Source of the DNA: an uncultured Nitrososphaerota archaeon | Lineage (GTDB): Archaea > Thermoproteota > Nitrososphaeria > Nitrososphaerales > Gagatemarchaeaceae | NCBI GenBank assembly: GCA_963718895.1 | Contig: CAVRAG010000008.1 | Span: 1,440,001 to 1,504,000 of the forward strand | Direction: 5' to 3' | Length of the DNA stretch: 64,000 nucleotides | Part shown: positions 1-64,000 of the stretch, piece after piece | Position numbering within the stretch: position 1 is the first letter of the stretch | How the letters are laid out: each line of letters begins with the position of its first letter | Notes under the pieces: generated by a model | What the model was told of the DNA's origin: nothing | What the model saw: only the letters and a program-made list of their open reading frames with translations | The model's database searches: none | Made by a program: the position numbers and the translations under genes

Positions 1-219
1 CGTTCATCGCAACCAGCGCCACAACGACCGGAACATGCGTCTGGCTGCTCGAAGCCATCCGCCCCCCTTCTCAATTTCTTGAGTTAAAAGAGCAAAGGGT
101 TCGCGAGCCTCTCCGGGCGAAGGACCTCCGGCACGCCTGGCTCATCTAGAATCCGTGCTACGTCCAGAGCACGGGCGCCCTCGCACCACATTTAATAGAG
201 TGATTGAGAAAATCACTCC

Positions 220-486
220 ATGGCAAAAGACCATGCGGACGAACTCAAGGGGAAGATAACCGAGCTGCGAGACATCCTGGATGGTTTCGGAGACGCTAGA
301 CGCGATCTGAACCAGGTACTGAAGTTCATCCATCAGCCGGGATGGACGACCCCCGCAGAATTCGCTCTGGTGGAAGCGGTGCTCAGCGCGGAGAAGAAAT
401 ACGCTCTCGCGACGCTCCAGCTCAACAGGGCCTTCGTCTCGGCCGCCTCGAAGGTAGAACTGAACCCGCAGCCCCTGCCCCCCTAG
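220..486 (+). CDS. Small hypothetical protein ending in LNPQPLPP
   Basis: 88-aa ORF; TTTAATA box about 25 nt upstream; IHQPGWTTPAE motif. Confidence 0.75.
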   Translation: MAKDHADELKGKITELRDILDGFGDARRDLNQVLKFIHQPGWTTPAEFALVEAVLSAEKKYALATLQLNRAFVSAASKVELNPQPLPP

Positions 487-811
487 AACAGCATCCACGT
501 GGATGAGCGGATCATCTCCGCAGAGCGGACTTCGTTCCACTCATTCACCTCCTCCAACGACGTGAAGAACGACGGCAGGCTAGTTGGCGGTCAGGGTCCA
601 ATACGCAGGAGCTAGGAAGTCGGGTTCCTGTTAGGGTCGCGCAAACCCGAGTCGGGTTCCACGGTCTGGAACAGCTTGTCCGTCATGTACGGCTGCGTTC
701 ATATTGCTAAGTCTCATTGGTCCTGACAAGGGCGCATCCCGTCCTCATATCTGACTGGAACCTAGGCCTGCTAGCCAAACGAATATGTAGGAGGGTGTGG
801 CATCGGAGGGC

Positions 812-1699
812 ATGTCCGAGGGGCGGGGAATCGTCCAGGAACTGAGCCTCGGCGACGTCATCTCAAAGACCTTCGAATACTATCGGCGCGACTTCACCAA
901 ATATGTGATGCTCTTCGCGGTGGTGGAGGCGATCATAGGGGTCCTCAGCACGCTGGTACGGCGCTCTATCGTTCTGCCAGCCATTCCCCAGAATGCGGTA
1001 GCCCAACAGTACGTGAACTGGGCGCCCGGGTTCTTCGGAGCCTTGGCCGAACTGATCGCCCTGACAGCGATCATAACCTTGGTCTTCTATCCTGTCGCCT
1101 ACGGAAGCGCAATCAAGATGGCATCTGAGGCGATCCAGAGTGGCCAGACGGCCGTCGGCGCGTCGGTCCGGTTTACCGTATCAAGGCTGGTCTGGTTCTG
1201 GTTGGTGGGAATCGTCGTCGGCATCATCGTATTCATAGGGTTCATCGCGCTCATAGTCCCGGGGATAATCCTGGCCATAATGTTCACCCTGGTGCTTCCG
1301 GCCATCGTGATCGAGAATCCCGGCTTCGACAGCCTGGGAAGGAGCCGCAAACTCGTCAGCAAGAGGTGGCTGAAGACTTTCGCCCTCATCATCGTCCTTG
1401 CGATAATGGTCGGGATAGGGAGCGTCATCGTAGGCGTGATCAGCTCGCCCTTCGGCGTCGGAAGCACGGTAGTGAGCAGCATCCTCTCGGCCTTCTACCT
1501 TCCTCTGGTCCCGATAGCGCTGGCGGTCTACTACTACTCGAACGTCGCGAGAATCACCCCACTCGAGGCGAGCACTTCTCCGATGATCTCCGGAACCACG
1601 GTGCAACCAGCGATGATGAAGTTCTGTCCCAGTTGTGGGGCGCAGCTGCCCTCGACCGCGATGTTCTGCCCCAACTGTGGGGCAAAGCAGCCCGTCTGA
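812..1699 (+). CDS. Multi-pass membrane protein with C-terminal zinc ribbon
   Basis: About 6 hydrophobic helices; CPSCG...CPNCG at C-terminus. Confidence 0.85.
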   Translation: MSEGRGIVQELSLGDVISKTFEYYRRDFTKYVMLFAVVEAIIGVLSTLVRRSIVLPAIPQNAVAQQYVNWAPGFFGALAELIALTAIITLVFYPVAYGSAIKMASEAIQSGQTAVGASVRFTVSRLVWFWLVGIVVGIIVFIGFIALIVPGIILAIMFTLVLPAIVIENPGFDSLGRSRKLVSKRWLKTFALIIVLAIMVGIGSVIVGVISSPFGVGSTVVSSILSAFYLPLVPIALAVYYYSNVARITPLEASTSPMISGTTVQPAMMKFCPSCGAQLPSTAMFCPNCGAKQPV

Positions 1700-1758
1700 A
1701 CTGACTTCCCTTCAGGTCGTTCTCATCGAGAGTATCCTCTTGACAGGTCGCGCAAGGA

Positions 1759-1780
1759 GGTTCGTTGCGCCTCCGCCGGG
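1759..1780 (+). repeat. Cassette repeat copy (core only)
   Basis: GGTTCGTTGCGCCTCCGCCGGG. Confidence 0.85.
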
Positions 1781-1798
1781 TTTGCTACCTCGGGCGGT

Positions 1799-2680
1799 CT
1801 ACCCTTCGCCGAGCGCCTCGATCTGCTTCCTCATCGAGGCAGTCGTGGCCGAGAGCTGGTCCAAGGCGAGTCTGGCCGCACCCGCCCGCAACCCGGGAGA
1901 GACCTTGGCGACCGCGTCGACCAGTTCGAGGGTTGCGATGAGCTCGCCCACCCACTCAGGTCCAGGGTCCGGTCCGTGTCCCCACCACGATACTATCCAC
2001 CACCACGGGTTGTAGATGCTCGGGACGGTCGGTGGCTTGACTGTGACGTGAGACTCCTGGTAGATGGCGACGGCCATGCCGAGGGTCCCCTGTGGGACGT
2101 TCAGCGCCGTGTCGCCCGTCAACATGAAGGCTCCGTTCAGGACCCATTTTGAGAACGGTTCGGGGGTCGAGACGACCGACGTGCTGGCGACCAGAGTCTC
2201 GGCCGCTGTCGTAGGTACGACTCCGACCACGTTTGCGTTACCGGTCAGGCTGGGGTCACTGGTCACGGTGACGAAGGTGTCGTCGATGAACCGTCCCAGG
2301 TTCGCCGAGAAGGCGTCGTCGATGATTTCAGGTCCGCCTCCGCCGGTACCCGGTCCGCTCGTGGGGAAGTACCAGGCCGTGATCGTCAAGGGTGAAGTAC
2401 CCACGGTCTGGGTGAACGCCACCGGCGGCAGCACCTGTCCGTTCGTGCCGTCGGTCACGCTCCAGAACATGAGGTTAGCCATGCCACTGCCGCTCATGAT
2501 GGTGTACGGTAGTTGAGGGAAGAAGGGCGGAGTGGTGACGCCGCCTGCCGGCACATCGCCTCCGGCCATCGGCGCCAGAGCCAGATCGATGGAGGTGTTC
2601 CGCGGCTGTCGGTGATGACCTCCGGGGAGAAACATCTTGTAGTATACGGCTACGTTCGTCAAATTTCGAGCCGACATCAT
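1799..2680 (-). CDS. Hypothetical beta-rich protein
   Basis: Long ORF; start moved to ATG 2680, downstream of TATA box at ~2694-2701. Confidence 0.75.
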   Translation of the reverse strand: MMSARNLTNVAVYYKMFLPGGHHRQPRNTSIDLALAPMAGGDVPAGGVTTPPFFPQLPYTIMSGSGMANLMFWSVTDGTNGQVLPPVAFTQTVGTSPLTITAWYFPTSGPGTGGGGPEIIDDAFSANLGRFIDDTFVTVTSDPSLTGNANVVGVVPTTAAETLVASTSVVSTPEPFSKWVLNGAFMLTGDTALNVPQGTLGMAVAIYQESHVTVKPPTVPSIYNPWWWIVSWWGHGPDPGPEWVGELIATLELVDAVAKVSPGLRAGAARLALDQLSATTASMRKQIEALGEG

Positions 2681-2764
2681 GTTATCACCATTGTTATATA
2701 AGCCTAACGAGGTTGTTAATGCAAAATCTGAAAACGTGCGCTCTTTGCCATCGATCCCAGGCAC

Positions 2765-2806
2765 TTGTTGGGCCTCAGCCGGTCCACCCAATCCACGAGT
2801 TGGGCT
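2765..2806 (+). repeat. Cassette repeat copy (degenerate, right arm kept)
   Basis: TTGTTGGGCCTCAGCCGGTCCACCCAATCCACGAGTTGGGCT. Confidence 0.65.
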
Positions 2807-2861
2807 GTGGCTGGAGCTCCCGGAGCGGCCTGTCTTGGTGCAGTAGCAAATCTCTTTTTAC

Positions 2862-3098
2862 TTAGCGCACCTCGACCGGTAGAACGGACATCATCCGCGA
2901 GTACAGGAACCAGCTGACCACGACCAGCATGAAGCTGAAGACGAAGACCGCGATGTCGGTCCCGAGGGCCTCCGGGGTCTGCGGCAGGTTCCCGATGAGC
3001 ACCAGCGAACCAATGGAGAGCGCGAGACCGAAGACGATGTCAGAGAGGCCTTCTATCCTAACCTTGATCCGCGGGATGCCGACCGGCTCCTCGGGCAA
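2862..3098 (-). pseudogene. Truncated TMEM175/DUF1211-like K+ channel fragment
   Basis: RIEGLSDIVFGLALSI resembles the TMEM175 RxxxFSD helix; only 2 TM helices, 78 aa. Confidence 0.55.
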
Positions 3099-3191
3099 GC
3101 GCGAGAAAGCAGCGGGGTGATTTTTTATCCTAGGAGAGGGCAGATACCCAAGGGGAATTGTTAAAATCTCTGCGCTGAACTCTCAACACTG

Positions 3192-3725
3192 TTGCTTTCC
3201 CTAGGCGCTTCGGCTCCCAAGTTCGAGCATCTTCTGTCGGCGGACGGGAGGAGGTACTCGCTTGATTCGTTCAGAGAGAAGCCGGTCCTTGTGGTGGTCT
3301 TCTCCTGCAACCACTGCCCTTACGTCAAGGACTATGAGGGAAGGATGGTCGAGATTCAGGCCGAGTACGCCTCCAGGGGAGTCCAGGTGGTCGCGATAAA
3401 TTCGAACGACGACAAGGCCTACCCCCAGGACAGCTACCCCGAGATGGTCAAGCGGGCGAGAGAGAAAGGGTTCAACTTCGTCTATCTTCGAGACGCCGAC
3501 CAGAGCACCGTGGATGCCTACGGGGCGGTCTGCACGCCGCACGTCTTCCTTTTCGACGCGAAGAGGATCCTTCGCTACAGGGGTCGGATAGACGACTCGA
3601 GGGACGCGTCGAGGGTCAAGAGCCCCGACCTGAGAAACGCCATCGAGGAAGTGATTCGGGGAGTCCCCGTGGCGAACCCTGACACGAGGCCTTTCGGCTG
3701 CAGTATCAAGTTCTTCCAGGGTTAG
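3192..3725 (+). CDS. Thioredoxin-fold AhpC/TSA (redoxin) family protein
   Basis: CNHCPYV, YRGRIDD and GCSIK motifs. Confidence 0.92.
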   Translation: MLSLGASAPKFEHLLSADGRRYSLDSFREKPVLVVVFSCNHCPYVKDYEGRMVEIQAEYASRGVQVVAINSNDDKAYPQDSYPEMVKRAREKGFNFVYLRDADQSTVDAYGAVCTPHVFLFDAKRILRYRGRIDDSRDASRVKSPDLRNAIEEVIRGVPVANPDTRPFGCSIKFFQG

Positions 3726-3758
3726 CTCCAGTCTCGTTAGAGAAGCGGCGGAACACTA

Positions 3759-4889
3759 ATGAATCGGCGCGTGTCATCGCGCTTGGGAAGAGCTTTGGTA
3801 GCTCGACGAATTCTCTTTTCGCGGGAGCTGACTAGCACAGATGTTCACGAGAACCTGAGGGACGCCATCCTGGCCGAGAATCAGGGATATGACTGTCTTT
3901 GGATTCCCGACCACCTGACTGACATACCTCCGCCGACCGTGGTGCTGGACGCCTGGACTGCTCTCAGCTACGTCGGGTCGCACACCAAGAGGATCAGGGT
4001 GGCCTCGGGCGTCACGGATACCCAGAGGATACACCCGGCCAAGACGGCGAACATCGTCGCGACGCTGGACCACATCACGAACGGGCGCGCGGTCCTCGGG
4101 ATCGGCGCCGGCGAGGTGATGAACACCAAGCCCTACGGAATCCAATGGGAATCGAGCGAGGTGCGGATAAAGCGAGTGGAAGAGGCGATAAGGATGATAA
4201 GGCTCCTCTGGTCCTCGTCGTACAGCAAGCCCGTGAGCTTCGATGGGGACTACTATCGACTTGACAAGGCCCATCTCGACCTGCCGCCAGTCCAGAAGCC
4301 CTCCCCTCCCATCTATGTGGGAGCCTACTCATCCTCAAAGATGCTCGCGATTGCCGGAGAGCTCGCAGACGGCTGGTATCCCGCATTCTACTATACCGTC
4401 GGCAGCTATCGAGAGAAACTGAAGGTCATCAGAGACGCAGCGGCGAGGGCGGGCAGGAGCTTCGACTCCATAGACAGAATGGCATACGTGCCAATCGTGA
4501 TTGGTGAGAAGTCTCCATCCTTGATGAGGGACCTCAAAAAGTACCTGAAGAGGCAGATGATCATGAACAGGTACCTGTTCAAGATACTCGGGGTGGAGGA
4601 CGCGCTCGACTCCGTCCCCAAGGAGCTGAACTATCAGCTCATCGCCCCGACCCTGGGCTATTCCAAGATGATAGACAGGGTTGTGAGCAAACTCCAAATC
4701 CCGGACGAGGCTCTCGAGAAAGGATTGGACGAGATGTTGGCCATCGGGACACCCGACCAGTGCATACAGTCGCTCGAAAGGTTCGTGAAGGCGGGCGCGA
4801 CACACATCTGCGTGAACCTCCCGCTCGGTGGGAGGGAAGACTACCGCTCGATCGCGAGCGAGATAATCCCCCGGTTCAGAGAGCCCTGA
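3759..4889 (+). CDS. LLM-class (luciferase-like, probably F420-dependent) oxidoreductase
   Basis: WIPDH, GRAVLGIGAGE and AGELADGW motifs; start uncertain. Confidence 0.9.
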   Translation: MNRRVSSRLGRALVARRILFSRELTSTDVHENLRDAILAENQGYDCLWIPDHLTDIPPPTVVLDAWTALSYVGSHTKRIRVASGVTDTQRIHPAKTANIVATLDHITNGRAVLGIGAGEVMNTKPYGIQWESSEVRIKRVEEAIRMIRLLWSSSYSKPVSFDGDYYRLDKAHLDLPPVQKPSPPIYVGAYSSSKMLAIAGELADGWYPAFYYTVGSYREKLKVIRDAAARAGRSFDSIDRMAYVPIVIGEKSPSLMRDLKKYLKRQMIMNRYLFKILGVEDALDSVPKELNYQLIAPTLGYSKMIDRVVSKLQIPDEALEKGLDEMLAIGTPDQCIQSLERFVKAGATHICVNLPLGGREDYRSIASEIIPRFREP

Positions 4890-4894
4890 GGAGA

Positions 4895-5230
4895 CTATTT
4901 CTCGATCTTCTTGCCGCCCAGCATTACCAGCGTGTTGCCGTCTCCTACCTTTGCCCAGCCATCGATGACTTTCTTGAAGCCCTCGCTCTGTGTCGTCTTT
5001 ATCCACTCCCCGAAGTCCTTCACGTCGATGATCTCGAAGACCTGAAAGGGATGGTTCTTCTTCGCGGACACGCCGCTGCCCTGGACATGGTCCGTCACTT
5101 CGAAGACCTCGAACTTCTCGACCACCTTCTGTTTCGGCGTGATGTTCTGGTCGATTTCCCTTGAGAACCTCCTGTACTGCGCGATGGTAGCCCCCGGCTT
5201 CAGCTTGTAGATGACGACGACTTTTGGCAT
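4895..5230 (-). CDS. REDY/HapK-like dimeric alpha-beta barrel protein
   Basis: VVIYKLKPG...YRRFSREID pattern. Confidence 0.6.
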   Translation of the reverse strand: MPKVVVIYKLKPGATIAQYRRFSREIDQNITPKQKVVEKFEVFEVTDHVQGSGVSAKKNHPFQVFEIIDVKDFGEWIKTTQSEGFKKVIDGWAKVGDGNTLVMLGGKKIEK

Positions 5231-5363
5231 GATATAATTATCTCCGGCGAGACCTATTCAGTCTTCTGAACTGGTGTGCAGAGTCTCCGTTGCTTGCCAT
5301 GAAACCTCATCCTGAAGGTTTCCAGCCCGGCTGAGACTCTCCAATCGAGGCCAGCCTTTAGAC

Positions 5364-6530
5364 TCAGGACTTCCCGAGCCTCCTGAAGAGGAGAACGCCC
5401 ACCGAAAGAATCACCAGGCTGCTTGCAGAAACCACCGCGAGGTCGGTAAGCACGGATTGGCTGGTCGCCGCTGCGCCCCTGGTGAAGAGGGATGTGAGAG
5501 CGTCTGTGACGTAGTAGGCGGGGACGAACCGGCCCGCAGCCTGTGCCGTCGACGAGAGTGCCGTACCCACGAACGTGCCGAGGAAGAGCTGCGGCATCAG
5601 GAAGACGAACGATATGCCCGTGGCCGCGCCCGCCGTCTTCGATATGGCGGCAGTGATCAGTCCGAAACCGATGTTGCACATGGCGAATATCGTCACGATG
5701 AGGAACCCCACGACCAGGCCGGAGAGGTCCGCGACGGGGTGGTAACCCAACGCATAGACGCAGAGGAACACCAGCAGGGCTTGCACCAGGCCGATGACGA
5801 GGTACGACAGCACGGAGCCTGCAATCAGGTCTGCGCTGGTAGCCGGGGTCACGGCTATCCTGCTCAGGAGGCCGCTCTCCCTCTCTCCGGTGTACGACTG
5901 GGCCACCATCATGATCATGTAGATCGAGGCGAAGGCGAAGAGCCCCGGCGCGAACGTAGCGAACATCGACGACGCCTGGACCTTTACCATCGATGGGCTC
6001 GATACGTCGACCGGCACCGCGGGGGCAGGAGAAGACATGCCGAGAACCCCGTCCTTTAGAGCCTGGTCCACGATTGAGGGGATGACCTGGGCCGAGAGCA
6101 GGGAGCCTCTGTCCAGGTAGAGGGGAACGGTGCAGTTGACCCATCTGCTGGGCGAACCAGGGGAGGCCCTGAACGAGCTGACGCTAGCGTCGAACTGAGA
6201 AGGGAGCGAGAGGACCCCCTGTACCTTCCCCTGGCTCAGGGCCGACTGCGCAGTCTGATTGTCCGAGTAGTACTGGACCCTGATCACGCCGGTCGCCTCG
6301 AGGGCCTGGGCGAACTGATGCGAAGGTGTCGAGTTGCCGCCGACCCCGAGGTCGACGACCGCGAGGTTGTATGTCGTCGATTGCGAGCCACCGCCGACGG
6401 CTCCGAACGAGGTTCCGAACGCTATCGTCAGAATCACCGGGAAGAGGATGATCATGAACAGGAACGCGGGTTCCCTGAACATCCTCTTCCATTCCTTGTT
6501 GGAGAGCGCCAGGGCGCGGCGGAGCCTCAT
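5364..6530 (-). CDS. ABC-2 type transporter permease
   Basis: Start MRLRRA at 6530; N-terminal TM, soluble loop, 5 C-terminal TMs; ERESG motif. Confidence 0.92.
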   Translation of the reverse strand: MRLRRALALSNKEWKRMFREPAFLFMIILFPVILTIAFGTSFGAVGGGSQSTTYNLAVVDLGVGGNSTPSHQFAQALEATGVIRVQYYSDNQTAQSALSQGKVQGVLSLPSQFDASVSSFRASPGSPSRWVNCTVPLYLDRGSLLSAQVIPSIVDQALKDGVLGMSSPAPAVPVDVSSPSMVKVQASSMFATFAPGLFAFASIYMIMMVAQSYTGERESGLLSRIAVTPATSADLIAGSVLSYLVIGLVQALLVFLCVYALGYHPVADLSGLVVGFLIVTIFAMCNIGFGLITAAISKTAGAATGISFVFLMPQLFLGTFVGTALSSTAQAAGRFVPAYYVTDALTSLFTRGAAATSQSVLTDLAVVSASSLVILSVGVLLFRRLGKS

Positions 6531-6532
6531 CT

Positions 6533-7297
6533 CTATGACCCCTCCCTGATTCTTCTCCCTGTTAGCTGGATGAAGACGTCCTCGAGGTCTCTTGCCCCGT
6601 TTCTCGACCTGAGCTCGGCCGGGGATCCCAGAGCGATCAGCTTCCCATGGTCGATTATCCCGACCCTGTCGCACAGCTCCTCGGCCTCCTCCATGTAGTG
6701 CGTCGAGAGAAGGACCGTCCTGCCCTGGTCTCTCAGCTCCGCTATGAAGTCCCAAATCGCCCGGCGAGACTGCGGGTCCATCCCGACGGTGGGCTCGTCC
6801 AGCAGGATGATCTTGGGGTCGTGGACGAGTGCCATGGCGATGCTCACCCTGCGCTTCATCCCGCCGCTATACTTGCTCGTCCTCCTGCCGCCCTCGTCCA
6901 GCAGGCCAACCTTCTCCATCATCCTGTCGACCCGGGCGTCCAGCGTCTCCTTCGGGACGGAGCAGAGCTCCCCGAAGAGCTTCACGTTCTCCCTCCCGGT
7001 CAGGTACGGATAGACAGCCGTCTCCTGCGGGGAGACTCCCATGATTCCCCTAGCCTTGACACCGTCGGTCCCGACGTCGAACTGACCCACCCTGACCGAC
7101 CCCGCGGTCGGCTTCAGGAGGCCCGTGAGGCACTTCATGGTCGTGGTCTTCCCTGAGCCATTCGGCCCGAGCAGCCCGAAGACCTCGGCTTCGTGGATTG
7201 AGATTGAAAGGTCGTCGACGGCCGTGACGTCTGCGAACATCTTCGTCAGGTTCTCTATCACCACGGCATCTCTTACCACAGCGGTCTCCCTTTGCAT
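6533..7297 (-). CDS. ABC transporter ATP-binding protein
   Basis: GPNGSGKTT, YSGGMKRR, LLDEPT. Confidence 0.96.
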   Translation of the reverse strand: MQRETAVVRDAVVIENLTKMFADVTAVDDLSISIHEAEVFGLLGPNGSGKTTTMKCLTGLLKPTAGSVRVGQFDVGTDGVKARGIMGVSPQETAVYPYLTGRENVKLFGELCSVPKETLDARVDRMMEKVGLLDEGGRRTSKYSGGMKRRVSIAMALVHDPKIILLDEPTVGMDPQSRRAIWDFIAELRDQGRTVLLSTHYMEEAEELCDRVGIIDHGKLIALGSPAELRSRNGARDLEDVFIQLTGRRIREGS

Positions 7298-7428
7298 GGC
7301 ACCGCCGTCTGTCTCTCGGTTGTTATTTTCACGTCAATGGGACGGGAGAAGAACCGGACAGAACCCTTCGCTCAGAAGGGCGATCCTTCAACCGCGTGGT
7401 TGATATCTCGGAACACGGGTGAAGAGGG

Positions 7429-8343
7429 TCAGCCGACGGCCGGGGTCGCTCTTTCGTCCTCGAGACTGAGCTTGTCCACCCACGTGTCGAATATGTAGCC
7501 GATCTGCAGGACGTTCACCATGACAGACTCGACGCCCCTGGCCTTGCCCATTTCTTCCCTCAGGTCATCCATCTGCCTCATCGAGTTAGTCCACAGAAAC
7601 AGGGTTAGCTCGTTGGGGAGGTTGCTGAACATGACTTCGATCAGCACGTTCTGCGAGAAGCTCTGCCTGAAGGTTGACAGGACCTCCGCCCTGCTGGCGC
7701 CCCGTGCGATCTTGACGTGGCCGACGGCGATGATGTCGTTCGAGGCGTCGGGGTACCATTCCAGCGAGAAGTCCACCAGATGGTTCTCGACCATCCTCTC
7801 CAGGCGTCTGTGGACGGTCTTCGTCGAGGCCCGGACCTCGGCCGCGACGTCGCTTAGCGGCTTGCGCGAATCCTTGTGGAGAGACGCCAGAATCCGGTAG
7901 TCGAGCTGATACAGCCTCGGGCTTGGGAGCGGACCGGTCGACTGCGACATTACCCCCACCGTGGGCTCGTCTATCTCGCCCTCCTTCCTGACGAAGGAGA
8001 CGTACGAGTCCAGTTGGGAAAGGTCCCTGAGGTATCCCCCCACGTAGAGGTAGCCGCCTCCCGAGTTGGCCACCCAGTAGGTCGAGTCGTTGTCCCTGAG
8101 CCTGAGGTGAGCCTTGCTGGGAAGGTCTGCCCCGGACCTCCCGAAGACCCATACGGTGGTCGCCTTGAGAGAGCTCAGACTCACCCGCGCAGTGAAGGTG
8201 CGTATTATGCCAATCTCGATCAGCGCCTTGATCCTTTTGTGAACTGCGTTGATGGACAGCCCCAGCCGGCCAGCGAGCTCGTGGTATGGAGCCCTGGAGT
8301 CGGACAACAGGAACAGGCACAGCTTGATGTCGGTGCTGTCCAT
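7429..8343 (-). CDS. Tandem Lrp/AsnC-family transcriptional regulator
   Basis: Two AsnC HTH repeats (DSRAPYHELA, DSRKPLSDVA). Confidence 0.88.
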   Translation of the reverse strand: MDSTDIKLCLFLLSDSRAPYHELAGRLGLSINAVHKRIKALIEIGIIRTFTARVSLSSLKATTVWVFGRSGADLPSKAHLRLRDNDSTYWVANSGGGYLYVGGYLRDLSQLDSYVSFVRKEGEIDEPTVGVMSQSTGPLPSPRLYQLDYRILASLHKDSRKPLSDVAAEVRASTKTVHRRLERMVENHLVDFSLEWYPDASNDIIAVGHVKIARGASRAEVLSTFRQSFSQNVLIEVMFSNLPNELTLFLWTNSMRQMDDLREEMGKARGVESVMVNVLQIGYIFDTWVDKLSLEDERATPAVG

Positions 8344-8470
8344 CTTGCTTCGAGAAGCGGCGCGAATGCACCTTGGGTAAAGGTCTTTCGAGCACCACGA
8401 CGAGGTTCTCCTCCCCGCCTGGGCTTGGCCGCAGGGAAATCTTACTTAGGGCGAAGTCCATGGCCGTGTG

Positions 8471-9004
8471 ATGCTCAATCCGACTGCGAGAAAGAACCTG
8501 CTTTCGAAGGCCGAGCGCTGGGTCCAAAAGGCGGAGAAAGAGCAAGACCAGTTCGACAAGTACGTGTCGTATTTCATCTCATTCAAGATTCTCTATGACA
8601 GCTATGCGAAGGAGATGAACGCGAGCGCCGACCTCAGCCTCGGAGACAGCAGGAGGGCGGTAGAGATCATGGACCTTGTCCCAGACAAGGAGGCGCTACT
8701 CAAGAATCTGAGGGACCCGTTGCGGGACTGCCTGGCGATTATTCCGGCGTTCAGGGAGGAGTATTGGGGACGACCTCACCCGGTGCCCATCGCCAGCCGG
8801 CTCAGGGAGGCGTTCTACAGCGACAACGCACCGGATACGGTCGAGTATCTCTTGAAGTGGCTGTACAAGGTGAGATGCAACGTCGTCCACGGGGGGGAGA
8901 ACTACGACGAGAAACTGGACAGGAAGATTCTCGGCTACAGCAACACTCTAATCGCGGAAATTCTGTCGGTCGTCCTCCCGGAATACAGACGAAGATTCAC
9001 CTGA
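8471..9004 (+). CDS. HEPN-domain (Apea-like) protein
   Basis: LYKVRCNVVHG contains the RxxxxH motif; all-helical composition. Confidence 0.7.
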   Translation: MLNPTARKNLLSKAERWVQKAEKEQDQFDKYVSYFISFKILYDSYAKEMNASADLSLGDSRRAVEIMDLVPDKEALLKNLRDPLRDCLAIIPAFREEYWGRPHPVPIASRLREAFYSDNAPDTVEYLLKWLYKVRCNVVHGGENYDEKLDRKILGYSNTLIAEILSVVLPEYRRRFT

Positions 9005-9010
9005 AAAAGC

Positions 9011-9036
9011 GGATTTCGTCGCGCCTCCACCAGGGC
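9011..9036 (+). repeat. Cassette repeat copy (degenerate)
   Basis: GGATTTCGTCGCGCCTCCACCAGGGC. Confidence 0.55.
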
Positions 9037-9224
9037 GTATCAGAGTCGGGCGCAGGCAACCCTGGATCGCTCTTGAGTCTCGAAGGTCAAATCCCGCTCA
9101 GAAGAGGAACCTCAGATCTTCTTTGTCATAAGAGATCGAGCCCGGCCGACGGCATCTCTGCGAAGGCTCTCTCAGGTACGCTTAGGTACCGGGAGCTCTA
9201 TGACGGCCCGAGTTGGCGCCCGCC

Positions 9225-9572
9225 ATGGAACGGGTCAAGGATGAGAAGTTCATCTATCTTACCACGAAGGGCAGGAAGACCGGAAGGCCTCACACCGTGG
9301 AACTCTGGTTCGCTCTCGCCGAAGAAAGAGTCTTCTTGTCTCACGAGGGGGAGCGCACCGACTGGATGAAGAACCTTGCGAAAGAGGACGCCGTCAGCAT
9401 CAGGATAGGTGGAATCGCATCTGCTGCGAACGCACGGGTCGCTGAAGGGAGCGCGAGGGAACTCGGCAAGAAGATGCTGTACGAGAAGTACTACGGCAGA
9501 GCGAGCAAGGAGGTCATAGACGATTGGTTCGACCTCTCGATCGTCCTGGAGTTGACTCCTTTCACGCCCTAG
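9225..9572 (+). CDS. Deazaflavin (F420)-dependent nitroreductase family protein
   Basis: LTTKGRKTGRPHTVELWF...DWMKNL. Confidence 0.88.
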   Translation: MERVKDEKFIYLTTKGRKTGRPHTVELWFALAEERVFLSHEGERTDWMKNLAKEDAVSIRIGGIASAANARVAEGSARELGKKMLYEKYYGRASKEVIDDWFDLSIVLELTPFTP

Positions 9573-9617
9573 CGTATCTCCTTCTGCGACTTCGAAGAGG
9601 TACCGGGCAAGGCGTAA

Positions 9618-9642
9618 GGATCCATTGCGCCTCTGCCAGTCC
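9618..9642 (+). repeat. Cassette repeat copy (degenerate)
   Basis: GGATCCATTGCGCCTCTGCCAGTCC. Confidence 0.65.
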
Positions 9643-9653
9643 CGTTTGGTGGT

Positions 9654-10007
9654 TCAGACGATGATCTGGTGTCGGTTGAACGAGTCAAGTCCTGCCTCTT
9701 CAGGGTTCACCTTCTCTAGGCTCTCTCGTGCTTTTCTCGCAGCGAACGCAATCGCTTCGTCCTCCGAATGGTCGTTGCACGCCACCACCCAGCTGCCGCC
9801 CAGCTCATTCAGATCGGCGTGATAATAGTTGGACCCGTTGTTGGTCTTTCCACAAATCTCGCACGCGAGCAGCTCGTCGTCATCTGAGACTCGAGTCAAT
9901 GTGGTTCTCAGAGTGCGTTCGTACTGAACCGTGTCTCTTAAGGATGGTGGTACTTTTGGCCCATAATCTTGTCTTATTCGCGTTCCTGGGTTGATTTTTT
10001 TGGGCAT
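9654..10007 (-). CDS. Hypothetical protein with possible Zn ligands
   Basis: CEICG...CNDH; stop lies next to a repeat. Confidence 0.55.
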   Translation of the reverse strand: MPKKINPGTRIRQDYGPKVPPSLRDTVQYERTLRTTLTRVSDDDELLACEICGKTNNGSNYYHADLNELGGSWVVACNDHSEDEAIAFAARKARESLEKVNPEEAGLDSFNRHQIIV

Positions 10008-10043
10008 CCGAGATAGTCGTCCAGCGACTGAATCCCAGGAGCT

Positions 10044-11012
10044 CTAGCTGCTCCCTTCCGCCCTCCGCAGGACTCGGAGCGCGTTGAGGGTGATCCATTT
10101 GCTGGGCTTGCCAGGTTCCTCAAGTGCGAAGGCCTTCGGCTTCTTCCGAAGGTCGTAGTCGGCTCCCGCGCCGACGTCGGGGTGGACCTTCTCGAGGAGC
10201 CAGGTTCCATCAGCCCGGCGCTTCTCTTTCAGGATGTCGAGGGCCGGCCGGAGCCGTCTGTCACCTCCATACCCGAGGCTTGTCACGACGTCGAGTCCTA
10301 CCAGGAGGTCGTAGTAGTAGTGATTCGGGTAGTGGAAGCGGAACCAGGGAAGGTACTTCTCCCCGCCGTCGTCGAACAACCGTCTCTCCAGATAGAACTC
10401 CGCGCCCTTCTCGATCGAGTTCCTGACCCTTCTCGTCCGTCTCGATTCCGGGAGAGCCGAATATGCCGCGAGCGCCTCCCAGCAGTCGAGCGTGCCCCTG
10501 TCAGACTTGAAGCAGTGCCAGCCCCCATCCTCTTTTTGGTCCTCAATCAGCCGGTCGAAGAGCTTCCTCACCCTCGGGTCGTCTCCGTACCCGAAACGGG
10601 TCATGTAGCGAGCGGTGTTCCCGACTATGCAGACCTCGTCCTTGAAGATGTTCTCCTTCTTGTCGTCCATCCACTCCCTGAAGAACAACTCTGCGGTCTT
10701 CGCTATTCTGGGGTCATCCTTCGTCAGACCGAGGTCGGAGAGAACGAGCGCCATCCAGTTCGTCGCGGTGTACTTCGGGCCGTAGAGGGACCCGTTCGAC
10801 CTTGTCTGCCAGCGCCCGTCCGGCTTCTGTCTCCTAAGGATGTCGGAGGCCCAGCCCTTCTTCTGGATGTCCGAGTGTGCGGCGATTGCCTGTGGGTCGT
10901 TCCTTCGCCGCCCCATAAGGTCGGTGAGGGCGAAGTAGCGGACCGACGGCTGGTCGTCCTCCAACAGCCAGTCCATCACCCGGGACTCTGTTCTCTGGTC
11001 TGCTTCTTTCAA
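10044..11012 (-). CDS. Prenyltransferase/squalene-cyclase repeat protein
   Basis: QKPDGRW and QKEDGGW QW-type repeats; YYYDLL. Confidence 0.85.
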   Translation of the reverse strand: MKEADQRTESRVMDWLLEDDQPSVRYFALTDLMGRRRNDPQAIAAHSDIQKKGWASDILRRQKPDGRWQTRSNGSLYGPKYTATNWMALVLSDLGLTKDDPRIAKTAELFFREWMDDKKENIFKDEVCIVGNTARYMTRFGYGDDPRVRKLFDRLIEDQKEDGGWHCFKSDRGTLDCWEALAAYSALPESRRTRRVRNSIEKGAEFYLERRLFDDGGEKYLPWFRFHYPNHYYYDLLVGLDVVTSLGYGGDRRLRPALDILKEKRRADGTWLLEKVHPDVGAGADYDLRKKPKAFALEEPGKPSKWITLNALRVLRRAEGSS

Positions 11013-11241
11013 TCTGCCAGATTACGACGTGGCTGGATAATTAAGTAATTTCCGCCTTGAGCGGGGAGCTCGAGAACGTCGGGTGCATCACGCCGGCGCG
11101 CGCCCTTAACGGCCGTTGATTCCCTTTGTTATCAGGGGTATCTCGGTCAATTGACTGATGCGGAAGTCTGGATCTCCTTCTTTCGTTTCGTTCTCTGTCT
11201 GAATCAGGATTGACGTCATGCCGGCGGCCTTCGCTCCGTCC

Positions 11242-12636
11242 TCAATGACGGAACGCACCAGCCGACTCGGTATCGCGGACCGGCACGGCCTGCTTCTGCA
11301 GATGTGGGAGCTGGCGCTTCATGTCCGTAATCAGCATGTCCGCGAGGTCGTGGCTGAACCCTGCTCTTACGACGACGCGCAGCACGGCCAGGTCCGTGCG
11401 GTTCTTCGGGAACGTATAGGCGGGCAGAGTCCAGCCGCGCTCGCGGAGCGCGCTTGACACGTCGAACACGGTGTAGTTCTTGACACTCTCCTTCAGCTTG
11501 AATGCGAACACGGGCAGCTCGTCGCCCCTTGTGACGAGCTCGAACATGCCCAGCTTCTCGATCTCTCCCGAGAGATACGTGGCCACGTCCCGGGCGTATT
11601 GCTGGACCCTTGTGTAGCCTCCGAAACCGAGACGGAGGAAGTTGTAGTACTGCAAGACGATCTGCGATCCCGGCCGCGAGAAGTTGAGCGCGAAGGTCGG
11701 CATGTTGCCCCCAAGGTAGTTGACCTTGAAGATGAGGTCCTCTGGTAGCGCCTCAGCGTCCCGCCACAGGATCCACCCGACCCCAGGATACACGAGGCCG
11801 TACTTGTGTCCGGACGTGTTGATGGAAGCCACGCGCGGGAGGCGGAAGTCCCACTCGAGCTCTCTGTCCAGAAAGGGGGCGATCATGCCGCCCGACGCGG
11901 CATCGACGTGCACCGGAACATCGATCCCGGTCCTTGCCTGGAACCCGTCGAGAGCCTTGCAGATCTCCTTGATCGGCTCGTATGACCCGTCATACGTCGA
12001 ACCCATTATGGCGACGACGCCGATGGTGTCCTCATCGCAGAGCTTGACGGCCTCTTTGGCATCGAGGTGGAAGCGGTCGCCCTCCATGGGCACCAGGCGC
12101 ATCTCGACGTCCCAGTAGTTGCAGAACTTCTCCCAGCAGACCTGCACGTTGATGCCCATCACCATGTTGGGTCTGTCGGCGGGCTTTCCCTGGGCCCTTC
12201 TCTTGTGCTGCCAGCGACGCTTGAGCGCCAGACCCCCGAGCATCGCCGCCTCGCTCGAACCGGTCGTGGAGCACCCGGTGGCTCTGGTCACGTCAGGAGA
12301 GTGAAACAGGTGGGCGAGCATGTTGACGCAGCGCATCTCGAGCTCTGCGGTCTGGGGATACTCGTCCTTGTCGATCATGTTCTTGTCGTATGTCTCCGCG
12401 TAGAGCTTCTGGGCCTGCGGTTCCATCCAGGTGCCGACAAAGGTCGCCAGATTCAGTCTGGCATCACCGTCTAGCAGCAGCTCGTCATGAACTATCTGAT
12501 ATGCTATGTTGGGATCCATGCTATCGGCCGGCATCTCGTTTCTCGGGACCGGCTTCAATCCCTCCCCAACGAATACAGGGTCCAGCGACAGGTTCCGCTT
12601 TCCGGTTCGGGGATTCTTCGGGTGCATGAGAGGCAT
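11242..12636 (-). CDS. gadB: Glutamate decarboxylase (PLP-dependent)
   Basis: NLATFV, NMIDKDEYP, HVDAASGG, SGHKYGLVYPG. Confidence 0.96.
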   Translation of the reverse strand: MPLMHPKNPRTGKRNLSLDPVFVGEGLKPVPRNEMPADSMDPNIAYQIVHDELLLDGDARLNLATFVGTWMEPQAQKLYAETYDKNMIDKDEYPQTAELEMRCVNMLAHLFHSPDVTRATGCSTTGSSEAAMLGGLALKRRWQHKRRAQGKPADRPNMVMGINVQVCWEKFCNYWDVEMRLVPMEGDRFHLDAKEAVKLCDEDTIGVVAIMGSTYDGSYEPIKEICKALDGFQARTGIDVPVHVDAASGGMIAPFLDRELEWDFRLPRVASINTSGHKYGLVYPGVGWILWRDAEALPEDLIFKVNYLGGNMPTFALNFSRPGSQIVLQYYNFLRLGFGGYTRVQQYARDVATYLSGEIEKLGMFELVTRGDELPVFAFKLKESVKNYTVFDVSSALRERGWTLPAYTFPKNRTDLAVLRVVVRAGFSHDLADMLITDMKRQLPHLQKQAVPVRDTESAGAFRH

Positions 12637-12708
12637 TAGTACGCCTCCTCAGCTGTGGGGAGCTGGGCAAAAAAGTTACTTGGTCTACAACTCTGAAGGG
12701 GTTGTTTT

Positions 12709-12744
12709 GCCATGCGTGAGGGTTCATTGCGCCTCGCCGGGAAT
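12709..12744 (+). repeat. Cassette repeat copy (left arm + core)
   Basis: GCCATGCGTGAGGGTTCATTGCGCCTCGCCGGGAAT. Confidence 0.9.
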
Positions 12745-12791
12745 CCCGAAATGCAAAGGGTAAAAGCGCAGGCCGGCGCTGATGCCGGTCG

Positions 12792-14492
12792 ATGGGGAAG
12801 CTAGAGTCGGGCGCGCTCGGACTCCTGGCGGCGGACTACTGGCAGCAGAGGTTGGCGGACGAGCCGCTCATGGCGACAGCTCTCGGGGACAGGAGATATG
12901 ACGGCAGGCTCCCCGACATCTCGCCGGAAGGCCGCGCCGCGATCAGGGAGCGGTACGAGGCGGTCGTCCGGAGGTGCGAGGACATCGGGGAGGACGCGCT
13001 GGCTCCGTCCGAGCGGCTAACGAGGACGGCCCTCCTGGTCGACGCCCGCTCGCAGATCGACTACAGCCTTTGCGACCTCGACGACTGGACGGTTGACCCG
13101 CTGCAGGGCCCGCAGGTCCTTCTGATGAACGTCGAGTCCTTCCAGCCGGTTAGGACCACGGAGGAGGGGAGGGCGATGGTCATGCGGTGGCGGGCCATCG
13201 GGCCGTACATGGAGCGGCACCTGGCGAACCTCGAGGCCGGGGCGGCCTCCGGGAAGTTCGCGGTGAGGGCGGGGGTCGAGAAGGTCCTCGACGAGCTCCA
13301 GGACCTGCTGGCGAGGCCTGATCCGGAGTGGGCCCTTCTGAGGCCGCTGCGGGACGGCCATCCGGACTGGCCTGAAGAGGAAAGGCGAGCGTTCAGAGAG
13401 GGGCTGACCGGGGCCGTGAGGGAGACCGCGCGCCCCGTCTTCGCACGGTATCTGGAGTTCCTGAAGTCCGTCGTGCTTCCCCGGGCGCGGCCGCAGGAGC
13501 GCCCAGGGATATCCGACATACCCGGCGGCAGGGAGGACTACGCCAGGCTTATCAGGGTCCACACGTCCCTCGACCTGACCCCCGAGGAGCTGCACCAGAC
13601 AGGACTGAACGAGGTGGCGAGGATCAACGGGGAGATGGAGGCGCTCGGGGAGAAGGTGTTCGGGACCGGGGACAGGAAAGAGATACTGAACCGGCTCAGG
13701 ACCGACCGCTTACTGTACTTCTCGGATGGTGGAGAGGTGGAGGCCAAGGCCAGAGCGGCGCTCGCCAGGGCGAGCGCGGCCATCGGTGCGTGGTTCGGCA
13801 GGCTCCCGAAGACCCCCTGCGAGGTCGTGAGGATGGAGGCGCACGAGGAGAAGCACTCCACCATCGCGTACTACCGCCCCCCGGCCGCGGACGGTTCAAG
13901 GCCGGGAAGGTACTACATCAACACGTCCGCGCCCGACACCAGGCCGAGATACGAGGCGGAGGCTCTGGCCTATCACGAGTCCGTGCCGGGGCACCACCTG
14001 CAGATAGCGATAGCCCAGGAGCTGGAGGGGATACCGGAGTTCAGGAAGAACGGCGGGGTGACCGCATTTGTCGAGGGGTGGGGGCTCTACTCGGAGCGCC
14101 TCGCCGACGAGATGGGCCTGTACTCGTCCGACCTGGACAGGATTGGGATACTCTCGTACGACGCGTGGCGGGCCTGCCGGCTGGTGGTCGACACCGGGAT
14201 GCACGCCCTCGACTGGTCCAGGAGCCAGGCCATCGACTACATGACGCAGAACACCGCCCTGGCCGCGAACAACATCGCCAACGAGGTGGACAGGTACATC
14301 ACCTGGCCCGGCCAGGCGCTGGCCTATAAGACGGGACAGCTCGAGATGATGAGGCTCCGCCGCGAGGCCGCAGGCAGCCTCGGGGACAGGTTCGACATCC
14401 GCTCCTTCCATGACGCCCTGCTGGACAGCGGGGCCGTACCGCTGACGGCTCTCCGGCAGATTATCAGAGGATACGCGGGCTCCAGCAGGTAG
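12792..14492 (+). CDS. DUF885 family protein (metallopeptidase-like)
   Basis: HESVPGHHLQ, EGWGLYSE, RLVVDTGMH, PGQALAYK. Confidence 0.95.
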   Translation: MGKLESGALGLLAADYWQQRLADEPLMATALGDRRYDGRLPDISPEGRAAIRERYEAVVRRCEDIGEDALAPSERLTRTALLVDARSQIDYSLCDLDDWTVDPLQGPQVLLMNVESFQPVRTTEEGRAMVMRWRAIGPYMERHLANLEAGAASGKFAVRAGVEKVLDELQDLLARPDPEWALLRPLRDGHPDWPEEERRAFREGLTGAVRETARPVFARYLEFLKSVVLPRARPQERPGISDIPGGREDYARLIRVHTSLDLTPEELHQTGLNEVARINGEMEALGEKVFGTGDRKEILNRLRTDRLLYFSDGGEVEAKARAALARASAAIGAWFGRLPKTPCEVVRMEAHEEKHSTIAYYRPPAADGSRPGRYYINTSAPDTRPRYEAEALAYHESVPGHHLQIAIAQELEGIPEFRKNGGVTAFVEGWGLYSERLADEMGLYSSDLDRIGILSYDAWRACRLVVDTGMHALDWSRSQAIDYMTQNTALAANNIANEVDRYITWPGQALAYKTGQLEMMRLRREAAGSLGDRFDIRSFHDALLDSGAVPLTALRQIIRGYAGSSR

Positions 14493-14719
14493 AGACTTCC
14501 TGGGGTTGGGCCAATTGCGCCCCCTTTGGAATCCAGGTCGCTGACCCATAGCCATGGCGCGTCAATCGCGGGGCTTCTACTGTTCAGCCTACCAATCAGA
14601 AGTGATGCACTGACAGGTGTGGGCTCTCGAGGGACTACGCTTCTAGATTCCTCTAGCAGAAAGCCCGCGGACAAAGATAGACTAGGTCTATGTCTCCCGA
14701 GAGGATACATGCTTCGGCA

Positions 14720-15193
14720 ATGAAACTGGGAAGGAAGCGGGCGCCTGCGGTTGCCGGCATTGCCTCAGTCGCACTCGTCGCAATCTTATTGACATTTCTT
14801 CCCCAGACCGGAGGCCTTTCTAACGGACAGTGCAAAGGTCTTCCCGGTTGCCCCTTCTCCGTCGAAGGCGACATCTTCATCGCAACCGCCGTGGGCGGGG
14901 GCATGATCACCCTTACTGTCACAAACTACTCGAACTACCCCCTTTCAAACATCACGTTCTCGGGGATCACGCCCAACGTCGACGGCCTGACAGTCTTCAC
15001 GCCGTTCGCCTGCAACGGCAGAGTGGTCAGTTCTGCGAACCTCCTGCAGTTCGGAGGAAACTCCACGGGGTACTACTCCTTCACCTGGGGTGGGAGCGTC
15101 TCTACGACCTACACGCTGGTCGTGACGGCCACCATGACAAACGGCCAGGTCGTGACCTGGCAGGCCAGCGCCGTCTCCTACTCATGGTCTTAG
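14720..15193 (+). CDS. Secreted or membrane-anchored beta-rich hypothetical protein
   Basis: Basic N-terminus followed by hydrophobic helix; Thr/Ser/Gly-rich. Confidence 0.7.
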   Translation: MKLGRKRAPAVAGIASVALVAILLTFLPQTGGLSNGQCKGLPGCPFSVEGDIFIATAVGGGMITLTVTNYSNYPLSNITFSGITPNVDGLTVFTPFACNGRVVSSANLLQFGGNSTGYYSFTWGGSVSTTYTLVVTATMTNGQVVTWQASAVSYSWS

Positions 15194-15388
15194 TCGCTCC
15201 TCGTAGGAGGGGAGGCTCTCTCGGTCAGGAGTTCGCCTTCGACCTGACCAAATGCTCCGCGGCCGAAGAGGGCATGCTGCTCCGGTTACCCCTGCTTTGA
15301 TGGCGTCGTCGTCCGTGCTCCAAATCACAGCGGCGGTCTTCTCGAGACGAGGAGTAAGCGTATTAGCCAGTGATGGGGAGAACGGGCC

Positions 15389-15619
15389 ATGAAGAAGGCG
15401 TTCGTCTTGGTCAACGTGGAGTTGGGCTCGGATGACGAAGTGGAATCCAAACTGAAGGAGATCCAGCCCGGCTTGGGAGTCTATCAGGTCTACGGCGTGT
15501 ACGACCTCGTGGTCGAGGTCCATGCCGAATCGGACAAGGAACTCAAGGACGTCATATTCTCGATGATCCGCTCCCTGAATCACGTGAAGTCGACGCTTAC
15601 GCTCTCTGTGGTCGAATGA
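15389..15619 (+). CDS. Stand-alone Lrp/AsnC ligand-binding (RAM) domain protein
   Basis: AFVLVNVELG...VYGVYDLVV...STLTL. Confidence 0.92.
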   Translation: MKKAFVLVNVELGSDDEVESKLKEIQPGLGVYQVYGVYDLVVEVHAESDKELKDVIFSMIRSLNHVKSTLTLSVVE

Positions 15620-15677
15620 CGGGGCATCACTGTCATCTTACCAATGTTTTTTACGTTCCACTGACCCCAGCGAAGGG

Positions 15678-16220
15678 ATGACTCACCAGGGGCCGCCCCC
15701 GACCCGGGACGAGAAGGTGGTGAACCTCATGACGAACTACACAATGCTCTTCGCGAGCATGTTCGAGGATGTCTTTGCCGACCTAGTGGCCAAGATGGCT
15801 GAGGTGACCGTGGGGATGGGCGACGCAATTGCGGGTGCGATGTCGGAAGGTCTCTCCGGCGGCTCTCACGAGGGTGCGGTAGCAAAGAAATCGGAGGAGA
15901 AAGTCCAGCCGGAAATCGGGGCCCAGGCCTCGGAGGAGATCAAGAAGATGTTCTCAGGACTCAGGGATCAGGTGTCCTCGAAGATGCACGAGAACAGTCC
16001 CGAGTTCAAGGCCTACCTCACGAATCCGGCCTTCGACCAGGGCATCGCGATAGTGGAGAAGTATGACTTCGGCCGGCTGAGGATCACGGAGAAACTGGGC
16101 GACGGGGACCTGGCCTCTTACCTCCTCCTTCTCAAGTCGGGCGACGAAACGTTGGGGAAGATGTTCCAGGAGCTGGGTCAGTGGCAAGAAGGTCTTCCCA
16201 AACCCCCGGTCAGAGACTGA
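15678..16220 (+). CDS. Hypothetical helical protein
   Basis: 180-aa ORF with typical codon usage. Confidence 0.7.
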   Translation: MTHQGPPPTRDEKVVNLMTNYTMLFASMFEDVFADLVAKMAEVTVGMGDAIAGAMSEGLSGGSHEGAVAKKSEEKVQPEIGAQASEEIKKMFSGLRDQVSSKMHENSPEFKAYLTNPAFDQGIAIVEKYDFGRLRITEKLGDGDLASYLLLLKSGDETLGKMFQELGQWQEGLPKPPVRD

Positions 16221-16243
16221 GCAACTCGGAATTCTGTCGAGAC

Positions 16244-16290
16244 GATGCGTTGGGCTGATTGCGCCTCCGCCGGGGCATTCATGCAAAGGT
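16244..16290 (+). repeat. Cassette repeat copy
   Basis: GATGCGTTGGGCTGATTGCGCCTCCGCCGGGGCATTCATGC. Confidence 0.85.
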
Positions 16291-16325
16291 CGGACAGTTG
16301 CTGCCAGACGGTGATTCACGCTTGA

Positions 16326-18260
16326 CTAGGCCTGGGCCCGAATCGTCCTTTCCAACTTTTCCATCAGTCTGGCGTATCGCGGATCCGCCTTTGACTTGGC
16401 GAAGAGAGGGCAATACATGACGTATCCGTACTGCAGGACGTGCTGGTCGGTTGCCTTATTCATGTAGACGAAGTAGGAATCGAGGTCGCCCAGGGCGTAG
16501 TGGATGTACCCGATGTCGCTGAGGTTGGTGGCGCCAATCCAGTTCTCCTCAATCTTCTTGATGGCCTGGAGCGCGCCGTCCCTGTCCCCCGTCTGCGCAG
16601 CTATGAAACCGCCCATCCAGGTCACCCAACGATGTGTGGGCTCGAACTTCCCTGCCATAGCGAAATACTCCTTCGCCTTCGCGATGTCTCCGTTGTAGAG
16701 GTAGTACTCTGTCATTGCCCTGTACGTCCCCGCCGGTGCCACCTGGGCGGTCCTCTCCCAGAACGAAAGCGCTTCGCTCTCTCTTCCCAGGTAGAAGTAG
16801 AAGCGTCCGACCCGCTCGACGTAGCGGGGGGTCACCGGGTCCAAGCGGTAGCAGGCCTCGGCCAGCCTTAGTCCCTCGTCTCTGTCGCCTTTCAAGAGGA
16901 CTATGTTGGACAGTATGTTGTACGTCTCCGCGATGTTTGGGTTTAGCTCCACGGCCCGCTTCGCTTCGGCTTCGCTGCCTGGGACATCGTCCTCCTGGAA
17001 GTAGATCCGCGCAAGACCTGCGTGGGCTTCGGCGAGCTCGGGGTCCAGCTGGATCGCCTTCGTCAAAGCGAGCTCGGCCTTCGGAATCACCCGCTCATAG
17101 GAGTCGTGGCCATAGGTCAAGAGCAGCAGGAAGCACTCCGCCAGCCCGACGTAGGCCTTCGCAAAGGAAGGGTCGAGCGCCGCCGCTTTCTCAAAGAGCC
17201 CCACGGCCTGGGTGAGGGAGTGCTGGGTACCCTCCCGGACCAGCTCTCTTCCCCGCAGGTAGTATGTGTAGGCCTCGGTGTTCTCAGTCGCCTTCTTCTC
17301 GATGACTCGCTTCTCCGAGTCGACGAGCCTGATCTTGAGCTCCCCGGCCACCTTCTCTGCGATCTCCGACTGGATGGCGAAGATGTCCTCCAGCTGCCTG
17401 TCGTAGTTCTGGGCCCAGAGGTGCCCCTCGGTCGCAGCGTCGATGAGCTGCGCGGTGATCCTCACCCTGCTTCCCGCCTTCCTCACGCTTCCCTCTATCA
17501 GGCTCCCGGCGTTCAGCTCCTTCCCCACCTCCGATGCGCCTTTGGGAGAGCCCTTGTACTTCATCACCGAGGTCCTCGCGATGACGGTCAGCTGCCTCAC
17601 GCTCGAGAGGGACGTGATGAGCTCTTCTGTCATGCCGTCCGCGAAGTATCCTTCTTCGGGGTCGGAGCTCAGGTTGGCGAAGGGGAGGACTGCGATGCGC
17701 TTCTTATCCAGGCCGGTTCCAGGTGCCTCCTGCCTCTCCCAGGGAAAGACGATGCGGAAGACCTCGACGGCCTCCCCGACGTTCTTCAGCTCCTTCCTGC
17801 CGATGCTGACGAGCTGGAAGTCGGACTTGTTCCTTATCTGGTCGTGGACCTGCTCGGTGACGCACACGCCTCCAGGAAGGGCGAGAGGCTCGATCCTCGA
17901 GGCCAGGTTGACGGCGTCGCCGTAGACGTCCCCCTGACTGTGGATGACGTCTCCCAGGTGGACGCCTATGCGAAGCATGAACTTGGTCTCGACCGACCGG
18001 CCGGAGTTCGCCTCGTGCAGAGACTGTTGAATATCGAAGGCGCACCTGACCGCCTCGAGGGCGCTGCCGAACTCCACCAGAAACGCATCTCCGATGGTCT
18101 TGACTTCTTTTCCGTTGTGCCTGGGGAAGAACGGTCTGACAAGGCGGCGCTGCTCCTCGAGGAGCTCCATGGCGAGCGCCTCGTCCTTCTGTGTGAGGGA
18201 GGTGTAGCCCACGATGTCGGTGAACATTATTGCAGCGAGTTTTCGCTCGCCTTCTGGCAT
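16326..18260 (-). CDS. Class III adenylate/guanylate cyclase with TolB-like domain and TPR repeats
   Basis: LAAIMFTDIVGY, GDAVNLASR, IAVLPFANLS, TPR C-terminus. Confidence 0.93.
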   Translation of the reverse strand: MPEGERKLAAIMFTDIVGYTSLTQKDEALAMELLEEQRRLVRPFFPRHNGKEVKTIGDAFLVEFGSALEAVRCAFDIQQSLHEANSGRSVETKFMLRIGVHLGDVIHSQGDVYGDAVNLASRIEPLALPGGVCVTEQVHDQIRNKSDFQLVSIGRKELKNVGEAVEVFRIVFPWERQEAPGTGLDKKRIAVLPFANLSSDPEEGYFADGMTEELITSLSSVRQLTVIARTSVMKYKGSPKGASEVGKELNAGSLIEGSVRKAGSRVRITAQLIDAATEGHLWAQNYDRQLEDIFAIQSEIAEKVAGELKIRLVDSEKRVIEKKATENTEAYTYYLRGRELVREGTQHSLTQAVGLFEKAAALDPSFAKAYVGLAECFLLLLTYGHDSYERVIPKAELALTKAIQLDPELAEAHAGLARIYFQEDDVPGSEAEAKRAVELNPNIAETYNILSNIVLLKGDRDEGLRLAEACYRLDPVTPRYVERVGRFYFYLGRESEALSFWERTAQVAPAGTYRAMTEYYLYNGDIAKAKEYFAMAGKFEPTHRWVTWMGGFIAAQTGDRDGALQAIKKIEENWIGATNLSDIGYIHYALGDLDSYFVYMNKATDQHVLQYGYVMYCPLFAKSKADPRYARLMEKLERTIRAQA

Positions 18261-18367
18261 TCAGACCGCAACTGGCTCGTACCGTGTAAAAGCTTTTCGC
18301 GCCTGGCGGAGAACGTAGAGGGTCTCCGGACGCTGCTTGGTTCGCAGTTCCGAGGAATGTCATCACT

Positions 18368-18396
18368 GTATGGGGTTCATTGCTCTCCGCCAGGAC
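18368..18396 (+). repeat. Cassette repeat copy
   Basis: GTATGGGGTTCATTGCTCTCCGCCAGGAC. Confidence 0.8.
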
Positions 18397-18487
18397 GGAT
18401 TCTCAGCCCACTGTGAGTTTGATGTCCCCCAAATGACGAATGGTGACTTGGCAAAAGATTAACTATTATGGCTTCGCTGAGTATTCA

Positions 18488-18976
18488 ATGGACGTTACAC
18501 GAGTCTCCAAGACGATCAATGCGCCATTGCGCTACGTATACAACTGGTGCACCGACTTCCGTGAAGACGACCCCAAGATCACAGGCTCCAAGAGCCAGAG
18601 GAAGATTGTTGAGAAGACACGAAGGAGGGTAATCTACGTCCAGATCTACGTCGGAGCAGACGCCACCCAGAAGATGGAGGTTGACATTGTCACACTGAAG
18701 CCTCCGACTTCATGGCATCTTGACGCCTTCGGGGAGGAGGAAGACGAAACGGGCGAGTACCGCCTCAAGAGTCTGGGGAAGAACAAGACCAGAATCGACA
18801 TGGTCTTCAAGGACAAGTGGAAGAACATCGCGAGGGTCCCATTAGCAGAGGAGAGCGTGAAGCGCACGAACGAAGTGTGGGACAAGTATGTGGCCTCGCT
18901 CGAGAAGGAATACAACTCGAAGGGCAAGTTACGGACGCACAATCATTCGTTCATGTTGACTGGGCCTCTGTCATAG
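18488..18976 (+). CDS. SRPBCC/START-like hypothetical protein
   Basis: INAPLRYVYNWCTDF N-terminus and C-terminal helix. Confidence 0.65.
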   Translation: MDVTRVSKTINAPLRYVYNWCTDFREDDPKITGSKSQRKIVEKTRRRVIYVQIYVGADATQKMEVDIVTLKPPTSWHLDAFGEEEDETGEYRLKSLGKNKTRIDMVFKDKWKNIARVPLAEESVKRTNEVWDKYVASLEKEYNSKGKLRTHNHSFMLTGPLS

Positions 18977-19000
18977 AGTTCGTGGCGCCTCCACCAGTGC
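18976..19000 (+). repeat. Cassette repeat copy (degenerate)
   Basis: GAGTTCGTGGCGCCTCCACCAGTGC. Confidence 0.5.
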
Positions 19001-19200
19001 GTTCAGCTCGGGCCTATCTGCGTGTCCCATCGCCGCACGGACAACGGAGATGTTGAGCCGACCGAACAATAGAACCGGGACGCCTGACAGGCGGCGGAAT
19101 CTTGATGCGGCAAAGGCATCTCTTCGTGAACGATTGAGACAGGTGGGTGGCTTCGCAGGCTTAAATAACGAGCGTGGCAATTCGCCGCGATTCTCCAGTC

Positions 19201-20307
19201 ATGAGACCTCTTCTCATAGGACTGAACTCGGCGTCAGAACAATACACCCCCCTGGACCTGATCAAACGCGGTCTCGGCGCTCATCAATCTGGTTTTGACT
19301 CCTTTTGGATTTCGGACCACTTCCATCCCTGGTTCCACACCGGGGCGCACAGCAGCTTTGCCTGGGAGGTAATCGCTGCAATGACCGCCAGGAGCGACAG
19401 GCTCGTCATGGGCACGAGCGTCACTGCGCCGCTGTTCAGATACAATCCTGCGATAGTGGCCCAGGCGTTCTCCACCCTCTCCTACCTGGCCCCCGGGAGG
19501 ATCTGGCTCGGCATGGCAACGGGAGAGGGGTTGAACGAGGTGCCCTGCGGGTACCAGTGGCCTAGCTCGCACGCGGAGAGGATCAGGAGGCTGAGGGAGG
19601 CGACGATCATCGTAAGACTCCTCTGGACGAAGGAGTTCATCACGTTCAAGGGAGAGCATTACAGCCTGCACAAGGCCAATCTTTACGACAAACCGCAGAT
19701 ACCGATTCCGATACACCTCTCCGGGTTCGGTCCCCACTCTGCGGAACTCGCGGGGGAGCTGGGCGATGGCCTCATGACGGTCGGGCCCGTAGACCCGACG
19801 AGAGCCAGAGAAGTCCTGTTTCCGGCGGTCGAGAGGGGGGCAAGGCTGAGCGGCCGCAAGCTGGACGACATCGAGAAATCGATGGTGCTCGGACTCGGCT
19901 TTCATACAGACCGGGAGAAAGCCATAGACGCGCTGCTCCCGTGGCGGGGGTCGATGCTCCCTGTATTCGCCGATTCGGAGGTTCATGATCCGCGAGTCAT
20001 CGAGGAGAACGGGAATCGCGTCGGAAGAGATACGATAGAGAAACACATGGTCATCGCGACCTCTCCAGAGGACGTGATCTCCGCGGTCGAGCGGCATGTC
20101 AAGCTGGGGTTCGACCATATAGGTCTGGCCATCTCCGGAGACCTGCCAGCCTTTCTCGACGCCGCGAAGCGGAAGATCCTGCCATACTTCCGCGAGGAAT
20201 ACAAAGACAGAAGGTTCAACGGCGAGTATCGCGGCCGATATGATTGGGAAAATCTGAAGAGGATTCTGGACGCAAAGGACCTTGGTCACAAGGTCAGGTT
20301 GCCGTGA
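19201..20307 (+). CDS. F420-dependent LLM oxidoreductase (G6PDH/Fgd-like)
   Basis: SDHFHPW, TSVTAP, GEGLNE. Confidence 0.92.
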   Translation: MRPLLIGLNSASEQYTPLDLIKRGLGAHQSGFDSFWISDHFHPWFHTGAHSSFAWEVIAAMTARSDRLVMGTSVTAPLFRYNPAIVAQAFSTLSYLAPGRIWLGMATGEGLNEVPCGYQWPSSHAERIRRLREATIIVRLLWTKEFITFKGEHYSLHKANLYDKPQIPIPIHLSGFGPHSAELAGELGDGLMTVGPVDPTRAREVLFPAVERGARLSGRKLDDIEKSMVLGLGFHTDREKAIDALLPWRGSMLPVFADSEVHDPRVIEENGNRVGRDTIEKHMVIATSPEDVISAVERHVKLGFDHIGLAISGDLPAFLDAAKRKILPYFREEYKDRRFNGEYRGRYDWENLKRILDAKDLGHKVRLP

Positions 20308-20432
20308 CCATTTTCCCGAGTCGTCCTGCTCCTCAATCTCATCGAGACTGACTTGGCTGTGGGTCGACACATCTCTAGATTAGGTTGGAGCCTCTTGACA
20401 ATGCTTGGCTTCATCAGAGATTTCGGGCTGTC

Positions 20433-20457
20433 CTAGGGCTCATTGCGCCTCAGGGGC
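20433..20457 (+). repeat. Cassette repeat copy (overlaps GNAT stop codon)
   Basis: CTAGGGCTCATTGCGCCTCAGGGGC. Confidence 0.7.
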
Positions 20458-21007
20458 GTTGCGTGGCATAGGTGGATAAATCGAGCCGCCAGTCATTGCA
20501 GCGCATGTGATGGCCGGGCGGGTACTCGAGGTCGAGCTCGCCGAGGAGTTCAAAGCCCAACTTTCTGCAGACGCCGTTGGAGGGGGCGTTGTCCACCGAC
20601 GGGGACGCGTGCACGAACCTGTTCCGCCCCTGTGAGCAAGCCTTCTCCATCGCCAACGAGGCACCTTTCGTGGCCACCCCCCGCCGCTGAAACTCCGGGA
20701 GCACGCTCCAGCCGACCTCCCAGACGGTCTCGTCCTTCAGCGGTCTCTCCCAGTACACGACCGAGCCCGCGGGAGCTGCTTCGCTCCCCAGCGTGACCAC
20801 GAAGACATGGGTCGTATCGGAGCCTGCGGCCTGAAGGTAACGGGCATGCCGCTTGCGAAGCTGCTCTGGTGTCTCCGGACCGCCGAGGTGTGTCATCATG
20901 GCCGGGTCGCCAAGCAGGCGCTCGAGCAACCAGAAGTCGCGTTCTGAGTAAGGTCTCAGAGCGACCTGCACCGGACCACCGAGATCCGCCGGACGGGACG
21001 CGACCAC
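20450..21007 (-). CDS. GNAT (RimJ/RimL-like) N-acetyltransferase
   Basis: EVGWSVLPEFQRRGVA, NAPSNGVCRKLGF; start uncertain (GTG). Confidence 0.9.
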   Translation of the reverse strand: MVASRPADLGGPVQVALRPYSERDFWLLERLLGDPAMMTHLGGPETPEQLRKRHARYLQAAGSDTTHVFVVTLGSEAAPAGSVVYWERPLKDETVWEVGWSVLPEFQRRGVATKGASLAMEKACSQGRNRFVHASPSVDNAPSNGVCRKLGFELLGELDLEYPPGHHMRCNDWRLDLSTYATQRP

Positions 21008-21053
21008 ACCCGATAAAGAGAGTTTGCCGGTATTAAATTGGCCGCAGCGCCCT

Positions 21054-21080
21054 GGGTTCATAGCGCCTCCGCCGGGGATT
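21054..21080 (+). repeat. Cassette repeat copy
   Basis: GGGTTCATAGCGCCTCCGCCGGGGATT. Confidence 0.88.
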
Positions 21081-21089
21081 ACGGGCAGC

Positions 21090-21479
21090 CTAGATTTGGA
21101 AATGCTTCACGCGTATTTCTGTGACCTTCGTCAGAGCTTCGTCGGTGGTCAGAAGAGTCGCACCGAGCCTCTCTGTCAGAGCTGCGGCAAGGGCATCCGC
21201 CAATGATAGGTGGCTGTACCTGCATTTGTTCAATCCAGCAGACTCCGCCAGCTCCCCTTCTGCAACGACTTCCTCCAGAATGGTCTGCGTCTGATGAAAG
21301 CGGACCATGGCCGTCTCCCGGCCGAACTTCTGGCAGACCTTGTAGTAGAACTCCGCCAGGTTCGTCGAGGCGACATAGCCGTGGGCTCCGCCATCCTGAA
21401 TCTTTGCGAAGAACGGTTTGATTCGCTCGTCTCCCGCGTAGAACAGGGAGAGAGCGCCTGTGTCAATCACATACTTCAT
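21090..21479 (-). CDS. vapC: VapC PIN-domain toxin
   Basis: YVIDTG, NLAEFYY, SLADA, LLTTD. Confidence 0.92.
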   Translation of the reverse strand: MKYVIDTGALSLFYAGDERIKPFFAKIQDGGAHGYVASTNLAEFYYKVCQKFGRETAMVRFHQTQTILEEVVAEGELAESAGLNKCRYSHLSLADALAAALTERLGATLLTTDEALTKVTEIRVKHFQI

Positions 21480-21724
21480 GGCTCGCGCGCCTCTCGCCTG
21501 TGTTCCTCCTTGAGCTCCCGGACGGCTTCCCTGAGGGCCTGGCTGCGTTCTCTGTCGATTCCGAACAGGGCGTCGATGGCGGGCACAGGAACCAGGACGA
21601 TCTCGGAGTCCTTCTCGATGAAGACTATCTTGCTGCCTGGCTTAATCCTGTAACGGGCCCTGAGGCGGGCCGGGATGTTTACCATGCTCTTGCTGGTCAC
21701 GGTAGCTGTTTCAGGCATAACCAT
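21476..21724 (-). CDS. AbrB/MazE-type antitoxin
   Basis: VTSKSMVNIPARLR; ATGA overlap with vapC. Confidence 0.9.
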   Translation of the reverse strand: MVMPETATVTSKSMVNIPARLRARYRIKPGSKIVFIEKDSEIVLVPVPAIDALFGIDRERSQALREAVRELKEEHRREAREP

Positions 21725-21752
21725 GCGAATTCACGAAAACCATGTATTAAAG

Positions 21753-21804
21753 CATACACATGGTTCAGTCCCTTCGCCGGTCCATTTCATACACAAGTCG
21801 GACC
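21753..21804 (+). repeat. Cassette repeat copy (degenerate core, right arm kept)
   Basis: CATACACATGGTTCAGTCCCTTCGCCGGTCCATTTCATACACAAGTCGGACC. Confidence 0.7.
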
Positions 21805-21872
21805 ACCCGGTGCGACGTACGGTGGTGGCCTGCCAAGAAAGTCTAAAAGTCTGAGCGTCAGATTCGCGTCTC

Positions 21873-22808
21873 ATGAGACAGCTTGACGCCCTCAAGTCGC
21901 CGCGGTTCACCCAGATCTCGACTTTTGCGAGACTCCCGCACACTCAGAATCTGAGGGGGGTGAGAGCGTGCTTCGTCGGGGTGCCCTTTGACGATGCTGT
22001 GACCTACAGGACGGGCGCGAGGTTCGGTCCCAGTTCGATCAGGCAGGCCTCGAGACTGTTGAGGCCGTACAACCCGTTTCTCGACGTATACCCGTTCGAT
22101 GAACTGAACGCCTGCGACTATGGCGACGTCAACATCATTCCAGGGTACACCGAAGACACGATGAAACTGGTCCAAGAGGAACTTACTACTCTTGCGAGGA
22201 AGACAGTTCCGTTCATAGCTGGAGGCGACCACTCGATAACGCTGCCGGTGCTTCGGACGATGCGCGCGATCCATGGAAAGGTCAACCTCGTCCACCTCGA
22301 CTCTCACTACGACTTTTGGAACAGCTACTGGGGGAAGAAGTACACGCACGGGACATGGCTCAGGAGAGCTTTGGAGGAGGGTCTGCTGAAAGAGGTCTTC
22401 CAGGTCGGGATCAGGGCCTCGCTCTTCTCGAAGGAAGACGTCAGAGATTCGGAGAGACTGAAAATCCACAGCTTCAACATCCGTGAAACGAAGCACAATC
22501 AGGCTAGAATCATCAGGGACATCAACGCCCTGAAGGGGAAGACCTACGTGTCGTTGGACATCGATGTCACGGACCCTGCCTTCGCGCCGGGGACAGGCAC
22601 TCCGGAAGTGGGGGGCCTCTCCAGCTTTGAACTGGTCGAGTTCGTGAGGTCCATGAAGCTCGATCTCGTCGGTTTCGACGTGGTCGAGGTCTCTCCACCG
22701 TACGATCTCAGCGAACTGACAAGCATGCTCGCCGCAAACCTGCTGTATGAGGGGATGAGCCTGCTGGCCAAGAACTCGGCCCGGAAAGGGCCGCGAAGCA
22801 AGAGTTAG
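21873..22808 (+). CDS. speB: Agmatinase (ureohydrolase family)
   Basis: GGDHSIT, DSHYD, SLDIDVTDPAFAPGTGTP. Confidence 0.93.
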   Translation: MRQLDALKSPRFTQISTFARLPHTQNLRGVRACFVGVPFDDAVTYRTGARFGPSSIRQASRLLRPYNPFLDVYPFDELNACDYGDVNIIPGYTEDTMKLVQEELTTLARKTVPFIAGGDHSITLPVLRTMRAIHGKVNLVHLDSHYDFWNSYWGKKYTHGTWLRRALEEGLLKEVFQVGIRASLFSKEDVRDSERLKIHSFNIRETKHNQARIIRDINALKGKTYVSLDIDVTDPAFAPGTGTPEVGGLSSFELVEFVRSMKLDLVGFDVVEVSPPYDLSELTSMLAANLLYEGMSLLAKNSARKGPRSKS

Positions 22809-22940
22809 CCAATCATCTCAAGGTGAAGGACTCGACAAGGGGAACTTGTGTGCTCCCGGGGGGGGTCAACCAGAGGGACGGATGTTCGACCAATCGAGTC
22901 GGCGACCTGCAAGGAGCCCTTCAGATTCAGGGAGACCTTT

Positions 22941-22968
22941 GCCACGCGTAGGCTTCATTGCGCTTCTG
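22941..22968 (+). repeat. Cassette repeat copy (left arm + part of core)
   Basis: GCCACGCGTAGGCTTCATTGCGCTTCTG. Confidence 0.8.
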
Positions 22969-23127
22969 AGCATCTCGATGAGAGCTCCTCAAGGTGGCCC
23001 TAAGACCTGACGAACATGAAGTCCATCTCGAACAATGGCAAGGGTCTGCACTCCAAAAACGACTGGTGAGCGGTATCTGGACAGACGGACGACTAGGATT
23101 GTGGTGGTGTCCCCGATCGGTGGCCGC

Positions 23128-23496
23128 TCAGGCGGAACCCTTCGCAACGAACTTGAGAGATATCGAATTGGCACAGTGCCTGGTGTTCTTTGCTGTGAAA
23201 CCCTCGTCAAGGAAGACGTGGCCCAGATGAGCACCACAGTTGGCGCACTCGATCTCCGTCCTGTCTCCGTCGGCGTCGGTAACTCTCTTGACCGAGCCCG
23301 GTATCTCGTCATCGAAGGCCGGCCACCCGCACCTCGCGTCGAACTTGTCTTCCGACCGATACAGGGGTGTCTCGCATCTCCTGCAGACATATGTCCCTGG
23401 CTTGAAGTTGTGCTCGTATTCGCCAGAGAAGGGCATCTCTGTTCCTTTGTGAACTATCACTTCTTCCTCTTCCGGAGATAGTTTGTTCATCTTCAA
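23128..23496 (-). CDS. msrB: Methionine-R-sulfoxide reductase
   Basis: GTEMPFSG, CGWPAF, HLGHVF, RHCANS. Confidence 0.96.
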   Translation of the reverse strand: MKMNKLSPEEEEVIVHKGTEMPFSGEYEHNFKPGTYVCRRCETPLYRSEDKFDARCGWPAFDDEIPGSVKRVTDADGDRTEIECANCGAHLGHVFLDEGFTAKNTRHCANSISLKFVAKGSA

Positions 23497-23589
23497 TGGT
23501 CTCGCTTTCAGCTTTTCTGCGGCTCACTCTCTATTAAACGCACGTCGTGCAGCGCGGTTCTCGGAGGATGGGCAGGGATGGGCGGGTGC

Positions 23590-23610
23590 AGGGTTCATCG
23601 CGTCCCCGCC
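23590..23610 (+). repeat. Cassette repeat copy (core)
   Basis: AGGGTTCATCGCGTCCCCGCC. Confidence 0.65.
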
Positions 23611-23619
23611 TCACGTGGT

Positions 23620-23928
23620 CTAGGTCGTCGCGTCGGTATACCACCCGTCCGGGGAGCCGGCAAAGTTCTCCGGGCACGTGGTCGTTCGGCCGAGCCTGAA
23701 CTCGAGCCAGACCTTGTCTGTCCTCCGTGTGATCTTGACCACCTCGCCCTCCCAGGACTTCTCGGGAGTCCTCATCTCCTTGTCCACCTTGACGAAGACC
23801 GCCGGAGTATGGTCTGCCAGCCTCTCGGGGTTCATCACTGCGCCGCGGAGCATCGTGTATGGAAACGAGGAGACGTAGCCTACCCTGTCCCAGTGGTTCG
23901 GCCGGCTGGTGATCAAGACGTATCTCAA
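23620..23928 (-). CDS. Hypothetical protein
   Basis: 102-aa ORF ending 10 nt from a repeat. Confidence 0.55.
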   Translation of the reverse strand: MRYVLITSRPNHWDRVGYVSSFPYTMLRGAVMNPERLADHTPAVFVKVDKEMRTPEKSWEGEVVKITRRTDKVWLEFRLGRTTTCPENFAGSPDGWYTDATT

Positions 23929-24129
23929 GGCGGGAGTCGCCCTCGCGGCAGGCCGGGTAGATAATGCTTCGAGGCGCTTCCAATTTCAAGGCGCGCCAGC
24001 TCCGCTGGGTTGGCAAAGATGTGGGCTTGACAATACACAGCGTTCATTGTCGGCCGGTGCAACTGGCCCGATAGGGTGCGAAAGACACCCGTCTTGGCTC
24101 AACCGGACGAACAACGGACGACTTCGGCA

Positions 24130-25758
24130 TCAGATCTGTTTCCCTATTCTTCGAAGCGCGGCTATCGAGCAGAACAGCAAGATTACTCCGACCTGGACGG
24201 CCACGAGCAGCAAGTACGAGGTAGGGAGAGATGTACTGGATGCTCCTATCGAGCTTGAGCTGGCAGACGACCCGGTTGAGGTGACGACAGAGGCGGACGA
24301 GGAGGCGGAGCTGGTCGGAGACGAGGTGGTGCTGGAGCTGGTTGTCGTGGATGTGACTGAGCTGGTGGTCGTGGATGTGGTCGACCCCGTCTTCGAACTC
24401 GTTGTTGTACTCGTTGTCTGTGCTCCAATGAGAGGCAGCGTATAGGATCCTGACTCCCGCCCCAGGTAGACATAGTTGGGGGTGCCCACTGATATGTTTG
24501 AGAACCCGTTGCCTGCATATGAGACCTGGAGGTTGTCGGCCGTCTCCCCTGTGTTTCCTCCGAAGCTGTAGTCGGACGGATATGCCGTCTGTGCGTCCGT
24601 GGTCGAGTTACCGTAGAAGAGACCTAGGGAAGCGCTGAGCTGCGTGAACTGGGTGGACTCCCCGTTCCCCTCCCCGCCGAAGACCAGCTCCGATTCGTAG
24701 AAGAGGCCGTCGGGGACTGTGGCGTTCCCTGAGACCTCGAAATAGGCGCTCTGAACGGAGGGATCGTGTATCGTTGCGTTGTCGAACCAGTTGATCGCTT
24801 GCACCGGCGCCGGCCCGTTATGAATCACCTGGACGCCGATCTGCAGCGTGACTCCCACACCCGGCACGGCAATCTCGCTCATGATCAGTGCCAGCTGTAG
24901 GGGTAGCGCGTAAGTGGTGTTCGAGGACTGGAAGGAATAGTAGTATCCAGGGTTCGCGGGGTAGGCGTACCCCCCATCCGCCGAGGTGATGGTCTTGTTG
25001 CTCAGGAACCCAGAGACGCTCCCGTTCCAGACATTGTCGGCCCATGAGACCTTCGAGGCTGCGGTGACGAAGTCGGGCGTGTTCTGAACCCAGTAGTTCT
25101 GTTGTTGACCTCCCTTCTCATTGACCACGAGGATCGAGTTCAGTTGGAGAGTCGCGCCAGAGACCGTGTCGTTATAGGATGGGGCCGACGCGTTGTAGGC
25201 TTGCAACGACGCAACGTCGGCAACGCCCACCACGTCGCTGCTCTCTACCGCGTATGGGGTTACCTTCCCAGAGTCATTGTAGAGCCCGAAGGCCGCGACG
25301 CCCGAGGGCTCGGGCGGGGTAAGCGGGTAGGCGAAGTACGGGCTGATGGGGAAGGTCTGAACGTCATAGCTCACGTTCGCGCTCCGTCCATAGGCGACGA
25401 AGAGGAGGTAGTACAGACCCTCCGAGACCTTCAAGGAGTGTTGGACAGTGGTGCCGTTCTGGAGAAATAGCGAGGCCGAGATATCGCTCACGCCGTTGTT
25501 GAAAGATGTGTACTGTGAGTTTGTCATGAGCGCGGTCGAGAGGCTCGTGTTGCTGCTCACAGCGAAGGAGATTGTCGTGAGAGTCGACGGTGCGGCGACC
25601 TCAATGGGCTGGTAGTAACCGGAGGGCAGGACCAATTGGTAGGGGAGGGGCGCGGTGGAGTGGGTAAAAGCTGCGACAGAGGCGACTGAGAATACGGGGG
25701 AGAGAAGAAGGAAGGCGAACGCTATTGACAGCCCGCCTGGTGCACGGCGCCTTTCCAT
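24130..25758 (-). CDS. Thermopsin-family (peptidase A5) surface protease with Ser/Thr stalk and C-terminal TM
   Basis: PSGVAAFGL, LQLN, YWVQN, ELVFGGEGNG, TGETADN. Confidence 0.88.
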   Translation of the reverse strand: MERRRAPGGLSIAFAFLLLSPVFSVASVAAFTHSTAPLPYQLVLPSGYYQPIEVAAPSTLTTISFAVSSNTSLSTALMTNSQYTSFNNGVSDISASLFLQNGTTVQHSLKVSEGLYYLLFVAYGRSANVSYDVQTFPISPYFAYPLTPPEPSGVAAFGLYNDSGKVTPYAVESSDVVGVADVASLQAYNASAPSYNDTVSGATLQLNSILVVNEKGGQQQNYWVQNTPDFVTAASKVSWADNVWNGSVSGFLSNKTITSADGGYAYPANPGYYYSFQSSNTTYALPLQLALIMSEIAVPGVGVTLQIGVQVIHNGPAPVQAINWFDNATIHDPSVQSAYFEVSGNATVPDGLFYESELVFGGEGNGESTQFTQLSASLGLFYGNSTTDAQTAYPSDYSFGGNTGETADNLQVSYAGNGFSNISVGTPNYVYLGRESGSYTLPLIGAQTTSTTTSSKTGSTTSTTTSSVTSTTTSSSTTSSPTSSASSSASVVTSTGSSASSSSIGASSTSLPTSYLLLVAVQVGVILLFCSIAALRRIGKQI

Positions 25759-25910
25759 TGTTGTAGCTCAACCCTCAATGTATATACACACTTGGAATCG
25801 TCATCCCTCTGGCCGTTAAACGACCCTCTTCATGATGGATGCTCAGCCTGGCAGTCCTGAGCATATCGTGCTCTGTAACTTCGCTTAGCTATCGAATCTT
25901 ATCAATCGAT

Positions 25911-26765
25911 TCAGAACGCCGAGCCCGTCATGCGGTCGCTCAATTCCCACAGTTTCGTCGCTGCCGCTTCGTCGTATGACTGTTCGGACGACCTCTTTGG
26001 CTTGCACTTCTCGTAGTACTTCCCCGTGACGCCCTCGACCTCGGGCGACGATGCGAGGTAGACCGAAGTCTTCGCCCCTTCATCGGGGCTGAGCATGAAC
26101 AGAGCCGCCAGCCTCGTAAAGGGACTGAACACTCCCGCGTGAGACCAGATGTCCGTCCTGACCGCGCCCGGATGGAGGCAGTTCGCGGTGACCCCACTCC
26201 CCTGGAGCCGGCGCGCGAGTTCGTAGGTGAAGAGGATGAGGGCCAACTTCGACCTCCGGTAGGCACCGAGGCCGCCCGGTCCCATCTTCCCCCTGCCGTT
26301 GATGTTCTCGAAATCGAGTGATGCCCCATAGTGCCCACCGGAGGAGACGTTCACCACCCTCGACGGCGCACTCTTCCTGAGGGTGCTGACCAGAAGGTTC
26401 GTGAGGAGGAACTGCGAGAAGTAGTTCAGCGCCATCGTCCGCTCTATCCCGTCGTCGGTCTCCTTGTAGTCGATGAAGTCGGAACCCGCGTTGTTCAGCA
26501 GGACGTCGAGCCGGGAGCGCGTCGAGATGAACTCGGATGCGGCCCTCCGCACCTCCCTCTGGACGAGCATGTCAGCTATGATCAAATCCACGGCTCTGCC
26601 GGAGGAGGATGCGATCTCGGCGCGGGCCTTCTCGGCCTTCTCTCGGTTCCTGCAGAGCAGGGTCAGGTCGGCTCCCATCTTCGCCAACGACACCGCTGAG
26701 GCCTTGCCTATCCCAGAGTTCCCTCCGGTGATCAGGACGACCTTCCCTTCCATGGGCGAGGTCAT
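25911..26765 (-). CDS. Short-chain dehydrogenase (retinol-DH-like)
   Basis: TGGNSGIG, NNAG, YRRSK, HPGAVRT. Confidence 0.93.
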   Translation of the reverse strand: MTSPMEGKVVLITGGNSGIGKASAVSLAKMGADLTLLCRNREKAEKARAEIASSSGRAVDLIIADMLVQREVRRAASEFISTRSRLDVLLNNAGSDFIDYKETDDGIERTMALNYFSQFLLTNLLVSTLRKSAPSRVVNVSSGGHYGASLDFENINGRGKMGPGGLGAYRRSKLALILFTYELARRLQGSGVTANCLHPGAVRTDIWSHAGVFSPFTRLAALFMLSPDEGAKTSVYLASSPEVEGVTGKYYEKCKPKRSSEQSYDEAAATKLWELSDRMTGSAF

Positions 26766-26906
26766 TGATGTTGTTGAGGTCCGGCCGATGATAAAGGTTG
26801 AGCGAGGCCGCAATGATTCGTGACCTCCGCCCGCTTGTTTTGGCCGAGATGACGAAAGAAAGGCATGCCATGTATGAGGTTTGTTCCGCCTCCGCCACGC
26901 TCCTAA

Positions 26907-27533
26907 CTACGGTATTTTGGTGTCTCGGAGCCGCCGACCCCGCGGAGATTGCAGGCCCTGTATCAGGGAGCTTAATCCATCCCTCCACACCTTCTTCGCC
27001 TCTGCCTTCTCGAGGCCCTGAAGGACGCTCACGATGACTCCATGGCGAAGCGCGACGACCACGCGGGCGACTGCGGTCGAATCGACCTCGCTAGAAATCT
27101 CCCCTTGCTCCTTGAGCCCGTCGATGAATCTTGAGATGATCTCCACATACCTGTCGTAGGTCTCTCCGACCATCTTCTGCAGGGTGGGGTTCCTCGGTGC
27201 CTCCGCGAGCGCCTCGAACATCAGGGCCCTCTCGCGCGTGTGCCTCTCCAGCTCGGCGTCCATGTGTTCCTCAGCCACCTTATGGAAGGCTCCGTCCGTA
27301 AAGCCTGACCTGAGGGCCTCCTCGAGTTCCCCGGCGTTGACGAGGCAGAGCTCCTGGAAGAGCTTCTCCTTGCTCTCGAAGTACTGGTAGACCGCGCCCT
27401 TGCTGACGCCTATGGCGCTCGCTATATCGTCCATGGTCGCCTCGTGGTATCCCTTCCGGGCGAAGACCTCGGCTGCGGTCGTGAGAATCCTCTTCTTCGC
27501 CTGCTCCTTGTACTCCGGAATCACCCTCGGCAT
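26907..27533 (-). CDS. TetR/AcrR family regulator
   Basis: FARKGYHEATMDDIA...KGAVYQYF. Confidence 0.94.
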   Translation of the reverse strand: MPRVIPEYKEQAKKRILTTAAEVFARKGYHEATMDDIASAIGVSKGAVYQYFESKEKLFQELCLVNAGELEEALRSGFTDGAFHKVAEEHMDAELERHTRERALMFEALAEAPRNPTLQKMVGETYDRYVEIISRFIDGLKEQGEISSEVDSTAVARVVVALRHGVIVSVLQGLEKAEAKKVWRDGLSSLIQGLQSPRGRRLRDTKIP

Positions 27534-27638
27534 ATGTCCGCCGACGGGATTGGCGTTTATTTAAGTCTGATTCCCATGGTCGGAAAATATGCGTAAGGTA
27601 TTAATAGTTACTCTATAGTCGCTTTTGGAAGAGCGAGT

Positions 27639-29120
27639 TTGGAGACAGTCACGACGCTGAAGTCCCCTGAACTAGGCGCCAAGGGAACGTCCAACCACCA
27701 ACTCCGCACGCTTCTAGCGATGGCCAGCGTCGCGCTTCTGCTCAACTACGTCGAGACCATGGTCATCCCTGGGGTGCCCACCATCCAGAAGGATTTCTCC
27801 ACGACGTCGAGCTTGGTCTCTTGGATTACCTCGGGCTTCCTCATCGTCGGCAGTGCGGTCTCCCCGCTGATGGGGAAGCTGGGTGACAGCTACGGGAAGA
27901 AGCGGATGTTCCTCGTCGCACTCGTCTTCTACACGGCTGGTGTGGGCCTCGCCGGCTTCTCGCCCTCGATTTACTTCCTGATCGCGGCCAGGGCTGTGCA
28001 GGGCATAGGGTTCGCGGTCATCCCGCTGGCGCTGGCGATAATCTCCGAGGTCTTCCCCAAGGAGAGGATAGCCATGGCGCAGGGCATAATTAGCGCGACG
28101 TTTGCTATCGGCGCGGCCGCTGGCCTCGTGCTGGGCGCGTACATCGTCCAGGACATCGGGTGGCAGTGGGCCTTCCATTCGGCCTTCGTCGTCAGCGTCG
28201 CCCTCTTCTTTGTCATGGCCAGGGTGATACCCATTGGCTCTCAGGGTACAGGGCGGAAGGTCGACTACAGCACCATCGGCATGCTGATGGCGGGCGTCTC
28301 CCTGGCGCTGCTCTACCTGACAGAGGGACCCTACCAAGGATGGTACTCGTGGTACGACCTGGTGGCGCTTGCGACCGGGCTGGCACTGACCGTCGGCTTC
28401 TTCGTGGCGGAGGGCAGGAGGGAGAACCCCCTGATTCCGCCCAAGCTGCTGGCGATCAGGAACGTCCAGGTCGCCAACGGGGTCGGCGTCATCTCGGGGA
28501 TATCCATGTTCCTGCTCTTCTTCGCCGTGACCTACTATACACAGCTACCCAAGGCGTTCGGAGGCCTCGGACTGAGCGTCATCTCCTCCGGGCTGACCGT
28601 GGCGCCCGCGACGGTCCTGATGCTCGTCGCCGGGCCGGTGATGGGCAGGATGGTCTCGAAGGTCGGCCCCAAGCCCATAATCATCCTGGGAGCCCTGATA
28701 GGCATCGCAGGGAGCCTCCTCTTCGTCTTCAACCGGGGCACCTCCCTGGATGTGACGATAGACGCGGCTGTCTCGCTGGTCGGGGCCGTCTCCGTAATCA
28801 TACCCATCGTGAACATGGTCACCATCTCACTCCCCCGGGAGAGCGTGGCGACCGGACTCGGGCTCAACACGATGCTCAGGAACATCGGAGGCGCCCTGGG
28901 CCCAGTCCTGGCGACGACGATAATGAGCACCTACACGCTGAACGTCCCCAAGGGGCTGGCGCCGCCCGGGCTCTCCCTGCCCTCGGCCGCAGCCTTCGAC
29001 TACATCTTCTACTTGGGTGCCGCTGCCCTGGTCGTGGCAATACTGCTCTCACTGGCGGCGAAGAACTACACCTTCCCGACGCCTGAGAAGCCTGCGCTTC
29101 ACACAGAAGAAAAGCCATGA
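27639..29120 (+). CDS. MFS (DHA2-like, 14-TM) efflux transporter
   Basis: GKLGDSYGKK motif A; divergent from TetR. Confidence 0.93.
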   Translation: METVTTLKSPELGAKGTSNHQLRTLLAMASVALLLNYVETMVIPGVPTIQKDFSTTSSLVSWITSGFLIVGSAVSPLMGKLGDSYGKKRMFLVALVFYTAGVGLAGFSPSIYFLIAARAVQGIGFAVIPLALAIISEVFPKERIAMAQGIISATFAIGAAAGLVLGAYIVQDIGWQWAFHSAFVVSVALFFVMARVIPIGSQGTGRKVDYSTIGMLMAGVSLALLYLTEGPYQGWYSWYDLVALATGLALTVGFFVAEGRRENPLIPPKLLAIRNVQVANGVGVISGISMFLLFFAVTYYTQLPKAFGGLGLSVISSGLTVAPATVLMLVAGPVMGRMVSKVGPKPIIILGALIGIAGSLLFVFNRGTSLDVTIDAAVSLVGAVSVIIPIVNMVTISLPRESVATGLGLNTMLRNIGGALGPVLATTIMSTYTLNVPKGLAPPGLSLPSAAAFDYIFYLGAAALVVAILLSLAAKNYTFPTPEKPALHTEEKP

Positions 29121-29174
29121 TTTGTAATCGGCAGTTTTGTCCTCAAGAGAATTCGTCGATCAAGAGGAGGGGAA

Positions 29175-29202
29175 GTCATACATGAGGTTCATTGCGCTTG
29201 CC
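29175..29202 (+). repeat. Cassette repeat copy (inside 3' end of DUF1801 gene)
   Basis: GTCATACATGAGGTTCATTGCGCTTGCC. Confidence 0.7.
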
Positions 29203-29559
29203 ATGTCGACTCCTAGGCGTTCTTCCAGCCGTGAGCTTTCCTGCTTCCTTGAGAATCCGGATCACCTCGGTCTCATCGATATCGGCCGAAGGCTCGACGG
29301 ACACGTGGCGCATGCCCCTTCCGGTTCCTTCCAAGAGAGTGGAAGAAATTTGCGCGCCATACATCAGGTACAGGTTGACGTGCCTACTGTATTCTGCTAT
29401 GGACGCCACCCCGACTCCGTTGAACGTATAGTAGGGGACGTTCCACTTTATCGCCTCAGGGACCCCCGGCAAGGCCTTCTTCACCAATGAGCGGAGCTCC
29501 TCGAACTGGCTCCTCAGCTTCGGATCGACCTTGGAGATGTAGGCGTCAACGTCAGACAT
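29176..29559 (-). CDS. DUF1801 (YdhG-like) protein
   Basis: VDAYI, EAIKWNVPYY, LLEGTGRGMRHV. Confidence 0.9.
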   Translation of the reverse strand: MSDVDAYISKVDPKLRSQFEELRSLVKKALPGVPEAIKWNVPYYTFNGVGVASIAEYSRHVNLYLMYGAQISSTLLEGTGRGMRHVSVEPSADIDETEVIRILKEAGKLTAGRTPRSRHGKRNEPHV

Positions 29560-29648
29560 GGAGGTTCGATGCGCCTGCGTGATACTTTAGGATTCGGAAT
29601 CAGCCGGGCCCTCATGTCCCCTGCGACTGCTGTGGGTCAGGGACGGCA

Positions 29649-29693
29649 GCCACGTGTGGGATTCACTGCGCCTCCGCCGGTCCGTCTCATCCA
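29649..29693 (+). repeat. Cassette repeat copy
   Basis: GCCACGTGTGGGATTCACTGCGCCTCCGCCGGTCCGTCTCATCCA. Confidence 0.88.
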
Positions 29694-29783
29694 GGTTTCC
29701 TGTCCATCTCTCAGAGGTTTCAACGACATGGAACGGCGGCGATGCGATAGTTATTTATGAGGCGGGGGTCACATTAGGAACTG

Positions 29784-30200
29784 ATGCGTTCCTGTCCCTA
29801 CTGCGGCGCCGTCGTCGAGTCTGCACCCAGCGCAGGCACAGCCTCAATCGAGGAAGGCGGCAAGGTCGCAACGAGAGCGATGGAGCACTATGCTTGCCAG
29901 GCGTGCGGCCGCAAGTTCGGAGTAATCAAGGGAAGAACTGAGAGTGTGTTGATCCCGGCGAAGGTCGTGGAAGAGATGCGGACCCGCCTGGAACGGGCCC
30001 TCGCAAACAACGAATCGCTGCGGAAGAAGGCCAGCCAGCTCGCAAACGAGACCAGGAGCCTCAAGGCCTCATTGAAGACAGCTCGCGAGACGGCCTACTC
30101 CAAGTCTCTTCGGAGCAGAATGACGGAACTCGAGCGCCATGTCGAATCCCTGAGAAAAGAAAAGGGACGGCTGGAAGAGCAGCTCGCGCTGATGGGGTAA
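29784..30200 (+). CDS. Zn-finger plus coiled-coil hypothetical protein
   Basis: CPYC...CQAC followed by heptad-rich helix. Confidence 0.7.
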   Translation: MRSCPYCGAVVESAPSAGTASIEEGGKVATRAMEHYACQACGRKFGVIKGRTESVLIPAKVVEEMRTRLERALANNESLRKKASQLANETRSLKASLKTARETAYSKSLRSRMTELERHVESLRKEKGRLEEQLALMG

Positions 30201-30207
30201 GCCCCTA

Positions 30208-30462
30208 TCAGTTGGACTGCGGCGAGGAGAGCTCTGCGTCCGAGGACAGACGCACAACCCGATCTTCCAGCGCGGTCTTCTCTATCCTGAGTGACTGGAC
30301 CTGGCTCTCGAGCGAGGATGCGTTCCGCTCAAGTGTCTTGATAGTGATTGTCTCGTTCAGGGATTCGATGTCTCCTTGCAGTGCCGACCGTTGTTCTTCG
30401 AGATGCCTTATCCGGTCCTCGAGCTGGCTCTTGGTGTCTACGAATGGCGTTATGGTCTCCAT
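30208..30462 (-). CDS. Small coiled-coil protein
   Basis: Leu heptads; start ATG 30462. Confidence 0.65.
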   Translation of the reverse strand: METITPFVDTKSQLEDRIRHLEEQRSALQGDIESLNETITIKTLERNASSLESQVQSLRIEKTALEDRVVRLSSDAELSSPQSN

Positions 30463-30663
30463 ATTTCCTCGGATGATGCTGGAATGACGTATGTAATACC
30501 AAGTAGGCTCGGAAAGTCTTGATTCAGTGGTGAAGTAGTGTGCAGCAACCTTTCGGAGCGGGGCTGACAAGTCCTGAACGGAGCCAGGTTGACCAATGTT
30601 GAGCTCTTGGGGCCGGCGTGTTGACCGCCTCGATTAATCCGTGACAGGCGCGGAGCTGCCAAC

Positions 30664-31011
30664 GTGCGCGAACAAGATCCGGCGATGATGCGGATGTTCA
30701 TAGACTCCGCCAAGAGAATCTCGCTGGACTACGCTCGGGTCTCTCAGGCTCTCGACTCCAGGGAGACTGCTCGAAGCCTGAGCGCCCTCACTCACCCTGT
30801 GTCGCTCAATGGTGCGATCAGGACCGCGGGCGTGGCGCTGGCCCTTGCGCCGGAACCGTTCACCACGGCTGCCGGGCTCGCGATGATTGCTGGTTCGTGC
30901 CTTATGAAGAGTCGGGAGCCCGCCAGCCTGGCAGGCCTCGAACGGGAAGCCGCGTCGGTACTGGGAGACCTCTCTTCGCTGTCCCTCGCGGACCTGTCGA
31001 TCTCGCTGTAA
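30664..31011 (+). CDS. Hypothetical protein
   Basis: 115-aa ORF with a hydrophobic hairpin around LAPEPFT. Confidence 0.55.
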   Translation: MREQDPAMMRMFIDSAKRISLDYARVSQALDSRETARSLSALTHPVSLNGAIRTAGVALALAPEPFTTAAGLAMIAGSCLMKSREPASLAGLEREAASVLGDLSSLSLADLSISL

Positions 31012-31122
31012 CTTGCCGGTCTTCACATCAAGGCGGACTGATGACGCCTCACGTCGTGGGACCGGAGGAACTTGGTCCACGTGGTGCCGTGGCCTTTGAA
31101 GGCGGTGTTCCGCCGCAAAAAC

Positions 31123-31138
31123 GGTTCATTGCGCCTCC
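31123..31138 (+). repeat. Cassette repeat copy (core)
   Basis: GGTTCATTGCGCCTCC exact. Confidence 0.75.
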
Positions 31139-31823
31139 TTGAGTTGTAGGCAGATACTACACAGCAGCAAGCAGCAAAGGCTCGGCCGTGTCCCGGGCAT
31201 CGGACTGCTGTGGGAATCGTCCGAATCCTCCTGCCTGGGGTCTTCACCGTCGAGGAATCGAAGCTGCACGATTGAGGGCTTATGTCTGGGGACAGGTGCA
31301 TTGTCCTATGCCCTGCCGGCAGTCCATGCAATATGCAAGATCTCCCTCGAATGCCGCAGATCCGCCACAGGCCCCGCAAGTTGCCCCACGTGCTATCTCG
31401 CGACTCAAGAGAATGGATTCAATGTGTCCAAGCTTGGGGTTATAATAGAAGAAGGAACAATCTTCTGTTCGAGGCCTATTTTCCGGGCGAGAGTCAAATG
31501 TCTTGACTCAAGGCGCCCGTAGCCTCGGCCGCTTGGCGATGCCGAACGAAGGGCAGCCATGCAAGGGGTTATGATGCTACGAAATCTCTGGTGGTCCAGA
31601 TGTCGGGGCAGAATCGAGATCAGTGATGAGATTCGCGCCGGGTTGAACTGCAGGGCCACTTCGATGAAGTCGGAGGGCTTCGCTTCTCGAGCTATCAATG
31701 ACTTGGCTGCGATGAAAGATGAATCTGACCAAAAATGCCTGGTGGCCTGAGCCTGTGCTGCCCTCCATCAGGTCAGATACGCCTTCGCCGAGACTTCTCG
31801 CTCGCTCGAATCGGCGTCCAGTC

Positions 31824-32174
31824 CTACTGTTTCGGCGGGACGAAGGCACTTGGGTCGAAGATGGTCTGGATGGAGACGATCTTCCCGGCCCTGATCTGGT
31901 ACCACGAACACATGAACACGGTGGGTCCAGTCGTCTTCAGGTCGTATATCACGCACACGTCGTCTCCGTCAGCGAAGGCCTTCTTGATGTCATACTTCCC
32001 CCGATACTTCCTCAGCATATCGATGAAGTCGAGCGGCTTGCCGAAGGCCTCCCCGCCCGGGCCGCGAATCCGGACCTTGTCGTGCAGGTGCTCGAGCGCC
32101 GCGTCGTAGCGCTGATTGTCGAGAGCCTGGATGTATGACAGCACTACCTCTCGCGGACCGGTCCCGGTCGACAT
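31824..32174 (-). CDS. SnoaL/NTF2-like protein
   Basis: VVLSYIQAL...FADGDDVCVIYD...GKIVSIQTIFD. Confidence 0.85.
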   Translation of the reverse strand: MSTGTGPREVVLSYIQALDNQRYDAALEHLHDKVRIRGPGGEAFGKPLDFIDMLRKYRGKYDIKKAFADGDDVCVIYDLKTTGPTVFMCSWYQIRAGKIVSIQTIFDPSAFVPPKQ

Positions 32175-32219
32175 GTTGGTTCTACGGTCGCACAGGAGCG
32201 CAAAAACATTGCGGTGAAT

Positions 32220-32243
32220 GGTTCATTGCGCCTCCGCCTGGGC
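32220..32243 (+). repeat. Cassette repeat copy (core)
   Basis: GGTTCATTGCGCCTCCGCCTGGGC. Confidence 0.88.
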
Positions 32244-32253
32244 GCGACGGGCA

Positions 32254-32976
32254 TCAGACGGCCACAATCAGAGCTATCCCGAGTGCCGTCAGAAGGCCGA
32301 AGACGAGCAGCGGCAGACCAAGCACGTATCCCAGCGTCCTGTTCCTGAGCAGAGAGACACCGGACAGAATGAAGGCTGGGAGATACAGTCCCATGTCCAG
32401 TACGTGAATCGGGTTGACCGGCAGCCCGGCCTGAGTCACGCTTGATGGCACTGTCCCGTTGAGGAGCGCGGGTATGTCTTCGCTCAACCAGAGGAAGTAG
32501 AAAGAGACGCCGAGGAGTACGAGAACCAGACCCAACGCAATCCTGGACCTGGTCCCAATCGTGGACCTCTCCCTCACCCTCTCAAAGTCGACGCGGACGA
32601 CCCCGCCCAGGAAGGTGTACACGAGCAGGCCCAGCGCCGCCACGTAGAGCAAGAAGAGGTCGTTGAAGGATGAGGCGAAGGCGTAGATGACGAAAGCGTA
32701 GATGAGGAAGAGCAGCACTCCAGCCCATACTTGAAAGCCTCTCACGGACCTTCTGACCGTGAGATACGCTGCAACGAGGAGGATGACGACGGCAACGACG
32801 TTCGCCACGTCCTGTGCCCGGGCCTGCATCGCCCAGTTGGACGTGTCTCTGGCATAGGTGCTGGCCACGAAAATCCCCGAGGCGCTGGACACCAAGGTCA
32901 GAATCGAAATCAGGACCGTGGACCACAGGTAGATCTCTGGCACGGCGAACCCATCGCTTTGAGCTTCGGCCTTCAT
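32254..32976 (-). CDS. Multi-pass membrane protein
   Basis: About 7 TM helices; QARAQD and HVLDMG motifs. Confidence 0.85.
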   Translation of the reverse strand: MKAEAQSDGFAVPEIYLWSTVLISILTLVSSASGIFVASTYARDTSNWAMQARAQDVANVVAVVILLVAAYLTVRRSVRGFQVWAGVLLFLIYAFVIYAFASSFNDLFLLYVAALGLLVYTFLGGVVRVDFERVRERSTIGTRSRIALGLVLVLLGVSFYFLWLSEDIPALLNGTVPSSVTQAGLPVNPIHVLDMGLYLPAFILSGVSLLRNRTLGYVLGLPLLVFGLLTALGIALIVAV

Positions 32977-33474
32977 CTCGGTAGGCGGCCGAGAGTGGTG
33001 TGCTATAAGTCCGGACAGGGTCATTCTTCCCCTCAGAGGCACTCGGGCCAAGATCGAAGATATTCCTTGGTTGACGATGGTGTTTATGGCTAAACATCGC
33101 TGTGTAAGCTCCAACCTGAGACCGGAAAGATGTCGAACCTTCAGAATGCATGGGAATCGCAATCCGGATTACTGCGAATCACCCGGACGCGCCCTGTTGG
33201 CGCGATCTTGGTAGGATGAAACCAGGCGCCCGGTCCAGCTGGGAACCGAGGCGACCAGATAGGCGGTCGACCTGAGCGTCCGATAGAATGGTCGGCCCCC
33301 GCTCACCACAGCATAGAGAAACGCTTCCGAAATAGGGGAGTATTGAGATCGCAAGCGCCGGAGCAGCTAGGATGCTGACGCCCACGTCGCTGGTTCTGAC
33401 CGACCTGGTCGTGATACTCGTCTTGGGCTCGGTTTGCTTCATTCCGTTCACGCCCTTTGTCCGGGGGTTCGGCG

Positions 33475-33501
33475 GGCATAGCGTTCATTGCGCCCTGCCG
33501 G
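33475..33501 (+). repeat. Cassette repeat copy (degenerate)
   Basis: GGCATAGCGTTCATTGCGCCCTGCCGG. Confidence 0.7.
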
Positions 33502-33564
33502 ATCGAGTCTGTGCTTCACGAACGACCGTGGAGCTCATTAACCTTCGACGTCCCTAGGACAGCC

Positions 33565-34344
33565 ATGCAGCAGAAGTACACGACCGACATGTACGAAGGG
33601 ATGCTGGCGGAGACCGTGACGATTCGCGGTCATGGAGACGAGACGATCAACGCTTACTTCGCGCGCCCTCTCGGCCCCGGGCCGTTCCCCGGCGTGGTGC
33701 TGATCCACCACGCGCCAGGATGGGATGAGTTGTACAGGGAATTCACACGTAGGTTCGCCCACCGTGGGTATCTTGCAATCTCTCCGAACATCTACTTCAG
33801 GGTGGGGCACGGCTCCCCCGAAGATGTGGCCGCGATGGTCCGCTCGGCCGGAGGGCTGCCGGACGACCAGGTCGTCGGGGACGCGGTGGGCGCTGCGGCC
33901 TATCTCAGGTCCCTGCCCCAGAGCAACGGGAAGGTCGGAGGGTTCGGGACCTGCTCTGGTGGACGGCACGTGTACCTGGTTGCCTGCAGGACGAAGGCAT
34001 TTGACGCAATCGTGGACTGCTGGGGCGGCAGAGTAGTGATGACACCACAGGAACTCAATCCCAAGATGCCGGTCGCGCCGATTGTGTACACCAAGGATTT
34101 GGCCTGCCCCGTCCTCGGACTCTTCGGGAAAGACGACCAGTCACCCAGCCCTGAGCAGGTGGCGAAACAGGAGGAGGAGCTGAAGAAGTACGGGAAGTCC
34201 TATGAGTTCCACATGTACGATGGGGCGGGTCACGGCTTCTTCTACTATGACAGGGCAGCCTACAGGCAGGAGCAAGCCGTCGACGGGTGGAAGAAGGTCT
34301 TCGCGTTCTTCGAGAAGAACCTCGGGGCGGCGGGCTCGCGTTAG
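33565..34344 (+). CDS. Dienelactone hydrolase family protein
   Basis: GTCSGG nucleophile, DDQSP, AGHGFF. Confidence 0.93.
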   Translation: MQQKYTTDMYEGMLAETVTIRGHGDETINAYFARPLGPGPFPGVVLIHHAPGWDELYREFTRRFAHRGYLAISPNIYFRVGHGSPEDVAAMVRSAGGLPDDQVVGDAVGAAAYLRSLPQSNGKVGGFGTCSGGRHVYLVACRTKAFDAIVDCWGGRVVMTPQELNPKMPVAPIVYTKDLACPVLGLFGKDDQSPSPEQVAKQEEELKKYGKSYEFHMYDGAGHGFFYYDRAAYRQEQAVDGWKKVFAFFEKNLGAAGSR

Positions 34345-34358
34345 GAGGGCGAGAGACC

Positions 34359-34649
34359 GTGTGTACAGGCAAAGTCGAGACGGCACAGGCATCGGGCAGC
34401 GGCAAGGGGACAGAGGGCTGGTTCAAGCTTGAGAAACTCAGCGTAACCTACGACTGCTCGTATCATACGTCCATGGCGCAAGCCATCAATGTTGAACTGT
34501 TCAGCGAGACTGAGGGACCCTCTGCACGGGTTGCCGTAGAGTTGGCCCCGACTTCGGCGATGGAGCTGGTCCGCGCCATCCTTGCTTCGCTTGCCAAGGC
34601 CGGTCTCGACCCCGGAGAGGTCGCCCTGGGGGCCACTGCTACCCCGTGA
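34359..34649 (+). CDS. DUF6295-like protein
   Basis: GTG start; GSGKGTEGWF...GPSARVAVEL. Confidence 0.75.
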   Translation: MCTGKVETAQASGSGKGTEGWFKLEKLSVTYDCSYHTSMAQAINVELFSETEGPSARVAVELAPTSAMELVRAILASLAKAGLDPGEVALGATATP

Positions 34650-34685
34650 GAGCGCAGCACGAGGTTCTGGGATGTGTTCTGAGCC

Positions 34686-34726
34686 GATTGCACATCCGCC
34701 GGTCCACTTCATCCACATGATTAGCT
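34686..34726 (+). repeat. Cassette repeat copy (right arm kept)
   Basis: GATTGCACATCCGCCGGTCCACTTCATCCACATGATTAGCT. Confidence 0.8.
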
Positions 34727-34801
34727 AACGGAGAGCGTTCACCGACGCGGTGCGATAGGTGAATCGGCATGACCATGATTTTACGCCTGCTGCCTCCGCT
34801 G

Positions 34802-35647
34802 CTAGTCGACGTTGAAGTACCAGAATACCGCGCCGTTGTTCGATGACCCGTGGGCATTACCCCCGCGGGCGGCGTGTACCGACACGATTACCGGGACCGC
34901 CGCGGTCCAGGAGTAGCCCACGGTGCCCTGCTGACCGCTGCAGGTTATCTGCACGACCGAGGACTGGGGGTTTGGCGCCTCGAAGGCGAGTGTGAGATTG
35001 TGAGATTGGGCGTCGACGGTCGCGATCACTGTGTAGGTGTAGTTCACGGCCTGACTCCCCTTGCAGAGTCCCGTTATCGAGTACCCGATGGTCCCCTCCC
35101 CGGTCACGACGGCAGACCCTTTGCTGACGTCGGCGATGAACTTACCAGAACCTTGTATTGTGGTGGTCGATCCTGAGGAACTCGAGTTCTGGGTGTAGCC
35201 GAAAGTGACGTTGTAGACGCCGAATTGGCTCGTGCTCGACGTACTCGTGGAAGTCGGGGTGCCGGAGGATGACGACTGGGTCGAACTCGGGACTGTGAAG
35301 GTCAAGCTGGAGCTCGAGGTGCTCGTTGCCAGCGACGAAGACGACTGGGTGGCTGTCTGGGATGAAGACTGGGATGAAATCTGCGACGAGCTCTGGCCGC
35401 TCGAGGACGAACTTCCCTGGCTGCTCGTTCCGCTCCCGCCCACCGAGACGCATGGCAGAGTTGTGGTGGTGGTCGTCGAGCCCAACGGGATTGTAAGGAC
35501 GGTCGAGCATGTCGTCGTCTGGGACGAGTTCTGGGAGGCCGTCACGAAGAGGAAGTACGCTGCTGCCGCAGCTGCGATCAGGAGGATTGCGATGAGGGCA
35601 ATCGCTATTGCCGTTATCCCTCTCCTGCCCTCGACTAACAAAATCAC
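34802..35647 (-). CDS. Ser/Thr-rich surface protein with class III (pilin-like) signal peptide
   Basis: RRG/ITAIAIALIAILLIAAAAAAYF followed by low-complexity linker. Confidence 0.75.
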   Translation of the reverse strand: MILLVEGRRGITAIAIALIAILLIAAAAAAYFLFVTASQNSSQTTTCSTVLTIPLGSTTTTTTLPCVSVGGSGTSSQGSSSSSGQSSSQISSQSSSQTATQSSSSLATSTSSSSLTFTVPSSTQSSSSGTPTSTSTSSTSQFGVYNVTFGYTQNSSSSGSTTTIQGSGKFIADVSKGSAVVTGEGTIGYSITGLCKGSQAVNYTYTVIATVDAQSHNLTLAFEAPNPQSSVVQITCSGQQGTVGYSWTAAVPVIVSVHAARGGNAHGSSNNGAVFWYFNVD

Positions 35648-35998
35648 GTAGTCGGCATATCCAGCCCACTCCAGGGAAATAAGTCTTTGATTCCCGGCGT
35701 CGGTTTTTCAGGGGTGAACGGAACCCCAGGAGGCCTCCAGGAGGACGAGATGACTGTCTCCTTCGCCTCGATGAGCGGGTCGGCCTTCTCGAGATGGACC
35801 AGGATTCGTCTCTCATTGCCAGCCGTGCACCCTCTCGGTCCCCATGATTCGATCATGATCTCTGCTGTAGCATGTATCTCAGCCTTCTACGCGGTCCATG
35901 GTTTTGGGAGGAGTCGGCGGTGCAATCGAATCGGTCTGAACCCGGGAGGTCCAGAATCTTCAGCCGATTGTCGTCCTAAGATGCCGAAGAAGACAAGT

Positions 35999-36033
35999 GC
36001 CATGTTAGGCTTCATCGCGCCTCCGTCGGGGAA
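35999..36033 (+). repeat. Cassette repeat copy (supplies vapC stop codon)
   Basis: GCCATGTTAGGCTTCATCGCGCCTCCGTCGGGGAA. Confidence 0.85.
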
Positions 36034-36446
36034 TGATTCGGTACGGGAATGTACACGGCTTCCCGTCCTAAGGCGTTCTTGATGGTCGAGTCTGTCGTGA
36101 TGAGGATCGGTGCGGTGGCTTCTCTCGTGGCGAGGGCGAAGCAATCTGCGAGCGAAAGTTCTCTCTTCTTGACCTTCCAAAGGGCCGCCTGTCTTGTGAT
36201 CTGCACCTCGGGCGCGACGACCTTAATCCTGGAGCTGCGAACCTGAAGATACCAGACCTCGGCCGTTTCGACCCCCTTCTTCTCGGCAGTCTTGTAGTAG
36301 AACTCGGCGAGATTCACCTCAGAGACGAAACCGCGTGCCTTTCCTGAAAGGACCCTATCAAAGTAGGGCTTCACAGATGTCGCTCCAGCATAGTAAAGGG
36401 AAAGCGCCCCCGCGTCCAGCGCGTAGCTACGCGCGCTCAGACTCAA
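36012..36446 (-). CDS. vapC: VapC PIN-domain toxin
   Basis: YALDAG, NLAEFYY, SLADCF, LITTD; TTG start overlaps antitoxin. Confidence 0.9.
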   Translation of the reverse strand: MSLSARSYALDAGALSLYYAGATSVKPYFDRVLSGKARGFVSEVNLAEFYYKTAEKKGVETAEVWYLQVRSSRIKVVAPEVQITRQAALWKVKKRELSLADCFALATREATAPILITTDSTIKNALGREAVYIPVPNHSPTEAR

Positions 36447-36660
36447 CTTCCTTTCTCCGATCCCTCGATATTTCGAGCGCAACCTCCAGCATCTCGTCTC
36501 CTCCTGCCCCAAAACTCTCTTCCATCGAAAGAGAGGGCTCGAGAAGAATTCGTCCTCCTTCATCTCTGATTATCACGGCGCGGCCGATCTTGAACTTCCT
36601 TCTGAGATACGCGGGGATGACCACCTGTCCCTTGGAAGACACGGGAACGACCTTTTCCAT
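36427..36660 (-). CDS. AbrB/MazE-type antitoxin
   Basis: VSSKGQVVIPAYLR. Confidence 0.92.
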   Translation of the reverse strand: MEKVVPVSSKGQVVIPAYLRRKFKIGRAVIIRDEGGRILLEPSLSMEESFGAGGDEMLEVALEISRDRRKEVESERA

Positions 36661-36691
36661 GAAATCCGAGAAAGTAGGGCTTGTTTAAGTG

Positions 36692-36738
36692 TTTTACTTC
36701 CGTAGAGTTTTACTTCTAGAGCGATTTTACTTCCAGAG
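36692..36738. promoter_or_regulatory. Three direct repeats upstream of the AbrB-VapC operon (putative operator)
   Basis: TTTTACTTC(N1-3)AGAG at 36692, 36708 and 36725. Confidence 0.55.
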
Positions 36739-36749
36739 TCCGGTTCGAG

Positions 36750-36765
36750 AGGGTTCATTGCGCCT
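36750..36765 (+). repeat. Cassette repeat copy (core; supplies stop of Zn-ribbon gene)
   Basis: AGGGTTCATTGCGCCT. Confidence 0.75.
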
Positions 36766-37273
36766 GATGATCAGCTAAATTCTGAACTAACTCCCTGGAG
36801 AGCAAACATGTCTGCTCGAGCGTCAAACTCGATATGCTCTTGTCCAAGTCGGGAGACCCCTTCACAGCTGTCTGAAGTTCGAATCGGTCTCCCCCTGTTA
36901 TCACGCTCCAAGAGCTTTCTGGGTTCGAAATTCGTCCATACATGTTTGCGAGGGCGATGAACCTGTTTCTCACCGCACGCGAGTAGGTTTCGTTCTCCAT
37001 CAGCGCCAGGAGTCCGATGCCTGTCTGAGTTGATTCGCAGAGATACTTGAGAGCGGCAATCACGGCAAGGGGCTTCTCTCCCCTGAGGCCGAAACGTGCC
37101 TGCGACGACAGCATCTCGATGAAACGTCTGACATTATCTTCTGCAGCAGCAGGATCCATCCTGAGATCATTCGGACCTGCGCCCTGAACCCGTATCGTCG
37201 TGTTGCATCTGGGGCAGATGAGTTGGGCAGAATAAGCTTTCATTCGCGAGCCGCAGGACGGGCAGAAGTTCAA
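36755..37273 (-). CDS. Zn-ribbon hypothetical protein
   Basis: FCPSCG...ICPRC N-terminus. Confidence 0.7.
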   Translation of the reverse strand: MNFCPSCGSRMKAYSAQLICPRCNTTIRVQGAGPNDLRMDPAAAEDNVRRFIEMLSSQARFGLRGEKPLAVIAALKYLCESTQTGIGLLALMENETYSRAVRNRFIALANMYGRISNPESSWSVITGGDRFELQTAVKGSPDLDKSISSLTLEQTCLLSRELVQNLADHQAQ

Positions 37274-37381
37274 GGGCTTGAATCACTGTCTCCTGCCGTC
37301 CATAAATGATTTTTCTACATGCGCGCGAGACTCAGGGCCTCTAGCCATTTCTTGCTCTTGCACCTCCATAGAAGGTGTTGT

Positions 37382-37438
37382 GCCCTGCCAGGGTGTTCGT
37401 TGCGCCTCAGCCGCGACTCTTCATCAACGCGGGTTGGA
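37382..37438 (+). repeat. Cassette repeat copy (degenerate, full length)
   Basis: GGGTGTTCGTTGCGCCTCAGCCGCGACTCTTCATCAACGCGGGTTGG. Confidence 0.7.
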
Positions 37439-37443
37439 GATGG

Positions 37444-37863
37444 TCAGGCTCCGAGCCACACCGTTTCGGGAAGGGCCTTGAAATGCTCGTCACCCGTGAC
37501 GACTCTCGCCTTGTTCCTCTTTGCCGATGCAAGGACGATTCCATCAAAAAGACTGGGTTTTCTCAGGCCTGAAGAGGAAGCCCTCCTGTCGAGCTTGACG
37601 GTGGCCTTGGCCGCCTCTAGGGCTAGGTCGGCATCGATGCAAACGATCTCTGAAGTCTCGAGTATTGTGGCCAGCCGCTTCCGGACGGTCGACTCGGCTG
37701 CACCTTCGCGAACATACTTCCTCGCCACCTCGGCAAGGACGGTGCCAGGCGTCAGCACATTTTCGGCATCTTCGATGACTCTCTTGGCCCTCTGCCCTGT
37801 CTCACTGCCCAGGAAGACCTCTATCCAGGCATAGGCGTCAACTACGATCTTCGTCACGATCAT
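37444..37863 (-). CDS. vapC: VapC PIN-domain toxin
   Basis: VVDAYAWIE, VLAEV, SLFDG, VTGDEHF. Confidence 0.93.
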   Translation of the reverse strand: MIVTKIVVDAYAWIEVFLGSETGQRAKRVIEDAENVLTPGTVLAEVARKYVREGAAESTVRKRLATILETSEIVCIDADLALEAAKATVKLDRRASSSGLRKPSLFDGIVLASAKRNKARVVTGDEHFKALPETVWLGA

Positions 37864-38044
37864 CCTCTGTGAAGGGAGTCACCTTTCCGCTGTCCGCGCC
37901 GAACGCCTCCTCGAGGAGCGCCTTGCGGTGCCGCACGACCAGCATTCGTATGGTCTCCTCCAGGGTTCTGGCGTGTATACCCTTCTGCAGCGCTGCCAGC
38001 TCGCGAGCTGTGTCCTTAGAGACTTTTACGGTGGTCGCATCCAT
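37838..38044 (-). CDS. VapB-type (RHH-like) antitoxin
   Basis: TTVKVSKDT; overlaps vapC start. Confidence 0.85.
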   Translation of the reverse strand: MDATTVKVSKDTARELAALQKGIHARTLEETIRMLVVRHRKALLEEAFGADSGKVTPFTEDDRDEDRS

Positions 38045-38177
38045 GCTGAGTATACAGTATACTGGAATATTAAAGCATCCCTGGCTCAAGCGCGTAGGGA
38101 TTCACATAGCGTGTTCGGCGGACTTCCTGAGCAAATCCGTATTACATTTATATACATCTTGGCGTCATACAAATCCA

Positions 38178-38435
38178 ATGCCGGTGGTGACGGTTCGCGT
38201 ACCCGAGGCGCACAAGCGGAAGATGGACGAGCTAAGAGAAGTCAACTGGAGCGAGGTGATCCGGAGAGCGATAGAGGCGAAGATCGAGGAGGAAGAGACG
38301 TGGCACCGTATCGACGCCGCCAGGCTGAGGAAGGCAGGGACCTCGACCGACGAATTGAGGCGGAAGGTCGAAGGGTGGGATAGCCTCTCAGAGATAAGGA
38401 AGTGGCGCAGGTCTCATGGTGACAGTGGTAGCTGA
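38178..38435 (+). CDS. VapB-type (RHH/CopG) antitoxin
   Basis: MPVVTVRVPE...VNWSEVIRRAIE. Confidence 0.88.
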   Translation: MPVVTVRVPEAHKRKMDELREVNWSEVIRRAIEAKIEEEETWHRIDAARLRKAGTSTDELRRKVEGWDSLSEIRKWRRSHGDSGS

Positions 38436-38877
38436 CGCCTCGGTCATAGTGAAGTGGTTCGTCGAAGAAGACCACTCGGAGACCTCATTGCGGATGAGAG
38501 ACGACTATGTCGCCCAGAGGACCACGATCATCGTTCCCGCCGTCGCTCAGTTCGAGGTGCTGAACGCCCTTCGCTACTCTGGAGGTTTTGGTACGGATGA
38601 CCTGCTCGAAGTGGCCCGGACGCTCGACGGCTATCAGTTCATGGAGGTCATGCTGCACGGCGACTATTCGGGGAAGGCCGTCAAGATTGCCATGGACCTG
38701 GGCATAACGGTGTACGATGCATCCTACCTTGCGCTGGGAGAGGTACGCGGAATCGATGTGTTCACCGCCGACGAGGAACTCCTCAAAAAGGCCCGGAAGA
38801 AGCTAGCTTTCGTGCGGCATGTGAAAGATTACACCTTTCCTAAAACAGACGGCGAAGAGAACAGCACATCCCCATAG
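38416..38877 (+). CDS. vapC: VapC PIN-domain toxin
   Basis: VADASVIVKWF, EVLNAL, TVYDASY, FTADE. Confidence 0.93.
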   Translation: MVTVVADASVIVKWFVEEDHSETSLRMRDDYVAQRTTIIVPAVAQFEVLNALRYSGGFGTDDLLEVARTLDGYQFMEVMLHGDYSGKAVKIAMDLGITVYDASYLALGEVRGIDVFTADEELLKKARKKLAFVRHVKDYTFPKTDGEENSTSP

Positions 38878-38900
38878 AGTCGTCAGGATGATTTAATCCC

Positions 38901-38945
38901 TGGGGTTTATTGCGCCTCCGCCGGGAATCTCATCCAGCGGTTAGT
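38901..38945 (+). repeat. Cassette repeat copy
   Basis: TGGGGTTTATTGCGCCTCCGCCGGGAATCTCATCCAGCGGTTAGT. Confidence 0.85.
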
Positions 38946-39080
38946 GAGAGCGATACAAGTCGGTCTGACCGTATTCAGGTTGCGAACGGCGGACTACAGG
39001 AATCTCCGGCCCGAGCGGGGAAGCTCGGGTTCAGCTCGTCGGCGCTTCAACTCGCTCACTCGCCAATTGGGCTACCAGCG

Positions 39081-39563
39081 TCATTCTTGCCGTCTTTTGC
39101 GGGCGAACGCTCGAAGCATCGGGATGTCTTCCTGGAAGGCCTTCGCCAGCGTCTCCCTCAGCTTATCCGCGACCGCCTTCGGGGCACGCACGTAGACGTC
39201 GATTCCGGTCTTGTTCCCTTTGGGGGTGTAGAGGAAGACCATCTTCAAGCCTGCATAGGCTCCCTCGAACTCCTCGCTGATGCGGGCCAAGGGAGGAATG
39301 GTCGTGATCCGTGCTTTCATCTTCATCCATCGCCCTCCCCTCACCACTTCGCAGGTCGCCTCGTCGGTTATTTCGTTCACTTCCTTCCACTTCATGTTTC
39401 GCAGACTCCCGCGGTGGGCCCGAGGGTGGAACTCGTTGTCGTTCATGATGAAATCCCAGACGACGTCGATCGGGGCATCGTATACGCTTCCTTTGTCCTC
39501 GAAGTATACGAAGTCCGCGGAGTCCCCAGCCTTTGTGGAACGGGTAGGCATGGTTGGCATCAT
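39081..39563 (-). CDS. SRPBCC-like hypothetical protein
   Basis: YDAPIDVVWDF motif. Confidence 0.65.
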   Translation of the reverse strand: MMPTMPTRSTKAGDSADFVYFEDKGSVYDAPIDVVWDFIMNDNEFHPRAHRGSLRNMKWKEVNEITDEATCEVVRGGRWMKMKARITTIPPLARISEEFEGAYAGLKMVFLYTPKGNKTGIDVYVRAPKAVADKLRETLAKAFQEDIPMLRAFARKRRQE

Positions 39564-39612
39564 AATCGTGTACGACAAATAAAGGGTGTGACAGATTGGT
39601 CGGCAATCAGTT

Positions 39613-39668
39613 GCCGTGCATAGGGTTCGTTGTGTCTCCGCCGGGCCATTTCATCCACATGTTGGGCT
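39613..39668 (+). repeat. Cassette repeat copy (full length)
   Basis: GCCGTGCATAGGGTTCGTTGTGTCTCCGCCGGGCCATTTCATCCACATGTTGGGCT. Confidence 0.95.
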
Positions 39669-39694
39669 CAGTCAGTGGACTTGAAATGTCGTCT

Positions 39695-39958
39695 TCACGT
39701 CCGGTAGACGCGGTCATGGTGTTCATAGTCCTCGAGGACTATTGTCTTCCTCGCCTCGTCGATCGAAAAGAGTAAGACATAGCTGCCGATGTGGACCCTC
39801 CTCAGTCCAGCGAGCGGGAAGCGGAGCGGCTTGTACGCGTGTGGATCTTCGGCTATCTCCTGAACCTTCTTCGCGACCGCTTCCATCTGCCTAGAGTCTT
39901 TCTTGGTCAGCTTCCTGAACGCCTTATCGAGATGCTCCCTGATCTCGATGTCGTACAT
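39695..39958 (-). CDS. relE: RelE/ParE (YafQ-like) toxin
   Basis: YKPLRFPLAGLRRVHIGSYVLLF...HHDRVY. Confidence 0.9.
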   Translation of the reverse strand: MYDIEIREHLDKAFRKLTKKDSRQMEAVAKKVQEIAEDPHAYKPLRFPLAGLRRVHIGSYVLLFSIDEARKTIVLEDYEHHDRVYRT

Positions 39959-40201
39959 TCACTTCAGTCCGTATCTCTTCCGCAGGTCGGGGGCGCGTCC
40001 GAGCCTGATTATCGGCTCTTTCTGGACTTCCAGGAGCTTGCGGATGTATTCCGGTCTGAACTCGGATTCCAGGACGATCTCCCTGTACTCTTTGGCGAGC
40101 TTGTTGATGGCCTGTGACTTGTCTCTTAAGCCGTATTGGGCCTTTAGGATGTTGATGACCCTATTTGCCTCATCGTCGATGTCGACGATCGCCTTGACCA
40201 T
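39959..40201 (-). CDS. DUF2683-like antitoxin
   Basis: MVKAIVDIDDEANRVINILKAQYGLRDKSQAI; abuts toxin gene. Confidence 0.85.
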   Translation of the reverse strand: MVKAIVDIDDEANRVINILKAQYGLRDKSQAINKLAKEYREIVLESEFRPEYIRKLLEVQKEPIIRLGRAPDLRKRYGLK

Positions 40202-40272
40202 ATTAATATGGCATTAATACGCCATTATTTAGAGCTACCGTCAGGGAGAGACGCGCCATCCACCGGTCGACC

Positions 40273-40303
40273 GTCATGCTAAGGTTCACTGCGCCTCCGC
40301 TGG
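40273..40303 (+). repeat. Cassette repeat copy
   Basis: GTCATGCTAAGGTTCACTGCGCCTCCGCTGG. Confidence 0.85.
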
Positions 40304-40446
40304 AGGCTCCTCGATCTCTCCGGATAGAGTAAGGCAAATCGCAGAAGATTCTCGGGTTCGGAGGCCAGCCTGACAAATCTTCCTGATGTATTGCTGAAAT
40401 AATCTTAATCTCCTCCTATCAATATCGCGCTTTCATACTATGTCTC

Positions 40447-40716
40447 ATGGAATCTCGAAGCAGATTCGACGTTGTGACCGGAATCCTGCTCGCGACGAAG
40501 GATGGAGCCTCGAAGGCAAGGATAACCAGCGAGAGCTCCCTCGCGCCATCCTTGGTCGAGCAGTGCCTGTTCTTCCTGCGGCTTTCGGACCTCATCAAGA
40601 AGGAGGAGGGAAGCGAGCTGTTCAGGCCGACCGAGAAAGGCAGCAATCTGATCAGTGACTATGAGCGCATCGACCGGACGATGGAAGGACGGTTAGTCCA
40701 GCCGTTGACGAGCTGA
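40447..40716 (+). CDS. Archaeal winged-helix protein
   Basis: RSRFDVVTGIL...FRPTEKG. Confidence 0.8.
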   Translation: MESRSRFDVVTGILLATKDGASKARITSESSLAPSLVEQCLFFLRLSDLIKKEEGSELFRPTEKGSNLISDYERIDRTMEGRLVQPLTS

Positions 40717-40767
40717 GAAGAGACCGATTTCGCTGCGCAGGAGGACTCGTTGCGTCCGGCACAATCA

Positions 40768-40818
40768 GCCTGCAGAGTCCTTGCGCCTCCGCCCAGGTAT
40801 TTCATCCATATGTTGGCT
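40768..40818 (+). repeat. Cassette repeat copy (supplies stop of membrane gene)
   Basis: GCCTGCAGAGTCCTTGCGCCTCCGCCCAGGTATTTCATCCATATGTTGGCT. Confidence 0.85.
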
Positions 40819-41203
40819 GCTTGCGTCTCAGCTTGCCGACAATGATCACAGCCAGTCCGGCTATTGCTACCAAGAAACCTCCATAGAATGGAAAGTAGTA
40901 GCCAGTCAGATTGCAAACCTCCATGCATAGGGTTTGGGTCAGAACCAGGAACGATCCGAAGGATACCAACAGTCCAATCGACACCGTCGTCCATCCAGCA
41001 TCCACGAAGAGGTTGGAGCGCGCGTTTGGAGTCCTCCACCTCTGAAGAACGCCAACACAGGTAAAGAGCCCGCCTCCCAGAACTCCCAGCACCCCGAAAT
41101 TGGCCAGAGCCAGGTCTTCATTCAGCGGACTGGCGTAGTAGTACAGGACCAACGCGACCGCTCCGAGCGTGACGAGTACCAAGCCCAGCCGGGAGAAGTT
41201 CAT
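40802..41203 (-). CDS. 4-TM membrane protein
   Basis: Four hydrophobic segments. Confidence 0.7.
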   Translation of the reverse strand: MNFSRLGLVLVTLGAVALVLYYYASPLNEDLALANFGVLGVLGGGLFTCVGVLQRWRTPNARSNLFVDAGWTTVSIGLLVSFGSFLVLTQTLCMEVCNLTGYYFPFYGGFLVAIAGLAVIIVGKLRRKQPTYG

Positions 41204-41312
41204 CGTTCCAACCTCACAGAATCGAGAATCTTCTCATCCTAAATGCGTTTGTCCGAATGCAAATGACCGTAGCCTCCAGCCATTGGCTTCTAACCAATGG
41301 AAGAGATGTCTT

Positions 41313-41338
41313 GCCATGTATAGGGTTCATTGCGCCTC
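41313..41338 (+). repeat. Cassette repeat copy (left arm + core)
   Basis: GCCATGTATAGGGTTCATTGCGCCTC. Confidence 0.92.
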
Positions 41339-41364
41339 GTTGAGCACTCTTGTCATCAACTGCA

Positions 41365-41544
41365 TCATTCCTTCTTCTGCTTGCTTCCGATCTCAACCAT
41401 CTGGAACTGGCACTGGTACTTCTTTCCGTTGAGATCCAATTTTTGGGTAGCCCAGTAGCCGACTGATCCAGTGCTGAACTTCTTCTCGGGGAGACCGATG
41501 TCGGCGATCTTTTGCGATCCTTCATAGAGTTCGATGCGTGGCAT
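41365..41544 (-). CDS. Small hypothetical protein (59 aa)
   Basis: KKFSTGSVGYW...KKYQCQFQMVEIGSK; fills a ~270-bp unit. Confidence 0.65.
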   Translation of the reverse strand: MPRIELYEGSQKIADIGLPEKKFSTGSVGYWATQKLDLNGKKYQCQFQMVEIGSKQKKE

Positions 41545-41610
41545 GAGCGCCAACGCACCGTCAGGCGTAGTTAAGACTGCCCTCGGGGCCAACTGCATTC
41601 CCGATGAGCT

Positions 41611-41651
41611 GTTATTGCGCCTCCGCCGGTCCATTTCATCCATGCGTTGGA
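41611..41651 (+). repeat. Cassette repeat copy (core + right arm)
   Basis: GTTATTGCGCCTCCGCCGGTCCATTTCATCCATGCGTTGGA. Confidence 0.92.
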
Positions 41652-41760
41652 CAATTCTACACCGGCGATCGTTCTGCATACGGATGCGTCTGGCCGACTT
41701 ATGGGAATGCCGCGTTCAGAGCGAAGAGAGCGAGGAAGGGCGCGGACGTCGCCGCGCCCT

Positions 41761-43488
41761 TCAAGAGGTTCCCGCGGTCTTGCCGGCGACCCAGCCAAAG
41801 AACGTGGCGGGACCAACCGTTGCGCCGCCTCCTGGGTAGGCTGCTCCGAACGGAGAGGCCGAATCGTTCCCAGCCGCATAGAGCCCGGGGATTGGGTTGC
41901 CCAGCTTGTCGAGGACTTGGGCGCTGGAGTTGATTCTCGGACCTCCTGAGGTGCCTATTGTGCCTGGATCTATCTCCAGTCCATAATACGGTGGAGTTTG
42001 GATTGGCCCCAGGCATATGTTCTTCAGGTCGGTTCTCTTGGGATCGCCCGTAGTATTGAGGTCGAAGCTGAACACTCCGCGATTGAAGTCGGGGTCAACT
42101 CCGTTCGCCGCGTACTGGTTGAACTGCGTGACGGTTGCTTGAAGCCCACTTGGGTTGATGTTAAGAGCGGCAGCCAGGGCTTGGAGCGTGTTCGCTGAGG
42201 AAACGTAGCTTGGCTGTTTCGAACCGGGTAGGTATGTCACGAAACCGTAGTTGTTGACGCAAGTCTGATCCAAGATCGCGTAGGCAGGCATGTTCGGGTA
42301 GCCGTATGTTGCGTTGGACCATTCGTAGAAGGTCCTGTTGATTACTGGGTACGCTGACGATTCGTTCGTAAACCTCTCCCCGGCACTGTTGACGATTATC
42401 ACCCCGGGTTTTCCGCGGATGAGACCCCAGTCTGCAACGCCACCATTTGGAGTATTGTAGTGAGGGCAGCCCCATGCGTTGTTCATGTTGCGAATATCCG
42501 CTCCCGCAGCCATCGCCATTAGGATGCCGTCCCCGGTGTTCCCAAGGGCGGCGCTTGTGAAATGCACCGGTCCGCGCTGGTAGTTTGACATCATCTCAGC
42601 GTTTTGGTCGTATCCTCCCGCCGCAAGGATGACTCCCTTCTTGGCCGCGATGTTGATGGTTGACCCGCTGGAGGTGGCCTTCAAACCCAATATGCGTCCA
42701 GTCGCATCCATGTAGAGTGCCGTAGCGGGTGTTGAAGTCATGATCGTTCCGCCCTTGCTCTTCACCGCTGCGTTGAGAGTCTGAATGATCCCGGCCCCGG
42801 CGGCGCTGATCCCAGGGCCACCACCGGTTGGAGAAACCTGAAGCCCGGTTCCTTGCGCCCCGGGTACATTGTAGTAACAGACGAACGTGGTGGCCAAAAC
42901 GAACGTCATCCCGTATACCTGAATGAGGTGATCGACCCATCCAGGCGACCCCTGCAGGTAGGTTGTCAGGAGGTTCTGATCCAGCTCGCTTTCCCCGATC
43001 GCACTCAAGTATTGCTGAAGGTTCGACGACGAGATAGTTGCAGGCGAGGCCGCCACCGCCAGACTCGAGTTCGGAACCCACATCCCCCCGCCTGAGACGC
43101 CCGTCGTCCCACCTACCGCCGGTGCCTTCTCCAGCACTATGACGCTCGCTCCAGACTCCAGTGCGCCGACCGCGGCCGAGAGCCCTGCTCCGCCCGCACC
43201 CACCACGACCACGTCGGCCGTGTGATCCCAGGTCGAAGGGATGCTGAGTACGAGATTGGAGGGTATCGTCTGCGTTGCAGCCTGAGTCACGGTGCTCGTG
43301 ACAGCCGGTAGTGTGCTTGTCGAAGTCGAGACCGACGTCGTGGTTACAGTATTAGTCTTGGGGAACCCATATGCGCCAATCGCGGCCCCGGCTACAGCGC
43401 CGATGACCAACCCTCCGCCTACACCAGCTACGAACTTCCGCCTTGACATGGCATTTTTCTTGTCGTTATCAGAAGAACCTGTTGACAT
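41761..43488 (-). CDS. Tat-exported FAD-dependent oxidoreductase (fumarate reductase/KstD-like flavoprotein)
   Basis: SRRKFV signal; VVVGAGGAG; GERFTNE; GLYAAGN. Confidence 0.9.
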   Translation of the reverse strand: MSTGSSDNDKKNAMSRRKFVAGVGGGLVIGAVAGAAIGAYGFPKTNTVTTTSVSTSTSTLPAVTSTVTQAATQTIPSNLVLSIPSTWDHTADVVVVGAGGAGLSAAVGALESGASVIVLEKAPAVGGTTGVSGGGMWVPNSSLAVAASPATISSSNLQQYLSAIGESELDQNLLTTYLQGSPGWVDHLIQVYGMTFVLATTFVCYYNVPGAQGTGLQVSPTGGGPGISAAGAGIIQTLNAAVKSKGGTIMTSTPATALYMDATGRILGLKATSSGSTINIAAKKGVILAAGGYDQNAEMMSNYQRGPVHFTSAALGNTGDGILMAMAAGADIRNMNNAWGCPHYNTPNGGVADWGLIRGKPGVIIVNSAGERFTNESSAYPVINRTFYEWSNATYGYPNMPAYAILDQTCVNNYGFVTYLPGSKQPSYVSSANTLQALAAALNINPSGLQATVTQFNQYAANGVDPDFNRGVFSFDLNTTGDPKRTDLKNICLGPIQTPPYYGLEIDPGTIGTSGGPRINSSAQVLDKLGNPIPGLYAAGNDSASPFGAAYPGGGATVGPATFFGWVAGKTAGTS

Positions 43489-43721
43489 ACGATTCGATTG
43501 GTAAGGGTCAATCCAGGTATATACAGCGCCTAGACGATTCTCAGAATTGAGAAGTGTCGCAGAATGGCCGAGGAAACGACGAGGAATCCCCAGGCCCGTC
43601 GGTTTGTTCTTCACTCCACAATGACCTACGATCTTCTGAATCCCCTTTTGAATCTAGATTCGCTTGACGATTCTTCCCCAATGGGTATGGTCCGACTCTC
43701 GCGGTGGAGGCAGATCTGGGC

Positions 43722-44699
43722 TCAGAGAGGGGTGACCGTCGCGGGGGCAGGGCTCGGCCGAGCCCTGCGAGCCCTAACGAGTACCATGGCGACCGCCCCT
43801 GTGAAGGCGGCGACGCCTGCTGCGGCGACCCAGGTCACGGGTGACAGGTAGACTGGGGTCGGCTCGATGCTCAGCGAGTTCCCTGAAGCCACCGCGTAGC
43901 CGCGCGTCACGATCTCGGCGGATGGGTCTGACGTGACCTTGAGCGAGTATGTCTGCCCATCGTTGGTGTATGTCGTGGAGAGCGACGATGACCCGCTTAT
44001 CGTCTTCGAGAAGGTAGTTGTGTTCGTCAGCGAGTTGTACGACTTGGTCCAGGTCGTGAGCGGTGCGCTTAGGCTGGAGAAGTTCAGCGTCGGCATGTTC
44101 CATAGCCCATCGCCGCCGAACATACCCGTCACTGCCCCGAGTCCGTTGTCCCTGCCCACCATCGACCAGGCTATCGTCGAGCCGAGAAGGTTGATGTCGA
44201 CCGAGTGTCCCTGGAAGTCAAGATCGAGCGCGCCGTCGACGTGAAAGGCCCTCCATCCTAGGTCGGCTGTCACCGTCCCGTTGACGACCTTGAAGACGCC
44301 TTTGACCGTCGCGGTGATGTTGGTGTCTTTGTTTATGACGAGCGCAGTTGCGTTCGCCTTTGCGCTGTAGTTCGTGGAGACGGTCATGTTCTGTATGGAG
44401 ACCGACCTGCCCTCGTCGTCGTGCAGGTGGTTCACGAGATCAGAGATGCCCTGACTGCCGGCGTTGAACGTCCCGGAGGCGGTATCGGACTGCGAGAATC
44501 CCTTGAGATACTTGGAAAGAGTTGAATTAGCGGGATACGCGAGAACCACGTGAGTCGAGCTCACGCTGGTCATGGTTGCAGCCCCCGTCGAGGGGTCAAG
44601 GTCGACCTTCAGGGTCGAGGCTGCTGCCGCGGGCGCCAAAGAAAGGAGCGCGAGCGCGAGCACGCAGAGCGGTGCAGCACCTCTTGCGATCTTTTGCAT
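43722..44699 (-). CDS. Secreted protein with C-terminal TM anchor
   Basis: Signal peptide, beta-rich body, TM plus basic tail. Confidence 0.8.
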   Translation of the reverse strand: MQKIARGAAPLCVLALALLSLAPAAAASTLKVDLDPSTGAATMTSVSSTHVVLAYPANSTLSKYLKGFSQSDTASGTFNAGSQGISDLVNHLHDDEGRSVSIQNMTVSTNYSAKANATALVINKDTNITATVKGVFKVVNGTVTADLGWRAFHVDGALDLDFQGHSVDINLLGSTIAWSMVGRDNGLGAVTGMFGGDGLWNMPTLNFSSLSAPLTTWTKSYNSLTNTTTFSKTISGSSSLSTTYTNDGQTYSLKVTSDPSAEIVTRGYAVASGNSLSIEPTPVYLSPVTWVAAAGVAAFTGAVAMVLVRARRARPSPAPATVTPL

Positions 44700-44857
44700 G
44701 AAACAGATGAGGATTCGCTGGCACAATAAACTCACGCTTTTGAACGGACTTTCAATGTCATTTTTCCAGGTTCCAGTGGCTGGAACTGATAGTGTTTAGT
44801 CTAAACAGAACCACATCGTGAGACCAACTGCTCCACTTGCAGACCTTCAAAGGCATA

Positions 44858-44887
44858 CCATGCGTAGGGTTCATCGCGCCTCCGCCG
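44858..44887 (+). repeat. Cassette repeat copy
   Basis: CCATGCGTAGGGTTCATCGCGCCTCCGCCG. Confidence 0.92.
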
Positions 44888-44986
44888 ACCGTCGGAAGCT
44901 GGGGGACGCCCAAAGTGGGTCGCGAAGGCCCGGCGAGGGTCGGCCACGTGGAAAGCTTAACTCACATTTCCCTCATCATTCAGCAC

Positions 44987-45767
44987 ATGGAACTGCAGGG
45001 AAAGGTCGCGGTAGTGACAGGAGGATCGCGCGGTATCGGAAAAGCAATCGCCAAGACCTTCGCCCGTGAGGGAGCTCACGTGGTGGTGAACTATGTCCAG
45101 GCCTCGGCAGAGGCGAGCAGGGTCGTGGAAGAGATTAGGATGGCGGGAGGAAGTGCAATATCGGTCATGGCCGAGGTTTCGCAGAGGGTCCAAGCGCAGA
45201 AGCTTGTGGACGAGGCGGTCAAGACGTTCGGAAGGCTCGACGTCCTCGTTAACAATGCGGGAATCAGAAGCGAAGGGACGATACTCGACACGACCGAAGA
45301 GGACTGGGACAGAACGATGGATGTCAATCTCAAGGGTCCCTTCAACTGCATGCAGGCAGCAGGAAAGGTCATGGTCCAGCAGAGGTACGGCAAGATAGTG
45401 AACATTTCTTCGATATCTGGTCTCGGCGGTGCTCCGGGGGGAGAGTTGGCCTACAGCTGCTCGAAGGCGGGTCTAATCAGCATGACTCTGGTCGCTTCGC
45501 TTGATCTGGGTCAGTATGGAATCAACGTCAACTGCGTTGCACCTGGCTGGACGGTCACAGACATGGTTCTTCGGGCCGCGGGTAGCGAGAAGAGGCTGGA
45601 TGAGTTGAAGCAAATCAAGGCCCGCATGGCATCGATGGGGAGGGTCGGAGGATCCTCAGGACATAGCCAACGTAGCCCTGTTTCTGGCCTCAGACGCGTC
45701 GAGCTTCATCTCCGGACAGGTCATCGTGGCGGACGGCGGACGGAAGGACTTCATGAGTCACGCATGA
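44987..45767 (+). pseudogene. FabG-like SDR with +1 frameshift near 45650 (real or sequencing error)
   Basis: TGGSRGIG and YSCSK; C-terminal [30 protein letters not shown] lies in another frame. Confidence 0.85.
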
Positions 45768-45820
45768 TGGCGCGCGCCTTCCATTCCAGTCTACGCTATA
45801 TCACTATCAGGGATAATTGA

Positions 45821-45876
45821 GACATGTGTAGGTTCATTGCGCCTCCGCGGGTCCATTTCATCCACACGTTGGGCTA
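45821..45876 (+). repeat. Cassette repeat copy (full length)
   Basis: GACATGTGTAGGTTCATTGCGCCTCCGCGGGTCCATTTCATCCACACGTTGGGCTA. Confidence 0.95.
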
Positions 45877-46032
45877 GTGCTCAAGGTTCTTCCTGAGGCT
45901 GATAACGAGTTCGAGTGCTTCGAGCTCCTCGAACAGCGTTTCTGGACTCCTAAGGGGCGCCCTCACAACTCGTCTCTTGAGTCTTCTTTCAAGGGATACG
46001 AGCAGCTTTAGGAGCTCTTCGTCTTCTTCCAA
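45874..46032 (-). CDS. Small helical protein (52 aa); TAG stop overlaps repeat end
   Basis: TTG-EEDEELLKLLVSLERRLKRRVVRAPLRSPETLFEELEALELVISLRKNLEH-TAG. Confidence 0.5.
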   Translation of the reverse strand: MEEDEELLKLLVSLERRLKRRVVRAPLRSPETLFEELEALELVISLRKNLEH

Positions 46033-46193
46033 GTTCTATGACTGCTCCAGCCCTCTAGCGCTTTGTCTATGACTTCGTCCAGTGCTTTTGGATTAGCGAG
46101 AATGCTGTGAAGCTTCTTTCTTTCCGTTTCGCTCAGAGGCTCTTCCAGAGACAATCCGATCAACTCTTTGATGTTGCACGGGCTTATGAACAT
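46008..46193 (-). CDS. Small hypothetical protein
   Basis: 61-aa ORF overlapping the downstream small ORF. Confidence 0.4.
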   Translation of the reverse strand: MFISPCNIKELIGLSLEEPLSETERKKLHSILANPKALDEVIDKALEGWSSHRTWKKTKSS

Positions 46194-46207
46194 AGTGGAA
46201 GTTGTTA

Positions 46208-46263
46208 GCCATGCACAGGGTTCATTGTGCCTCCGCCGGGGCATTTCATCCACTAGTTGGGCT
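46208..46263 (+). repeat. Cassette repeat copy (full length)
   Basis: GCCATGCACAGGGTTCATTGTGCCTCCGCCGGGGCATTTCATCCACTAGTTGGGCT. Confidence 0.95.
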
Positions 46264-46340
46264 ATAGGTGCTAGAATGAGAGATGTGAACTCAAAGTCGA
46301 AGGCTACTAGCTAGGGGTTCCGCATTCGCGGGCCGAAAAG

Positions 46341-46853
46341 ATGAAATCTGATGCGCGTCCGGACCATCAAGACTTGGTAGACGCCACCGACCTCACGCTG
46401 ATAGCGACATTTGTGCAGACTTCCGTGATCACCTTGACACTGCTTGTCTTCATCTTCCAGTTCCGCAGCCAAGAGAAAGCGATTCGGGAATCATCATACC
46501 AAAACCTCCTCGGAAGGTACAACGAATACGTCATGTCAGGCTCGGGCACGGATGACCAACTCCTCGCGCGGCTCTTCTCGAACGAGGCCGAGAGGCCCTC
46601 CCTCGATGAGCTAGCCGTGGTTCGACGTCTCATGATAGCCTATGGGATCATCGAGGAAGCCTACGAGCTCTACGAGAAAGGGTGGATCGATGAAGAGACT
46701 TGGGAGCAGTGGGCTGCATGGCTAAGAGCCATCTCCAAGCATCCCCGGTTCCGAACTCTCCACGCCGGAGCCACCGGGATGTTCGACAAGGATTTCCAAG
46801 AGTACGTCACGCGGATAATCGAATCGAACGGCTCATCCGGGCCAAGAGAGTAG
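46341..46853 (+). CDS. Hypothetical protein with N-terminal TM
   Basis: TM helix, then EEAYELYEKGWIDEETW. Confidence 0.75.
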   Translation: MKSDARPDHQDLVDATDLTLIATFVQTSVITLTLLVFIFQFRSQEKAIRESSYQNLLGRYNEYVMSGSGTDDQLLARLFSNEAERPSLDELAVVRRLMIAYGIIEEAYELYEKGWIDEETWEQWAAWLRAISKHPRFRTLHAGATGMFDKDFQEYVTRIIESNGSSGPRE

Positions 46854-46937
46854 ACCGTTTCCCTGAGGCACGGCATGTGGATGAGGCATTAATCGCGAAT
46901 CTCCAGCATCGACTGCGGTTGTAAAGCTTGAGACGCG

Positions 46938-47261
46938 TTACGCTTGCACTAGCAGCACCTCACGAACCTCCACCGAACCGCCGTTCTCGAAGATCGGACA
47001 TGCCTTGAGCTTTGAAACGGCACTGTCGTAGTCGTCAGCTTCTATCACGATGTATCCTCCGACTAGCGAGCTACTGAACTCAACATCCGAGACCTTTTCG
47101 CCGTTTTTGCCGGAGATTATCTTGCCCTCCGGCCTAAGCCTGTTTCCAAGCCGCATGTCTTTTGAGACATCTTTGGCCCAATTGGCAAAGCGGCTTAGAT
47201 AATCATCAGTCAATTTCTCCCTTGGCAATCCACCACGGAACAGAACGACATAGGCGTTCAT
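46938..47261 (-). CDS. YCII-related protein
   Basis: YVVLFRGG, VGGYIVIEADDYDSA, CPIFENGGSVEVR. Confidence 0.88.
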   Translation of the reverse strand: MNAYVVLFRGGLPREKLTDDYLSRFANWAKDVSKDMRLGNRLRPEGKIISGKNGEKVSDVEFSSSLVGGYIVIEADDYDSAVSKLKACPIFENGGSVEVREVLLVQA

Positions 47262-47367
47262 CTGAAACCGGTATCCAAAGCTCATTCATCAACATGTTCA
47301 CCGTTAACCTAGAGCCAATGTATCCGAAAGCACCAGTCTTGACCGGGCTCTTTGCCTTCGCGGCCAG

Positions 47368-47993
47368 CTACTTGGCAATAACAGTGAGCGAGTTGGAGAC
47401 CTGAGGTCCTCCCGGAGTCGTCTGGTAGCTGAAAACCAGCGAATAGGTCCCTGGAGCCGGGAAATCGATGCTGCCCATCTCGTCGCCCGAGGGGCAGAAG
47501 ATAGCCCCGGGTGTGCAAATCTCGCTCTGCTCCAAAGGTACTATCTGCCATGGGCAGTTGCTGCCGGTGCACGACAACGTCGGGAGTGATATCACTCCGT
47601 TCCCAAAGAATGTGACCGCGACTTCGCTGTCCATGGGAACGGTCACCGAGTAGCTCTCGCCCTGAATGATCTGGAACTTACAGACCATGGGGACGGTGCT
47701 GTTGTCGATGCAGTCTATCCAAAAGCTGGGAGCCGCTGCACTCGTCGAGGTTGTCGCGATCTGCGAAGACAAAGCGCAGGCACTAGTCGAGTAGGTCGTG
47801 GAGGTCCCAGTCGAGGAGCCCCCGGGGTTCGGGGATAGCGTGGTCTGAGTTGTCTCGCCTGCTGATGTGGTAGGTAGTGGTTGCTGGGCCGACATAGAGC
47901 TGGAGAGTACGAACGCAACTGTCCCAAACAAGATTATGATGATGACTACTATGACTAGAGAGACGGTCCCAACCCCCTCCTTCGAGGAGCCAT
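47368..47993 (-). pseudogene. Ser/Thr/Cys-rich surface protein; class III signal peptide out of frame at a G5 run
   Basis: ATG 47993 gives MAPRRRG; adding one G restores VGTVSLVIVVIIIILFG and the 47931 ORF. Confidence 0.6.
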
Positions 47994-48099
47994 AGCAGTG
48001 CAGTCATGATGGCGGCTTTTGATTGATAGTTATGTCCGAATGATACTAAACGTAACCTCCAGCCATTGCTCTTGCTAAGATGCCGTAAAGAATGGCAGT

Positions 48100-48155
48100 G
48101 CCATGCATAAGGGTTCATTGCGCCTCCGCCGGGGATGATTACCCACACGTTCGGC
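48100..48155 (+). repeat. Cassette repeat copy (full length)
   Basis: GCCATGCATAAGGGTTCATTGCGCCTCCGCCGGGGATGATTACCCACACGTTCGGC. Confidence 0.93.
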
Positions 48156-48244
48156 ACTGTGATGGTGGTCATCGGAAGTCATGGAGTGGACTACGGCGAT
48201 GCTTATAGGCAACAGGTTGTCTCAGTCCCGCCCAGAACCAGCTG

Positions 48245-49597
48245 ATGAAACTCCGAGGTCGCGCCATCGTCCTGATCGTGCTTCTCGTCTTTGTTCCCTT
48301 GACCTCGATACTGACCGCCTCGCCGGCTCATGCCGGAGGACCTTACCCCGCTGCCTGTTACACAAGCGTGCCCCCCTATGGGCACATGTGCATCGTCCTA
48401 GGCCAGCCGGACTTCACCACCGTGACCGCGGGTCAACCCTCCAGTCCCACAACGATCGGCAACCCCACAGCGGTGGCCTTTGACTCCAAGGGAGACCTCT
48501 GGGTAGTCGACAGCAGCAACAATCGGGTCCTGGAGTACGAGCCTCCCTTCACGACCGGAGAAGCAGCCAGCCTGGTGATCGGCCAGACGAGCCTCACCGG
48601 TTCGGGAGACTCCTCGCCAGCAGGGAGCCTGTTCGGCCCCACGGGCATCGCGTTCGACCCGAGCGGCAACCTCTGGGTGGTCGACACCGGTAACAACAGG
48701 GTCCTTGAGTTCAAGACCCCGTTCTCCAACGGGGAATCTGCGTCGCTGGTCATCGGGCAGCCCACCTTCGGCGGCTACATCGGCCAGACGACATCAGGGG
48801 GCCTGAATGCCCCTTCCTACGTCGCCTTTGACCCGAGCGGGAACCTCTGGGTGACCGACCAGGGCAACAACAGGGTCCTCGAGTTCGCCGCCCCGTTCTC
48901 CATCGGCGAGAAAGCATCCGTGGTGATTGGTCACGCAAACTTTACTTCGTTCGCCCCCTCATCGACTGTAACTGCGAAGAGCCTGTTTGAGCCTATCGGA
49001 ATAGCATTCGACTCGAAGGGAGACTTGTGGGTGGCCGACAGTGGGGACGACCGGGTTCTTGAATACACCGCGCCATTCTCAATTGGTGACAGTGCTGCTA
49101 TTGCGGTCATTGGCCAGTCGAGCTTGACCGGAACCTCGACCGGGCTGCATGCCTATGCCATCGCATTCGACTCCGGCGGCAACCTGTGGGTCTCGGACGG
49201 GATCAGCGGAGTCGCGGAGTACGAGGGTCCCGTGTCCACCGGCGAAGCAGGCTATCAGGCGATAGGCCCGACTGTCAATGGCACCGGTACATCGCCTGGC
49301 GACAAGCTGCGCGACCCTCAGGGGATCGCTTTCGACGCGAACGACAACCTGTGGGTCGCGGACTACGACCACGGCAGGGTCGTGGTGTATGGCAGTGCAG
49401 TCATTCGCACGACATCCAGTTCCTCTTCTTCGTCGACCACGTCGACCACGACATCAGGGGGAGGAGTTCCGGAGTTCCCCTATCAATTGGCGGCGGCGGT
49501 TGCCTTCACCGTCCTCATTGCCGCCTCCTACCTATTGGTTCGACGCCGCATGAAGCCATGGACTGATGCAAGTCAAGCGAAGCCAGCACCTAGCTAG
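48245..49597 (+). CDS. NHL-repeat beta-propeller surface protein with PEF-CTERM-like tail
   Basis: Six AFDxxGxLWVxD repeats; VPEFP-TM-RRR. Confidence 0.92.
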   Translation: MKLRGRAIVLIVLLVFVPLTSILTASPAHAGGPYPAACYTSVPPYGHMCIVLGQPDFTTVTAGQPSSPTTIGNPTAVAFDSKGDLWVVDSSNNRVLEYEPPFTTGEAASLVIGQTSLTGSGDSSPAGSLFGPTGIAFDPSGNLWVVDTGNNRVLEFKTPFSNGESASLVIGQPTFGGYIGQTTSGGLNAPSYVAFDPSGNLWVTDQGNNRVLEFAAPFSIGEKASVVIGHANFTSFAPSSTVTAKSLFEPIGIAFDSKGDLWVADSGDDRVLEYTAPFSIGDSAAIAVIGQSSLTGTSTGLHAYAIAFDSGGNLWVSDGISGVAEYEGPVSTGEAGYQAIGPTVNGTGTSPGDKLRDPQGIAFDANDNLWVADYDHGRVVVYGSAVIRTTSSSSSSSTTSTTTSGGGVPEFPYQLAAAVAFTVLIAASYLLVRRRMKPWTDASQAKPAPS

Positions 49598-49613
49598 CTT
49601 TCTTTTGTGTTAC

Positions 49614-49668
49614 GCCGTGCATGGATTCATTGCGGTTCTGCCGGGGCATCTCACTCACACGTTGGGCT
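49614..49668 (+). repeat. Cassette repeat copy (full length)
   Basis: GCCGTGCATGGATTCATTGCGGTTCTGCCGGGGCATCTCACTCACACGTTGGGCT. Confidence 0.9.
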
Positions 49669-49689
49669 AGTTCGCGTTGCCCACCGCAT

Positions 49690-50097
49690 CTACGGCCTCT
49701 CTTTCCGTAGGATGCCCTTCACGTCGAAGTCGCTGTCGTGTGAGAATATCTCCTTGATCTTGCGTTGTTGCATGACCGTGAGGGTGACCGCGTCTGTGAA
49801 GCTCAGTTGCTCATACTTTCTGTAAGTCGACAACGCCTCCCTAAAGATGACTTCATCGACATACAACACGCTCACCCGGGAAGAGGTCATGATATTCCGT
49901 ATGGCCTCCTCAATGGACCCGGCGCTTCCGCCCCTCATCTTCAGGAGGGTCAGCGTCTCATCCAGGACAAAATCCGTGGTGATGGCTGAAGGGAGCTTGC
50001 CGCTGGCCAGCGCTTCCAAGACTGCAGCCCCGTCCTTGTGAAGAGAGTCGGAAGAGTCGATGCCCGACGCCCAGATGGTCGTGTCCACGAAAATCAA
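49690..50097 (-). CDS. vapC: VapC PIN-domain toxin
   Basis: IFVDTT, VLDETLT, SFTDA, FSHDSDF. Confidence 0.93.
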   Translation of the reverse strand: MIFVDTTIWASGIDSSDSLHKDGAAVLEALASGKLPSAITTDFVLDETLTLLKMRGGSAGSIEEAIRNIMTSSRVSVLYVDEVIFREALSTYRKYEQLSFTDAVTLTVMQQRKIKEIFSHDSDFDVKGILRKERP

Positions 50098-50348
50098 GGA
50101 TGCGCTTCCACCTCTTTGAGGTCGCGGAGCGCACTCCGCCTCTTGTCGGTTCTTATCGAACCGATGACTGCATTTAGAGAGTCTGGTCGCCCGCGAAGCT
50201 CGTTCTCGGAATCCCCATACTTCTGAATGTACAGTTTCAGCGCTTCCTCCCCCTCTGGCGTCAGTTCTATCTTCCCGCGGCGCTTGATTACTGTCTGCTT
50301 GAACTTCTTGAGCAGTTCTTCATCTACCACGAACTTGACCTGGGCCAT
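50094..50348 (-). CDS. Putative RHH antitoxin
   Basis: QVKFVVDEELLKKFK; TTGA overlap with vapC. Confidence 0.8.
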   Translation of the reverse strand: MAQVKFVVDEELLKKFKQTVIKRRGKIELTPEGEEALKLYIQKYGDSENELRGRPDSLNAVIGSIRTDKRRSALRDLKEVEAHP

Positions 50349-50390
50349 CCGTTATCAAGTACCGGGGTACTCCTGTACTATAAAGCATTT

Positions 50391-50426
50391 GCACGGGGTT
50401 CATCGCACCTCCGCCGGGGCATTTCA
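50391..50426 (+). repeat. Cassette repeat copy
   Basis: GCACGGGGTTCATCGCACCTCCGCCGGGGCATTTCA. Confidence 0.9.
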
Positions 50427-50520
50427 AACAACTCAGTGCCGACGGAATTGGATTCGCAGATAGCTACATGAGAAGCGCTCTACGCTGGTCCTTTTTAGTG
50501 GGAGTCACGTCGGAGGGTGT

Positions 50521-50913
50521 ATGTCCGCGTACAAGTTCCCAACCGTCGATGAGATAATCGACGTCAACAGACGAGTGCTGGTAGAGATACCGGTCAAGAG
50601 GGCGGACAGGTATCAGGTCTTGTCTCGCATGAAGTTGCAGCTCATCCTTGATGATGCAAAGAAGACGAACGGGGACGTCTACAATCCCGCGACGGAGCTC
50701 CTGTTCGGAATCGTGAAAGGACATCCTTTTGCAAGTGGCGTTAGGCGGACCGCGGTGACCGTTACGTCAGCATTCTTGAAGTTGAACGGCGCTGGGACGG
50801 AGGTGCCTCACGATCCTGATGTGCTAAAGGGAATCCGTGAGGGTTTTTATAGCAAGATCGAAATCAAAGAATGGCTGAAGGGTCATGGCATCAGAAAGCT
50901 CACAGGTGATTGA
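50521..50913 (+). CDS. Fic/Doc (death-on-curing) family protein
   Basis: HPFASGVRRTA variant of HPFxDGNKR. Confidence 0.85.
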   Translation: MSAYKFPTVDEIIDVNRRVLVEIPVKRADRYQVLSRMKLQLILDDAKKTNGDVYNPATELLFGIVKGHPFASGVRRTAVTVTSAFLKLNGAGTEVPHDPDVLKGIREGFYSKIEIKEWLKGHGIRKLTGD

Positions 50914-51040
50914 TTCCGAGTTCCTTCGCTACTGTGAAGAGTATATAGCGAAGAACCGGGTATTCCTTCAGCGCGTCGGCAGACTCTGAGCTCCGACGTC
51001 TCTCGTTAGCGGCTCGAGGGGAAGGATTCTTCTTGAAGTA

Positions 51041-51063
51041 TGGGGTCCATTGCGTCTCCGCCG
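51041..51063 (+). repeat. Cassette repeat copy (core)
   Basis: TGGGGTCCATTGCGTCTCCGCCG. Confidence 0.75.
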
Positions 51064-51174
51064 TGACCTGAAAGGACTCGCCGCTGATTAGATATTCATC
51101 TTTTTGCAAGCTTGCCTTCGAAGGCCCTCTTACGGTCTTGCGATATGGTTAGGGCCTCCACGGATAGGGACATA

Positions 51175-51714
51175 CTATTCCGGCGGCGCAACTTGCATCA
51201 CGGACTGGTCAAAGGTAGAAAGGAACGTCTGAAAGTCTTGAGGCCCCAGTATCACGTATGTGCCGCTCGTGAGCACCAAGACGAGGTTAGTGTCGTTCCT
51301 GCTGAGGACATCTGCTTTCACCCCGCTGGACAGTGTGAAGTATCCCGAGTGGAAAAGGCCGAGCGCAGACCCATCGGTCCTTGACGCGATGGTTATGTTC
51401 CAGCTGGACAGACTGACCACATAGGCCTTGGATATCTGGCTGGCTGAGACGTTGAGATTGAAGTACGCCGTCGAGACGAGGACAGATCCCTTGCTTACGG
51501 TTATCGAATTCTGATGAGACGGGCTTGTTAGGAAGAAGGCGCCTGCGCCGGCGATTAGCAGGACGATGCCGACCACGAGAATCTTCGTCCTTCTTTTCCT
51601 CGCTACGAGCGAAAAGATAGCGAGAACCGCCCCAACGATGATCAGTACCGCAACTACTCCCAGAACAAGGATGCCAAGGATGACCGGTGCATTGACCGGA
51701 AAGACGGTGACCAA
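51175..51714 (-). CDS. Membrane protein with bacterial PH-like domain
   Basis: 2 TM helices; RTDGSALGLFHSGYFTL. Confidence 0.75.
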   Translation of the reverse strand: MVTVFPVNAPVILGILVLGVVAVLIIVGAVLAIFSLVARKRRTKILVVGIVLLIAGAGAFFLTSPSHQNSITVSKGSVLVSTAYFNLNVSASQISKAYVVSLSSWNITIASRTDGSALGLFHSGYFTLSSGVKADVLSRNDTNLVLVLTSGTYVILGPQDFQTFLSTFDQSVMQVAPPE

Positions 51715-51750
51715 GAGCGCGTCAGGGAACGGAAGATATCCCTTTTAAAA

Positions 51751-51800
51751 GCCATAGAAATTGCGGGTCCCCGCCGAGGCATTTCATCCAGACGTTTGGC
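51751..51800 (+). repeat. Cassette repeat copy (degenerate left, right arm kept)
   Basis: GCCATAGAAATTGCGGGTCCCCGCCGAGGCATTTCATCCAGACGTTTGGC. Confidence 0.8.
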
Positions 51801-51834
51801 GACTGAAATCCAGTGCTGATAATCGAGTATTCTT

Positions 51835-52305
51835 TCAGCCAGGGTTGGCGCTGGTCCTTGACCTCTTCCGAGTCTCACTCCCCTTTTTCTCGGAGATGTC
51901 GTCGATAGCTTCCACCCAATGGACTCTCTTGAACGCTTGATCGTGCGTCGCTATCCTAACAACCCCAGAAGCCTGCATCGTCGCCAAGATCACACACTCT
52001 CGGCTTCCTAGACCTACAGACGCGTGTTCTGTAATCATCCCAAATGCGGCATCAGCAATCCGGCGGTCCAGATCAAAGATTCTGAGAGTGGCGAGGGTTT
52101 GAATCCTCTCCATCAAGTCTGAGAATTCTTGTTTCGGGAGCATCCTCAGATAATGAGCCACTTCGAATAACGTGACGTAATTTGTGGCGATTCCTTCTTT
52201 AATCGCCTTCCGCATGGTCCTGAGAACACGTTCGTGTTCGGGAAGCCTCGAGTCCAACCAGTAGATCCAGTAGTTAGAGTCGACGTATATCAAACTCGGG
52301 CCCAA
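51835..52305 (-). CDS. vapC: VapC PIN-domain toxin
   Basis: IYVDSN, TLFEV, IATHDQAF. Confidence 0.9.
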   Translation of the reverse strand: MGPSLIYVDSNYWIYWLDSRLPEHERVLRTMRKAIKEGIATNYVTLFEVAHYLRMLPKQEFSDLMERIQTLATLRIFDLDRRIADAAFGMITEHASVGLGSRECVILATMQASGVVRIATHDQAFKRVHWVEAIDDISEKKGSETRKRSRTSANPG

Positions 52306-52538
52306 ATCTCCTTTAGCCGCAGCGGGTCGGTCGCCCTCGCCTTGCTCCCTCTCTTCAGGATGCCTTCGGTTTGCTTGATGAAGGCTTCGGGTTCTAGGCT
52401 GGATTTCAACATGATGATGGAACCGCCTCTATCAGCGATGCTAACCCTGACCTTGCTGCCTTCCGCCAGTCCAAGCTCTTTCCGTACCTCGTCAGGAATC
52501 ACTACACGGCCTTTTGAGTCGACGACCGTCTCCGTCAA
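52290..52538 (-). CDS. AbrB/MazE-type antitoxin
   Basis: VDSKGRVVIPDEVRKELGL. Confidence 0.92.
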   Translation of the reverse strand: MTETVVDSKGRVVIPDEVRKELGLAEGSKVRVSIADRGGSIIMLKSSLEPEAFIKQTEGILKRGSKARATDPLRLKEIWARV

Positions 52539-52573
52539 CTGGTTCCCACTTTGATTCCCACTTTCGCTACTTA

Positions 52574-52620
52574 AGGGTTCGTCGCGCCCCCGCCGGGGCA
52601 GTTCATCCACACGTTGGGCT
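52574..52620 (+). repeat. Cassette repeat copy (core + right arm)
   Basis: AGGGTTCGTCGCGCCCCCGCCGGGGCAGTTCATCCACACGTTGGGCT. Confidence 0.92.
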
Positions 52621-52653
52621 ATAGTAAGTCGACGCTAAGAGAGGGCTGTGAGA

Positions 52654-52881
52654 CTAGCCGAGCAGTCTTAGGAATTCGTCTCTCGTCATCCCGGATTGCT
52701 CGATGATGGAGAGCAGCGTTCCTGTTGCGACGGTCTCGTGCCGCGGGACCGTGACCTTGTGCTTCCTCTCCGGCTCGGTCATGTAGATGTGGCTGCCTTT
52801 TTGATGAATCACATAGAAGCCCTTCTTTCCGAGGGCCTTGACAATCCGCCTCCAGCCTAGGCTCGGCAGGCGCTTCGACAA
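52654..52881 (-). CDS. hicA: HicA toxin
   Basis: QKGSH, VTVPRH, GTLLSII. Confidence 0.94.
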   Translation of the reverse strand: MSKRLPSLGWRRIVKALGKKGFYVIHQKGSHIYMTEPERKHKVTVPRHETVATGTLLSIIEQSGMTRDEFLRLLG

Positions 52882-52913
52882 CAGAATCCACGTTCTCTCG
52901 GTCTTGGGTTGGA

Positions 52914-53144
52914 TCAGATTGTGACCTGAAGGACCTCTTTCTTCAGATTCAAGCGAGCTTCTTCTTCAGGGAAGGCTTCCAGAAAACCCTGGATGGCCTC
53001 CCGGATGTTGTGCAGGGCTTCCTTCTTCGTATCTCCTTCGCTAATCGCGCCCGGGAGTTCGACACACCTGACTGAATAGCCATGTCCTTCCTCCTTTTGC
53101 AGGATGACCGTGAATGTGCCCTGCGGAACCTTTGCGGTCTTCAT
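52914..53144 (-). CDS. hicB: HicB antitoxin
   Basis: LPGAISEGDTKKEALHNIREAI. Confidence 0.94.
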   Translation of the reverse strand: MKTAKVPQGTFTVILQKEEGHGYSVRCVELPGAISEGDTKKEALHNIREAIQGFLEAFPEEEARLNLKKEVLQVTI

Positions 53145-53200
53145 TGTAAGTATGGAACCTGACGTTCCTTATTAGCGAATCTATCCTTGATCCCGGAATG

Positions 53201-53246
53201 AGGTTCGTTGCGCCTCCGCCGGGGCATTTCATCCACATGTTGGGCT
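53201..53246 (+). repeat. Cassette repeat copy (core + right arm)
   Basis: AGGTTCGTTGCGCCTCCGCCGGGGCATTTCATCCACATGTTGGGCT. Confidence 0.96.
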
Positions 53247-53323
53247 ATGGGTAAGGCGCCTGCTGAACTAGTCGCCGAGCAGCCCTGACAATCAAGAAAC
53301 CGATGAAGAAGACCGACCTCGGG

Positions 53324-53533
53324 TCAGCGCGAAACAGCTTCGGTCAGCTGCTTTAGGACGCCTTTCTTCTTCGCGGCCCAGACCTCTATCCCTATGACCT
53401 CTCCAGCATTATCCAGCTCGACCATCACGTTGTCCTCGACTTCTTTCACGCTTCCTGCTGGGCCGTCCCTGAAGTGAAAGTAGAGAATGTCGCCTTCTGC
53501 GTCGTAGTCGAGCTTCATTTCCTTTCGACCCAA
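53324..53533 (-). CDS. DUF2283 protein (putative antitoxin)
   Basis: YDAEGDILY...GEVIGIEVW. Confidence 0.9.
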   Translation of the reverse strand: MGRKEMKLDYDAEGDILYFHFRDGPAGSVKEVEDNVMVELDNAGEVIGIEVWAAKKKGVLKQLTEAVSR

Positions 53534-53793
53534 GCTCCTCTTCGAAGTTTCCTACTAATAAGGCTGCTAACGTCTGAAGCGTGATATACTGTGACGACCC
53601 AGTCGTCTGCCGCTTTCGTACTGAAGAAGACCACAAGGTATCTCTCTGCGAATCTCTTTACCGCGATGGTCGTACCAAATTCAATATCCAGGTATCGTGA
53701 TTCTGGAGATTGGATGGTGGCCGCGACCATCCTCTTGCTCACACGCCTGACCCTCATTCTAAAGGTAGCGTGTTCGGTGTACTTGATGGGCAA
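53515..53793 (-). CDS. DUF4258 protein (putative RelE-fold toxin)
   Basis: YTEHATFRMRVR...VVTVY. Confidence 0.85.
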   Translation of the reverse strand: MPIKYTEHATFRMRVRRVSKRMVAATIQSPESRYLDIEFGTTIAVKRFAERYLVVFFSTKAADDWVVTVYHASDVSSLISRKLRRGAWVERK

Positions 53794-53849
53794 GCCGAAA
53801 TGATGTATTTCTTTCGATGATAAAAGCAGCTCTGAAGGACCAGGACGTT

Positions 53850-53881
53850 GCCATGTATAGGGTTCATTGCGCCTCCGCTGG
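53850..53881 (+). repeat. Cassette repeat copy (left arm + core)
   Basis: GCCATGTATAGGGTTCATTGCGCCTCCGCTGG. Confidence 0.95.
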
Positions 53882-53883
53882 AC

Positions 53884-55116
53884 TCACGACCCGACTTCGA
53901 TGACCAGCCAGACGGCCTGCTCGTAGTGGAACTGGCATCCGTGAGAGGTGAGCAGGGCGGGGATGTTCTGGCCACCCGGGAACTCCGTGATACTGCATGG
54001 CTGAGATACCACTATGGAGAGGCCGTACCCGATGTAGTAGCCGAAGTGAGTGAAGTTGGGGTTGGTAAGGACGGACCAGTGGCCGGGAGCCGACTCTTGC
54101 AGGGTGCTCGCGTATTCGAACGGTAGTTGGGTGCCGGGCCACAGTGTCGTCTCGCCGATTTGGAGCGACGAACCCGGGAACGACCTGGCGAAGTCCTGTT
54201 GGAAGCCGTAGTTAGAGACGTTGTAGTTCGCGACCTGAGTGTTGAACCTAGTTTGGGCGAAGGCGTCCAGCGTCTGGTCCTCCACGAGCTTCGGTCCCGT
54301 CCTGTTCGCGTTGACCTCTTGGATGAAGGCGTTTACCCAGTCGGAAGTGAGTCCGCTGGCCGGCCATAGGCCCTGGAAGGATTGCTGGTAGATTATTGGG
54401 TCGGTGTAGATGTCGCCGTCGTAAGAGGTGGTGACCTCTACCCTGTACGAGAGCGATTGACCTGCGGTCAGAGAGTCGTTGTCATTGAAGGCTTCGTTCC
54501 AGACGCTGCAGCTCGAGCCAGGGGCAAGCGTCATCGCGCACCTACCCCCGGTCATGTAGTCGTCCCACACGATTCCTCCCTGGGTCCGGTTGTTGTAATC
54601 TCCCGGGTAGTCGAAGGACGCTAACACGGGAGCGAGCGTCCGCGTCCCTGTGTTCTTTATCGTCGCGGAGAAGTTCACCAATCCCAACGCGTCTCGCGCG
54701 ACAGAGACGTTCTGGATGGCCACTTCGCCCCGTGGGTTCAGGTCAAAAGCCGGGAAGGGGAAGTACTCTGCGCCGGTTATCTTCGCGTCTGTTGTGTAGA
54801 AGATTGCGGAGTTGTTACCCTCGACGATTCTGTAAGACCCGTTGAATGGCTGTATTCCAATCCCGAAGAGCGCGTAGGAGACTGAGGCGCGCCCGGTGAC
54901 GTTAGTTGCTGGGTAGTGATGCGTCAGGTAGCACACCGGTACTCCTCCAACCGTCTGGCCGGTGCATACTGGAGGCCCCTCGTACACGAACGGTATCTGG
55001 AGCGAGAGGTTGTATGGTACGATTGGGAACGCGAAGAGTAAGACCACTGCTATTGCTGCCGAGATTGCAAGAACCCCAGAGGTCCTTCGACGAAACTTCA
55101 TCTCGATGTTGGCCAT
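53884..55116 (-). CDS. Membrane-anchored protein with C-terminal CAP/SCP-like domain
   Basis: N-terminal TM; VNANR...APGHWSVLTNPNFTHFG. Confidence 0.75.
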   Translation of the reverse strand: MANIEMKFRRRTSGVLAISAAIAVVLLFAFPIVPYNLSLQIPFVYEGPPVCTGQTVGGVPVCYLTHHYPATNVTGRASVSYALFGIGIQPFNGSYRIVEGNNSAIFYTTDAKITGAEYFPFPAFDLNPRGEVAIQNVSVARDALGLVNFSATIKNTGTRTLAPVLASFDYPGDYNNRTQGGIVWDDYMTGGRCAMTLAPGSSCSVWNEAFNDNDSLTAGQSLSYRVEVTTSYDGDIYTDPIIYQQSFQGLWPASGLTSDWVNAFIQEVNANRTGPKLVEDQTLDAFAQTRFNTQVANYNVSNYGFQQDFARSFPGSSLQIGETTLWPGTQLPFEYASTLQESAPGHWSVLTNPNFTHFGYYIGYGLSIVVSQPCSITEFPGGQNIPALLTSHGCQFHYEQAVWLVIEVGS

Positions 55117-55256
55117 CTATGGTGTGTCGACAGACCTTGGGGGATCTGCCGGAGTCATATCTCGCGCCGAGCTCAGGCATTATTTACGAGTTTACTTGCT
55201 TCAGTTCCAGAGCCTCTAGGACCTGTCTGATTTGAGATGCCGTAGAGAAAGGCAGT

Positions 55257-55305
55257 GCCATGTATAGGGTTCGTTGCGCCTCCGCCGGGGTACTTTCATT
55301 CGCAC
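55257..55305 (+). repeat. Cassette repeat copy
   Basis: GCCATGTATAGGGTTCGTTGCGCCTCCGCCGGGGTACTTTCATTCGCAC. Confidence 0.93.
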
Positions 55306-55314
55306 GATAGGATT

Positions 55315-55704
55315 CTAGCTAACTACTACTACCTTAAGGCCAACTTTCCTTGCTACTCTAGCCTGCTTCTCATCGCAGGTCACCAACTCCTCCTTGGAAT
55401 GGATTGCAGCGGCGATGAAGAGGGCATCGTATACCGTAATCTGATGGTCGACCGAAATCTGAAATGAATCCCCAATCAAAGCCTCTTGGGTGACAAGCCT
55501 GACCATGGAAGCCACTTTTGATATCATCTGCTTCGCATCTTCGGCAGCGACATCCCCAGCGAGGGTCTTGGTTCTCAGCGCGTTGGCGACCTCCTTCAGG
55601 GCGAGGGGAACCGTAACAGGCCTGGTCAGATGTCTCTCCGCTTCCCTCCAGCCTTCTTCTCTCGAGAGGTACTTGACGAAGACTGACGAATCAATCATGG
55701 GCAT
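55315..55704 (-). CDS. vapC: VapC PIN-domain toxin
   Basis: IDSSVFVKY, EVANAL, TVYDALF, VTCDE. Confidence 0.93.
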   Translation of the reverse strand: MPMIDSSVFVKYLSREEGWREAERHLTRPVTVPLALKEVANALRTKTLAGDVAAEDAKQMISKVASMVRLVTQEALIGDSFQISVDHQITVYDALFIAAAIHSKEELVTCDEKQARVARKVGLKVVVVS

Positions 55705-55921
55705 CCCTGTCTCGTCTGATCAGCTTCGCCGATGACCCCTTGGCGGACGGCCTGACGCCCTTGTGGACTAGTTCGCGGAGCTCCGCGAGCGTGGACGCGG
55801 TCCGAGTCTCCCATGCCAGTTCTTCGAGGTATTCTCTGGTCTTGCCAGCGACGTCTATGCCTGCCTTCTCGAGGGTATCCTTCACCTCTTTTCGCACCCT
55901 GACGCTCACGACCTCGCTCAT
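55691..55921 (-). CDS. VapB-type antitoxin
   Basis: MSEVVSVRVRKE...IRRDRD. Confidence 0.88.
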   Translation of the reverse strand: MSEVVSVRVRKEVKDTLEKAGIDVAGKTREYLEELAWETRTASTLAELRELVHKGVRPSAKGSSAKLIRRDRDAHD

Positions 55922-55975
55922 GTTGTAAACTTGATTGTAAACAACCATATAAACACCACTGTCTCTTGGAGGGCA

Positions 55976-56008
55976 AGGGTTCATTGTATCTCCGCCGGGG
56001 CATTTCAC
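55976..56008 (+). repeat. Cassette repeat copy
   Basis: AGGGTTCATTGTATCTCCGCCGGGGCATTTCAC. Confidence 0.88.
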
Positions 56009-56023
56009 CAAAATGACTTCGGA

Positions 56024-57085
56024 TCATAGATAGTCTCGGTCACCAAGAGACTGGTACGTCTTGGTCTGTGCCATCCGCGGACGCAAGTCGTCTTCGTAAG
56101 GGAACACGACGTACCGCGCGCCCCATCGAATGGTTCGGAAGCCAGCACTCTTGAGGGCTGCAATAGAATTCCCAGTTGTTGAGGCTGAAATGGTCAGATA
56201 GGCTGCGCCTTCTTTGCGTGACCTCTCGATGGCCCAGTCTACGAGCGCTTCGTAGGTCTTCTGCTCGTCGTCTCTGGCGAGGAGCTCGTAAATCCTAGTG
56301 AACTTCGAACCTCTCTTCGTTGCCTCTCCCGTTACGATATAGCCGCAGGTCCGATCCTCCTTCATCAGGCTCATCGCCTGATAATCCCCCCAGCGTGCAT
56401 CGTAGCGCCACTTCAGGTATTTAGCTGTCCGCTCCAGGCCGACATCGAACCCGTCTCGGATGGAAGTCCAGATTGAACCGGCGTCTTCGGCGAATCCTCT
56501 CACGAGCTCAGGACGACTGGACGACCGTTCGTTGGAATGCCGCCGAAGGTTCGCTCCTGAGAGGGCGAGCTCGGTCCTTCGCAGGGTCCTTTGAACCAGA
56601 TTGCTCTGCCGAGATTTCAGGTATGATTCCCGGTCCAACACGAGGTGCATCTCCCCAGCCTCGCCCAGGTCGCGAGCACCCTGCCTGATTGTGAGTGGGT
56701 AGGAGAGGCGGTTGGGAAAGCCGAATGTCAGGCTTATTCCGTTCCTCTTTGCGTCCCGGAGCGAGGAACCCAAGAGTTGGGTGGCGATTCCCTGCTTCCT
56801 GAACCGTGGGTCAGTGGCCAAGTTAAGGCCCTGTGAAGCTACGACCGTCCTCCCGAAGCAGTGCATCGAATACCGAATCCTGCCGTAGTATCCCACTAGG
56901 CCTCCATCACTCCATTCTGCCACCCAAATGTCGCCCTCGGTGCCATGGAATCCGAGGGGCCCGTTCTTGTGCATCCAGGTCCATCTTCCTCTTCCCCCAT
57001 AGCCCGGGAAAGTTTTCGTGAGAAGCGCCACGATCTTCGTGTCATCCTCAGGCTCGTACCTCCTCAGCTTGAAGGATGGTGCCAC
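56024..57085 (-). CDS. Tandem GNAT family acetyltransferase
   Basis: TDPRFRKQGIA, FGFPN, YLKWRY. Confidence 0.88.
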   Translation of the reverse strand: MAPSFKLRRYEPEDDTKIVALLTKTFPGYGGRGRWTWMHKNGPLGFHGTEGDIWVAEWSDGGLVGYYGRIRYSMHCFGRTVVASQGLNLATDPRFRKQGIATQLLGSSLRDAKRNGISLTFGFPNRLSYPLTIRQGARDLGEAGEMHLVLDRESYLKSRQSNLVQRTLRRTELALSGANLRRHSNERSSSRPELVRGFAEDAGSIWTSIRDGFDVGLERTAKYLKWRYDARWGDYQAMSLMKEDRTCGYIVTGEATKRGSKFTRIYELLARDDEQKTYEALVDWAIERSRKEGAAYLTISASTTGNSIAALKSAGFRTIRWGARYVVFPYEDDLRPRMAQTKTYQSLGDRDYL

Positions 57086-57150
57086 GGCTTCTCAATGAAC
57101 GTCCCCTCCATATTAGGAGTGAATCAACCGACTTGTCTCCGTTCCCGTCA

Positions 57151-57183
57151 GTCCTGCAGGGTTCATTGCGCCTCCGCCGGGGA
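57151..57183 (+). repeat. Cassette repeat copy
   Basis: GTCCTGCAGGGTTCATTGCGCCTCCGCCGGGGA. Confidence 0.92.
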
Positions 57184-57201
57184 TGTCAAGTCCTGATCAG
57201 G

Positions 57202-57589
57202 TCATTTAATCATGATTGCTTCGTCCAGACCACGGAAGTGCTCGTCTCCGGTTATGACCTTCATCCCTCTAACTCTAGCCGTTGCCAGGACTACGGAGTC
57301 CACCAATCCCCAACCCCTTACCCGCGACCTTCGTTCAGCGCTGATCTTTCCGGCTATCTCCGCCGTCTCCTCGTCGAGCGGCGCGAGAGCAGAGGTCGCC
57401 TTCAGAAACTTGAGCCTTTCCCTGAAGTCAAGATTCTCTCTGGTGTACTTGTCGGTGAACTCGGCTATGACGATGGTGGGAGTGAAGGCTTCGCCGCTTT
57501 CGATGTAGGTCTTCGCATTCTCTCCCGCTGGGCTTCCGGCGAAGTATTCAATCCAAGAGAATGTATCCAGTATGTAGATAGCCGGTCAC
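57202..57589 (-). CDS. vapC: VapC PIN-domain toxin absent from ORF track (no in-frame canonical start)
   Basis: Manual translation IYILDTFSWIEYF...VIAEF...GLVDSVV...ITGDEHF; GTG at 57589 is 1 nt out of frame. Confidence 0.85.
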
Positions 57590-57786
57590 CTCTGGAATTC
57601 CTCATGCTCATGCTTTGAAAGATGGAGCGGTTTGGACCTGTCGACGCCGAACATGCTCTTGGGTAAGCGCTCTGCCTTCTCTATGAGAGCGTTAATCGTC
57701 TGGTCGAGGCTTTGCGTCCCCTCTTCTTTCATGATCCTCCTCAATCTATCGCGTGTTGACTCCTTGACCGCTATGGTCGTGGTCAT
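57586..57786 (-). CDS. VapB-type antitoxin
   Basis: MTTTIAVKESTRDRL...SMFGVD. Confidence 0.85.
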   Translation of the reverse strand: MTTTIAVKESTRDRLRRIMKEEGTQSLDQTINALIEKAERLPKSMFGVDRSKPLHLSKHEHEEFQR

Positions 57787-57832
57787 ATAGATATGCAATA
57801 TAGACTATAATATATATGCACCACGCTTTCTC

Positions 57833-57888
57833 GCCATGTGTAGGGTTCATTGCGCCTCCGCCGGGGCATTTCATCTGCGCGTTCGGCT
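57833..57888 (+). repeat. Cassette repeat copy (full length)
   Basis: GCCATGTGTAGGGTTCATTGCGCCTCCGCCGGGGCATTTCATCTGCGCGTTCGGCT. Confidence 0.96.
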
Positions 57889-57937
57889 CAGGCGCTGGTG
57901 AGGGAATCCGGCCCACAATTCGGCCATCATTCGCCGC

Positions 57938-58354
57938 TTACTCTTTGTCGAGCAGTTCCTTCCATCCGATGACATCATGCCCAGTGATTGAGCCCGCGAG
58001 CTTTCTATCCTCAGTGGCGAGTGGAAGGTCTAGAGACTCTGCGGCAACGACATAGCAGGCATCGTAGTACGCAATCCCCTTCTTCACGGCCAAGTCCATT
58101 GCTTTGTCATGGTCCAGATCCTCTCCTCGTACTATGGAGGTCCGAGATAGGAGTGCGACGAGAGCATTGTGAGTCGCGTGCGCGTCCTTCTCAGTGATCA
58201 GCTTCAGGAGTCGGGTCTGCTTCCAGATCCCGTTTCCTGCCTCATAGGTCGCCAGGTCCAGCGTCGTAAGGTCTGTGGCCAGGTCTGCCAGCTTTGTAGC
58301 ATTGGCGTGTTTCACGAGGAGAAGAAGCGCGCTTGCGTCCACAAGAGCCTTCAT
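57938..58354 (-). CDS. vapC: VapC PIN-domain toxin
   Basis: LVDASA, YEAGN, YYDACY, LATEDR. Confidence 0.93.
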   Translation of the reverse strand: MKALVDASALLLLVKHANATKLADLATDLTTLDLATYEAGNGIWKQTRLLKLITEKDAHATHNALVALLSRTSIVRGEDLDHDKAMDLAVKKGIAYYDACYVVAAESLDLPLATEDRKLAGSITGHDVIGWKELLDKE

Positions 58355-58575
58355 CGGTCTTCCCTTGTTTCCCTGACTGCCTTGATGATTTCATTGTCGG
58401 ACACTTTTGATAGAGCCTTCTTCGCCCGTCCCAATGCTGAAATCAGTTCTCTCCTTTCTCTCTTCTGTACTTCGTCCCTGAGCGCCGACCGGACTAGCTC
58501 GCTGATGTTCACGTTGTAGGCCTTGGCCTTCTTCTTGAGCTCTTCATCGACCCTCACAACCACAGTTCCTGTCAT
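58351..58575 (-). CDS. CcdA/VapB-type RHH antitoxin
   Basis: VRVDEELKKKAKAYNVNISELVR; ATGA overlap. Confidence 0.9.
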   Translation of the reverse strand: MTGTVVVRVDEELKKKAKAYNVNISELVRSALRDEVQKRERRELISALGRAKKALSKVSDNEIIKAVRETREDR

Positions 58576-58624
58576 ACAGATTATGTATATACGTCCTTGT
58601 ATTTAACCATGCTACCGTCAACCG

Positions 58625-58641
58625 AGGTTCATCGCGCATCC
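58625..58641 (+). repeat. Cassette repeat copy (degenerate core)
   Basis: AGGTTCATCGCGCATCC. Confidence 0.5.
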
Positions 58642-58821
58642 TCATGTTAGAAACACATGCATGATGACAGTTGAAGGAGAATGATACAATCATGGTCGCG
58701 GGTGAACGCGTTCTTTCGATGTAGCCATCTTTCCGAGGTCTGGACATCTCCTGGGTGATAGTCCGACAACCAATTGCCACTATTGTTTACAAAGGAATGA
58801 GGCAGACCGGCTTGGCGGCGT

Positions 58822-59679
58822 GTGATCATGACCCTGGCAAAAGTCAAAGCGGTTTCCGACCTGGTCAAGATCGAGCTTCCTGCCGCGGCGGGGATTTGCG
58901 TCGTAGCAGGTGAGGTGATGGCCCTGGGTCGCCTTCCCTCGGCCACCACCGTCATCCTGGGCTTTCTGCTTGGCTTCTTCGTCTCTGCTGCGGCCATGAT
59001 CTCGAACGACTATTTCGACCGCGAAGTGGACCGGGTCAACCATCCCGAGAGGCCGTTGCCCTCGGGTCGCATCACGACCGGCGAGCTGCTGATCATCGAG
59101 GCCTGTTTCTCTCTGGCGGGTCTTGCAATCGCGGCCTTCCTGGGCGTGGTTGTTTTGGTCGGAGCCTCAGCTCTCTGGATCATCGGATTCCTGTACAACT
59201 GGAGATACAAAGAGTCCGGCCTAGTCGGGAACATGATGGTCAGTGCTTCTGTAGCTTCCACCTTCGTGGTCGGTGGCATAGCCTCGGCCGGGCCCGTAAA
59301 CGGCCTCGTGTGGACGTTCGGCACTCTGGCATTCATGTTCGATCTTGCAGAGGAGATAGCAGGGGGCGCAATGGATGTTGTCGGCGACGCGAAACGAAAC
59401 GTGAGGTCCCTGGGGAGGGTGCTCGGAAAGATCTGCGCGCTTCGGGTCTCTGTGATCCTTTACACTCTCGTGATAGTAGGGACCTTCGTCCCGGTCGTGA
59501 GGGGATGGTTGGGGGCCCCTTATCTCGCGATCGCAGCGGTCACCGACCTCCTGTTGATCTACTTCTCGGCCCGGCTCTACAGAAGCAGGACTCCCGAGGA
59601 GGGAAGACGTGAGATTCGCCACTTGTACCTGACGGCTGCAGGACTTGTAGCCGCCTTCTTACTCGGTAGCGCCTTCTAG
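58822..59679 (+). CDS. UbiA-family prenyltransferase (DGGGP synthase-like)
   Basis: NDYFDREVDRVNHPERPLPSG; second motif DVVGD. Confidence 0.9.
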   Translation: MIMTLAKVKAVSDLVKIELPAAAGICVVAGEVMALGRLPSATTVILGFLLGFFVSAAAMISNDYFDREVDRVNHPERPLPSGRITTGELLIIEACFSLAGLAIAAFLGVVVLVGASALWIIGFLYNWRYKESGLVGNMMVSASVASTFVVGGIASAGPVNGLVWTFGTLAFMFDLAEEIAGGAMDVVGDAKRNVRSLGRVLGKICALRVSVILYTLVIVGTFVPVVRGWLGAPYLAIAAVTDLLLIYFSARLYRSRTPEEGRREIRHLYLTAAGLVAAFLLGSAF

Positions 59680-59698
59680 GCCGGACGAAGATGCTGGA

Positions 59699-59728
59699 GC
59701 CATGCTAGGGTTCATTGCACCTCTGCCC
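59699..59728 (+). repeat. Cassette repeat copy
   Basis: GCCATGCTAGGGTTCATTGCACCTCTGCCC. Confidence 0.88.
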
Positions 59729-59761
59729 GAATCACTGAGAAGGAGGTAGCCGAAGTCACGT

Positions 59762-61045
59762 TCATGCCAGTGGCATGTTAGGCGACCGGGACGAAGATGT
59801 GTGACGCCGGACCAGAAGATAGGATGCCGCCAAGAGAACGGTGAAGAAGGCGGCCACCAGGAACTGGTAGGGGAACACCGGCACTCCCCCTCCCCCGCCT
59901 GTCGAGCTTGTTGCGGAGGTCTGTGCCGTCGTAGAACTCGAGCCCGTGATGCTGTTGGCCGTGGAGGGAGAAGACGAAACGACCGTGGTGGTCGACGTGG
60001 AGCTCAGTGTGGTGGATGTGGTCGAGCTACCCGAGGTCGTTGACGACAGGGCGGCGTCGGGTACCACGGAGATGGTGGAACCGCCACTGTCGGCCACGAA
60101 CACCTCGCCCTTTCCCGAGTCGTAGGCTACGTCGTAGGGTGAGGTCCCTACCGTGACGTTCGCGACGATCTTGTCACTGCTGTCGGACACCGCTGAAATC
60201 GTGTTTGACATGTAGTTCCCTGCGACTACATCGCCCTTGGCAGAGTCGTAGACTACTTCTCCGACGCTGCCTCCTGCAGGTAAGATCACGGTCGCGACGA
60301 CCGCGTTGCTTGCGTCGGATATCACCGAGAACCCGTCGCCAAAATTGTCCGCGAACACTTCATCCTTTGCGGGGTCGTAGACCAGGCCCGTGGGGGAACC
60401 ATAGAGGACCACGTTGGCGACAACTTTGTTCGTGGAGTCGGAGACCACGGAGACATTGTCAGCTCCGTTATCCGCAACGAACACCTCGCCCTTGGCGGAA
60501 TCATAAGCCAGGCCCTCGGGGGAGCTTCCGGAGGGAAGGGTTACAGTCGCGACGACCGTGTTTGTGCCGTCGGAGATGACGGAGAGGGTGTCATCGAGAC
60601 CATTCGCCACGAACACTTCGCCCTTTGCAGAGTCATATGCCAAGCCGTCGGGAGTACCTCCAACATTCACGTTCGCCACGACCTTGTTCGTGGAGTCTGA
60701 TATCACGGAAACGGCGGCGTTGCCGCTGTCGGCGACGAAGATCTCGCCCTTTCCTGAGTCGTAGACGGCGCCCAGGGGAGAGCTTCCAGCGGGTAGGCTG
60801 AAGTTCGCGACGACGATGTCGGTGGTGTCGGATATCACAGAGCCCCTTGGGCCCAGATCCGCAACGAATATCTCGCCCTTGCCTGAGTCGTAGGCCAAGC
60901 TCTGGGGGGTACCCGTTACGGTTATGGTCGTCACAGCGGCCCCGGCCCTGGCGAAAGGAACGGCGACGGCCGAACCTAGGACCAAGAGGACCAGGAGAAT
61001 CATAGCAGACGTCATGCGGATGAACCCGTGACGCGAAGCCGACAC
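59762..61045 (-). CDS. YVTN/YncE beta-propeller surface protein with PEF-CTERM-like tail
   Basis: Seven YDSxKGEVFVA repeats; VPVFP-TM-RRH. Confidence 0.92.
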   Translation of the reverse strand: MSASRHGFIRMTSAMILLVLLVLGSAVAVPFARAGAAVTTITVTGTPQSLAYDSGKGEIFVADLGPRGSVISDTTDIVVANFSLPAGSSPLGAVYDSGKGEIFVADSGNAAVSVISDSTNKVVANVNVGGTPDGLAYDSAKGEVFVANGLDDTLSVISDGTNTVVATVTLPSGSSPEGLAYDSAKGEVFVADNGADNVSVVSDSTNKVVANVVLYGSPTGLVYDPAKDEVFADNFGDGFSVISDASNAVVATVILPAGGSVGEVVYDSAKGDVVAGNYMSNTISAVSDSSDKIVANVTVGTSPYDVAYDSGKGEVFVADSGGSTISVVPDAALSSTTSGSSTTSTTLSSTSTTTVVSSSPSTANSITGSSSTTAQTSATSSTGGGGGVPVFPYQFLVAAFFTVLLAASYLLVRRHTSSSRSPNMPLA

Positions 61046-61120
61046 GCTCTCGACTACGTTGCCGGTAGGCGCTCGATTTAAGACTTCGGAACTGCAATTC
61101 CAGAAGAATAATCCTCTTCG

Positions 61121-61170
61121 CGCATGGGTTCGTTGCGCTTCCGACGGTCCTTTCATCCACATGTTGGCTA
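61121..61170 (+). repeat. Cassette repeat copy
   Basis: CGCATGGGTTCGTTGCGCTTCCGACGGTCCTTTCATCCACATGTTGGCTA. Confidence 0.9.
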
Positions 61171-61173
61171 CGG

Positions 61174-61617
61174 CTACGGCTTCAATTTGTCAAGGTCCAC
61201 CGCAGGAAGCCCTAACCGACGATATGCGCCCTCGCTGGAAAGCAAGGTGATCCCAAGCCTCTTGGAGGCCGCCGCGTGCAGCGAGTCGAAGAAGGTCAGG
61301 CCTGGTTCGTCCTGACGCAGCCTCTCTGCCACTATCACGTCGCCGATGTCCACGGGTAACGCGTCGTCGATGCCATATTCTGCCAGGAGTGCGGCCATCA
61401 ACGTGAACGTCTCTTCGATATCCTTGCTCTGCACGCCCCTGGAATACAGCACGGTCCTCACCTCGAGCACGGCCGAGGAGAGAGGGGTTATCCTCAGTCT
61501 TCCGTCCCTGTGCATCTCGAGCGCGGTGATGACACTGGAGTGCCTCGCGTCCGACTTTCTCAGCCCGAAGAGAAAATCAGACTCTACGATCACTTGCTGT
61601 CGGGATTCAGAAGCCAT
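61174..61617 (-). CDS. vapC: VapC PIN-domain toxin
   Basis: IVESDFL, AVLEV, TFFDSLHAA, LLSSE. Confidence 0.88.
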   Translation of the reverse strand: MASESRQQVIVESDFLFGLRKSDARHSSVITALEMHRDGRLRITPLSSAVLEVRTVLYSRGVQSKDIEETFTLMAALLAEYGIDDALPVDIGDVIVAERLRQDEPGLTFFDSLHAAASKRLGITLLSSEGAYRRLGLPAVDLDKLKP

Positions 61618-61835
61618 TCTTCAGCCCTTCTTCGCGTGCTCCTGTCGAACGGAAAGTCACCCATGGTTCTGTCCAGCCTCTCAGCGGGGTCTGCGGGAAC
61701 CGGCTTCATCAGGATGTCTTTGCCATACGGAACTAGATAGAACTTTTGGCCCGTGACCACCTTGAAGGCAGCCCTCACTCCTTTGGGGATTGTGATCCTG
61801 TATCGCTCATCCACCTCTGCCAGCTCTATACCCAT
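61590..61835 (-). CDS. AbrB/MazE-type antitoxin
   Basis: VDERYRITIPKGVR. Confidence 0.9.
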   Translation of the reverse strand: MGIELAEVDERYRITIPKGVRAAFKVVTGQKFYLVPYGKDILMKPVPADPAERLDRTMGDFPFDRSTRRRAEEWLLNPDSK

Positions 61836-61869
61836 GATTTGGGATTATGACCCGTATATTTAATTATTT

Positions 61870-61925
61870 GCCCGTAAATGGTTCATTGCGTCTCCGCCTG
61901 GGAGAGTATCATCCACACGCTGGCC
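61870..61925 (+). repeat. Cassette repeat copy
   Basis: GCCCGTAAATGGTTCATTGCGTCTCCGCCTGGGAGAGTATCATCCACACGCTGGCC. Confidence 0.88.
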
Positions 61926-62288
61926 ATGGTCTTTGGCTTACTGGCGTCACGGAAAGAAGTTCGCCGCGGTCACGGCAAGCCCGCCAGGTCTTAGCCCTGG
62001 TGCCTTGGCCGCCCCACAATCCGCGACCGCTGATTTTGGACGACGCCGGTACCGTTGCACTTTGGGCAAGGCGCGCTCTGGCCTGTGCTTACTTTGATTG
62101 TGCCAGTTCCTTTACAGTTCGGACAGGGTCCCGTTCTTACTGACATCGCGCGTTTGTGGCGTTCGGTCTCTTCTTACGTGTTCTGCCGTCGGCACCCGGC
62201 GAGTTGACAGGGAGGCTGCTAGCGACAGTCGAGTTACCAAAACCGATTATTGACTCGGTGGAGTTTACATTCCATTGAAGGAACTTGG

Positions 62289-62344
62289 GTCATGCATGTG
62301 GGTTCTTTGCGCCTGCGCCGGGGCATTTCATCCATGTGTTGGGG
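62289..62344 (+). repeat. Cassette repeat copy (full length)
   Basis: GTCATGCATGTGGGTTCTTTGCGCCTGCGCCGGGGCATTTCATCCATGTGTTGGGG. Confidence 0.93.
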
Positions 62345-62565
62345 TAAGTTAGACCCGGGACTACCAAGCCACCCTCTTCTTCTGATATTGCGAGAATACC
62401 CTATCCCCGAATAGCTATCTCGAGGTAGGCTGTTCCGGTTTGCAGCCACGGAAGATTTTTGATGCCTGAACCATTTGTGCCGGCAACTCATAGGTTCGCT
62501 TTCAATCTGTTCATCACGCGGCTTGCGATTATCAATCAAGGTGCCCATTTGTAATTGTTCTTCCG

Positions 62566-62594
62566 ATGCGTGGGGTTCATTGTCACATTCCGGG
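62566..62594 (+). repeat. Cassette repeat copy (degenerate)
   Basis: ATGCGTGGGGTTCATTGTCACATTCCGGG. Confidence 0.55.
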
Positions 62595-62614
62595 AAAAGA
62601 ATCTAGGTGCGAGT

Positions 62615-63863
62615 TCACTGGCTGGCCGGTACGAGCTCGTAGACTCCCACCGTCGGTGTTATGTTCTTCAGCTTGCGAGTCCCGAGATAACGCATCGAGG
62701 ACTTCAGCTTGTTCGATATCTGCTCGTAGACTTGCTTCGAGACGCAGACACCACCAGGTCTCGCGTATGCCTGCAATCTCGAAGCGATGTTGACGGCGTC
62801 ACCGAAGATGTCTCCGTCCTTGTGAATCACATCGCCAACGTGAACCCCTATCCTGAGACTGTTGCCTCTTCTGATGCGCTGCATCCGGCTCTGGACTGCG
62901 ATGGCACACTCCGCGGCTGCGAGCACGCTCCCGAACTCGACCATGAATCCGTCGCCTGTCCCCTTAATCACGCTCCCTTCGTATCTGGGGATGATGGACA
63001 GGATGGCTCCCTCCTGTGTGTCAAGCAGTTTCATCGCTTCCCGCTCGTCCTTCCTCATCAACCCGCTGTAGCCGACCATGTCAGTCACCATCACGGCCGC
63101 CAGATGTCTCGTTCCTTGTGACCCTCTCCGCGCGCCTACCACCACCTCCCCCCGCGGCCGGAGGCTGAGCGTCCTCCACCCCGAATCGACCGGTCCTCCA
63201 TGGAACGCCCTCGCCCGGACATTGTGTTCCAGTCTGCCTGCCTTCTCCTTGGTCACCATGTCGAAGATGCCGTCGTACAGAGCCTCATTCTTCCTGTAGA
63301 ACGCTTCCGAGGCAACGCCCTTCACGAAACCATTGATGGTAATCAGCTCGCGCGCCCTCGCCCATGGTATGAAGATAGTCCGCCAGCCGTTGAACATCGT
63401 CTCCTCGTCGTTGAATTGGAGGAGAAGCGAGGTGTTGTCGTCTATGTGGAGCCACCGCATGTCCCGCTCTTCGAAACCTTCGGAGATTTGCTTCTTGATC
63501 ACTTTCCCCCACTCTCTCAGGTCGGGAGCTTTCATGGCAAGGAAGCCGACCTTCCCGGCTGGCGCCTTCATCGATCTCTTCGGTCGTTGGGGTATAACTG
63601 TCTATGAGCCTGAGCATGCCCCTCTTCGTCTCTTTATCGACGGAAACCCCCAATTCTTCGAGGGCCTCCTTGACATCGACTATGTTCCGGTGGAAGGAGT
63701 GGTACTCGGTCTTCAGACCACGCTGCACGGCACGAGCGGCAACGGTTACCGAAGCCTCATACCAAGGGGAGTCTGGCTCGAACTCTACCAGATAGTTCCC
63801 TCCCACGCGTAGTCCGTCCGGCACCATGGCCTCAAAGAACGGGACCACGACCCTGACGGGCAT
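62615..63863 (-). pseudogene. KaiC/RecA-like (degenerate ATPase) domain fused to class III cyclase; frameshift near 63580
   Basis: The 63863 ORF (VPDGL..NYLVEF..RLIDSY) continues in the 63571 frame (IDD, YDGIFDM, then LAAVMVTDMVGY, GDAVNIASR). Confidence 0.75.
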
Positions 63864-63970
63864 TACTTGGAATTCACCGACTGGAACTATAAGCGTTTAC
63901 CCCTTTGTCTGGACGGCTCTTGCTTCGCATATATGAAAACTGGGGGCTTGTGATTCAGAAGGGACCCTGA

Positions 63971-64000
63971 GCCATGCTAGGGTTCATTGCGCCTCCGCCG
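63971..64000 (+). repeat. Cassette repeat copy (truncated by window edge)
   Basis: GCCATGCTAGGGTTCATTGCGCCTCCGCCG. Confidence 0.95.

Follow-up and report, generated by a model that had tools for sequence, protein, structure and literature searches.

How does a 64-kb stretch of archaeal DNA (the window, i.e. the whole stretch that was analysed) come to be divided by dozens of short, co-oriented repeats, and what moves the genes between them? The first-pass annotation had described about 50 co-oriented 55-bp sites at gene boundaries, and read them as a gene capture and shuffling array of archaeal origin. The source genome (G000) was confirmed to be archaeal. A repeat profile was built from 9 good copies and used in nhmmer searches of the genome and the window. 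At a cut-off of E<=1 the window contains 45 copies, of which 33 pass E<=0.01 and 18 pass E<=1e-5; every one (45/45) is on the + strand and sits between genes, which bears out the described layout. A 22-mer taken from the first-pass consensus gave, with <=3 mismatches, 27 matches in the window, again only on the + strand, where 0 were expected (100 shuffles). The distances between starts of consecutive copies ranged from 303 to 6248 bp. The copies, with nhmmer bits and E-values from the window profile search (cut-off E<=1), are as follows (G007 and G021 are other genomes of the genus):

1747..1780, +, decayed site copy, far array end (20.9 bits, E 5.5e-4)
2767..2810, +, site copy, core and 23S-like arm (17.8 bits, E 5e-3)
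9015..9042, +, weak site copy, could be chance (12.2 bits, E 0.29)
9610..9640, +, weak site copy, could be chance (12.3 bits, E 0.27)
12706..12741, +, site copy, trailer arm and core (21.5 bits, E 3.6e-4)
16245..16288, +, site copy (23.1 bits, E 1.1e-4)
18367..18396, +, weak site copy (13.6 bits, E 0.11)
21054..21080, +, site copy (19.4 bits, E 1.7e-3)
21760..21801, +, decayed site copy (16.7 bits, E 0.012)
22939..22968, +, weak site copy (13.6 bits, E 0.11)
23586..23610, +, weak site copy, could be chance (10.6 bits, E 0.91)
26866..26896, +, weak site copy (13.9 bits, E 0.086)
29174..29200, +, weak site copy (12.9 bits, E 0.17)
29648..29693, +, site copy (27.9 bits, E 3.6e-6)
31112..31138, +, weak site copy, could be chance (10.6 bits, E 0.89)
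32214..32243, +, site copy (17.9 bits, E 4.8e-3)
34687..34728, +, site copy, core and 23S-like arm (20.3 bits)
35997..36034, +, site copy, left boundary of a unit with a second copy at array position 80924 (19.6 bits)
37379..37431, +, site copy, right boundary of a unit found also in G007 (20.0 bits)
38901..38939, +, site copy (26.1 bits)
39611..39673, +, full site: trailer arm, core, 23S arm (64.3 bits, E 1.5e-17)
40273..40304, +, weak site copy (14.2 bits)
40778..40816, +, site copy, core and 23S arm, without trailer arm (25.7 bits)
41311..41338, +, site copy, trailer arm and left part of core (21.8 bits)
41614..41654, +, site copy, core and 23S arm (34.5 bits)
44858..44887, +, site copy (23.0 bits)
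45817..45879, +, full site (59.9 bits)
46205..46267, +, full site (68.6 bits)
48098..48160, +, full site; 23S-like arm foreign, resembling the G021 arm type (57.4 bits)
49611..49672, +, full site (55.8 bits)
50390..50426, +, site, left boundary of a unit with a second copy at array position 83075 (31.5 bits)
51036..51063, +, site, right end of the same unit (16.3 bits)
51767..51800, +, site, left boundary of a unit with a second copy at array position 89120 (23.8 bits)
52563..52625, +, full site, right end of the same unit (57.3 bits)
53188..53250, +, full site (64.2 bits)
53849..53881, +, site, trailer arm and core, gene stop codon 3 nt off (28.8 bits)
55255..55311, +, site (42.6 bits)
55973..56011, +, site (31.9 bits)
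57153..57184, +, site, left boundary of a unit found also in G007, 93.9% identical (25.4 bits)
57831..57892, +, full site, right end of the same unit (59.9 bits)
59696..59727, +, decayed site (15.9 bits)
61119..61170, +, site (34.5 bits)
61873..61923, +, site (29.5 bits)
62286..62349, +, full site (56.7 bits)
63968..64000, +, site truncated where the window ends, left boundary of a unit found also in G007, 89.9% identical (28.7 bits)

The whole array spans ~126 kb and holds 84 copies (84/84 on the + strand of G000) with a median unit spacing of 847 bp, and the window is its half far from the 23S rRNA gene. Genome-wide, the profile matches fall into few clusters and 84 of the 109 belong to the array; clustering at one locus had been named beforehand as support for the array reading. 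According to our own rough gene calls for the whole array, a single gene occupies 38 of the 83 intervals and two genes occupy 16, the cargo genes are 65% uniform in strand (69 minus vs 37 plus), and of the 106 genes 49 have their end, but 17 their start, no more than 60 nt from a site.

The repeat corresponds, in reverse complement, to the 3' end of 23S rRNA and its 3' trailer, i.e. to the trailer strand of the processing stem, and this identity is new here. The array originates a few bases past the 3' end of the single 23S rRNA gene of G000, and the Rfam archaeal LSU model ends at L007:4000, within the last repeat (L007:3962-4022). This anchoring lay beyond the view of the first-pass annotation, as the gene is located on the minus strand, 64 kb past the right edge of the window. 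The sole part common to all copies is a 24-bp core, GGGTTCATTGCGCCTCCGCCGGGG on the + strand, which in the RNA sense reads CCCCGGCGG-AG-GCGC-AAU-GAACCC. The partner of this trailer strand lies in the 16S-23S spacer, as does the only minus-strand match of the profile in G000 (a single leader copy per genome). The 23S leader and trailer cofold through the core sequence and are alike in three genomes.

Of the 55-bp site described earlier, the invariant core stood, while the flanking arms turned out to be optional and present in about half of the copies: one arm, derived from the 23S 3' end, measures 0 to ~65 nt, and the opposite one, derived from the trailer, 0 to ~130 nt (10 to 130 nt in arm-bearing copies). 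Among 176 cores, conservation is lost by +19 in the 88 without a 23S-like arm and begins at -7 in the 86 without a trailer arm, and these limits define a discrete, sharp-edged block of 24 bp. For the most part, the 23S-like arms agree with the 23S end of the host itself. Core sites of tyrosine recombinases usually have dyad symmetry, which, judged by eye, is absent from the 24-bp core.

Both inside G000 and across species, it is precisely at the repeat that units have been acquired, lost or rearranged, in agreement with what the first-pass annotation had looked for. In all eight homologous unit pairs compared (four between G000 and G007, and four inside G000), both limits of homology fall within the core, and the units on either side show no relationship; arm-less units have also moved between species with boundaries inside the 24-bp block. 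The public sequencing runs examined yielded short contigs of low depth that cross-mapped between repeats, and neither cassette circles nor indels at the population level were visible in them. Five units shared by G000 and G007 show 89.0-94.8% identity, compared with 77.7-80.6% for the 14.5 kb syntenic right flank. Neither the 38 kb closest to the 23S gene in G000 nor the 22.6 kb closest to it in G007 has a counterpart in the other array, and site scores become lower the further a site is from this gene (Spearman 0.34, p = 0.002 in G000; 0.30, p = 0.047 in G007). This decay gradient is modest. Small core arrays were also found inside integrative elements at tRNA genes: in tRNA-Ser elements that are orthologous in three species, the conserved flanks stop at the first and last core, and the elements hold 6, 3 and 4 cores with differing cassettes, some of them related to cassettes of the G000 array.

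An array behind the 23S gene is present in all seven genus genomes examined (G000, G007, G009, G010, G012, G018 and G021), in each with the first core 6-7 nt from the 23S model end and with co-oriented cores heading away from the gene. A 21-mer search (<=2 mismatches) gave matches in 19 of 22 other genus genomes, 1 of 2 sister-genus genomes and 0 of 16 genomes from other families of the order. Repeats of the own trailer were absent from the 40 kb downstream in three closed outgroup genomes (positive control, 13). In a metagenome scan, the exact 22-mer was present in at least 120 contigs; among the 80 of these, from soil or peat, that were analysed, cores are in a single orientation in 78, and a core adjoins a 23S 3' end in 20. 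In the seven long metagenome contigs checked, the core lies ~20 nt ahead of the first aligned 23S base.

The cargo comprises toxin-antitoxin (TA) genes and accessory enzymes. The TA genes of the window encode PIN-domain proteins (four above the Pfam cut-off and one below), ParE with DUF2683, HicA and a Fic match below the cut-off, so that the TA cargo named in the first-pass annotation was recovered; the GNATs named alongside were not found among the 40 window ORFs scanned with Pfam. The features are:

3759..4889, +, luciferase-like monooxygenase, old decayed part (PF00296)
5364..8396, -, ABC-2 transporter genes and AsnC-type regulator, old part (Pfam scan); the 3-kb block has an entire second copy at array position 84412
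11242..12636, -, PLP-dependent decarboxylase (PF00282)
12792..14492, +, DUF885 protein (PF05960)
16326..18260, -, cyclase-TPR protein (PF00211 and TPR families)
21873..22808, +, arginase-family enzyme (PF00491)
24130..25758, -, thermopsin-family protease (PF05317)
26907..29120, divergent TetR regulator and MFS transporter genes (PF00440, PF07690)
38416..38877, +, PIN-domain (VapC-like) toxin gene (PF01850, E 5e-10)
39695..40201, -, genes for ParE toxin and a DUF2683 protein, a TA pair that takes up one unit (PF05016, PF10884)
41761..43614, -, FAD-binding oxidoreductase (PF00890, E 3e-67)
44837..45820, +, short-chain dehydrogenase (PF00106, E 2e-58)
48024..48040, +, promoter-like motif TAATAGTTWTGTCCGAA adjoining a long-form site (motif reading)
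48245..49597, +, NHL-repeat protein (PF01436)
49690..50097, -, PIN-domain toxin gene (PF01850, E 1e-13)
50521..50913, +, Fic/Doc-like gene, weak match (PF02661, E 3e-4, below Pfam cut-off)
52654..52881, -, HicA toxin gene (PF07927, E 2e-18)
53884..55116, -, 410-aa protein without a Pfam family
57938..58354, -, PIN-domain gene (PF01850)
58822..59679, +, UbiA prenyltransferase (PF01040)
59762..61162, -, NHL/beta-propeller protein (PF01436)
61174..61617, -, PIN-domain gene, weak match (PF01850, E 4e-4, below Pfam cut-off)
62615..63571, -, adenylate/guanylate cyclase domain protein (PF00211)

By our own reading of its translation, the 410-aa protein carries a membrane anchor at its N terminus and numerous N-x-S/T sites; contig C10 and array position 97345 encode paralogues of it. 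The reverse strand of TAATAGTTWTGTCCGAA resembles a BRE/TATA box facing the minus-strand gene 47368-47931, for which it may serve as a promoter.

Considering these data together, the locus is probably a polar array anchored at the 23S gene (~126 kb, 84 sites), in which mobile cassettes are exchanged core to core and of which the window is the older far half. As the first-pass annotation had stated, no recombinase gene was found in the window; the flanking recombinase that it had hoped for was found on neither side of the array, nor did the array-bearing genomes yield a recombinase family common to all of them. Two tyrosine-integrase families are present, both in patchy tRNA-linked elements, and no serine recombinases or Y1 transposases were found in G000. 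Among four array-bearing genomes searched, Cas1 occurs in one and IS110 in three (two above the cut-off). Gene capture and shuffling at the repeat, as originally proposed, are supported, but since no recombinase was found, their site-specific nature is what we infer.

Several other explanations have to be weighed against core-to-core exchange of cassettes. Homologous recombination alone, in which the rRNA-end copies act as portable homology without a dedicated enzyme, the host excises, duplicates and re-inserts units, and DNA of relatives enters via the conserved 23S gene and the repeats, is an unlikely explanation, albeit one with several observations on its side. The array-bearing genomes share no recombinase family, half of the copies have long arms (~200 nt of homology in total), and the arms mostly correspond to the host's own 23S end, so that homologous recombination or gene conversion among copies also fits. 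However, the other half share the 24-bp block alone, sharp at both edges, arm-less units cross species with their boundaries inside it, and homology explains neither this universal minimal block nor its retention in integrative elements. Displaced fragments of a target RNA gene in direct orientation are a hallmark of integrative islands, and the site arms are such fragments; moreover, integrative elements of the genus carry cores near integrase genes. The array could then be a series of integrase-bearing elements inserted successively at the 23S end and reduced by deletions to small integrase-less remnants. This is improbable in view of 84 units with a median spacing below 1 kb and no integrase remnant in the array, of the same small core-bounded units recurring in another species at 89-95% identity, and of integrases that were found at tRNA genes, in elements whose ends are marked by tRNA-end repeats.

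A role in RNA is slightly less probable still. Core copies would be half processing sites pairing with the 23S leader, cassette transcripts would be cut or matured by the rRNA-processing machinery, and the mobility of the DNA would merely follow from this. In its favour, the core coincides exactly with the trailer strand of the processing stem, and gene ends outnumber gene starts near sites, but there is a single leader copy per genome, sites decay far from the 23S gene and the unit-precise transfer between species is left unexplained. The sharp core edges, the apparent growth from one fixed end and the host-derived arms would also suit polar insertion with repeat duplication (in the manner of Cas1 at CRISPR arrays or of casposases at their targets), in which the core would be cut in a staggered way at its two edges and copied by gap filling at each insertion by the 23S gene; given that Cas1 is confined to one of the four genomes, that arm lengths vary on both sides whereas a stagger would be fixed, and that units reach other contexts as core-bounded pieces, we hold this to be very improbable. 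In layout and cargo the array is like sedentary chromosomal integrons, and integrons with canonical attC sites are described from archaeal MAGs in PMC9668308. It is nevertheless not an integron, because it lacks both IntI (the best match to the integron-integrase model reached 33.8 bits vs a cut-off of 265) and an attC-type hairpin: the site folds into no hairpin on either strand (z-score +0.4 to +1.6 in 6/8 folds), its + strand has a GTTRRRY-like box without the partner RYYYAAC box, and it is a piece of the rRNA trailer. The non-canonical character claimed for the site was therefore correct, and a canonical integron, or an attC cluster that has lost its integron integrase, is extremely improbable.

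Under core-to-core exchange, conservative recombination between two cores would drive cassette movement, a cassette leaving or entering as a circle with one core, and the enzyme, for which a site-specific recombinase is our favoured guess, would act in trans. New cassettes would be inserted mostly at the core adjoining the 23S gene and, in consequence, older ones would be pushed outward and decay. Read-through from the rRNA operon may aid expression of minus-strand cassettes, and the abundant TA cassettes may stabilise the array. The system of this soil archaeon looks like integron-style gene capture built from different parts.

Searching the window with the 22-mer consensus of the repeat from the first-pass annotation (up to 3 mismatches) gave 27 matches, all on the + strand, against 0 expected from 100 shuffles. 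With a profile built from nine good copies (counting threshold E<=1), 109 copies were found in the 3.13-Mb assembly of the source genome G000 (completeness 80.5%; SSU model match of 1447 bits, i.e. archaeal), 89 of them on the + strand of contig C8. The window (C8:1440001-1504000) holds 45 of these copies, of which 33 reach E<=0.01 and 18 also E<=1e-5. The main cluster comprises 84 copies with a median spacing of 847 bp and spans C8:1441747-1568022, so that the window covers only its left half; as all 84 are on the + strand, the clustering at one locus and in one orientation that had been claimed from the sequence was borne out. The sole minus-strand profile match near this array is located in the 16S-23S spacer. 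Minor clusters were found at C8:1.19-1.22 Mb (5 copies) and at 264-301 kb of contig C4 (mixed orientation). No known RNA family (Rfam) matched the window (0 at E<=1), and viral contigs contained 0 exact matches to a 21-mer of the repeat. A tRNA gene as the target of the array was ruled out, as none was found in the window or in the array flanks.

The origin of the repeat was revealed by its last copy. The archaeal LSU model (Rfam) matches L007:4000-8001, the 23S gene on an extracted piece of C8 (minus strand, model positions 1-2987), and the last repeat of the array (L007:3962-4022) overlaps the end of this match at L007:4000. On its right side (GGCATTTCATCCACACGTTGGGCTATAG...), the repeat thus corresponds to the 23S 3' end in reverse complement, and the remainder is the 3' trailer of that gene. 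In the RNA sense, the conserved block reads CCCCGGCGG-AG-GCGC-AAU-GAACCC and is the trailer strand of the 23S processing stem. Complementary leader (16S-23S spacer) and trailer sequences flank the 23S gene and cofold at -131.8 kcal/mol, and both are alike in G000 and two other genomes of the genus (G007 and G018). A bulge-helix-bulge site consists of two 3-nt bulges with a 4-bp helix between them; in the processing stem, an AAU bulge (trailer strand), a GCGC/GCGC helix and, on the other side, a larger loop (AAGCAU opposite AG) were recognized by eye, and in this reading the bulges resemble a relaxed bulge-helix-bulge form. The minus strand of the repeat was also considered as a gene start (Shine-Dalgarno sequence and ATG, GGAGG-N5-ATG). 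This was rejected, as the ORFs are mostly of 10-46 aa and their frame varies between copies; the Shine-Dalgarno/ATG look is a by-product of the processing-stem sequence.

Two further features of the rRNA genes were recorded. The 5S rRNA gene (C8:1121475-1121594) is unlinked, 446 kb from the 16S-23S operon. The 23S genes of G000 (L007:4000-8001; C8:1568000-1572001) and of G009, G010, G012, G018 and G021, five other genomes of the genus, span 3.7-6.2 kb, which exceeds the 2987-position model, and they must therefore contain insertions of ~0.7-3.2 kb, possibly introns; those of closed outgroup genomes are about 2.96-3.0 kb long.

The anatomy of the site was resolved with 176 sites from seven chromosomal and four element-borne arrays, collected with the anchor 15-mer TTGCGCCTCCGCCGG (up to 2 mismatches). 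The 23S-like right arm is present in 88 sites and absent in the other 88, in which conservation stops by position +19. The trailer-like left arm is missing from 86 sites, and in these conservation starts at -7. These sharp edges define a block of 24 bp common to all copies, GGGTTCATTGCGCCTCCGCCGGGG, hereafter the core. The optional arms reach up to ~65 nt into the 23S end and up to ~130 nt into the trailer. The 23S-like arms are mostly of the host's own 23S-end type (TTGAGC in G018, G009 and G012; GGATAATCACCC in G021), with foreign-type arms in a few cassettes (two in G010 and one at window position 48098). Folding of both DNA strands of four full copies gave z-scores of +0.44 to +1.55 in 6 of 8 folds (best -1.25), and no attC-type hairpin was found on either strand. 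Copies with the 23S arm carry a GTTGGGC box, and because the + strand of the consensus is devoid of AAC there is no RYYYAAC partner box. Inverted arms were not recognizable in the core by eye; counting the 23S arm as well, 7 of 11 positions match. Polymorphisms did not place the crossover within the core (no resolution from 12 and 17 informative pairs), and an early impression of a crossover at the AAU bulge was dropped.

Extending the scan to relatives, as the first-pass annotation had proposed, revealed an array behind the 23S gene in all seven genus genomes examined, with lengths from 20 to >100 kb. The G007 array, ~44 copies on the + strand, occupies C1:1529676-1591798, with the syntenic 23S gene at its end. 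In G009, G010, G012, G018 and G021, the LSU model end is followed by the first core after 6-7 nt, and the co-oriented cores (about 9 to 46, over up to ~100 kb) lead away from the gene. The 21-mer was present in 19 of 22 other genus genomes (the three lacking it are only 57-76% complete), in one of two genomes from sister genera and in none of 16 from the order's other families. When three closed outgroup genomes were searched over 40 kb downstream for repeats of their own trailer, no second copy was found; the same test gave 13 copies in G018. In a metagenome scan, the 22-mer had exact matches in at least 120 contigs. Among the 80 analyzed, 78 had a single core orientation and 20 carried a 23S 3' end (77-93% identical to that of G000); in seven long contigs checked, the 23S end begins ~20 nt after a core.

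The DNA between two cores (the unit, or cassette) is what moves. Four G000 units are found again elsewhere in the array, 90-97% identical and with other neighbours, and five are common to G000 and G007 (89.0-94.8% identity); the order of these five is partly different, and the units around them are unrelated. When homologous units were aligned with 90-nt flanks, homology started and stopped within the core in 8/8 pairs; the comparison of unit order, within G000 and between species, thus placed the boundaries of exchanged units in the core, in agreement with the gene shuffling suggested at first reading. Over 14.5 kb of syntenic chromosome right of the rRNA operon, identity between the two genomes is only 77.7-80.6%. 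As the cassettes are more identical than this flanking chromosome, those shared are younger than the species split, and the excess of identity argues for cassette transfer between lineages. The 23S-proximal 38 kb of the G000 array and 22.6 kb of the G007 array are without counterpart in the other. The farther a site lies from the 23S gene, the lower its score tends to be (rho 0.34, p = 0.002 in G000; rho 0.30, p = 0.047 in G007), a modest trend that fits array growth at the 23S end. In public reads from seven soil or peat runs, 9-31% of words were present; in four public runs, contigs were of 150-700 nt at a depth of 2-8, the sides of joints were shorter than 30 nt and loose ends matched other repeats of the array, which made them uninformative on circles and indels.

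Some stretches of the arrays depart from this regular layout. A 3-kb block of ABC-2 transporter genes with an AsnC-type regulator occurs at window positions 5364-8396 and at C8:1524412-1527446 (81.7% identity between copies), and the site boundaries of the window copy are not obvious. An 18-kb stretch outside the window (C8:1540600-1558700; 100.6-118.7 kb of the array) is free of sites and contains three very large genes (1587, 828 and 782 aa); a similar gap is present in G007 (C1:1546-1561 kb).

The cargo was surveyed with Pfam in 40 window ORFs, of which eight had no family. Toxin-antitoxin (TA) genes, expected from the first-pass annotation, were indeed present (four PIN proteins above the Pfam cut-off and one below, ParE with DUF2683, HicA, and Fic below the cut-off), while the GNATs it had listed were absent from these 40 ORFs. 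Enzymes are represented by two SDRs, two luciferase-like monooxygenases, a PLP decarboxylase, an arginase, a thermopsin, a DLH hydrolase and UbiA, and other products are ABC-2 transporter parts, a TetR/MFS pair, DUF885, two cyclases and two NHL proteins. The two NHL-repeat genes (window 48441-49363 and 60053-60909) contain internal tandem repeats of 126-174 nt, which are protein repeats and do not involve the boundary site. According to our own rough gene calls, 69 genes are in the rRNA sense and 37 against it, and gene ends lie within 60 nt of a site in 49 of 106 cases and gene starts in 17 of 106. Clustering of 376 array ORFs (>=100 aa) taken from 87 pieces of array showed the cargo to be very diverse. 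The widest cluster comes from eight sources and, as we read the start of its sequence, may be a Ser/Thr-rich membrane-anchored protein; no large cluster looked, by appearance, like a recombinase. The motif TAATAGTTWTGTCCGAA, mostly following GAT, was found at 56 places genome-wide on both strands, chiefly in variable regions (e.g. window 48024-48040, C8:1189465, 1216128 and 1510049, and many on C4 and C10). Within the array, it precedes the starts of minus-strand genes by 40-90 nt and is found ~65 nt to the left of long-form sites. Its reverse strand reads to us like a BRE and TATA box, and mobile-element genes may share it as a promoter; some units apparently have a promoter of their own.

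Small core arrays are also borne by integrative elements. In three species, elements located at tRNA-Ser hold 6, 3 and 4 cores, and the conserved element flanks end at the first and last core. The cassettes are different, some being related to those of the G000 array, and the integrase-side core retains the 23S-like arm. The platform therefore also exists in a mobile form. In G000, the region C8:1131970-1223948 (extracted as L002 and L003) contains an intron-containing tRNA gene (L002:8303-8443; found with Rfam and missed by ARAGORN) with an integrated element on each side. Two 25-nt repeats mark elements of 60 and 31.5 kb: one repeats the 5' end of the tRNA gene and is found 60 kb to its left, the other repeats the 3' end and is found 31.5 kb to its right. 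The integrase is intact on one side and frameshifted on the other, and the right-hand element contains two group II intron reverse transcriptases. Several elements carry, between the core and the integrase or tRNA end, a member of a small ORF family (66-83 aa, motif ...ELKKLA.T.LP.SS.LRDLI.S.PD...), for which an excision or regulatory factor is our guess:

L021:2480-2731, small ORF, extracted piece L021
L027:7851-8051, small ORF, extracted piece L027
L032:2525-2755, small ORF, extracted piece L032
C8:1223514-1223729, small ORF, contig C8 of G000
L041 about 5686-5880, small ORF, extracted piece L041

A recombinase in the array flanks, where it had been expected, was not found: ordinary genes lie on both sides. 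No PF00589 match was detected in or beside the G000 array, and no serine recombinase or Y1 transposase in G000. In a six-frame search of the whole genome for IntI (TIGR02249), the best score was 33.8 bits against a cut-off of 265. Among four array-bearing genomes searched, Cas1 (PF01867) was found only in G009 and IS110 in three (two above the cut-off). No XerA-like gene common to the array-bearing genomes was found. PF00589 has a single match in each of G007 and G018; the two belong to different element-type families, and that of G007 lies directly after a tRNA-Leu gene. Two tyrosine-integrase families, Int461-type and Int412-type, are present, both adjoining tRNA genes. Cores lie 0.25-8 kb past the 3' end of 7 of 21 Int461-type genes and near three Int412-type genes; neither family has a match inside the array, and a single partial integrase match was obtained among the 80 metagenome loci. 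These integrases are not claimed as the enzymes acting on the core, given their location at tRNA genes (in 6 of 10 loci scanned), the tRNA-end repeats at the element ends and the patchy distribution of the families (19/22 and 10/22 genus genomes).

Integrons are the textbook means by which prokaryotes stockpile and shuffle single genes. Their integrase, IntI, is a tyrosine recombinase with a specific insertion, usually encoded beside the array, and their attC sites are imperfect inverted repeats (R''-L''...L'-R') that form a hairpin as single strands. The array described here behaves in an integron-like manner, with discrete units, one short site, one fixed end and TA-rich cargo turning over within and between species, but it fails both defining tests, IntI and attC: it has no IntI, and its site is a piece of the 23S trailer in place of a folded attC. 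The fixed end is the 23S gene rather than intI/attI, a third of the genes are on the other strand and some units apparently have their own promoters, again unlike in integrons. The long array of co-oriented short sites with one- or two-gene units is similar to sedentary chromosomal integrons and to attC clusters without integrase (Vibrio superintegron; archaeal integrons, PMC9668308). The archaeal integrons reported so far are made of bacterial parts, IntI and canonical attC (PMC9668308). Further features shared with chromosomal integrons are cargo rich in TA genes and accessory enzymes, sites more similar within a lineage, discrete pieces that are shuffled or exchanged and one fixed array end.

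Islands of the tDNA type each have their own integrase next to the att site. The array resembles tandem tRNA-gene islands because displaced fragments of a stable-RNA gene mark the unit ends; as in the entries of the Islander database, the target is the 3' end of such a gene, the displaced fragments are in direct orientation and re-use of the site leads to arrays. It differs in that the target is the 23S trailer and that tens of ~0.85-kb units are without integrases. Small integrase-less units with a short site are also typical of Xer/dif elements and of the pdif modules of Acinetobacter plasmids, which often carry TA or accessory genes, have a site of <30 bp and rely on an enzyme encoded elsewhere. 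A dif-like site, used by the conserved host Xer recombinase, has two inverted ~11-bp arms and a 6-bp spacer, whereas the core is without two inverted arms, all sites are in direct order and no common XerA-like gene was found. CRISPR arrays and casposon tandems are likewise polar, grow at one end beside a fixed leader-like sequence and have short repeats that degenerate at the distal end; in contrast to them, the inserts are whole genes (0.3-6 kb), and Cas1 was not found in three of the four genomes searched. Finally, HVR2 of SAR11, a hypervariable region next to the rRNA genes, is also a variable island anchored at conserved rRNA genes, but it is not known to contain an array in which short repeated sites delimit single units.

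The main text of a survey of thaumarchaeal mobile elements names tRNA genes, intergenic regions and the 3' ends of protein genes as targets, and 'rRNA' has 0 occurrences in it (PMC6563490). There are likewise 0 occurrences of 'rRNA' or '23S' in the text of a review of archaeal tyrosine recombinases (PMC8371274) and of 'rRNA' in that of the archaeal integron paper (PMC9668308). A full-text literature search of main texts found nothing on cassette arrays or integration at the 23S end.

Homologous recombination among the copies is a serious rival explanation for the movement of units, in favour of which are the host-like arms and the fact that no recombinase common to the array-bearing genomes was found. 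We nevertheless favour conservative recombination between cores, which would be catalyzed by a recombinase acting in trans, because the universal, sharp-edged 24-bp block looks like a protein site and because units without arms still move. One DNA strand of the core has nearly the same sequence as the RNA of the rRNA leader. We tentatively put forward, with rather less than even confidence, that this is an undescribed gene-capture platform of soil Nitrososphaerota-like archaea, integron-like in action and built from none of the integron's parts. Its docking site would be the processing-stem sequence just behind the 23S gene, the cassette sites would be 24-bp double-stranded copies of it and the catalyst either an unrecognised recombinase family or rRNA-leader-guided machinery, with copies riding on integrative elements and carrying cassettes between species.

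What is new here is cassette arrays that follow integron logic on a site derived from the host's own rRNA operon, without any known integron component. Genome binning is affected as well: rRNA genes often fail in the assembly of metagenome-assembled genomes, and the arrays adjoin these genes. If recombination at the core is confirmed, the well-defined 24-bp site would be a handle for finding a new archaeal recombinase, which could serve as a genetic tool for archaea that now have none. It would also mean that the cassette-array architecture arose more than once, and that mobile DNA has a safe harbour at the end of an rRNA gene as well as at tRNA genes.

Follow-up and report, generated by a model that had tools for sequence, protein, structure and literature searches.

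The 64,000-nucleotide stretch of DNA analysed here (the window) contains the distal half of a 126-kb array in which about 87 small gene cassettes are set apart by copies of a repeat derived from the 3′ end of 23S rRNA and its trailer. As delimited with nhmmer, the array holds 87 co-oriented copies (C8:1441753–1568017), extends another 64 kb to the right of the window end and stops at the single 23S rRNA gene of this Nitrososphaerota archaeon, whose 3′ end is overlapped by the last copy. Read from the sequence, the array would probably be an integron-like cassette system with a new kind of site, working by a mechanism that we infer.

A profile built from the window copies and searched at E ≤ 1 returned 47 window copies, of which 16 lie in the first 32 kb and 31 between 32 and 64 kb, close to the roughly 17 and 33 counted in a first-pass annotation of the window. 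At E ≤ 0.01, the two halves contain 6 and 30 copies. All 47 matches are on the plus strand, the rRNA sense being the minus strand, and the only one of the 93 matches on contig C8 to fall on the minus strand is the rRNA spacer. Altogether there are 111 matches, most of those outside the array lying in two further clusters; with 87 of the 111 in one co-oriented array, a dispersed REP/MITE-type repeat, scattered in both orientations, was rejected. A 19-mer core, sought genome-wide with up to two mismatches, gave 62 forward and 4 reverse matches versus none for the reversed-pattern control, which excludes chance. None of the 16 copies in the first half of the window scores 40 bits or more, versus 10 of 31 in the second, the leftmost at 39613, in line with the earlier placement of nearly all intact copies to the right of 39 kb.

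The locus has the layout expected of an integron-type array (co-oriented cassettes less than 4 kb apart, each bounded by a recombination site): its 87 copies share one orientation and have a median spacing of 825 bp. The 86 units range from 285 to 18773 bp, typical ones being 0.3–3 kb with 1–2 genes. Units in the left half of the window are longer and multigenic, as had been noticed (median 1463 bp and 2.3 genes per unit, versus 748 bp and 1.4 in the right half). By gene calls from a home-made, rough codon score, 32 genes point leftward and 10 rightward between 32220 and 64000, a ratio of 3.2:1 that agrees in direction with the roughly 4:1 first estimated; for the whole array the counts are 96 and 51, most cargo genes pointing away from the 23S origin.

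Each repeat copies the last 20–80 nt of 23S rRNA and the 3′ trailer that follows. This trailer supplies the 3′ strand of the stem from which 23S rRNA is processed, with its inner helix, bulge–helix–bulge and outer helix; a short hairpin and a T-run are present in some copies as well. LSU rRNA was located at C8:1568000–1572001(-) and SSU rRNA at C8:1572203–1573702(-), and the Rfam LSU alignment ends in ...CCCAACGUGUGGAUGAA, within the last repeat (C8:1567963–1568017). The complement of the trailer is found in the spacer 5′ of the 23S gene. Leader and trailer cofold at -65.8 kcal/mol into two helices that flank GCGC/GCGC with the 3-nt bulges AAG and AAU, and one pair covaries, GCCGUG/CACGGC in G009 versus GCCAUG/CAUGGC in G000. 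The sequence CCCCGGCGGAGGCGCAAUGAACCCU is identical in 5/5 readable trailers. Pairing with the leader at 12 or more of 16 positions is possible in 34 of the 87 copies, compared with 0.28% of random 16-mers, and reaches 16/16 in the arm of the copy at 46207. The hairpin and U-run are kept in 10/87 copies versus 6/2000 controls. About eight copies are without the outer-helix arm, so not every cassette could have been a working trailer.

Identity to the anchor copy, calculated over 86 copies, is 0.79–0.99 at TTGCGCCTC and decays on both sides. The conservation peak is a core of about 20 bp, GGTTCATTGCGCCTCCG, which encodes the bulge–helix–bulge; in the rRNA sense, the example at 53202 corresponds to the central helix and 3′ bulge of that motif in the 23S processing stem. 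Many copies have only about 16–26 nt in common, and no dyad symmetry is visible by eye. Together, the conservation peak and the cassette boundaries would place the exchange within about 20 bp, a candidate crossover region. Exchange at one fixed point is no more than a possibility: the positions at which homology breaks off to the left and right of the core vary between model positions 26 and 56, and recombination across short homologies would look much the same. The direct repeats are copies of the 3′ part of an RNA gene that stands intact at one end, the organization of an att-type RNA-gene island.

This arrangement is conserved across the genus. In 8/8 other genus genomes examined, a co-oriented array abuts the 23S 3′ end. 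The core is present in 20 of 22 other genus genomes; beyond the genus, it occurs in 1 of 2 genomes of the same family and in 0 of 16 of other families. Among 80 metagenome loci chosen by the core pattern, 17 include a 23S 3′ end, and in all 17 a copy begins 12–35 nt beyond the point where the BLAST match stops; the query used lacked the final 30 nt of the rRNA.

Cassettes are duplicated, shuffled and common to several species, with homology that stops within the core. Four single-unit duplicates within the array (90–97% identity), together with the start of a fifth (79% identity), end at cores and have different neighbourhoods. Between genomes, 8 of 31 matches end no more than 20 nt from cores on both sides, in shuffled order, and matches to the G010 array are similarly core-bounded and shuffled. 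Single units of 0.7–0.9 kb are kept as units between species and are duplicated as units. On this comparative evidence, the cassettes appear to behave as independent mobile units.

Several window cassettes illustrate this behaviour (Table 1). The one-gene PIN cassette at 36015 is duplicated at array position 80941–81683 with 92.6% identity, and homology ends -16/+7 from the cores. The match of the HicA/HicB cassette to the G021 array, at about 70% identity, begins at -10 relative to the left core and stops 26 nt before the right one, and homology of the cassette at 57166 to G007 ends -8/+13 from the cores. The gene for the 410-aa protein has a stop codon that abuts a truncated repeat, and its cassette has a paralogue at array position 97328. 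Cargo of the distal tail includes a PLP decarboxylase, DUF885, luciferase-like monooxygenases, arginase, MsrB, thermopsin and an MFS transporter. Toxin–antitoxin families are matched by at least 14 of 45 proteins in one set and at least 16 of 67 in another. The proximal part of the array includes an 18.8-kb repeat-free unit and a gene for a HerA/TraG-like ATPase. A read-run search gave no run with more than 7% of the sampled words.

Table 1. Features of the array within the window (positions are those of the window)
Feature	Position	Strand	Source
Window share of the array, 47 copies	1753..64000	-	nhmmer
Distal tail: degenerate copies scoring 10-34 bits; units longer and multigenic; G+C close to the genome mean	1753..38941	-	
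Cassette with one gene, PIN-domain protein (36012-36563); limits core to core	36015..36758	-	Pfam
First full-length copy, 56.8 bits	39613..39668	-	nhmmer
Full-length copy, 62.6 bits; 23S 3′-end-like arm, core and outer-helix arm	46207..46262	-	
Cassette: HicA toxin (52654-52881) and HicB antitoxin (52914-53144)	52582..53208	-	Pfam
Conserved-core example, GGTTCGTTGCGCCTCCGCC on the + strand	53202..53220	-	
Cassette: 410-aa protein without a Pfam family (53884-55116)	53867..55274	-	
Cassette common to G007, 93.9% identity, different rank there	57166..57850	-	
Full-length copy, 53.6 bits	57833..57886	-	
Cassette: PIN toxin (57938-58354, -), CcdA/RHH antitoxin (58351-58575, -), UbiA prenyltransferase (58822-59679, +)	57850..59715		
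Copy cut by the window edge, runs on to 64002	63971..64000	-	

The first-pass annotation had proposed that new units are added at the right end and that the primary site, with an integrase and perhaps a tRNA gene, lies past position 64000. The site was placed correctly: the array ends at the 23S 3′ end and trailer, at C8:1568000. The integrase was not found there. Matches to PF00589 in the genome are confined to C8:1339k, C8:1191–1193k and C4:99k; none, and no P0001-like match, falls inside C8:1440001–1568100, and no recombinase stands at the array origin. Nor did a tRNA gene follow the last repeat; ARAGORN found none in the array or in the 20 kb beyond it, and with the intron search on the nearest to the right is at C8:1579323, about 11 kb past the array end.

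The predicted gradient of repeat identity took the form of a step. Position and bit score are correlated in the window (Spearman rho 0.64, p = 1.6e-6) and over the whole array (rho 0.35, p = 0.001), but from 39 kb to the array end at 128 kb there is no gradient (rho -0.10, p = 0.41), which indicates a degenerate distal tail and not a continuous cline. No repeat-quality gradient is seen in the arrays of G009 and G021 (about 55 kb). Three lines fit entry at the 23S end: the degenerate distal 39 kb; a fall in G+C from about 0.60, the genome value, distally to 0.51–0.55 near the 23S gene (rho -0.60, p = 1.5e-7); and a genome-specific proximal 31 kb, which has 0 segment matches in seven other arrays versus 30 matches in the rest. 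One cassette is 91 kb from the 23S gene here and about 2 kb from it in G010. Polarity of growth is partly supported: the position of the origin and these three lines are consistent with addition at the right end; of the other expectations, no integrase or tRNA gene lies there, the repeats are not attC-like and repeat identity changes in a step.

The best candidate enzyme may be the P0001 clade of Xer-like tyrosine recombinases (about 430–460 aa), acting in trans. Its members lie beside secondary arrays of the same repeat. For all 6 members whose downstream sequence reaches 2.5 kb or more, a repeat copy follows at 0.25–8.4 kb downstream, in a fixed orientation; none of 4 more distant paralogues has one. 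At the tRNA-Trp locus, repeats occur on the integrase side in 4/4 genomes with the integrase and in 0/5 without it. Because candidate integrases also adjoin tRNA-Trp in four genomes, however, their link to the repeats could be positional. The complete genome G007, which has a 62-kb array, contains no P0001-clade integrase at E ≤ 1e-10. Its sole PF00589 match, at 63.1 bits, has the same score as a G000 integrase beside tRNA-Leu that resembles one belonging to a common type of integrated element. No recombinase is conserved among the array-bearing genomes.

This last result fits an explanation by homologous recombination only, in which the locus is a flexible island next to a conserved gene and relatives trade cassettes by ordinary recombination across the 20–75-nt repeats, needing neither a dedicated recombinase nor a favoured point of entry. 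The extent of homology, which varies on both sides of the core, and the partial collinearity of shared cassettes between species also agree with it. We nevertheless regard it as unlikely. It gives no account of how unrelated genes each gained a trailer copy, the stretch of 16–26 nt common to many copies is short for it, conservation is sharply centred on one core and not even over the repeat, and a preferred entry end is indicated by the G+C cline and by the genome-specific 31 kb next to the 23S gene. Tandem accretion would instead have full-size integrative elements, each with an integrase, enter the 23S trailer as an att site, in the manner known from tRNA genes, and later decay to 1–2 genes. 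Arrays built through re-use of one integration site by mobile elements with tyrosine recombinases are known (PMC6563490), trailer-like direct repeats about 120 nt long, at C8:1189526 and 1216195, bracket 26.7 kb of DNA that include an integrase, and the 18.8-kb unit and the HerA/TraG-like ATPase could be read in the same way. Yet 86 units with a median of 825 bp have left 0 integrase remnants in 126 kb, and units of 0.7–0.9 kb are conserved and duplicated as such, which makes this course of events distinctly improbable. An integrase belonging to each unit was sought as PF00589 or P0001-like matches, of which the array has none.

Insertion of a CRISPR-like or casposase-like kind, with the target repeat duplicated at each event, would suit an array that looks polar and has an intact repeat next to its anchor. 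Variable arm lengths, with both arms in most copies, misfit a duplication of fixed length, and Cas1 (PF01867) was found in 1/5 genomes, with none in G000 or G007; we hold this very improbable. CRISPR proper, with Cas1–Cas2, short spacers and fixed repeats, was rejected on the same Cas1 count and on the unit sizes. There is equally little to be said for an origin at the RNA level, in which the splicing endonuclease would cut the bulge–helix–bulge, RtcB would ligate the products, and reverse transcription and integration would follow. The core does coincide with the bulge–helix–bulge strand, homology breaks off at the edge of the 3-nt bulge in about eight copies, and group II intron reverse transcriptases are present in the genome. 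In 5 of those 8 copies, however, the break follows the whole bulge (AAU|) and is not inside it, the array and its immediate surroundings contain no reverse transcriptase, and recombination of DNA is simpler for the same pattern. Sites of the attC type are imperfect palindromes with R″/R′ boxes, RYYYAAC...GTTRRRY, that fold as single-strand hairpins. A classical integron or CALIN, in which IntI would recombine the repeats as folded single strands, would agree with the unit size, the toxin–antitoxin-rich cargo, the co-orientation and a genus-specific repeat like that of sedentary chromosomal integrons; GTTGGGC in the repeat also fits the GTTRRRY consensus. The repeats, however, are not attC-like. 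Fold z scores of 26 strong copies average +0.16 and +0.42 on the two strands, none below -2, six folds in another test gave -0.84 to +1.00, and the box pair occurs in 2/26 strong copies. The integron integrase profile TIGR02249 exceeds its cut-off of 265 bits in 0/23 genus genomes (best 124 bits; 33.8 bits in G000), an absence that is not proven because these genomes are 54–96% complete. We consider a classical integron extremely improbable.

Several known systems resemble this one in part. HVR2 of SAR11 is a variable gene island between the 23S and 5S genes, with conserved flanks; it too is a variable island flanked by conserved rRNA genes, but is not known to have an internal repeat array that delimits cassettes. 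CRISPR arrays share the succession of repeats and units, the leader-like anchor and the suggested polar growth, whereas here the units are genes of 0.3–3 kb, the repeats vary in extent and no Cas1 accompanies the arrays. Sedentary integrons and CALINs, including those described from archaeal MAGs (PMC9668308), likewise have long, co-oriented arrays of small, mostly one-gene cassettes rich in toxin–antitoxin pairs and proteins of unknown function, a repeat that varies little within a lineage, cassettes that recur in several species in altered order, and one defined origin. They differ in that the repeat here is a copy of the 23S rRNA trailer, unstructured and of a double-strand type and not a hairpin attC, and in that there is no IntI and the origin is the end of an rRNA gene and not intI–attI. 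Expression from one shared promoter, as in integrons, is also unlikely here, because some cassettes begin with a terminator-like hairpin. The main text of Ghaly et al. 2022 (PMC9668308) has 0 mentions of Nitrososphaeria or Thaumarchaeota. Tandem integrated elements that re-use one tRNA att site have been described (Krupovic et al. 2019, PMC6563490; Badel et al. 2021, PMC8371274), and such stable-RNA islands share direct repeats from the 3′ end of an RNA gene, the intact gene at one end and tyrosine recombinases as likely agents. The present target differs from theirs in being a 23S rRNA trailer with a bulge–helix–bulge strand as its core, with 87 repeats versus 2–3 and cassette-sized units without integrases; the word rRNA has 0 occurrences in the main texts of those two papers.

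In the integron-like reading that we favour, cassettes would move by recombination at the core of about 20 bp, which would be a stable target because it encodes the bulge–helix–bulge needed for rRNA maturation. New cassettes would enter mostly at the 23S-proximal copy, in the role of attI, by a recombinase acting in trans, for which the P0001 clade is the candidate; older ones would gradually come to lie farther from the gene, with loss of their repeats and amelioration of their G+C. A cassette inserting beside the 23S gene would replace the distal half of the trailer, so that each cassette would bring its own outer-helix strand, often with a terminator-like hairpin, and rRNA processing would thereby be preserved. 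A cassette-borne strand would also explain the better conservation of that arm. The abundant toxin–antitoxin cassettes probably stabilise the array.

A profile built with nhmmer from seven window copies of a ~56-nt repeat, which occurs in many co-oriented copies, was iterated once on the genome and yielded 111 hits at E ≤ 1 (see the table). The window holds 47 of the copies, 16 in its first 32 kb and 31 in its second, which bears out the first-pass annotation's counts of ~17 and ~33; copies of ≥40 bits start at window position 39613. A 19-nt core pattern returned 66 true hits in the genome versus 0 for a reversed-pattern control. The leftward cargo bias noticed earlier, put at roughly 4:1, was likewise recovered (32 leftward versus 10 rightward genes in 32220–64000, by a home-made codon score), and left-hand units are indeed longer, with a median of 1463 bp in the left half of the window versus 748 bp in the right half. 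The array makes up ~4% of the genome, in the form of accessory and toxin–antitoxin genes. The sole inverted fragment seen inside the array is a stretch of the 23S-end arm (AGCCCAACGTGTGGAT) that follows one copy, on the same strand, at array positions ~95027–95100 (fetched locus L002:11027–11100).

Repeat copies, rRNA gene matches and the candidate recombinase in the genome (C4, C6, C8 and C10 are contigs; C8 is CAVRAG010000008.1)
Feature	Content	Location	Strand	Basis
Main array	87 copies	C8:1441753-1568017 (window 1753 to 64 kb past window)	+	nhmmer E<=1
Last array copy	overlaps 23S 3′ end	C8:1567963-1568017		
Secondary cluster	5 copies	C8:1189526-1222553		nhmmer E<=1
Secondary cluster	16 copies, mixed orientation	C4:263-301 kb		nhmmer E<=1
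Isolated copies	1 on C6, 1 on C10			nhmmer E<=1
Weak hits	two more	elsewhere on C4		nhmmer E<=1
Only minus-strand hit on C8	1 copy	just 5′ of 23S gene (spacer)	-	nhmmer E<=1
23S rRNA gene		C8:1568000-1572001	-	LSU model match
16S rRNA gene		C8:1572203-1573702	-	archaeal SSU model, 1447 bits
P0001	461-aa ORF	C8:1190962-1192347	-	tyrosine recombinase distantly like XerA

The genome is archaeal, with matches to the archaeal SSU model and to the LSU model. The Rfam alignment of the 23S gene stops at ...CCCAACGUGUGGAUGAA, within the last array copy. Read in the rRNA sense (minus strand), the repeat consists of the last 20–80 nt of 23S rRNA, then AUG CCCCGGCGG AG GCGC AAU GAACCCUAyACAUGGC, and finally a small hairpin, GGCAnUGCC, followed by a U-run. 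The spacer 5′ of the 23S gene, the site of the lone minus-strand hit, reads GCCAUGCAUAGGGUUC GCGC AAG CAU CCGCCGGGG. Leader and trailer cofold at −65.8 kcal/mol into an outer and an inner helix, between which the GCGC of one strand can pair with that of the other, with a 3-nt bulge to either side, one on each strand. This arrangement is the bulge–helix–bulge layout; the minimum-energy fold of the leader–trailer pair draws this small region slightly differently. A compensatory change is present in the outer helix of the relative G009, and the segment CCCCGGCGGAGGCGCAAUGAACCCU is identical across five readable trailers. According to PMC7038931, the bulge–helix–bulge of archaeal 16S and 23S processing stems is the presumed substrate of the splicing endonuclease and the RtcB ligase, and rRNA formation in Haloferax needs the motif intact. 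The 23S gene itself (L004:4000–8001) spans 4002 nt versus a 2987-position model, and those of relatives span 3.7 to 6.2 kb. BLAST blocks of the 23S genes, including those of G010, G017 and G021, are broken at differing places, and the genes therefore probably carry several species-specific rRNA introns or insertions. On the window itself, Rfam returned no family at gathering score, and neither the window nor the array yielded a tRNA with ARAGORN.

To delimit the conserved part of the repeat, all 87 copies were aligned on TTGCGCCTCC and 86 were compared with the 23S-adjacent copy. Identity to that copy is 0.79–0.99 over TTGCGCCTC and 0.79–0.88 over GGTTCA on its left, and reaches background within ~25 nt to the left and ~45 nt to the right. 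Homology breaks immediately left of (A)TTGCGCC in ~8 copies, right of GCGCCTC in others and right of CCGCCGGGG in further ones. In the rRNA sense, the core corresponds to the central helix plus the 3′ bulge of the bulge–helix–bulge. The arm expected to form the outer helix is the better kept of the two arms: 34 of 87 copies could pair with the leader at 12 or more of 16 positions, by an ungapped count that misses 1-nt shifts, and 0.28% of random 16-mers reach that level. The hairpin and U-run are kept in 10 of 87 copies versus 6 of 2000 controls. A reading of the repeat as a shared gene 5′ end (minus strand GGAGG-N5-ATG AAC CCT) was rejected, because a frame of at least 100 codons opens in only 8 of the 87 copies; the frame from the repeat's ATG is mostly shorter than 40 codons.

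Among 22 other genomes of the genus, 20 contain the core, as does one of two belonging to other genera of the family; none of 16 from other families of the order has it. Loci matching a 35-nt pattern come from records titled Nitrososphaerota or Nitrososphaerales MAGs and Candidatus Gagatemarchaeum. In all eight other genomes in which the 23S gene was located (G001, G007, G009, G010, G012, G017, G018 and G021), a co-oriented array begins at its 3′ end; the 1.1-kb gap seen in G007 is only apparent, caused by insertions within that genome's 23S gene. Among 80 metagenome loci chosen by a 22-nt core pattern, 17 contain a 23S 3′ end, and in all 17 a copy begins 12–35 nt beyond the end of the BLAST match, the query for which ended 30 nt before the 3′ terminus of the rRNA. 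Multi-copy metagenome loci are co-oriented in 45 of 48 cases, and two of the three exceptions resemble the spacer copy. As these loci were picked by the repeat itself, they show layout, not frequency. In three of them (L129, L111 and L143), the 23S 3′ end is only ~78% identical, the exact 22-nt core is still in the trailer and no further copy occurs at E ≤ 0.01 in the 4.6–8.4 kb of contig that follow the anchor copy; the site may exist without a dense array in more distant relatives.

The units between cores behave as discrete cassettes. Four single units are duplicated within the array at 90–97% identity, with homology running from core to core (offsets −16/+7, −6/+11, +8/+51 and −7/+27) and different neighbours around each copy. 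A fifth pair, at 79% identity, has only the unit start in common, at offset −17 from the left core. Between genomes, 8 of 31 matches of at least 200 nt stop no more than 20 nt from a core at both ends (G007, G009, G017 and G021). The order of shared cassettes differs between arrays, including that of G010, and one cassette lies 91 kb from the 23S gene in the genome under study and ~2 kb from it in G010. Toxin–antitoxin families (PIN, ParE, HicAB, Fic, MazE/AbrB and DUF433/DUF5615) account for at least 14 of 45 proteins in 30–64 kb and at least 16 of 67 in 64–128 kb; the other cargo comprises small enzymes, methyltransferases, an ABC pair, NHL-repeat proteins, cyclases and many family-less proteins, with more ordinary metabolic genes in the distal 30 kb. 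Such cargo is typical of accessory stockpiles.

Several cassettes have features of their own. An 18.8-kb repeat-free unit at array positions 100551–119324 (C8:1540551–1559324) contains ORFs of 1587, 828, 782 and 603 aa, also encodes Double-GTPase-like and zinc-ribbon proteins, and has the lowest G+C of the array (0.51–0.53); it is possibly a defence or mobile island that inserted here. NHL-repeat β-propeller genes at 48245–49597(+) and 59762–61162(−) contain internal tandem repeats at 48441–48942 (period 174 nt) and 60053–60913 (126–132 nt). A 144-nt match at 71% identity joins window positions 17826–17969 and 62708–62851, within ORFs 16329–18260 and 62618–63571, both of which match the adenylate/guanylate cyclase domain and are paralogues in a distal and a middle cassette. 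Two ORFs 4 nt apart at L001:17898–19011 (array 81898–83014) encode first the N-terminal and then the C-terminal domain of a zinc alcohol dehydrogenase, which is probably a frameshifted cassette gene.

The polarity on which the first-pass annotation had based its predictions is present in part. Repeat score correlates positively with position, at rho 0.64 among the window's copies and rho 0.35 (p=0.001) for the entire array, but shows no trend from 39 kb to the array end (rho −0.10); a score trend is present in G007 and G017 and absent in G009 and G021. G+C falls from 0.596–0.604 at the distal end to 0.51–0.55 near the 23S gene (genome 0.597), with rho −0.60 against position (p=1.5e-7), or −0.45 without the large unit. 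The proximal 31 kb have no match in seven other arrays, as far as these were fetched, and the other 97 kb have 30. The G+C fall and the match-free proximal segment are two independent signals that agree with entry at the 23S end. Each duplicated pair has one member at 80–98 kb and its partner further out, a pattern that copying towards the origin would give. Taken together, score, G+C, proximal specificity and duplicates are compatible with addition at the anchor, without amounting to proof.

The integrase that was predicted past the right end of the window did not materialize there: PF00589 hits in the genome lie at C8:1339k, C8:1191–1193k and C4:99k, none in or beside the array. The candidate is P0001, which scores 74.6 bits against NF040815 (cut-off 220) and 34 bits against PF00589, lies 1.4 kb from a trailer-like copy and adjoins tRNA-Trp(CCA); its first 30–45 residues are probably spurious, as the called ORF runs into a tRNA gene. 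Its close clade includes seven proteins in other genomes (271–334 bits). Six clade members, among them P0001, have at least 2.5 kb of sequence downstream, and each of these six has a repeat copy on that side, 0.25–8.4 kb away and in one fixed orientation; the other two have less than 2.5 kb on that side and no copy in it. None of four more distant paralogues in the same genome has a copy in the 8–20 kb fetched around each, and at least three of these, as well as the integrase at C8:1339k, adjoin other tRNA genes. At the tRNA-Trp locus, repeats occur on the far side of the integrase in 4 of 4 genomes that have it and 0 of 5 that do not. The tRNA-Trp association confounds the link between P0001 and the repeat. 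The clade has no representative in the complete genome G007, no P0001-like integrase was found in the 80 metagenome loci (328 kb), and a search for conserved attP-like arms beside the integrase-proximal repeats showed shared flanks in only two of six loci. Delimiting an integrase-bearing element by synteny around tRNA-Trp was abandoned, its flanks being too variable.

The tRNA-Trp(CCA) gene (C8:1192303–1192446; L029:7303–7446) has a 67-nt intron, was found only with the intron search on, and is flanked by two diverging integrase genes, one degenerate. Partial copies of the tRNA-Trp 3′ end lie a few kb downstream in G007 and G010, and the locus looks like a second integration hot spot. The first two secondary copies on C8 are direct repeats of ~120 nt, 26.7 kb apart; between them lie the integrase, tRNA-Trp and genes for one PLD-like and one RNase H-like protein. 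In G021 (C3:292–340 kb; L050, L043, L048 and L049), an 18.6-kb middle segment with tRNA-Trp and an integrase of the P0001 clade lies between two arrays that both face outward from it. Genes for two group II intron proteins of 584 aa, with reverse transcriptase, maturase and HNH domains, stand 2 kb apart at C8:1203643–1205397 and C8:1207319–1209073.

The anatomy and anchoring of the array, its conservation, and the unit-wise duplication and shuffling of its contents are shown, and the best-supported reading is an integron-like cassette store that uses the bulge–helix–bulge-coding core of the 23S trailer as its docking site. As in integrons, single-gene cassettes are stored and shuffled at one chromosomal site; unlike in integrons, neither an IntI above cut-off nor folded attC sites were found. 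Six DNA folds in an attC/hairpin check gave z-scores of −0.84 to +1.00, the 80-nt units of the 26 strongest copies averaged +0.16 on one strand and +0.42 on the other, no unit falling below −2, and the RYYYAAC...GTTRRRY pair is present in only 2 of those 26 copies; an attC or hairpin reading was rejected on these fold scores and the lack of paired boxes. The integron-integrase model reached 33.8 bits in the genome versus a cut-off of 265, and stayed below cut-off in 23 of 23 genomes of the genus. The rival explanations are plain homologous recombination, the decay of full-size integrated elements, CRISPR-like duplication and an origin at the RNA level. As conserved array enzymes, neither a serine recombinase nor Cas1 is common to the array-bearing genomes. 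The single PF00589 hit of G007 was also set aside, since at 63.1 bits it equals, by score, the hit at C8:1339140–1339640, a gene that adjoins tRNA-Leu, is accompanied by an ATPase gene and resembles the integrases of ordinary integrated elements.

Under the cassette-store reading, recombination would take place at the core, cassettes would enter mainly at the anchor, each would have to bring a replacement outer-helix strand, and the P0001 clade would be the candidate recombinase. In its full form, to which we give somewhat less than an even chance, the Gagatemarchaeaceae would possess an integron-analogous capture system that docks at the bulge–helix–bulge segment of the 23S trailer, with cassettes carrying double-stranded, unstructured copies plus a replacement stem half, a distinct Xer-like tyrosine recombinase clade acting in trans, and arrays of super-integron size (as much as 126 kb, with 87 units) growing outward from the rRNA gene.

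A literature search returned no description of an rRNA-anchored cassette array. The words repeat, cassette, integron, toxin and mobile have 0 occurrences in the genome paper on the genus (PMC10640624), the main texts of two reviews of thaumarchaeal and archaeal integration (PMC6563490, PMC8371274) nowhere mention rRNA, and the main text of the archaeal integron paper (PMC9668308) makes no mention of the class Nitrososphaeria. Four soil-metagenome runs from one study contain 5–7% of sampled words, and no RNA run is listed. Integron-finding tools would not see such a system, which is anchored at the 23S gene and kept across a genus of abundant acid-soil archaea. If true, the proposal would mean a second, independent solution to the integron problem, in archaea and without IntI or folded attC; an rRNA processing stem could be an integration target, as tRNA genes are, and mobile DNA would have to carry a working substitute for the stem half it displaces. 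For archaeal rRNA maturation, it predicts that the outer-helix arm of the first cassette should be required.

Follow-up and report, generated by a model that had tools for sequence, protein, structure and literature searches.

The window, which is the whole stretch of 64,000 nucleotides analysed here, holds the distal half of a cassette array (1753..64000, minus strand) with 40 site copies in one orientation, the rRNA-sense strand of each being the minus strand. The entire array runs head-to-tail over ~128 kb (C8:~1,441,000-1,568,033) and contains about 95 copies; it originates at the 3' terminus of the sole 23S rRNA gene, 64 kb past the right edge of the window. The copies are spaced at a median of 858 bp, and the DNA between them mostly carries a single minus-strand gene or a pair of them, which often have a TATA-like box of their own. 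The repeats separate about a hundred small shuffled cassettes behind the 23S gene of a soil archaeon. A search for GCGCCTCCGCC (profile 31-41 of the repeat) with at most 1 mismatch gave 34 matches in the window (33 on the plus strand), compared to 3.03 expected and a maximum of 7 in shuffled sequences. The genome-wide profile search returned 131 matches at E<=10. At E<=0.1 there were 78 copies, all in + orientation and located in C8:1,436,000-1,570,000, of which 40 are inside the window and 19 within 36012..53884.

The array repeat is DNA of the 23S rRNA 3' end and the 3' trailer. An archaeal LSU rRNA is found by Rfam on the minus strand at L002:12000-16001, and the right arm of the rightmost copy aligns with the last positions of this rRNA. 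Within the repeat, the final ~35 nt of 23S make up the right arm, while the core and left arm are the 3' trailer, which forms one side of the processing stem of pre-23S; the 23S leader pairs with this trailer. The conserved core (~24 nt, profile 22-45) is the trailer half of a bulge-helix-bulge (BHB) motif, made up of a helix, a 4-bp GCGC helix, an AAU bulge and a second helix. The BHB can be drawn with 3-nt bulges on either side of the GCGC helix using standard pairs only. Read on the minus strand, a full copy has the last ~35 nt of 23S followed by the inner processing stem, the BHB trailer half and the outer stem, and long copies run on into a T-rich, terminator-like stretch.

The profile search located the following copies at 35,991-53,881, all on the minus strand (profile positions in brackets). 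Full copies are present at 39609..39671 (8..67), 45819..45883 (14..68), 46205..46274 (12..72; 67.5 bits), 48092..48162 (-9..66, with a long left arm) and 49612..49670 (12..68). Left arm and core are found at 35991..36034 (-9..48, the arm being long), 41310..41338 (11..37, breaking inside the core after GCGCCTC), 44854..44887 (3..42), 51036..51065 (17..42, the arm being short) and 53843..53881 (11..43). Core and right arm are found at 40778..40816 (26..64), 41613..41660 (24..64) and 51761..51813 (28..66), with only part of the right arm at 37388..37438 (24..60) and 38898..38941 (22..56), and with all of it at 52571..52635 (21..80), which has an A/T-rich box directly to its left, and at 53192..53261 (23..78; 65.8 bits). 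There is a core-only copy at 40279..40303 (20..46), a core copy at 50391..50426 (22..52), and a weak copy (E=0.45) at 36746..36765 which breaks directly after GCGCCT.

The original prediction described the sites as mosaics, and this is how they are built. All five copies cited as left arm and core only have that structure (profile 11-44 at 12709, 11-37 at 41313, 3-42 at 44858, 11-43 at 53850 and 12-41 at 59699), as do all four cited as core and right arm only (28-58 at 34686, 24-64 at 41611, 21-80 at 52574 and 23-78 at 53201). The 78 array copies comprise 17 full, 22 left+core, 15 core+right, 16 core-only and 8 other copies. Per-position conservation among them is about 0.8-0.99 in the core and 0.2-0.5 in the flanks. 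Similarity is lost abruptly, not gradually, at the breakpoints: identity to the consensus is 0.81 within the matched span, 0.20-0.28 over the 10 positions that follow and 0.24-0.29 beyond these, which is the background level (0.255). Breaks occur on the left at profile positions 11-12, 20-23 and 28-29, on the right at 36-38, 40-46 and beyond, and about a dozen copies break directly after GCGCCT(C). Compared to the native flank, the longest right arm reaches 99 nt from the core start and the longest left arm 76 nt; arm lengths fall anywhere up to these limits, which argues against a fixed arm site. The two arms at a junction are independent of each other (odds ratio 0.95, p=1 in G000, the genome with the present array; 0.78, p=0.76 in the single-contig genome G007).

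The cassettes are discrete, shuffled units which have different neighbours in related genomes and within the same array. Between G000 and G007 only cassette-sized blocks are common and their order differs, while the rRNA operons are collinear. Within the array, the cassettes of the copies at 36746..36765, 50391..50426 and 53843..53881 are duplicated at array positions 80924-81690 (where the right-hand neighbour is another one), 83075-83735 and 97311-97806, respectively. A total of 33 homologous cassette pairs was drawn from G000, G007, metagenome contigs and duplicates within the array; 6 are syntenic and 27 non-syntenic (17 cassette families). In 27/27 non-syntenic pairs the site itself contains both ends of the similarity, which lie 0-26 nt left of the core and, on the other side, 6-50 nt right of its start. 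Next to a neighbour with a non-consensus arm, similarity stops at profile 20-31 (left) and 36-46 (right), and the narrowest bounds enclose GCGCCT, the six bases with which the originally proposed core sequence begins, an interval partly set by detection as a copy is found only if the core is present. The consistent ending of homology within the site places the crossover at about GCGCCT. The left arm travels with the cassette on its left and the right arm with the cassette on its right, and as each arm stays with its own cassette every junction is a hybrid. Hybrid junctions and a crossover in the core had both been predicted and are borne out by the 27 pairs and by the independence of the arms. 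The same prediction drew on integrons, a parallel which is not supported here. Of the weakly matching donor sequence which it proposed, the sequence past the breaks in the 78 array copies carries no trace, and no donor locus was recovered.

Cargo is unrelated between cassettes but rich in PIN toxins and GNAT acetyltransferases. Of 54 window ORFs compared with Pfam, 9 have a PIN domain, an example being the VapC-like ORF at 49690..50097 (minus strand). It had been suggested that minus-strand genes take their stop codons from the repeat. The six ORFs cited (20450, 29176, 36012, 36755, 40802 and 45874) all exist and stop within a copy: the PIN-domain ORF 36012-36563 terminates at the TGA of copy 35991..36034, ORF 36755-37273 reads through copy 36746..36765, ORF 40802-41203 terminates at the right-arm TGA of copy 40778..40816 and the short ORF 45874-46032 at the right-arm TAG of copy 45819..45883. 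This is, however, not above chance, minus-strand ORFs (>=60 aa) stopping inside 7/78 copies with 8.5 expected at random array positions. Stops are enriched just past the copy, at 0-30 nt on its right side (23/78 vs 5.5 expected); the 410-aa ORF 53884-55116 stops 3 nt right of copy 53843..53881. ORF C8:1535649-1536626 keeps its natural C-terminus beside a core which breaks at profile 37. TATA regions in place of missing left arms were proposed for three places (21054, 50391 and 52574), and at each an A/T-rich box follows directly after the core on the minus strand; after copy 50391..50426 there is a TATA-like box at 11 nt and an ATG at 47 nt. The A+T content after the core has a mean of about 0.50 across the first ~90 nt, compared to 0.434 array-wide.

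The same layout is found in G007 (about 45 copies), in 10 metagenome contigs and in G043, which belongs to another genus. The site was found in 20/22 other species of the genus and in 9/10 sampled genera of the family; in 3/3 complete genomes of other families it was not repeated within 20 kb downstream of 23S. The copies in G043 carry G043's own 23S-end variant and match it at 100% over 55-63 nt. A complete left arm is present at 12/12 native junctions, of which 11 are distinct as L072 and L074 read identically, and at 41/77 sites elsewhere in the array (Fisher p = 0.0013 for 12 junctions, 0.0023 for 11). The DNA beyond the left arm differs among the 11 readable native junctions, except for one identical pair.

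Tyrosine integrases are candidate recombinases for the array. In G000 no recombinase gene was found adjoining the main array or the rRNA operon, and no integrase was found by Pfam among the 54 window ORFs scanned. A 26.6-kb element between two site copies in G000 carries two tyrosine integrases; the closest homologues of the element's integrase were not near sites at any of 6 loci checked. G000 also has two group II intron reverse transcriptases. In G012, G020 and G017 a zinc-ribbon tyrosine recombinase is located ~0.65 kb upstream of the first site, with no site beyond it, and in G001 the gap between recombinase and first site is 2.6 kb, the contig beginning ~100 bp before the integrase. This family is present in 11/22 other species of the genus and was not found in the array-rich genomes G010 and G018. 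G007 has a single Pfam tyrosine-recombinase match, which is ~28 kb past the rRNA operon and ~36 kb away from the 3' end of 23S, and one resolvase match elsewhere.

The model which we find rather more probable than its denial, judging from the sequence comparisons, hypothesizes that conservative site-specific recombination in the core moves the cassettes bounded by the 23S end and trailer, the enzyme, probably a tyrosine recombinase, being supplied in trans. Circular cassettes, excision joints and transcripts were not observed. Strand exchange would take place in or next to GCGCCT, and the core, of about 24 bp, may be likened to a lambda-type core site. The native 23S junction would be an attI-like entry point, and a cassette would be tolerated at the first position only if its left arm re-forms the outer processing stem and the terminator. 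Copies breaking after GCGCCT(C), or at profile 28-29 to the left of the core, might be secondary-site products, and recombination at secondary sites would be one route to new cassette ends. The breaks after GCGCCT(C) fit this idea. If the crossover is confined to the core, the many cassettes bearing pieces of the native flanks are left unaccounted for, and the match of the G043 copies to the 23S end of that genome also calls for gene conversion, homologous recombination or the local birth of cassettes.

Homologous recombination and gene conversion between the repeats of 23S end plus trailer, 25-150 nt long, with imported DNA of relatives replacing the segments between any two copies, would need no dedicated recombinase at all. 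Variable arm lengths speak for it, as do the G043 copies, which suggest homogenisation with the native copy, and the lack of a recombinase consistently present or adjacent; homologous recombination at flanking rRNA genes has been proposed for a hypervariable SAR11 island between 23S and 5S, as stated in the accessible part of that report (PMC2217521). We nevertheless consider it unlikely as the whole explanation: many junctions have only the ~24-bp core in common, some only GCGCCT and one arm, and still have changed neighbours, the core is far better kept than the flanks, and 78/78 main-array copies have one orientation. Another model lets the copies act mainly as RNA, a half BHB being paired with a leader-like strand and cut by tRNA-splicing endonuclease to process read-through transcripts or cassette mRNAs, or lets cassettes move through spliced or ligated RNA which is reverse transcribed. 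The BHB half and the two helices beside it make up exactly the conserved 24 nt, the left breakpoint of the core+right copies (profile 28-29) is in the AAU bulge, the reverse transcriptases of G000 could be invoked, and circular 23S rRNA is described for Nitrososphaeria in the available portion of PMC12918454. But a single leader-type strand was found near the array (the 23S leader) for about 95 trailer-type copies, trailer cleavage predicts a single break position where several are seen, and an mRNA copy would be without the TATA-like boxes found upstream of cassette ORFs, all of which makes this model quite improbable.

Highly improbable is the proposal that the repeat is what paralogous minus-strand genes share at their start (ribosome binding site, start codon and N-terminus), or one neutrally decaying repeat family. 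On the minus strand GGAGG is indeed followed 5 nt on by ATG, and in 10/60 copies having it this ATG opens an ORF of at least 50 aa, but the median ORF is 24.5 aa and the cargo, as stated, is unrelated. Neutral decay would give intermediate identity past the breakpoints, not background, and the losses of the two arms are uncorrelated; a random loss of similarity along the repeat, as the original prediction had considered for this case, was not what the abrupt breaks revealed. A classical integron array or CALIN with attC repeats appears next to impossible. Small cassettes (median 858 bp) in one orientation and PIN toxin and GNAT acetyltransferase cargo would suit it, and attC integrons are known in archaeal MAGs according to the accessible part of PMC9668308. 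The attC identity was rejected as the sequence is that of the 23S end and trailer and the copies are without hairpin: folding of 3 copies on both strands was in no case better than shuffles (z -0.75 to +1.12), 7 extended copies had no consistent hairpin, and no R''/R' inverted pair was visible in the copies on either strand. No recombinase gene was found beside the main array either, and an integron is not supported. Judged by eye, the core also has none of the inverted-repeat symmetry usual for tyrosine-recombinase sites.

The array looks like an integron-like gene-capture system operating on a different kind of site. The HVR2 island resembles it in having hypervariable genes directly behind the sole 23S rRNA gene, with rRNA genes as proposed recombination anchors; in the accessible part of its description HVR2 is a single 48-kb bacterial block without internal repeated sites or cassettes, for which the authors found no attC sites and proposed homologous recombination (PMC2217521), whereas the present array is archaeal and has both internal repeated sites and cassettes. 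Sedentary chromosomal integrons share with the array the ~100 small, mostly single-gene cassettes in one orientation with related sites between them, the toxin-antitoxin and acetyltransferase cargo, a cassette order which varies between close relatives, ORFs ending tight against the site, and the unexplained origin of the cassettes. Unlike attC, the array site has neither hairpin nor R/L box symmetry and copies an rRNA gene end and processing stem. At an attC junction the neighbour contributes no more than the last 6 nt; here the crossover is central and the junctions are true hybrids of the arms of two cassettes. No IntI was found beside the array, many of its cassettes have their own TATA-like promoter, and the host is an archaeon.

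The pdif modules of Acinetobacter plasmids and other Xer-exploiting elements are likewise small gene modules bounded by short recombination sites with a recombinase that is not module-encoded. The 28-bp, dif-like pdif sites have inverted arms and alternate in orientation, whereas the array core is without dyad symmetry and all copies point one way. As in integrative elements and tandem islands at tRNA/tmRNA 3' ends, a conserved structural RNA gene is targeted at its 3' end, a copy of the gene end is repeated at every junction, and the newest material adjoins the gene. The array differs in that its target is 23S rRNA and the BHB trailer, not a tRNA, a target of which the literature searched gave no report, in units of about 0.9 kb almost none of which has an integrase, and in a crossover downstream of the mature RNA, so that the incoming arm must restore the processing stem and not the gene. 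The full, half and core-only copies mirror attP, attL/attR and attB of lambda-type att sites.

The repeat that separates the cassettes is the end of the 23S rRNA together with one half of the bulge-helix-bulge (BHB) in the stem by which that rRNA is processed, and the array starts right at the 23S gene; this is the main new fact. The rightmost copy, at the array end C8:1,568,033 in the source genome (G000), overlaps the 3' end of the 23S rRNA, which is encoded on the minus strand (12000-16001 of the extracted locus L002). Alignment to the archaeal LSU model identifies the right arm of this copy as the last ~35 nt of the 23S rRNA, and the remainder is 3' trailer which in a cofold pairs with the 23S leader over ~45 bp as a processing stem. 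A BHB in the long leader-trailer stem of 23S rRNA has two 3-nt bulges on opposite strands and a 4-bp helix between them. The trailer has the order helix, GCGC, AAU, helix and the leader the order helix, GCGC, AAG, helix, and the GCGC/GCGC helix flanked by AAU in the trailer and AAG in the leader can be drawn with standard pairs only. This drawing matches the BHB motif, with cleavage as a prediction; the minimum-energy fold places the bulges slightly differently. The best-conserved part of the repeat across copies, positions 22-45 of the site profile, is exactly the BHB half and the two flanking helices. Long left arms run on into native trailer, with a GC palindrome and a T-rich stretch, for up to ~76 nt, and we read the T-rich stretch as the putative terminator of the rRNA operon. 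Circular 23S rRNA is reported from Nitrososphaeria in excerpts of PMC12918454, and BHB processing of 23S would therefore be expected in this group.

The archaeal SSU model matches the source genome with 1447 bits, which marks the organism as an archaeon. The 23S gene (C8:1,568,000-1,572,001) spans 4002 nt against the 2987 positions of the model and contains a below-threshold match to a group I intron (L002:12445-12500, 26.1 bits, E=1.6e-4); because of this length and this match the gene probably carries an intron.

The core GCGCCTCCGCC is found with at most one mismatch 34 times in the 64-kb window, 33 times on the + strand, where shuffled sequences give an expectation of 3.03, and direct-repeat families in the window stretch it to ~56 nt. 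A site profile was built from nine good copies and gave 131 matches at E<=10 in the whole assembly, of which contig C8 has 101 in + orientation. The core occupies positions 31-41 of this profile, with the left arm at lower and the right arm at higher positions. Tightening the threshold to E<=0.1 leaves 78 copies, every one of them + and within C8:1,436,000-1,570,000; 40 are in the window and 19 in the range 36012..53884. The copies are spaced with a median of 858 nt (interquartile range 710-1510), and the minus strand carries the longest ORF in 49 of the 77 segments between them. By Pfam, the cargo encoded by the 54 window ORFs shows no relationship between units (PIN-domain proteins, GNAT acetyltransferases, short-chain dehydrogenases, thermopsin, NHL-repeat proteins), and many cargo ORFs in the window have no Pfam family at all. 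The distal end, the first 32 kb of the window, has 10 copies with a mean span of 34, and the two middle 32-kb blocks have 28-30 copies each with a mean span of 43-44. The sparser and shorter copies at the far end fit an older distal end of the array. An 18.7-kb insertion accounts for the equally low number, 10 copies, in the 32-kb block closest to the 23S gene. With its ~128 kb, roughly 4% of the assembly, the array represents a large strain-variable pool of accessory genes in an abundant group of acid-soil archaea.

The original prediction described the sites as mosaics, and the five copies it gave as left arm and core and the four it gave as core and right arm all have this make-up. Over the 78 copies we count 17 full sites, 22 with left arm and core, 15 with core and right arm, 16 with the core only and 8 others. 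When the breakpoints of similarity were mapped, identity to the consensus was 0.81 in the matched span, 0.20-0.28 in the ten positions past the break and 0.24-0.29 beyond; the background at random array positions is 0.255. Arm loss is abrupt, and the competing view that the repeat has simply decayed neutrally is ruled out by the background identity past the breaks together with the uncorrelated loss of the two arms. The six minus-strand ORFs thought to take their stop codons from the repeat do exist and do stop inside a copy, but stops in this position are not above chance (7 against 8.5 expected). What is enriched are stops of minus-strand ORFs 0-30 nt to the right of a copy (23 of 78 copies, 5.5 expected). 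The TATA regions proposed to replace missing left arms are seen as A/T-rich TATA-like boxes after the core on the minus strand at all three places named, and by eye at a dozen or so other copies, ~25-35 nt ahead of the ORF start. The observation as a whole is thus largely confirmed, with support for hybrid junctions and for crossover in the core; calling the system an integron was wrong.

Judged from the sequence comparisons, the units are mobile cassettes with crossover in the core. They are small, have one orientation (78 copies) and are shuffled between the source genome and G007, a single-contig genome of the same genus: the rRNA operons of the two are collinear with ~90% identity, and what their arrays have in common is limited to blocks the size of a cassette, which are ordered differently. 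We compared 210 inter-site units by their interiors (four loci of the source genome, G007, 44 metagenome loci and two further loci) and obtained 33 homologous pairs, 6 of which represent the same population in synteny and 27 of which are non-syntenic and come from 17 cassette families. Similarity ends inside the site on both sides in all 27 non-syntenic pairs, 0-26 nt left of the core and 6-50 nt right of the core start, and its reach follows the consensus arms shared by the two copies within a few nucleotides. Where the neighbour arm is non-consensus, similarity ends at profile positions 20-31 on the left and 36-46 on the right, and the tightest cases bracket positions 31-36, GCGCCT, an interval which is partly forced because a copy needs its core to be detected. 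Since similarity ends inside the site, the right arm belongs to the right-hand cassette, by whose ORF stop it lies, and the left arm to the left-hand cassette, by whose promoter it lies. When each arm travels with its own cassette, the presence of the two arms at a junction is predicted to be independent, and this is what is seen (odds ratio 0.95, p=1, in the source genome and 0.78, p=0.76, in G007); for the two arms within a cassette the odds ratios are 1.6 (p=0.35) and 0.86 (p=1), respectively. The proposed hybrid junctions and crossover in the core are accordingly supported both by the ends of similarity in the 27 pairs and by the independence of the arms. With a central crossover and cassettes which keep their own arms, the history of a junction can be read from its sequence.

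For the origin of cassettes we hypothesize, as the original prediction did, that weak donor sites may be used. In about a dozen copies of the source genome and G007 the consensus stops after GCGCCT(C), and in six copies of the source genome it begins only at profile position 28-29 and continues to the right; both kinds would be the remnants expected when a real site has recombined with a secondary one. These two break positions are ~7 bp apart, which may be linked to the distance between the two cuts of a tyrosine recombinase, also ~7 bp. Most of the arm-less copies retain all 24 bp of the core, and random secondary sites can therefore not be their source. Measured against the native flank, right arms reach up to 99 nt from the core start and left arms up to 76 nt, and because these lengths vary so widely the arms look like captured pieces of native flank and not like a fixed arm site. 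The coexistence of full, half and core-only sites, with about a dozen junctions that break right after a 6-7-bp segment, makes the old question of cassette formation testable in a manner for which integrons give no opportunity.

The search for a donor was made with one cargo gene, C8:1535649-1536626, the ORF of which terminates precisely at a copy with its break at profile position 37. Eight homologous loci were examined, one being a degenerate cassette elsewhere in the source genome (L049). Seven of the nine aligned stretches in these loci end 0-11 residues past a conserved C-terminal motif, and since this end is shared the cargo ORF is not truncated; of the remaining two stretches, both from G120, one continues for >50 residues and the other is located upstream of the motif. 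The homologue in a genome of another family (L043, G111:C197) has an 8-nt core match, GCAATGAA, 9 nt after its stop codon, which by a rough count is within chance (p ~0.1). The place of this 8-nt match is the one where a donor pseudo-site would be expected.

The copy at the genuine 23S 3' end, the native junction, differs from the others in its left arm, which is complete at 12 of 12 native junctions (11 distinct ones, as loci L072 and L074 read the same) versus 41 of 77 copies elsewhere in the array (Fisher p 0.0013 with 12 junctions, 0.0023 with 11). The left arms at native junctions show small indels between records, and among the 11 readable junctions the DNA beyond the left arm differs from record to record, except in the identical pair L072/L074. 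These observations suggest that cassettes enter at the native core and that a cassette would persist there only if its left arm restores both the outer stem and the terminator. Insertion replaces the outer processing stem and the terminator of the rRNA operon, and this would place a selective filter on incoming DNA.

The layout is not confined to one genome. The same 33-nt stretch is carried by relatives recorded as Nitrososphaerota, Nitrososphaerales and Candidatus Gagatemarchaeum, and a native junction with a full site is present on 10 metagenome contigs. G007 has ~45 copies running up to the 23S 3' end; its 23S leader appears as one reverse match beside the array, and a second weak reverse match (E=0.82) is located inside the array. 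Of 22 other species of the genus, 20 contain a 19-nt core pattern, as does one of two genomes in the same sample that belong to other genera of the family. A 91-nt query has matches in 9 of 10 sampled genera of the family; at a first look a genome had anything from 1-3 to 96 candidate matches, figures which should be taken as a rough guide. In G043, which belongs to another genus, there are 13 copies within 20 kb behind the 23S gene, and they carry this genome's own variant of the 23S end with 100% identity over 55-63 nt. One partial trailer duplicate was found within 20 kb in G046, also of the same family, and no trailer repeat within 20 kb in three complete genomes of other families. Viral contigs gave 0 matches to the 19-nt core pattern. 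Among public sequencing runs none of RNA was listed as containing the query words, and only two of DNA were, with 5-6% of these words.

No recombinase was detected by Pfam in the 54 window ORFs, in 24 ORFs flanking the array and the rRNA operon or in 16 ORFs nearer the 23S gene, and the 54 and 16 ORFs show that there is no integrase for each element. The source genome has four matches to PF00589, two at C8:1.19 Mb, one at C8:1.34 Mb and one at C4:99 kb; none of them adjoins the array or the rRNA operon, and from their positions there is no IntI beside an attI at the array head. In company with sites, integrases are found only in a 26.6-kb element of the source genome and, in other genomes, where secondary arrays begin. 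The 26.6-kb element (C8:1,189,573-1,216,187; loci L003, L027 and L028, region C8:1,189,519-1,222,552) is flanked by two direct site copies and followed by a four-site mini-array. It codes for two tyrosine integrases, two group II intron RT-maturase-HNH proteins, an ArdC-N-like protein, a PLD-like nuclease and an RNase H-like/metallophosphatase protein, and close homologues of its integrase have no nearby sites in six of six loci. Secondary arrays with a tyrosine recombinase carrying a C-terminal zinc ribbon upstream were found in G012:C7 (L100), G020:C86 (L101), G017:C8 (L102) and G001:C114 (L103). The distance from this recombinase to the first site is ~0.65 kb in the first three genomes and 2.6 kb in G001, and in G012 a small DnaJ-like ORF is located in between. 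On the far side of the recombinase there is no site within 4-18 kb in G012, G020 and G017; in G001 only ~100 bp of contig precede the integrase. A zinc-ribbon candidate is also encoded in the source genome, at C8:1338882-1340117. The integrases of the 26.6-kb element and the zinc-ribbon recombinases are leads, that is, candidate enzymes for the array. Against both leads, the zinc-ribbon family has a patchy distribution (11 of 22 other species of the genus), and a single Pfam tyrosine recombinase is encoded in G007, ~28 kb beyond the rRNA operon and ~36 kb from the 23S 3' end. A serine resolvase or an IS110-type enzyme was rejected for its inconsistent presence, a resolvase being found in one of five array-rich genomes and an IS110-type transposase above the Pfam cut-off in two of five. 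The gene for a 471-aa protein lies ahead of the 16S gene, in synteny with the rRNA operon, but this protein is matched in 34 of 40 other genomes searched, families without arrays included, and is therefore not array-specific.

The array behaves like an integron or like a tandem array of tRNA-targeting elements, yet it lacks what defines either of them: its sites have no attC fold, no IntI is found at its head, and its units do not each encode an integrase. An integron trait that the array does show is a run of small, uniformly oriented cassettes whose set differs between related genomes. An attC site is an imperfect inverted repeat (R''-L''...L'-R') which folds as a single-stranded hairpin. 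DNA folds of three copies on both strands gave z values of -0.75 to +1.12, as 43-178 of 200 shuffles were equally stable, and seven extended copies have no hairpin in common; with neither this fold nor an IntI at the head, the integron label has to be given up. A trait of elements with an att site at the 3' end of a structural RNA gene, a copy at each junction, is present (LSU alignment; native junctions of the source genome, G007 and the 10 metagenome contigs). Xer/dif-type sites are 28 bp long with two ~11-bp inverted arms and a 6-bp spacer, and in the registers tried by eye the aligned copies are without dyad symmetry about the core. Read on the minus strand, the core has GGAGG and 5 nt later ATG, and could be taken for a shared ribosome binding site and start codon; this was rejected, as ORFs that begin with this ATG have a median length of 24.5 aa and reach 50 aa or more in just 10 of 60 copies. 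The nearest described island behind a 23S gene is HVR2 of SAR11, for which excerpts of PMC2217521 propose homologous recombination and which, unlike the present array, has no internal sites as described there. No description of this array was found in the literature searched: excerpts of PMC9668308, which describes attC-bearing integrons from archaeal MAGs, do not mention Thaumarchaeota, Nitrososphaer- or rRNA, and the main text of the genome paper on the family (PMC10640624) does not mention integron, cassette, repeat, rRNA operon, genomic island or hypervariable.

It could also be proposed that the same 24 nt serve both as a DNA recombination site and as a signal for RNA processing or circularisation, BHB half-sites acting as RNA; we regard this as very improbable. 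Read-through pre-rRNA or transcripts of cassettes would then pair with the 23S leader strand, and tRNA-splicing endonuclease and RtcB would cut and ligate them. In the extreme form cassettes would be exchanged through spliced RNA copied into DNA by the resident group II intron reverse transcriptases. Mobile cassettes with a DNA crossover in the core is the reading we prefer, and if it is true the array would be an independently evolved archaeal platform for gene-cassette capture, anchored to the rRNA operon. In place of a folded attC, such a platform would use a core site that is double-stranded and a copy of an RNA-processing motif.

Seven ORFs for PIN-domain (VapC-like) proteins lie within 26 kb of the window (36012-36563, 38416-38877, 49690-50097, 51835-52305, 55315-55704, 57938-58354 and 61174-61617), several with a small ORF upstream, which fits toxin-antitoxin pairs as cargo. 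Within the genes of two NHL-repeat beta-propeller proteins (window 48245-49597, + strand, and 59762-61162, - strand) the DNA is repetitive, with periods of 126-258 nt, and paralogues of the former with 76-78% identity are present on C4 and at other places on C8. A 3-kb multi-gene segment with an ABC-2 permease at window 5364-8396 is duplicated at array position 84412-87446 with 82% identity. The 18.7-kb gap in the array contains, at L004:6863-13106 (C8:1,546,863-1,553,106), an operon with Double-GTPase (DO-GTPase1/2), a zinc-ribbon protein and two large family-less ORFs, adjoined by a TIG-domain protein of 1587 aa; the region looks like a large non-cassette insertion. A second cluster of ~20 site copies in the source genome, C4:262,490-302,721, has mixed orientation (14 + and 9 - on C4 overall) and no adjoining rRNA gene, and could be a rearranged array or a contig of a co-binned strain. 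To the left of the array an ORF (L029:2506-3507; C8:1,422,506-1,423,507) matches the ligand-binding and membrane domains of pentameric ligand-gated ion channels, which are uncommon in archaea.
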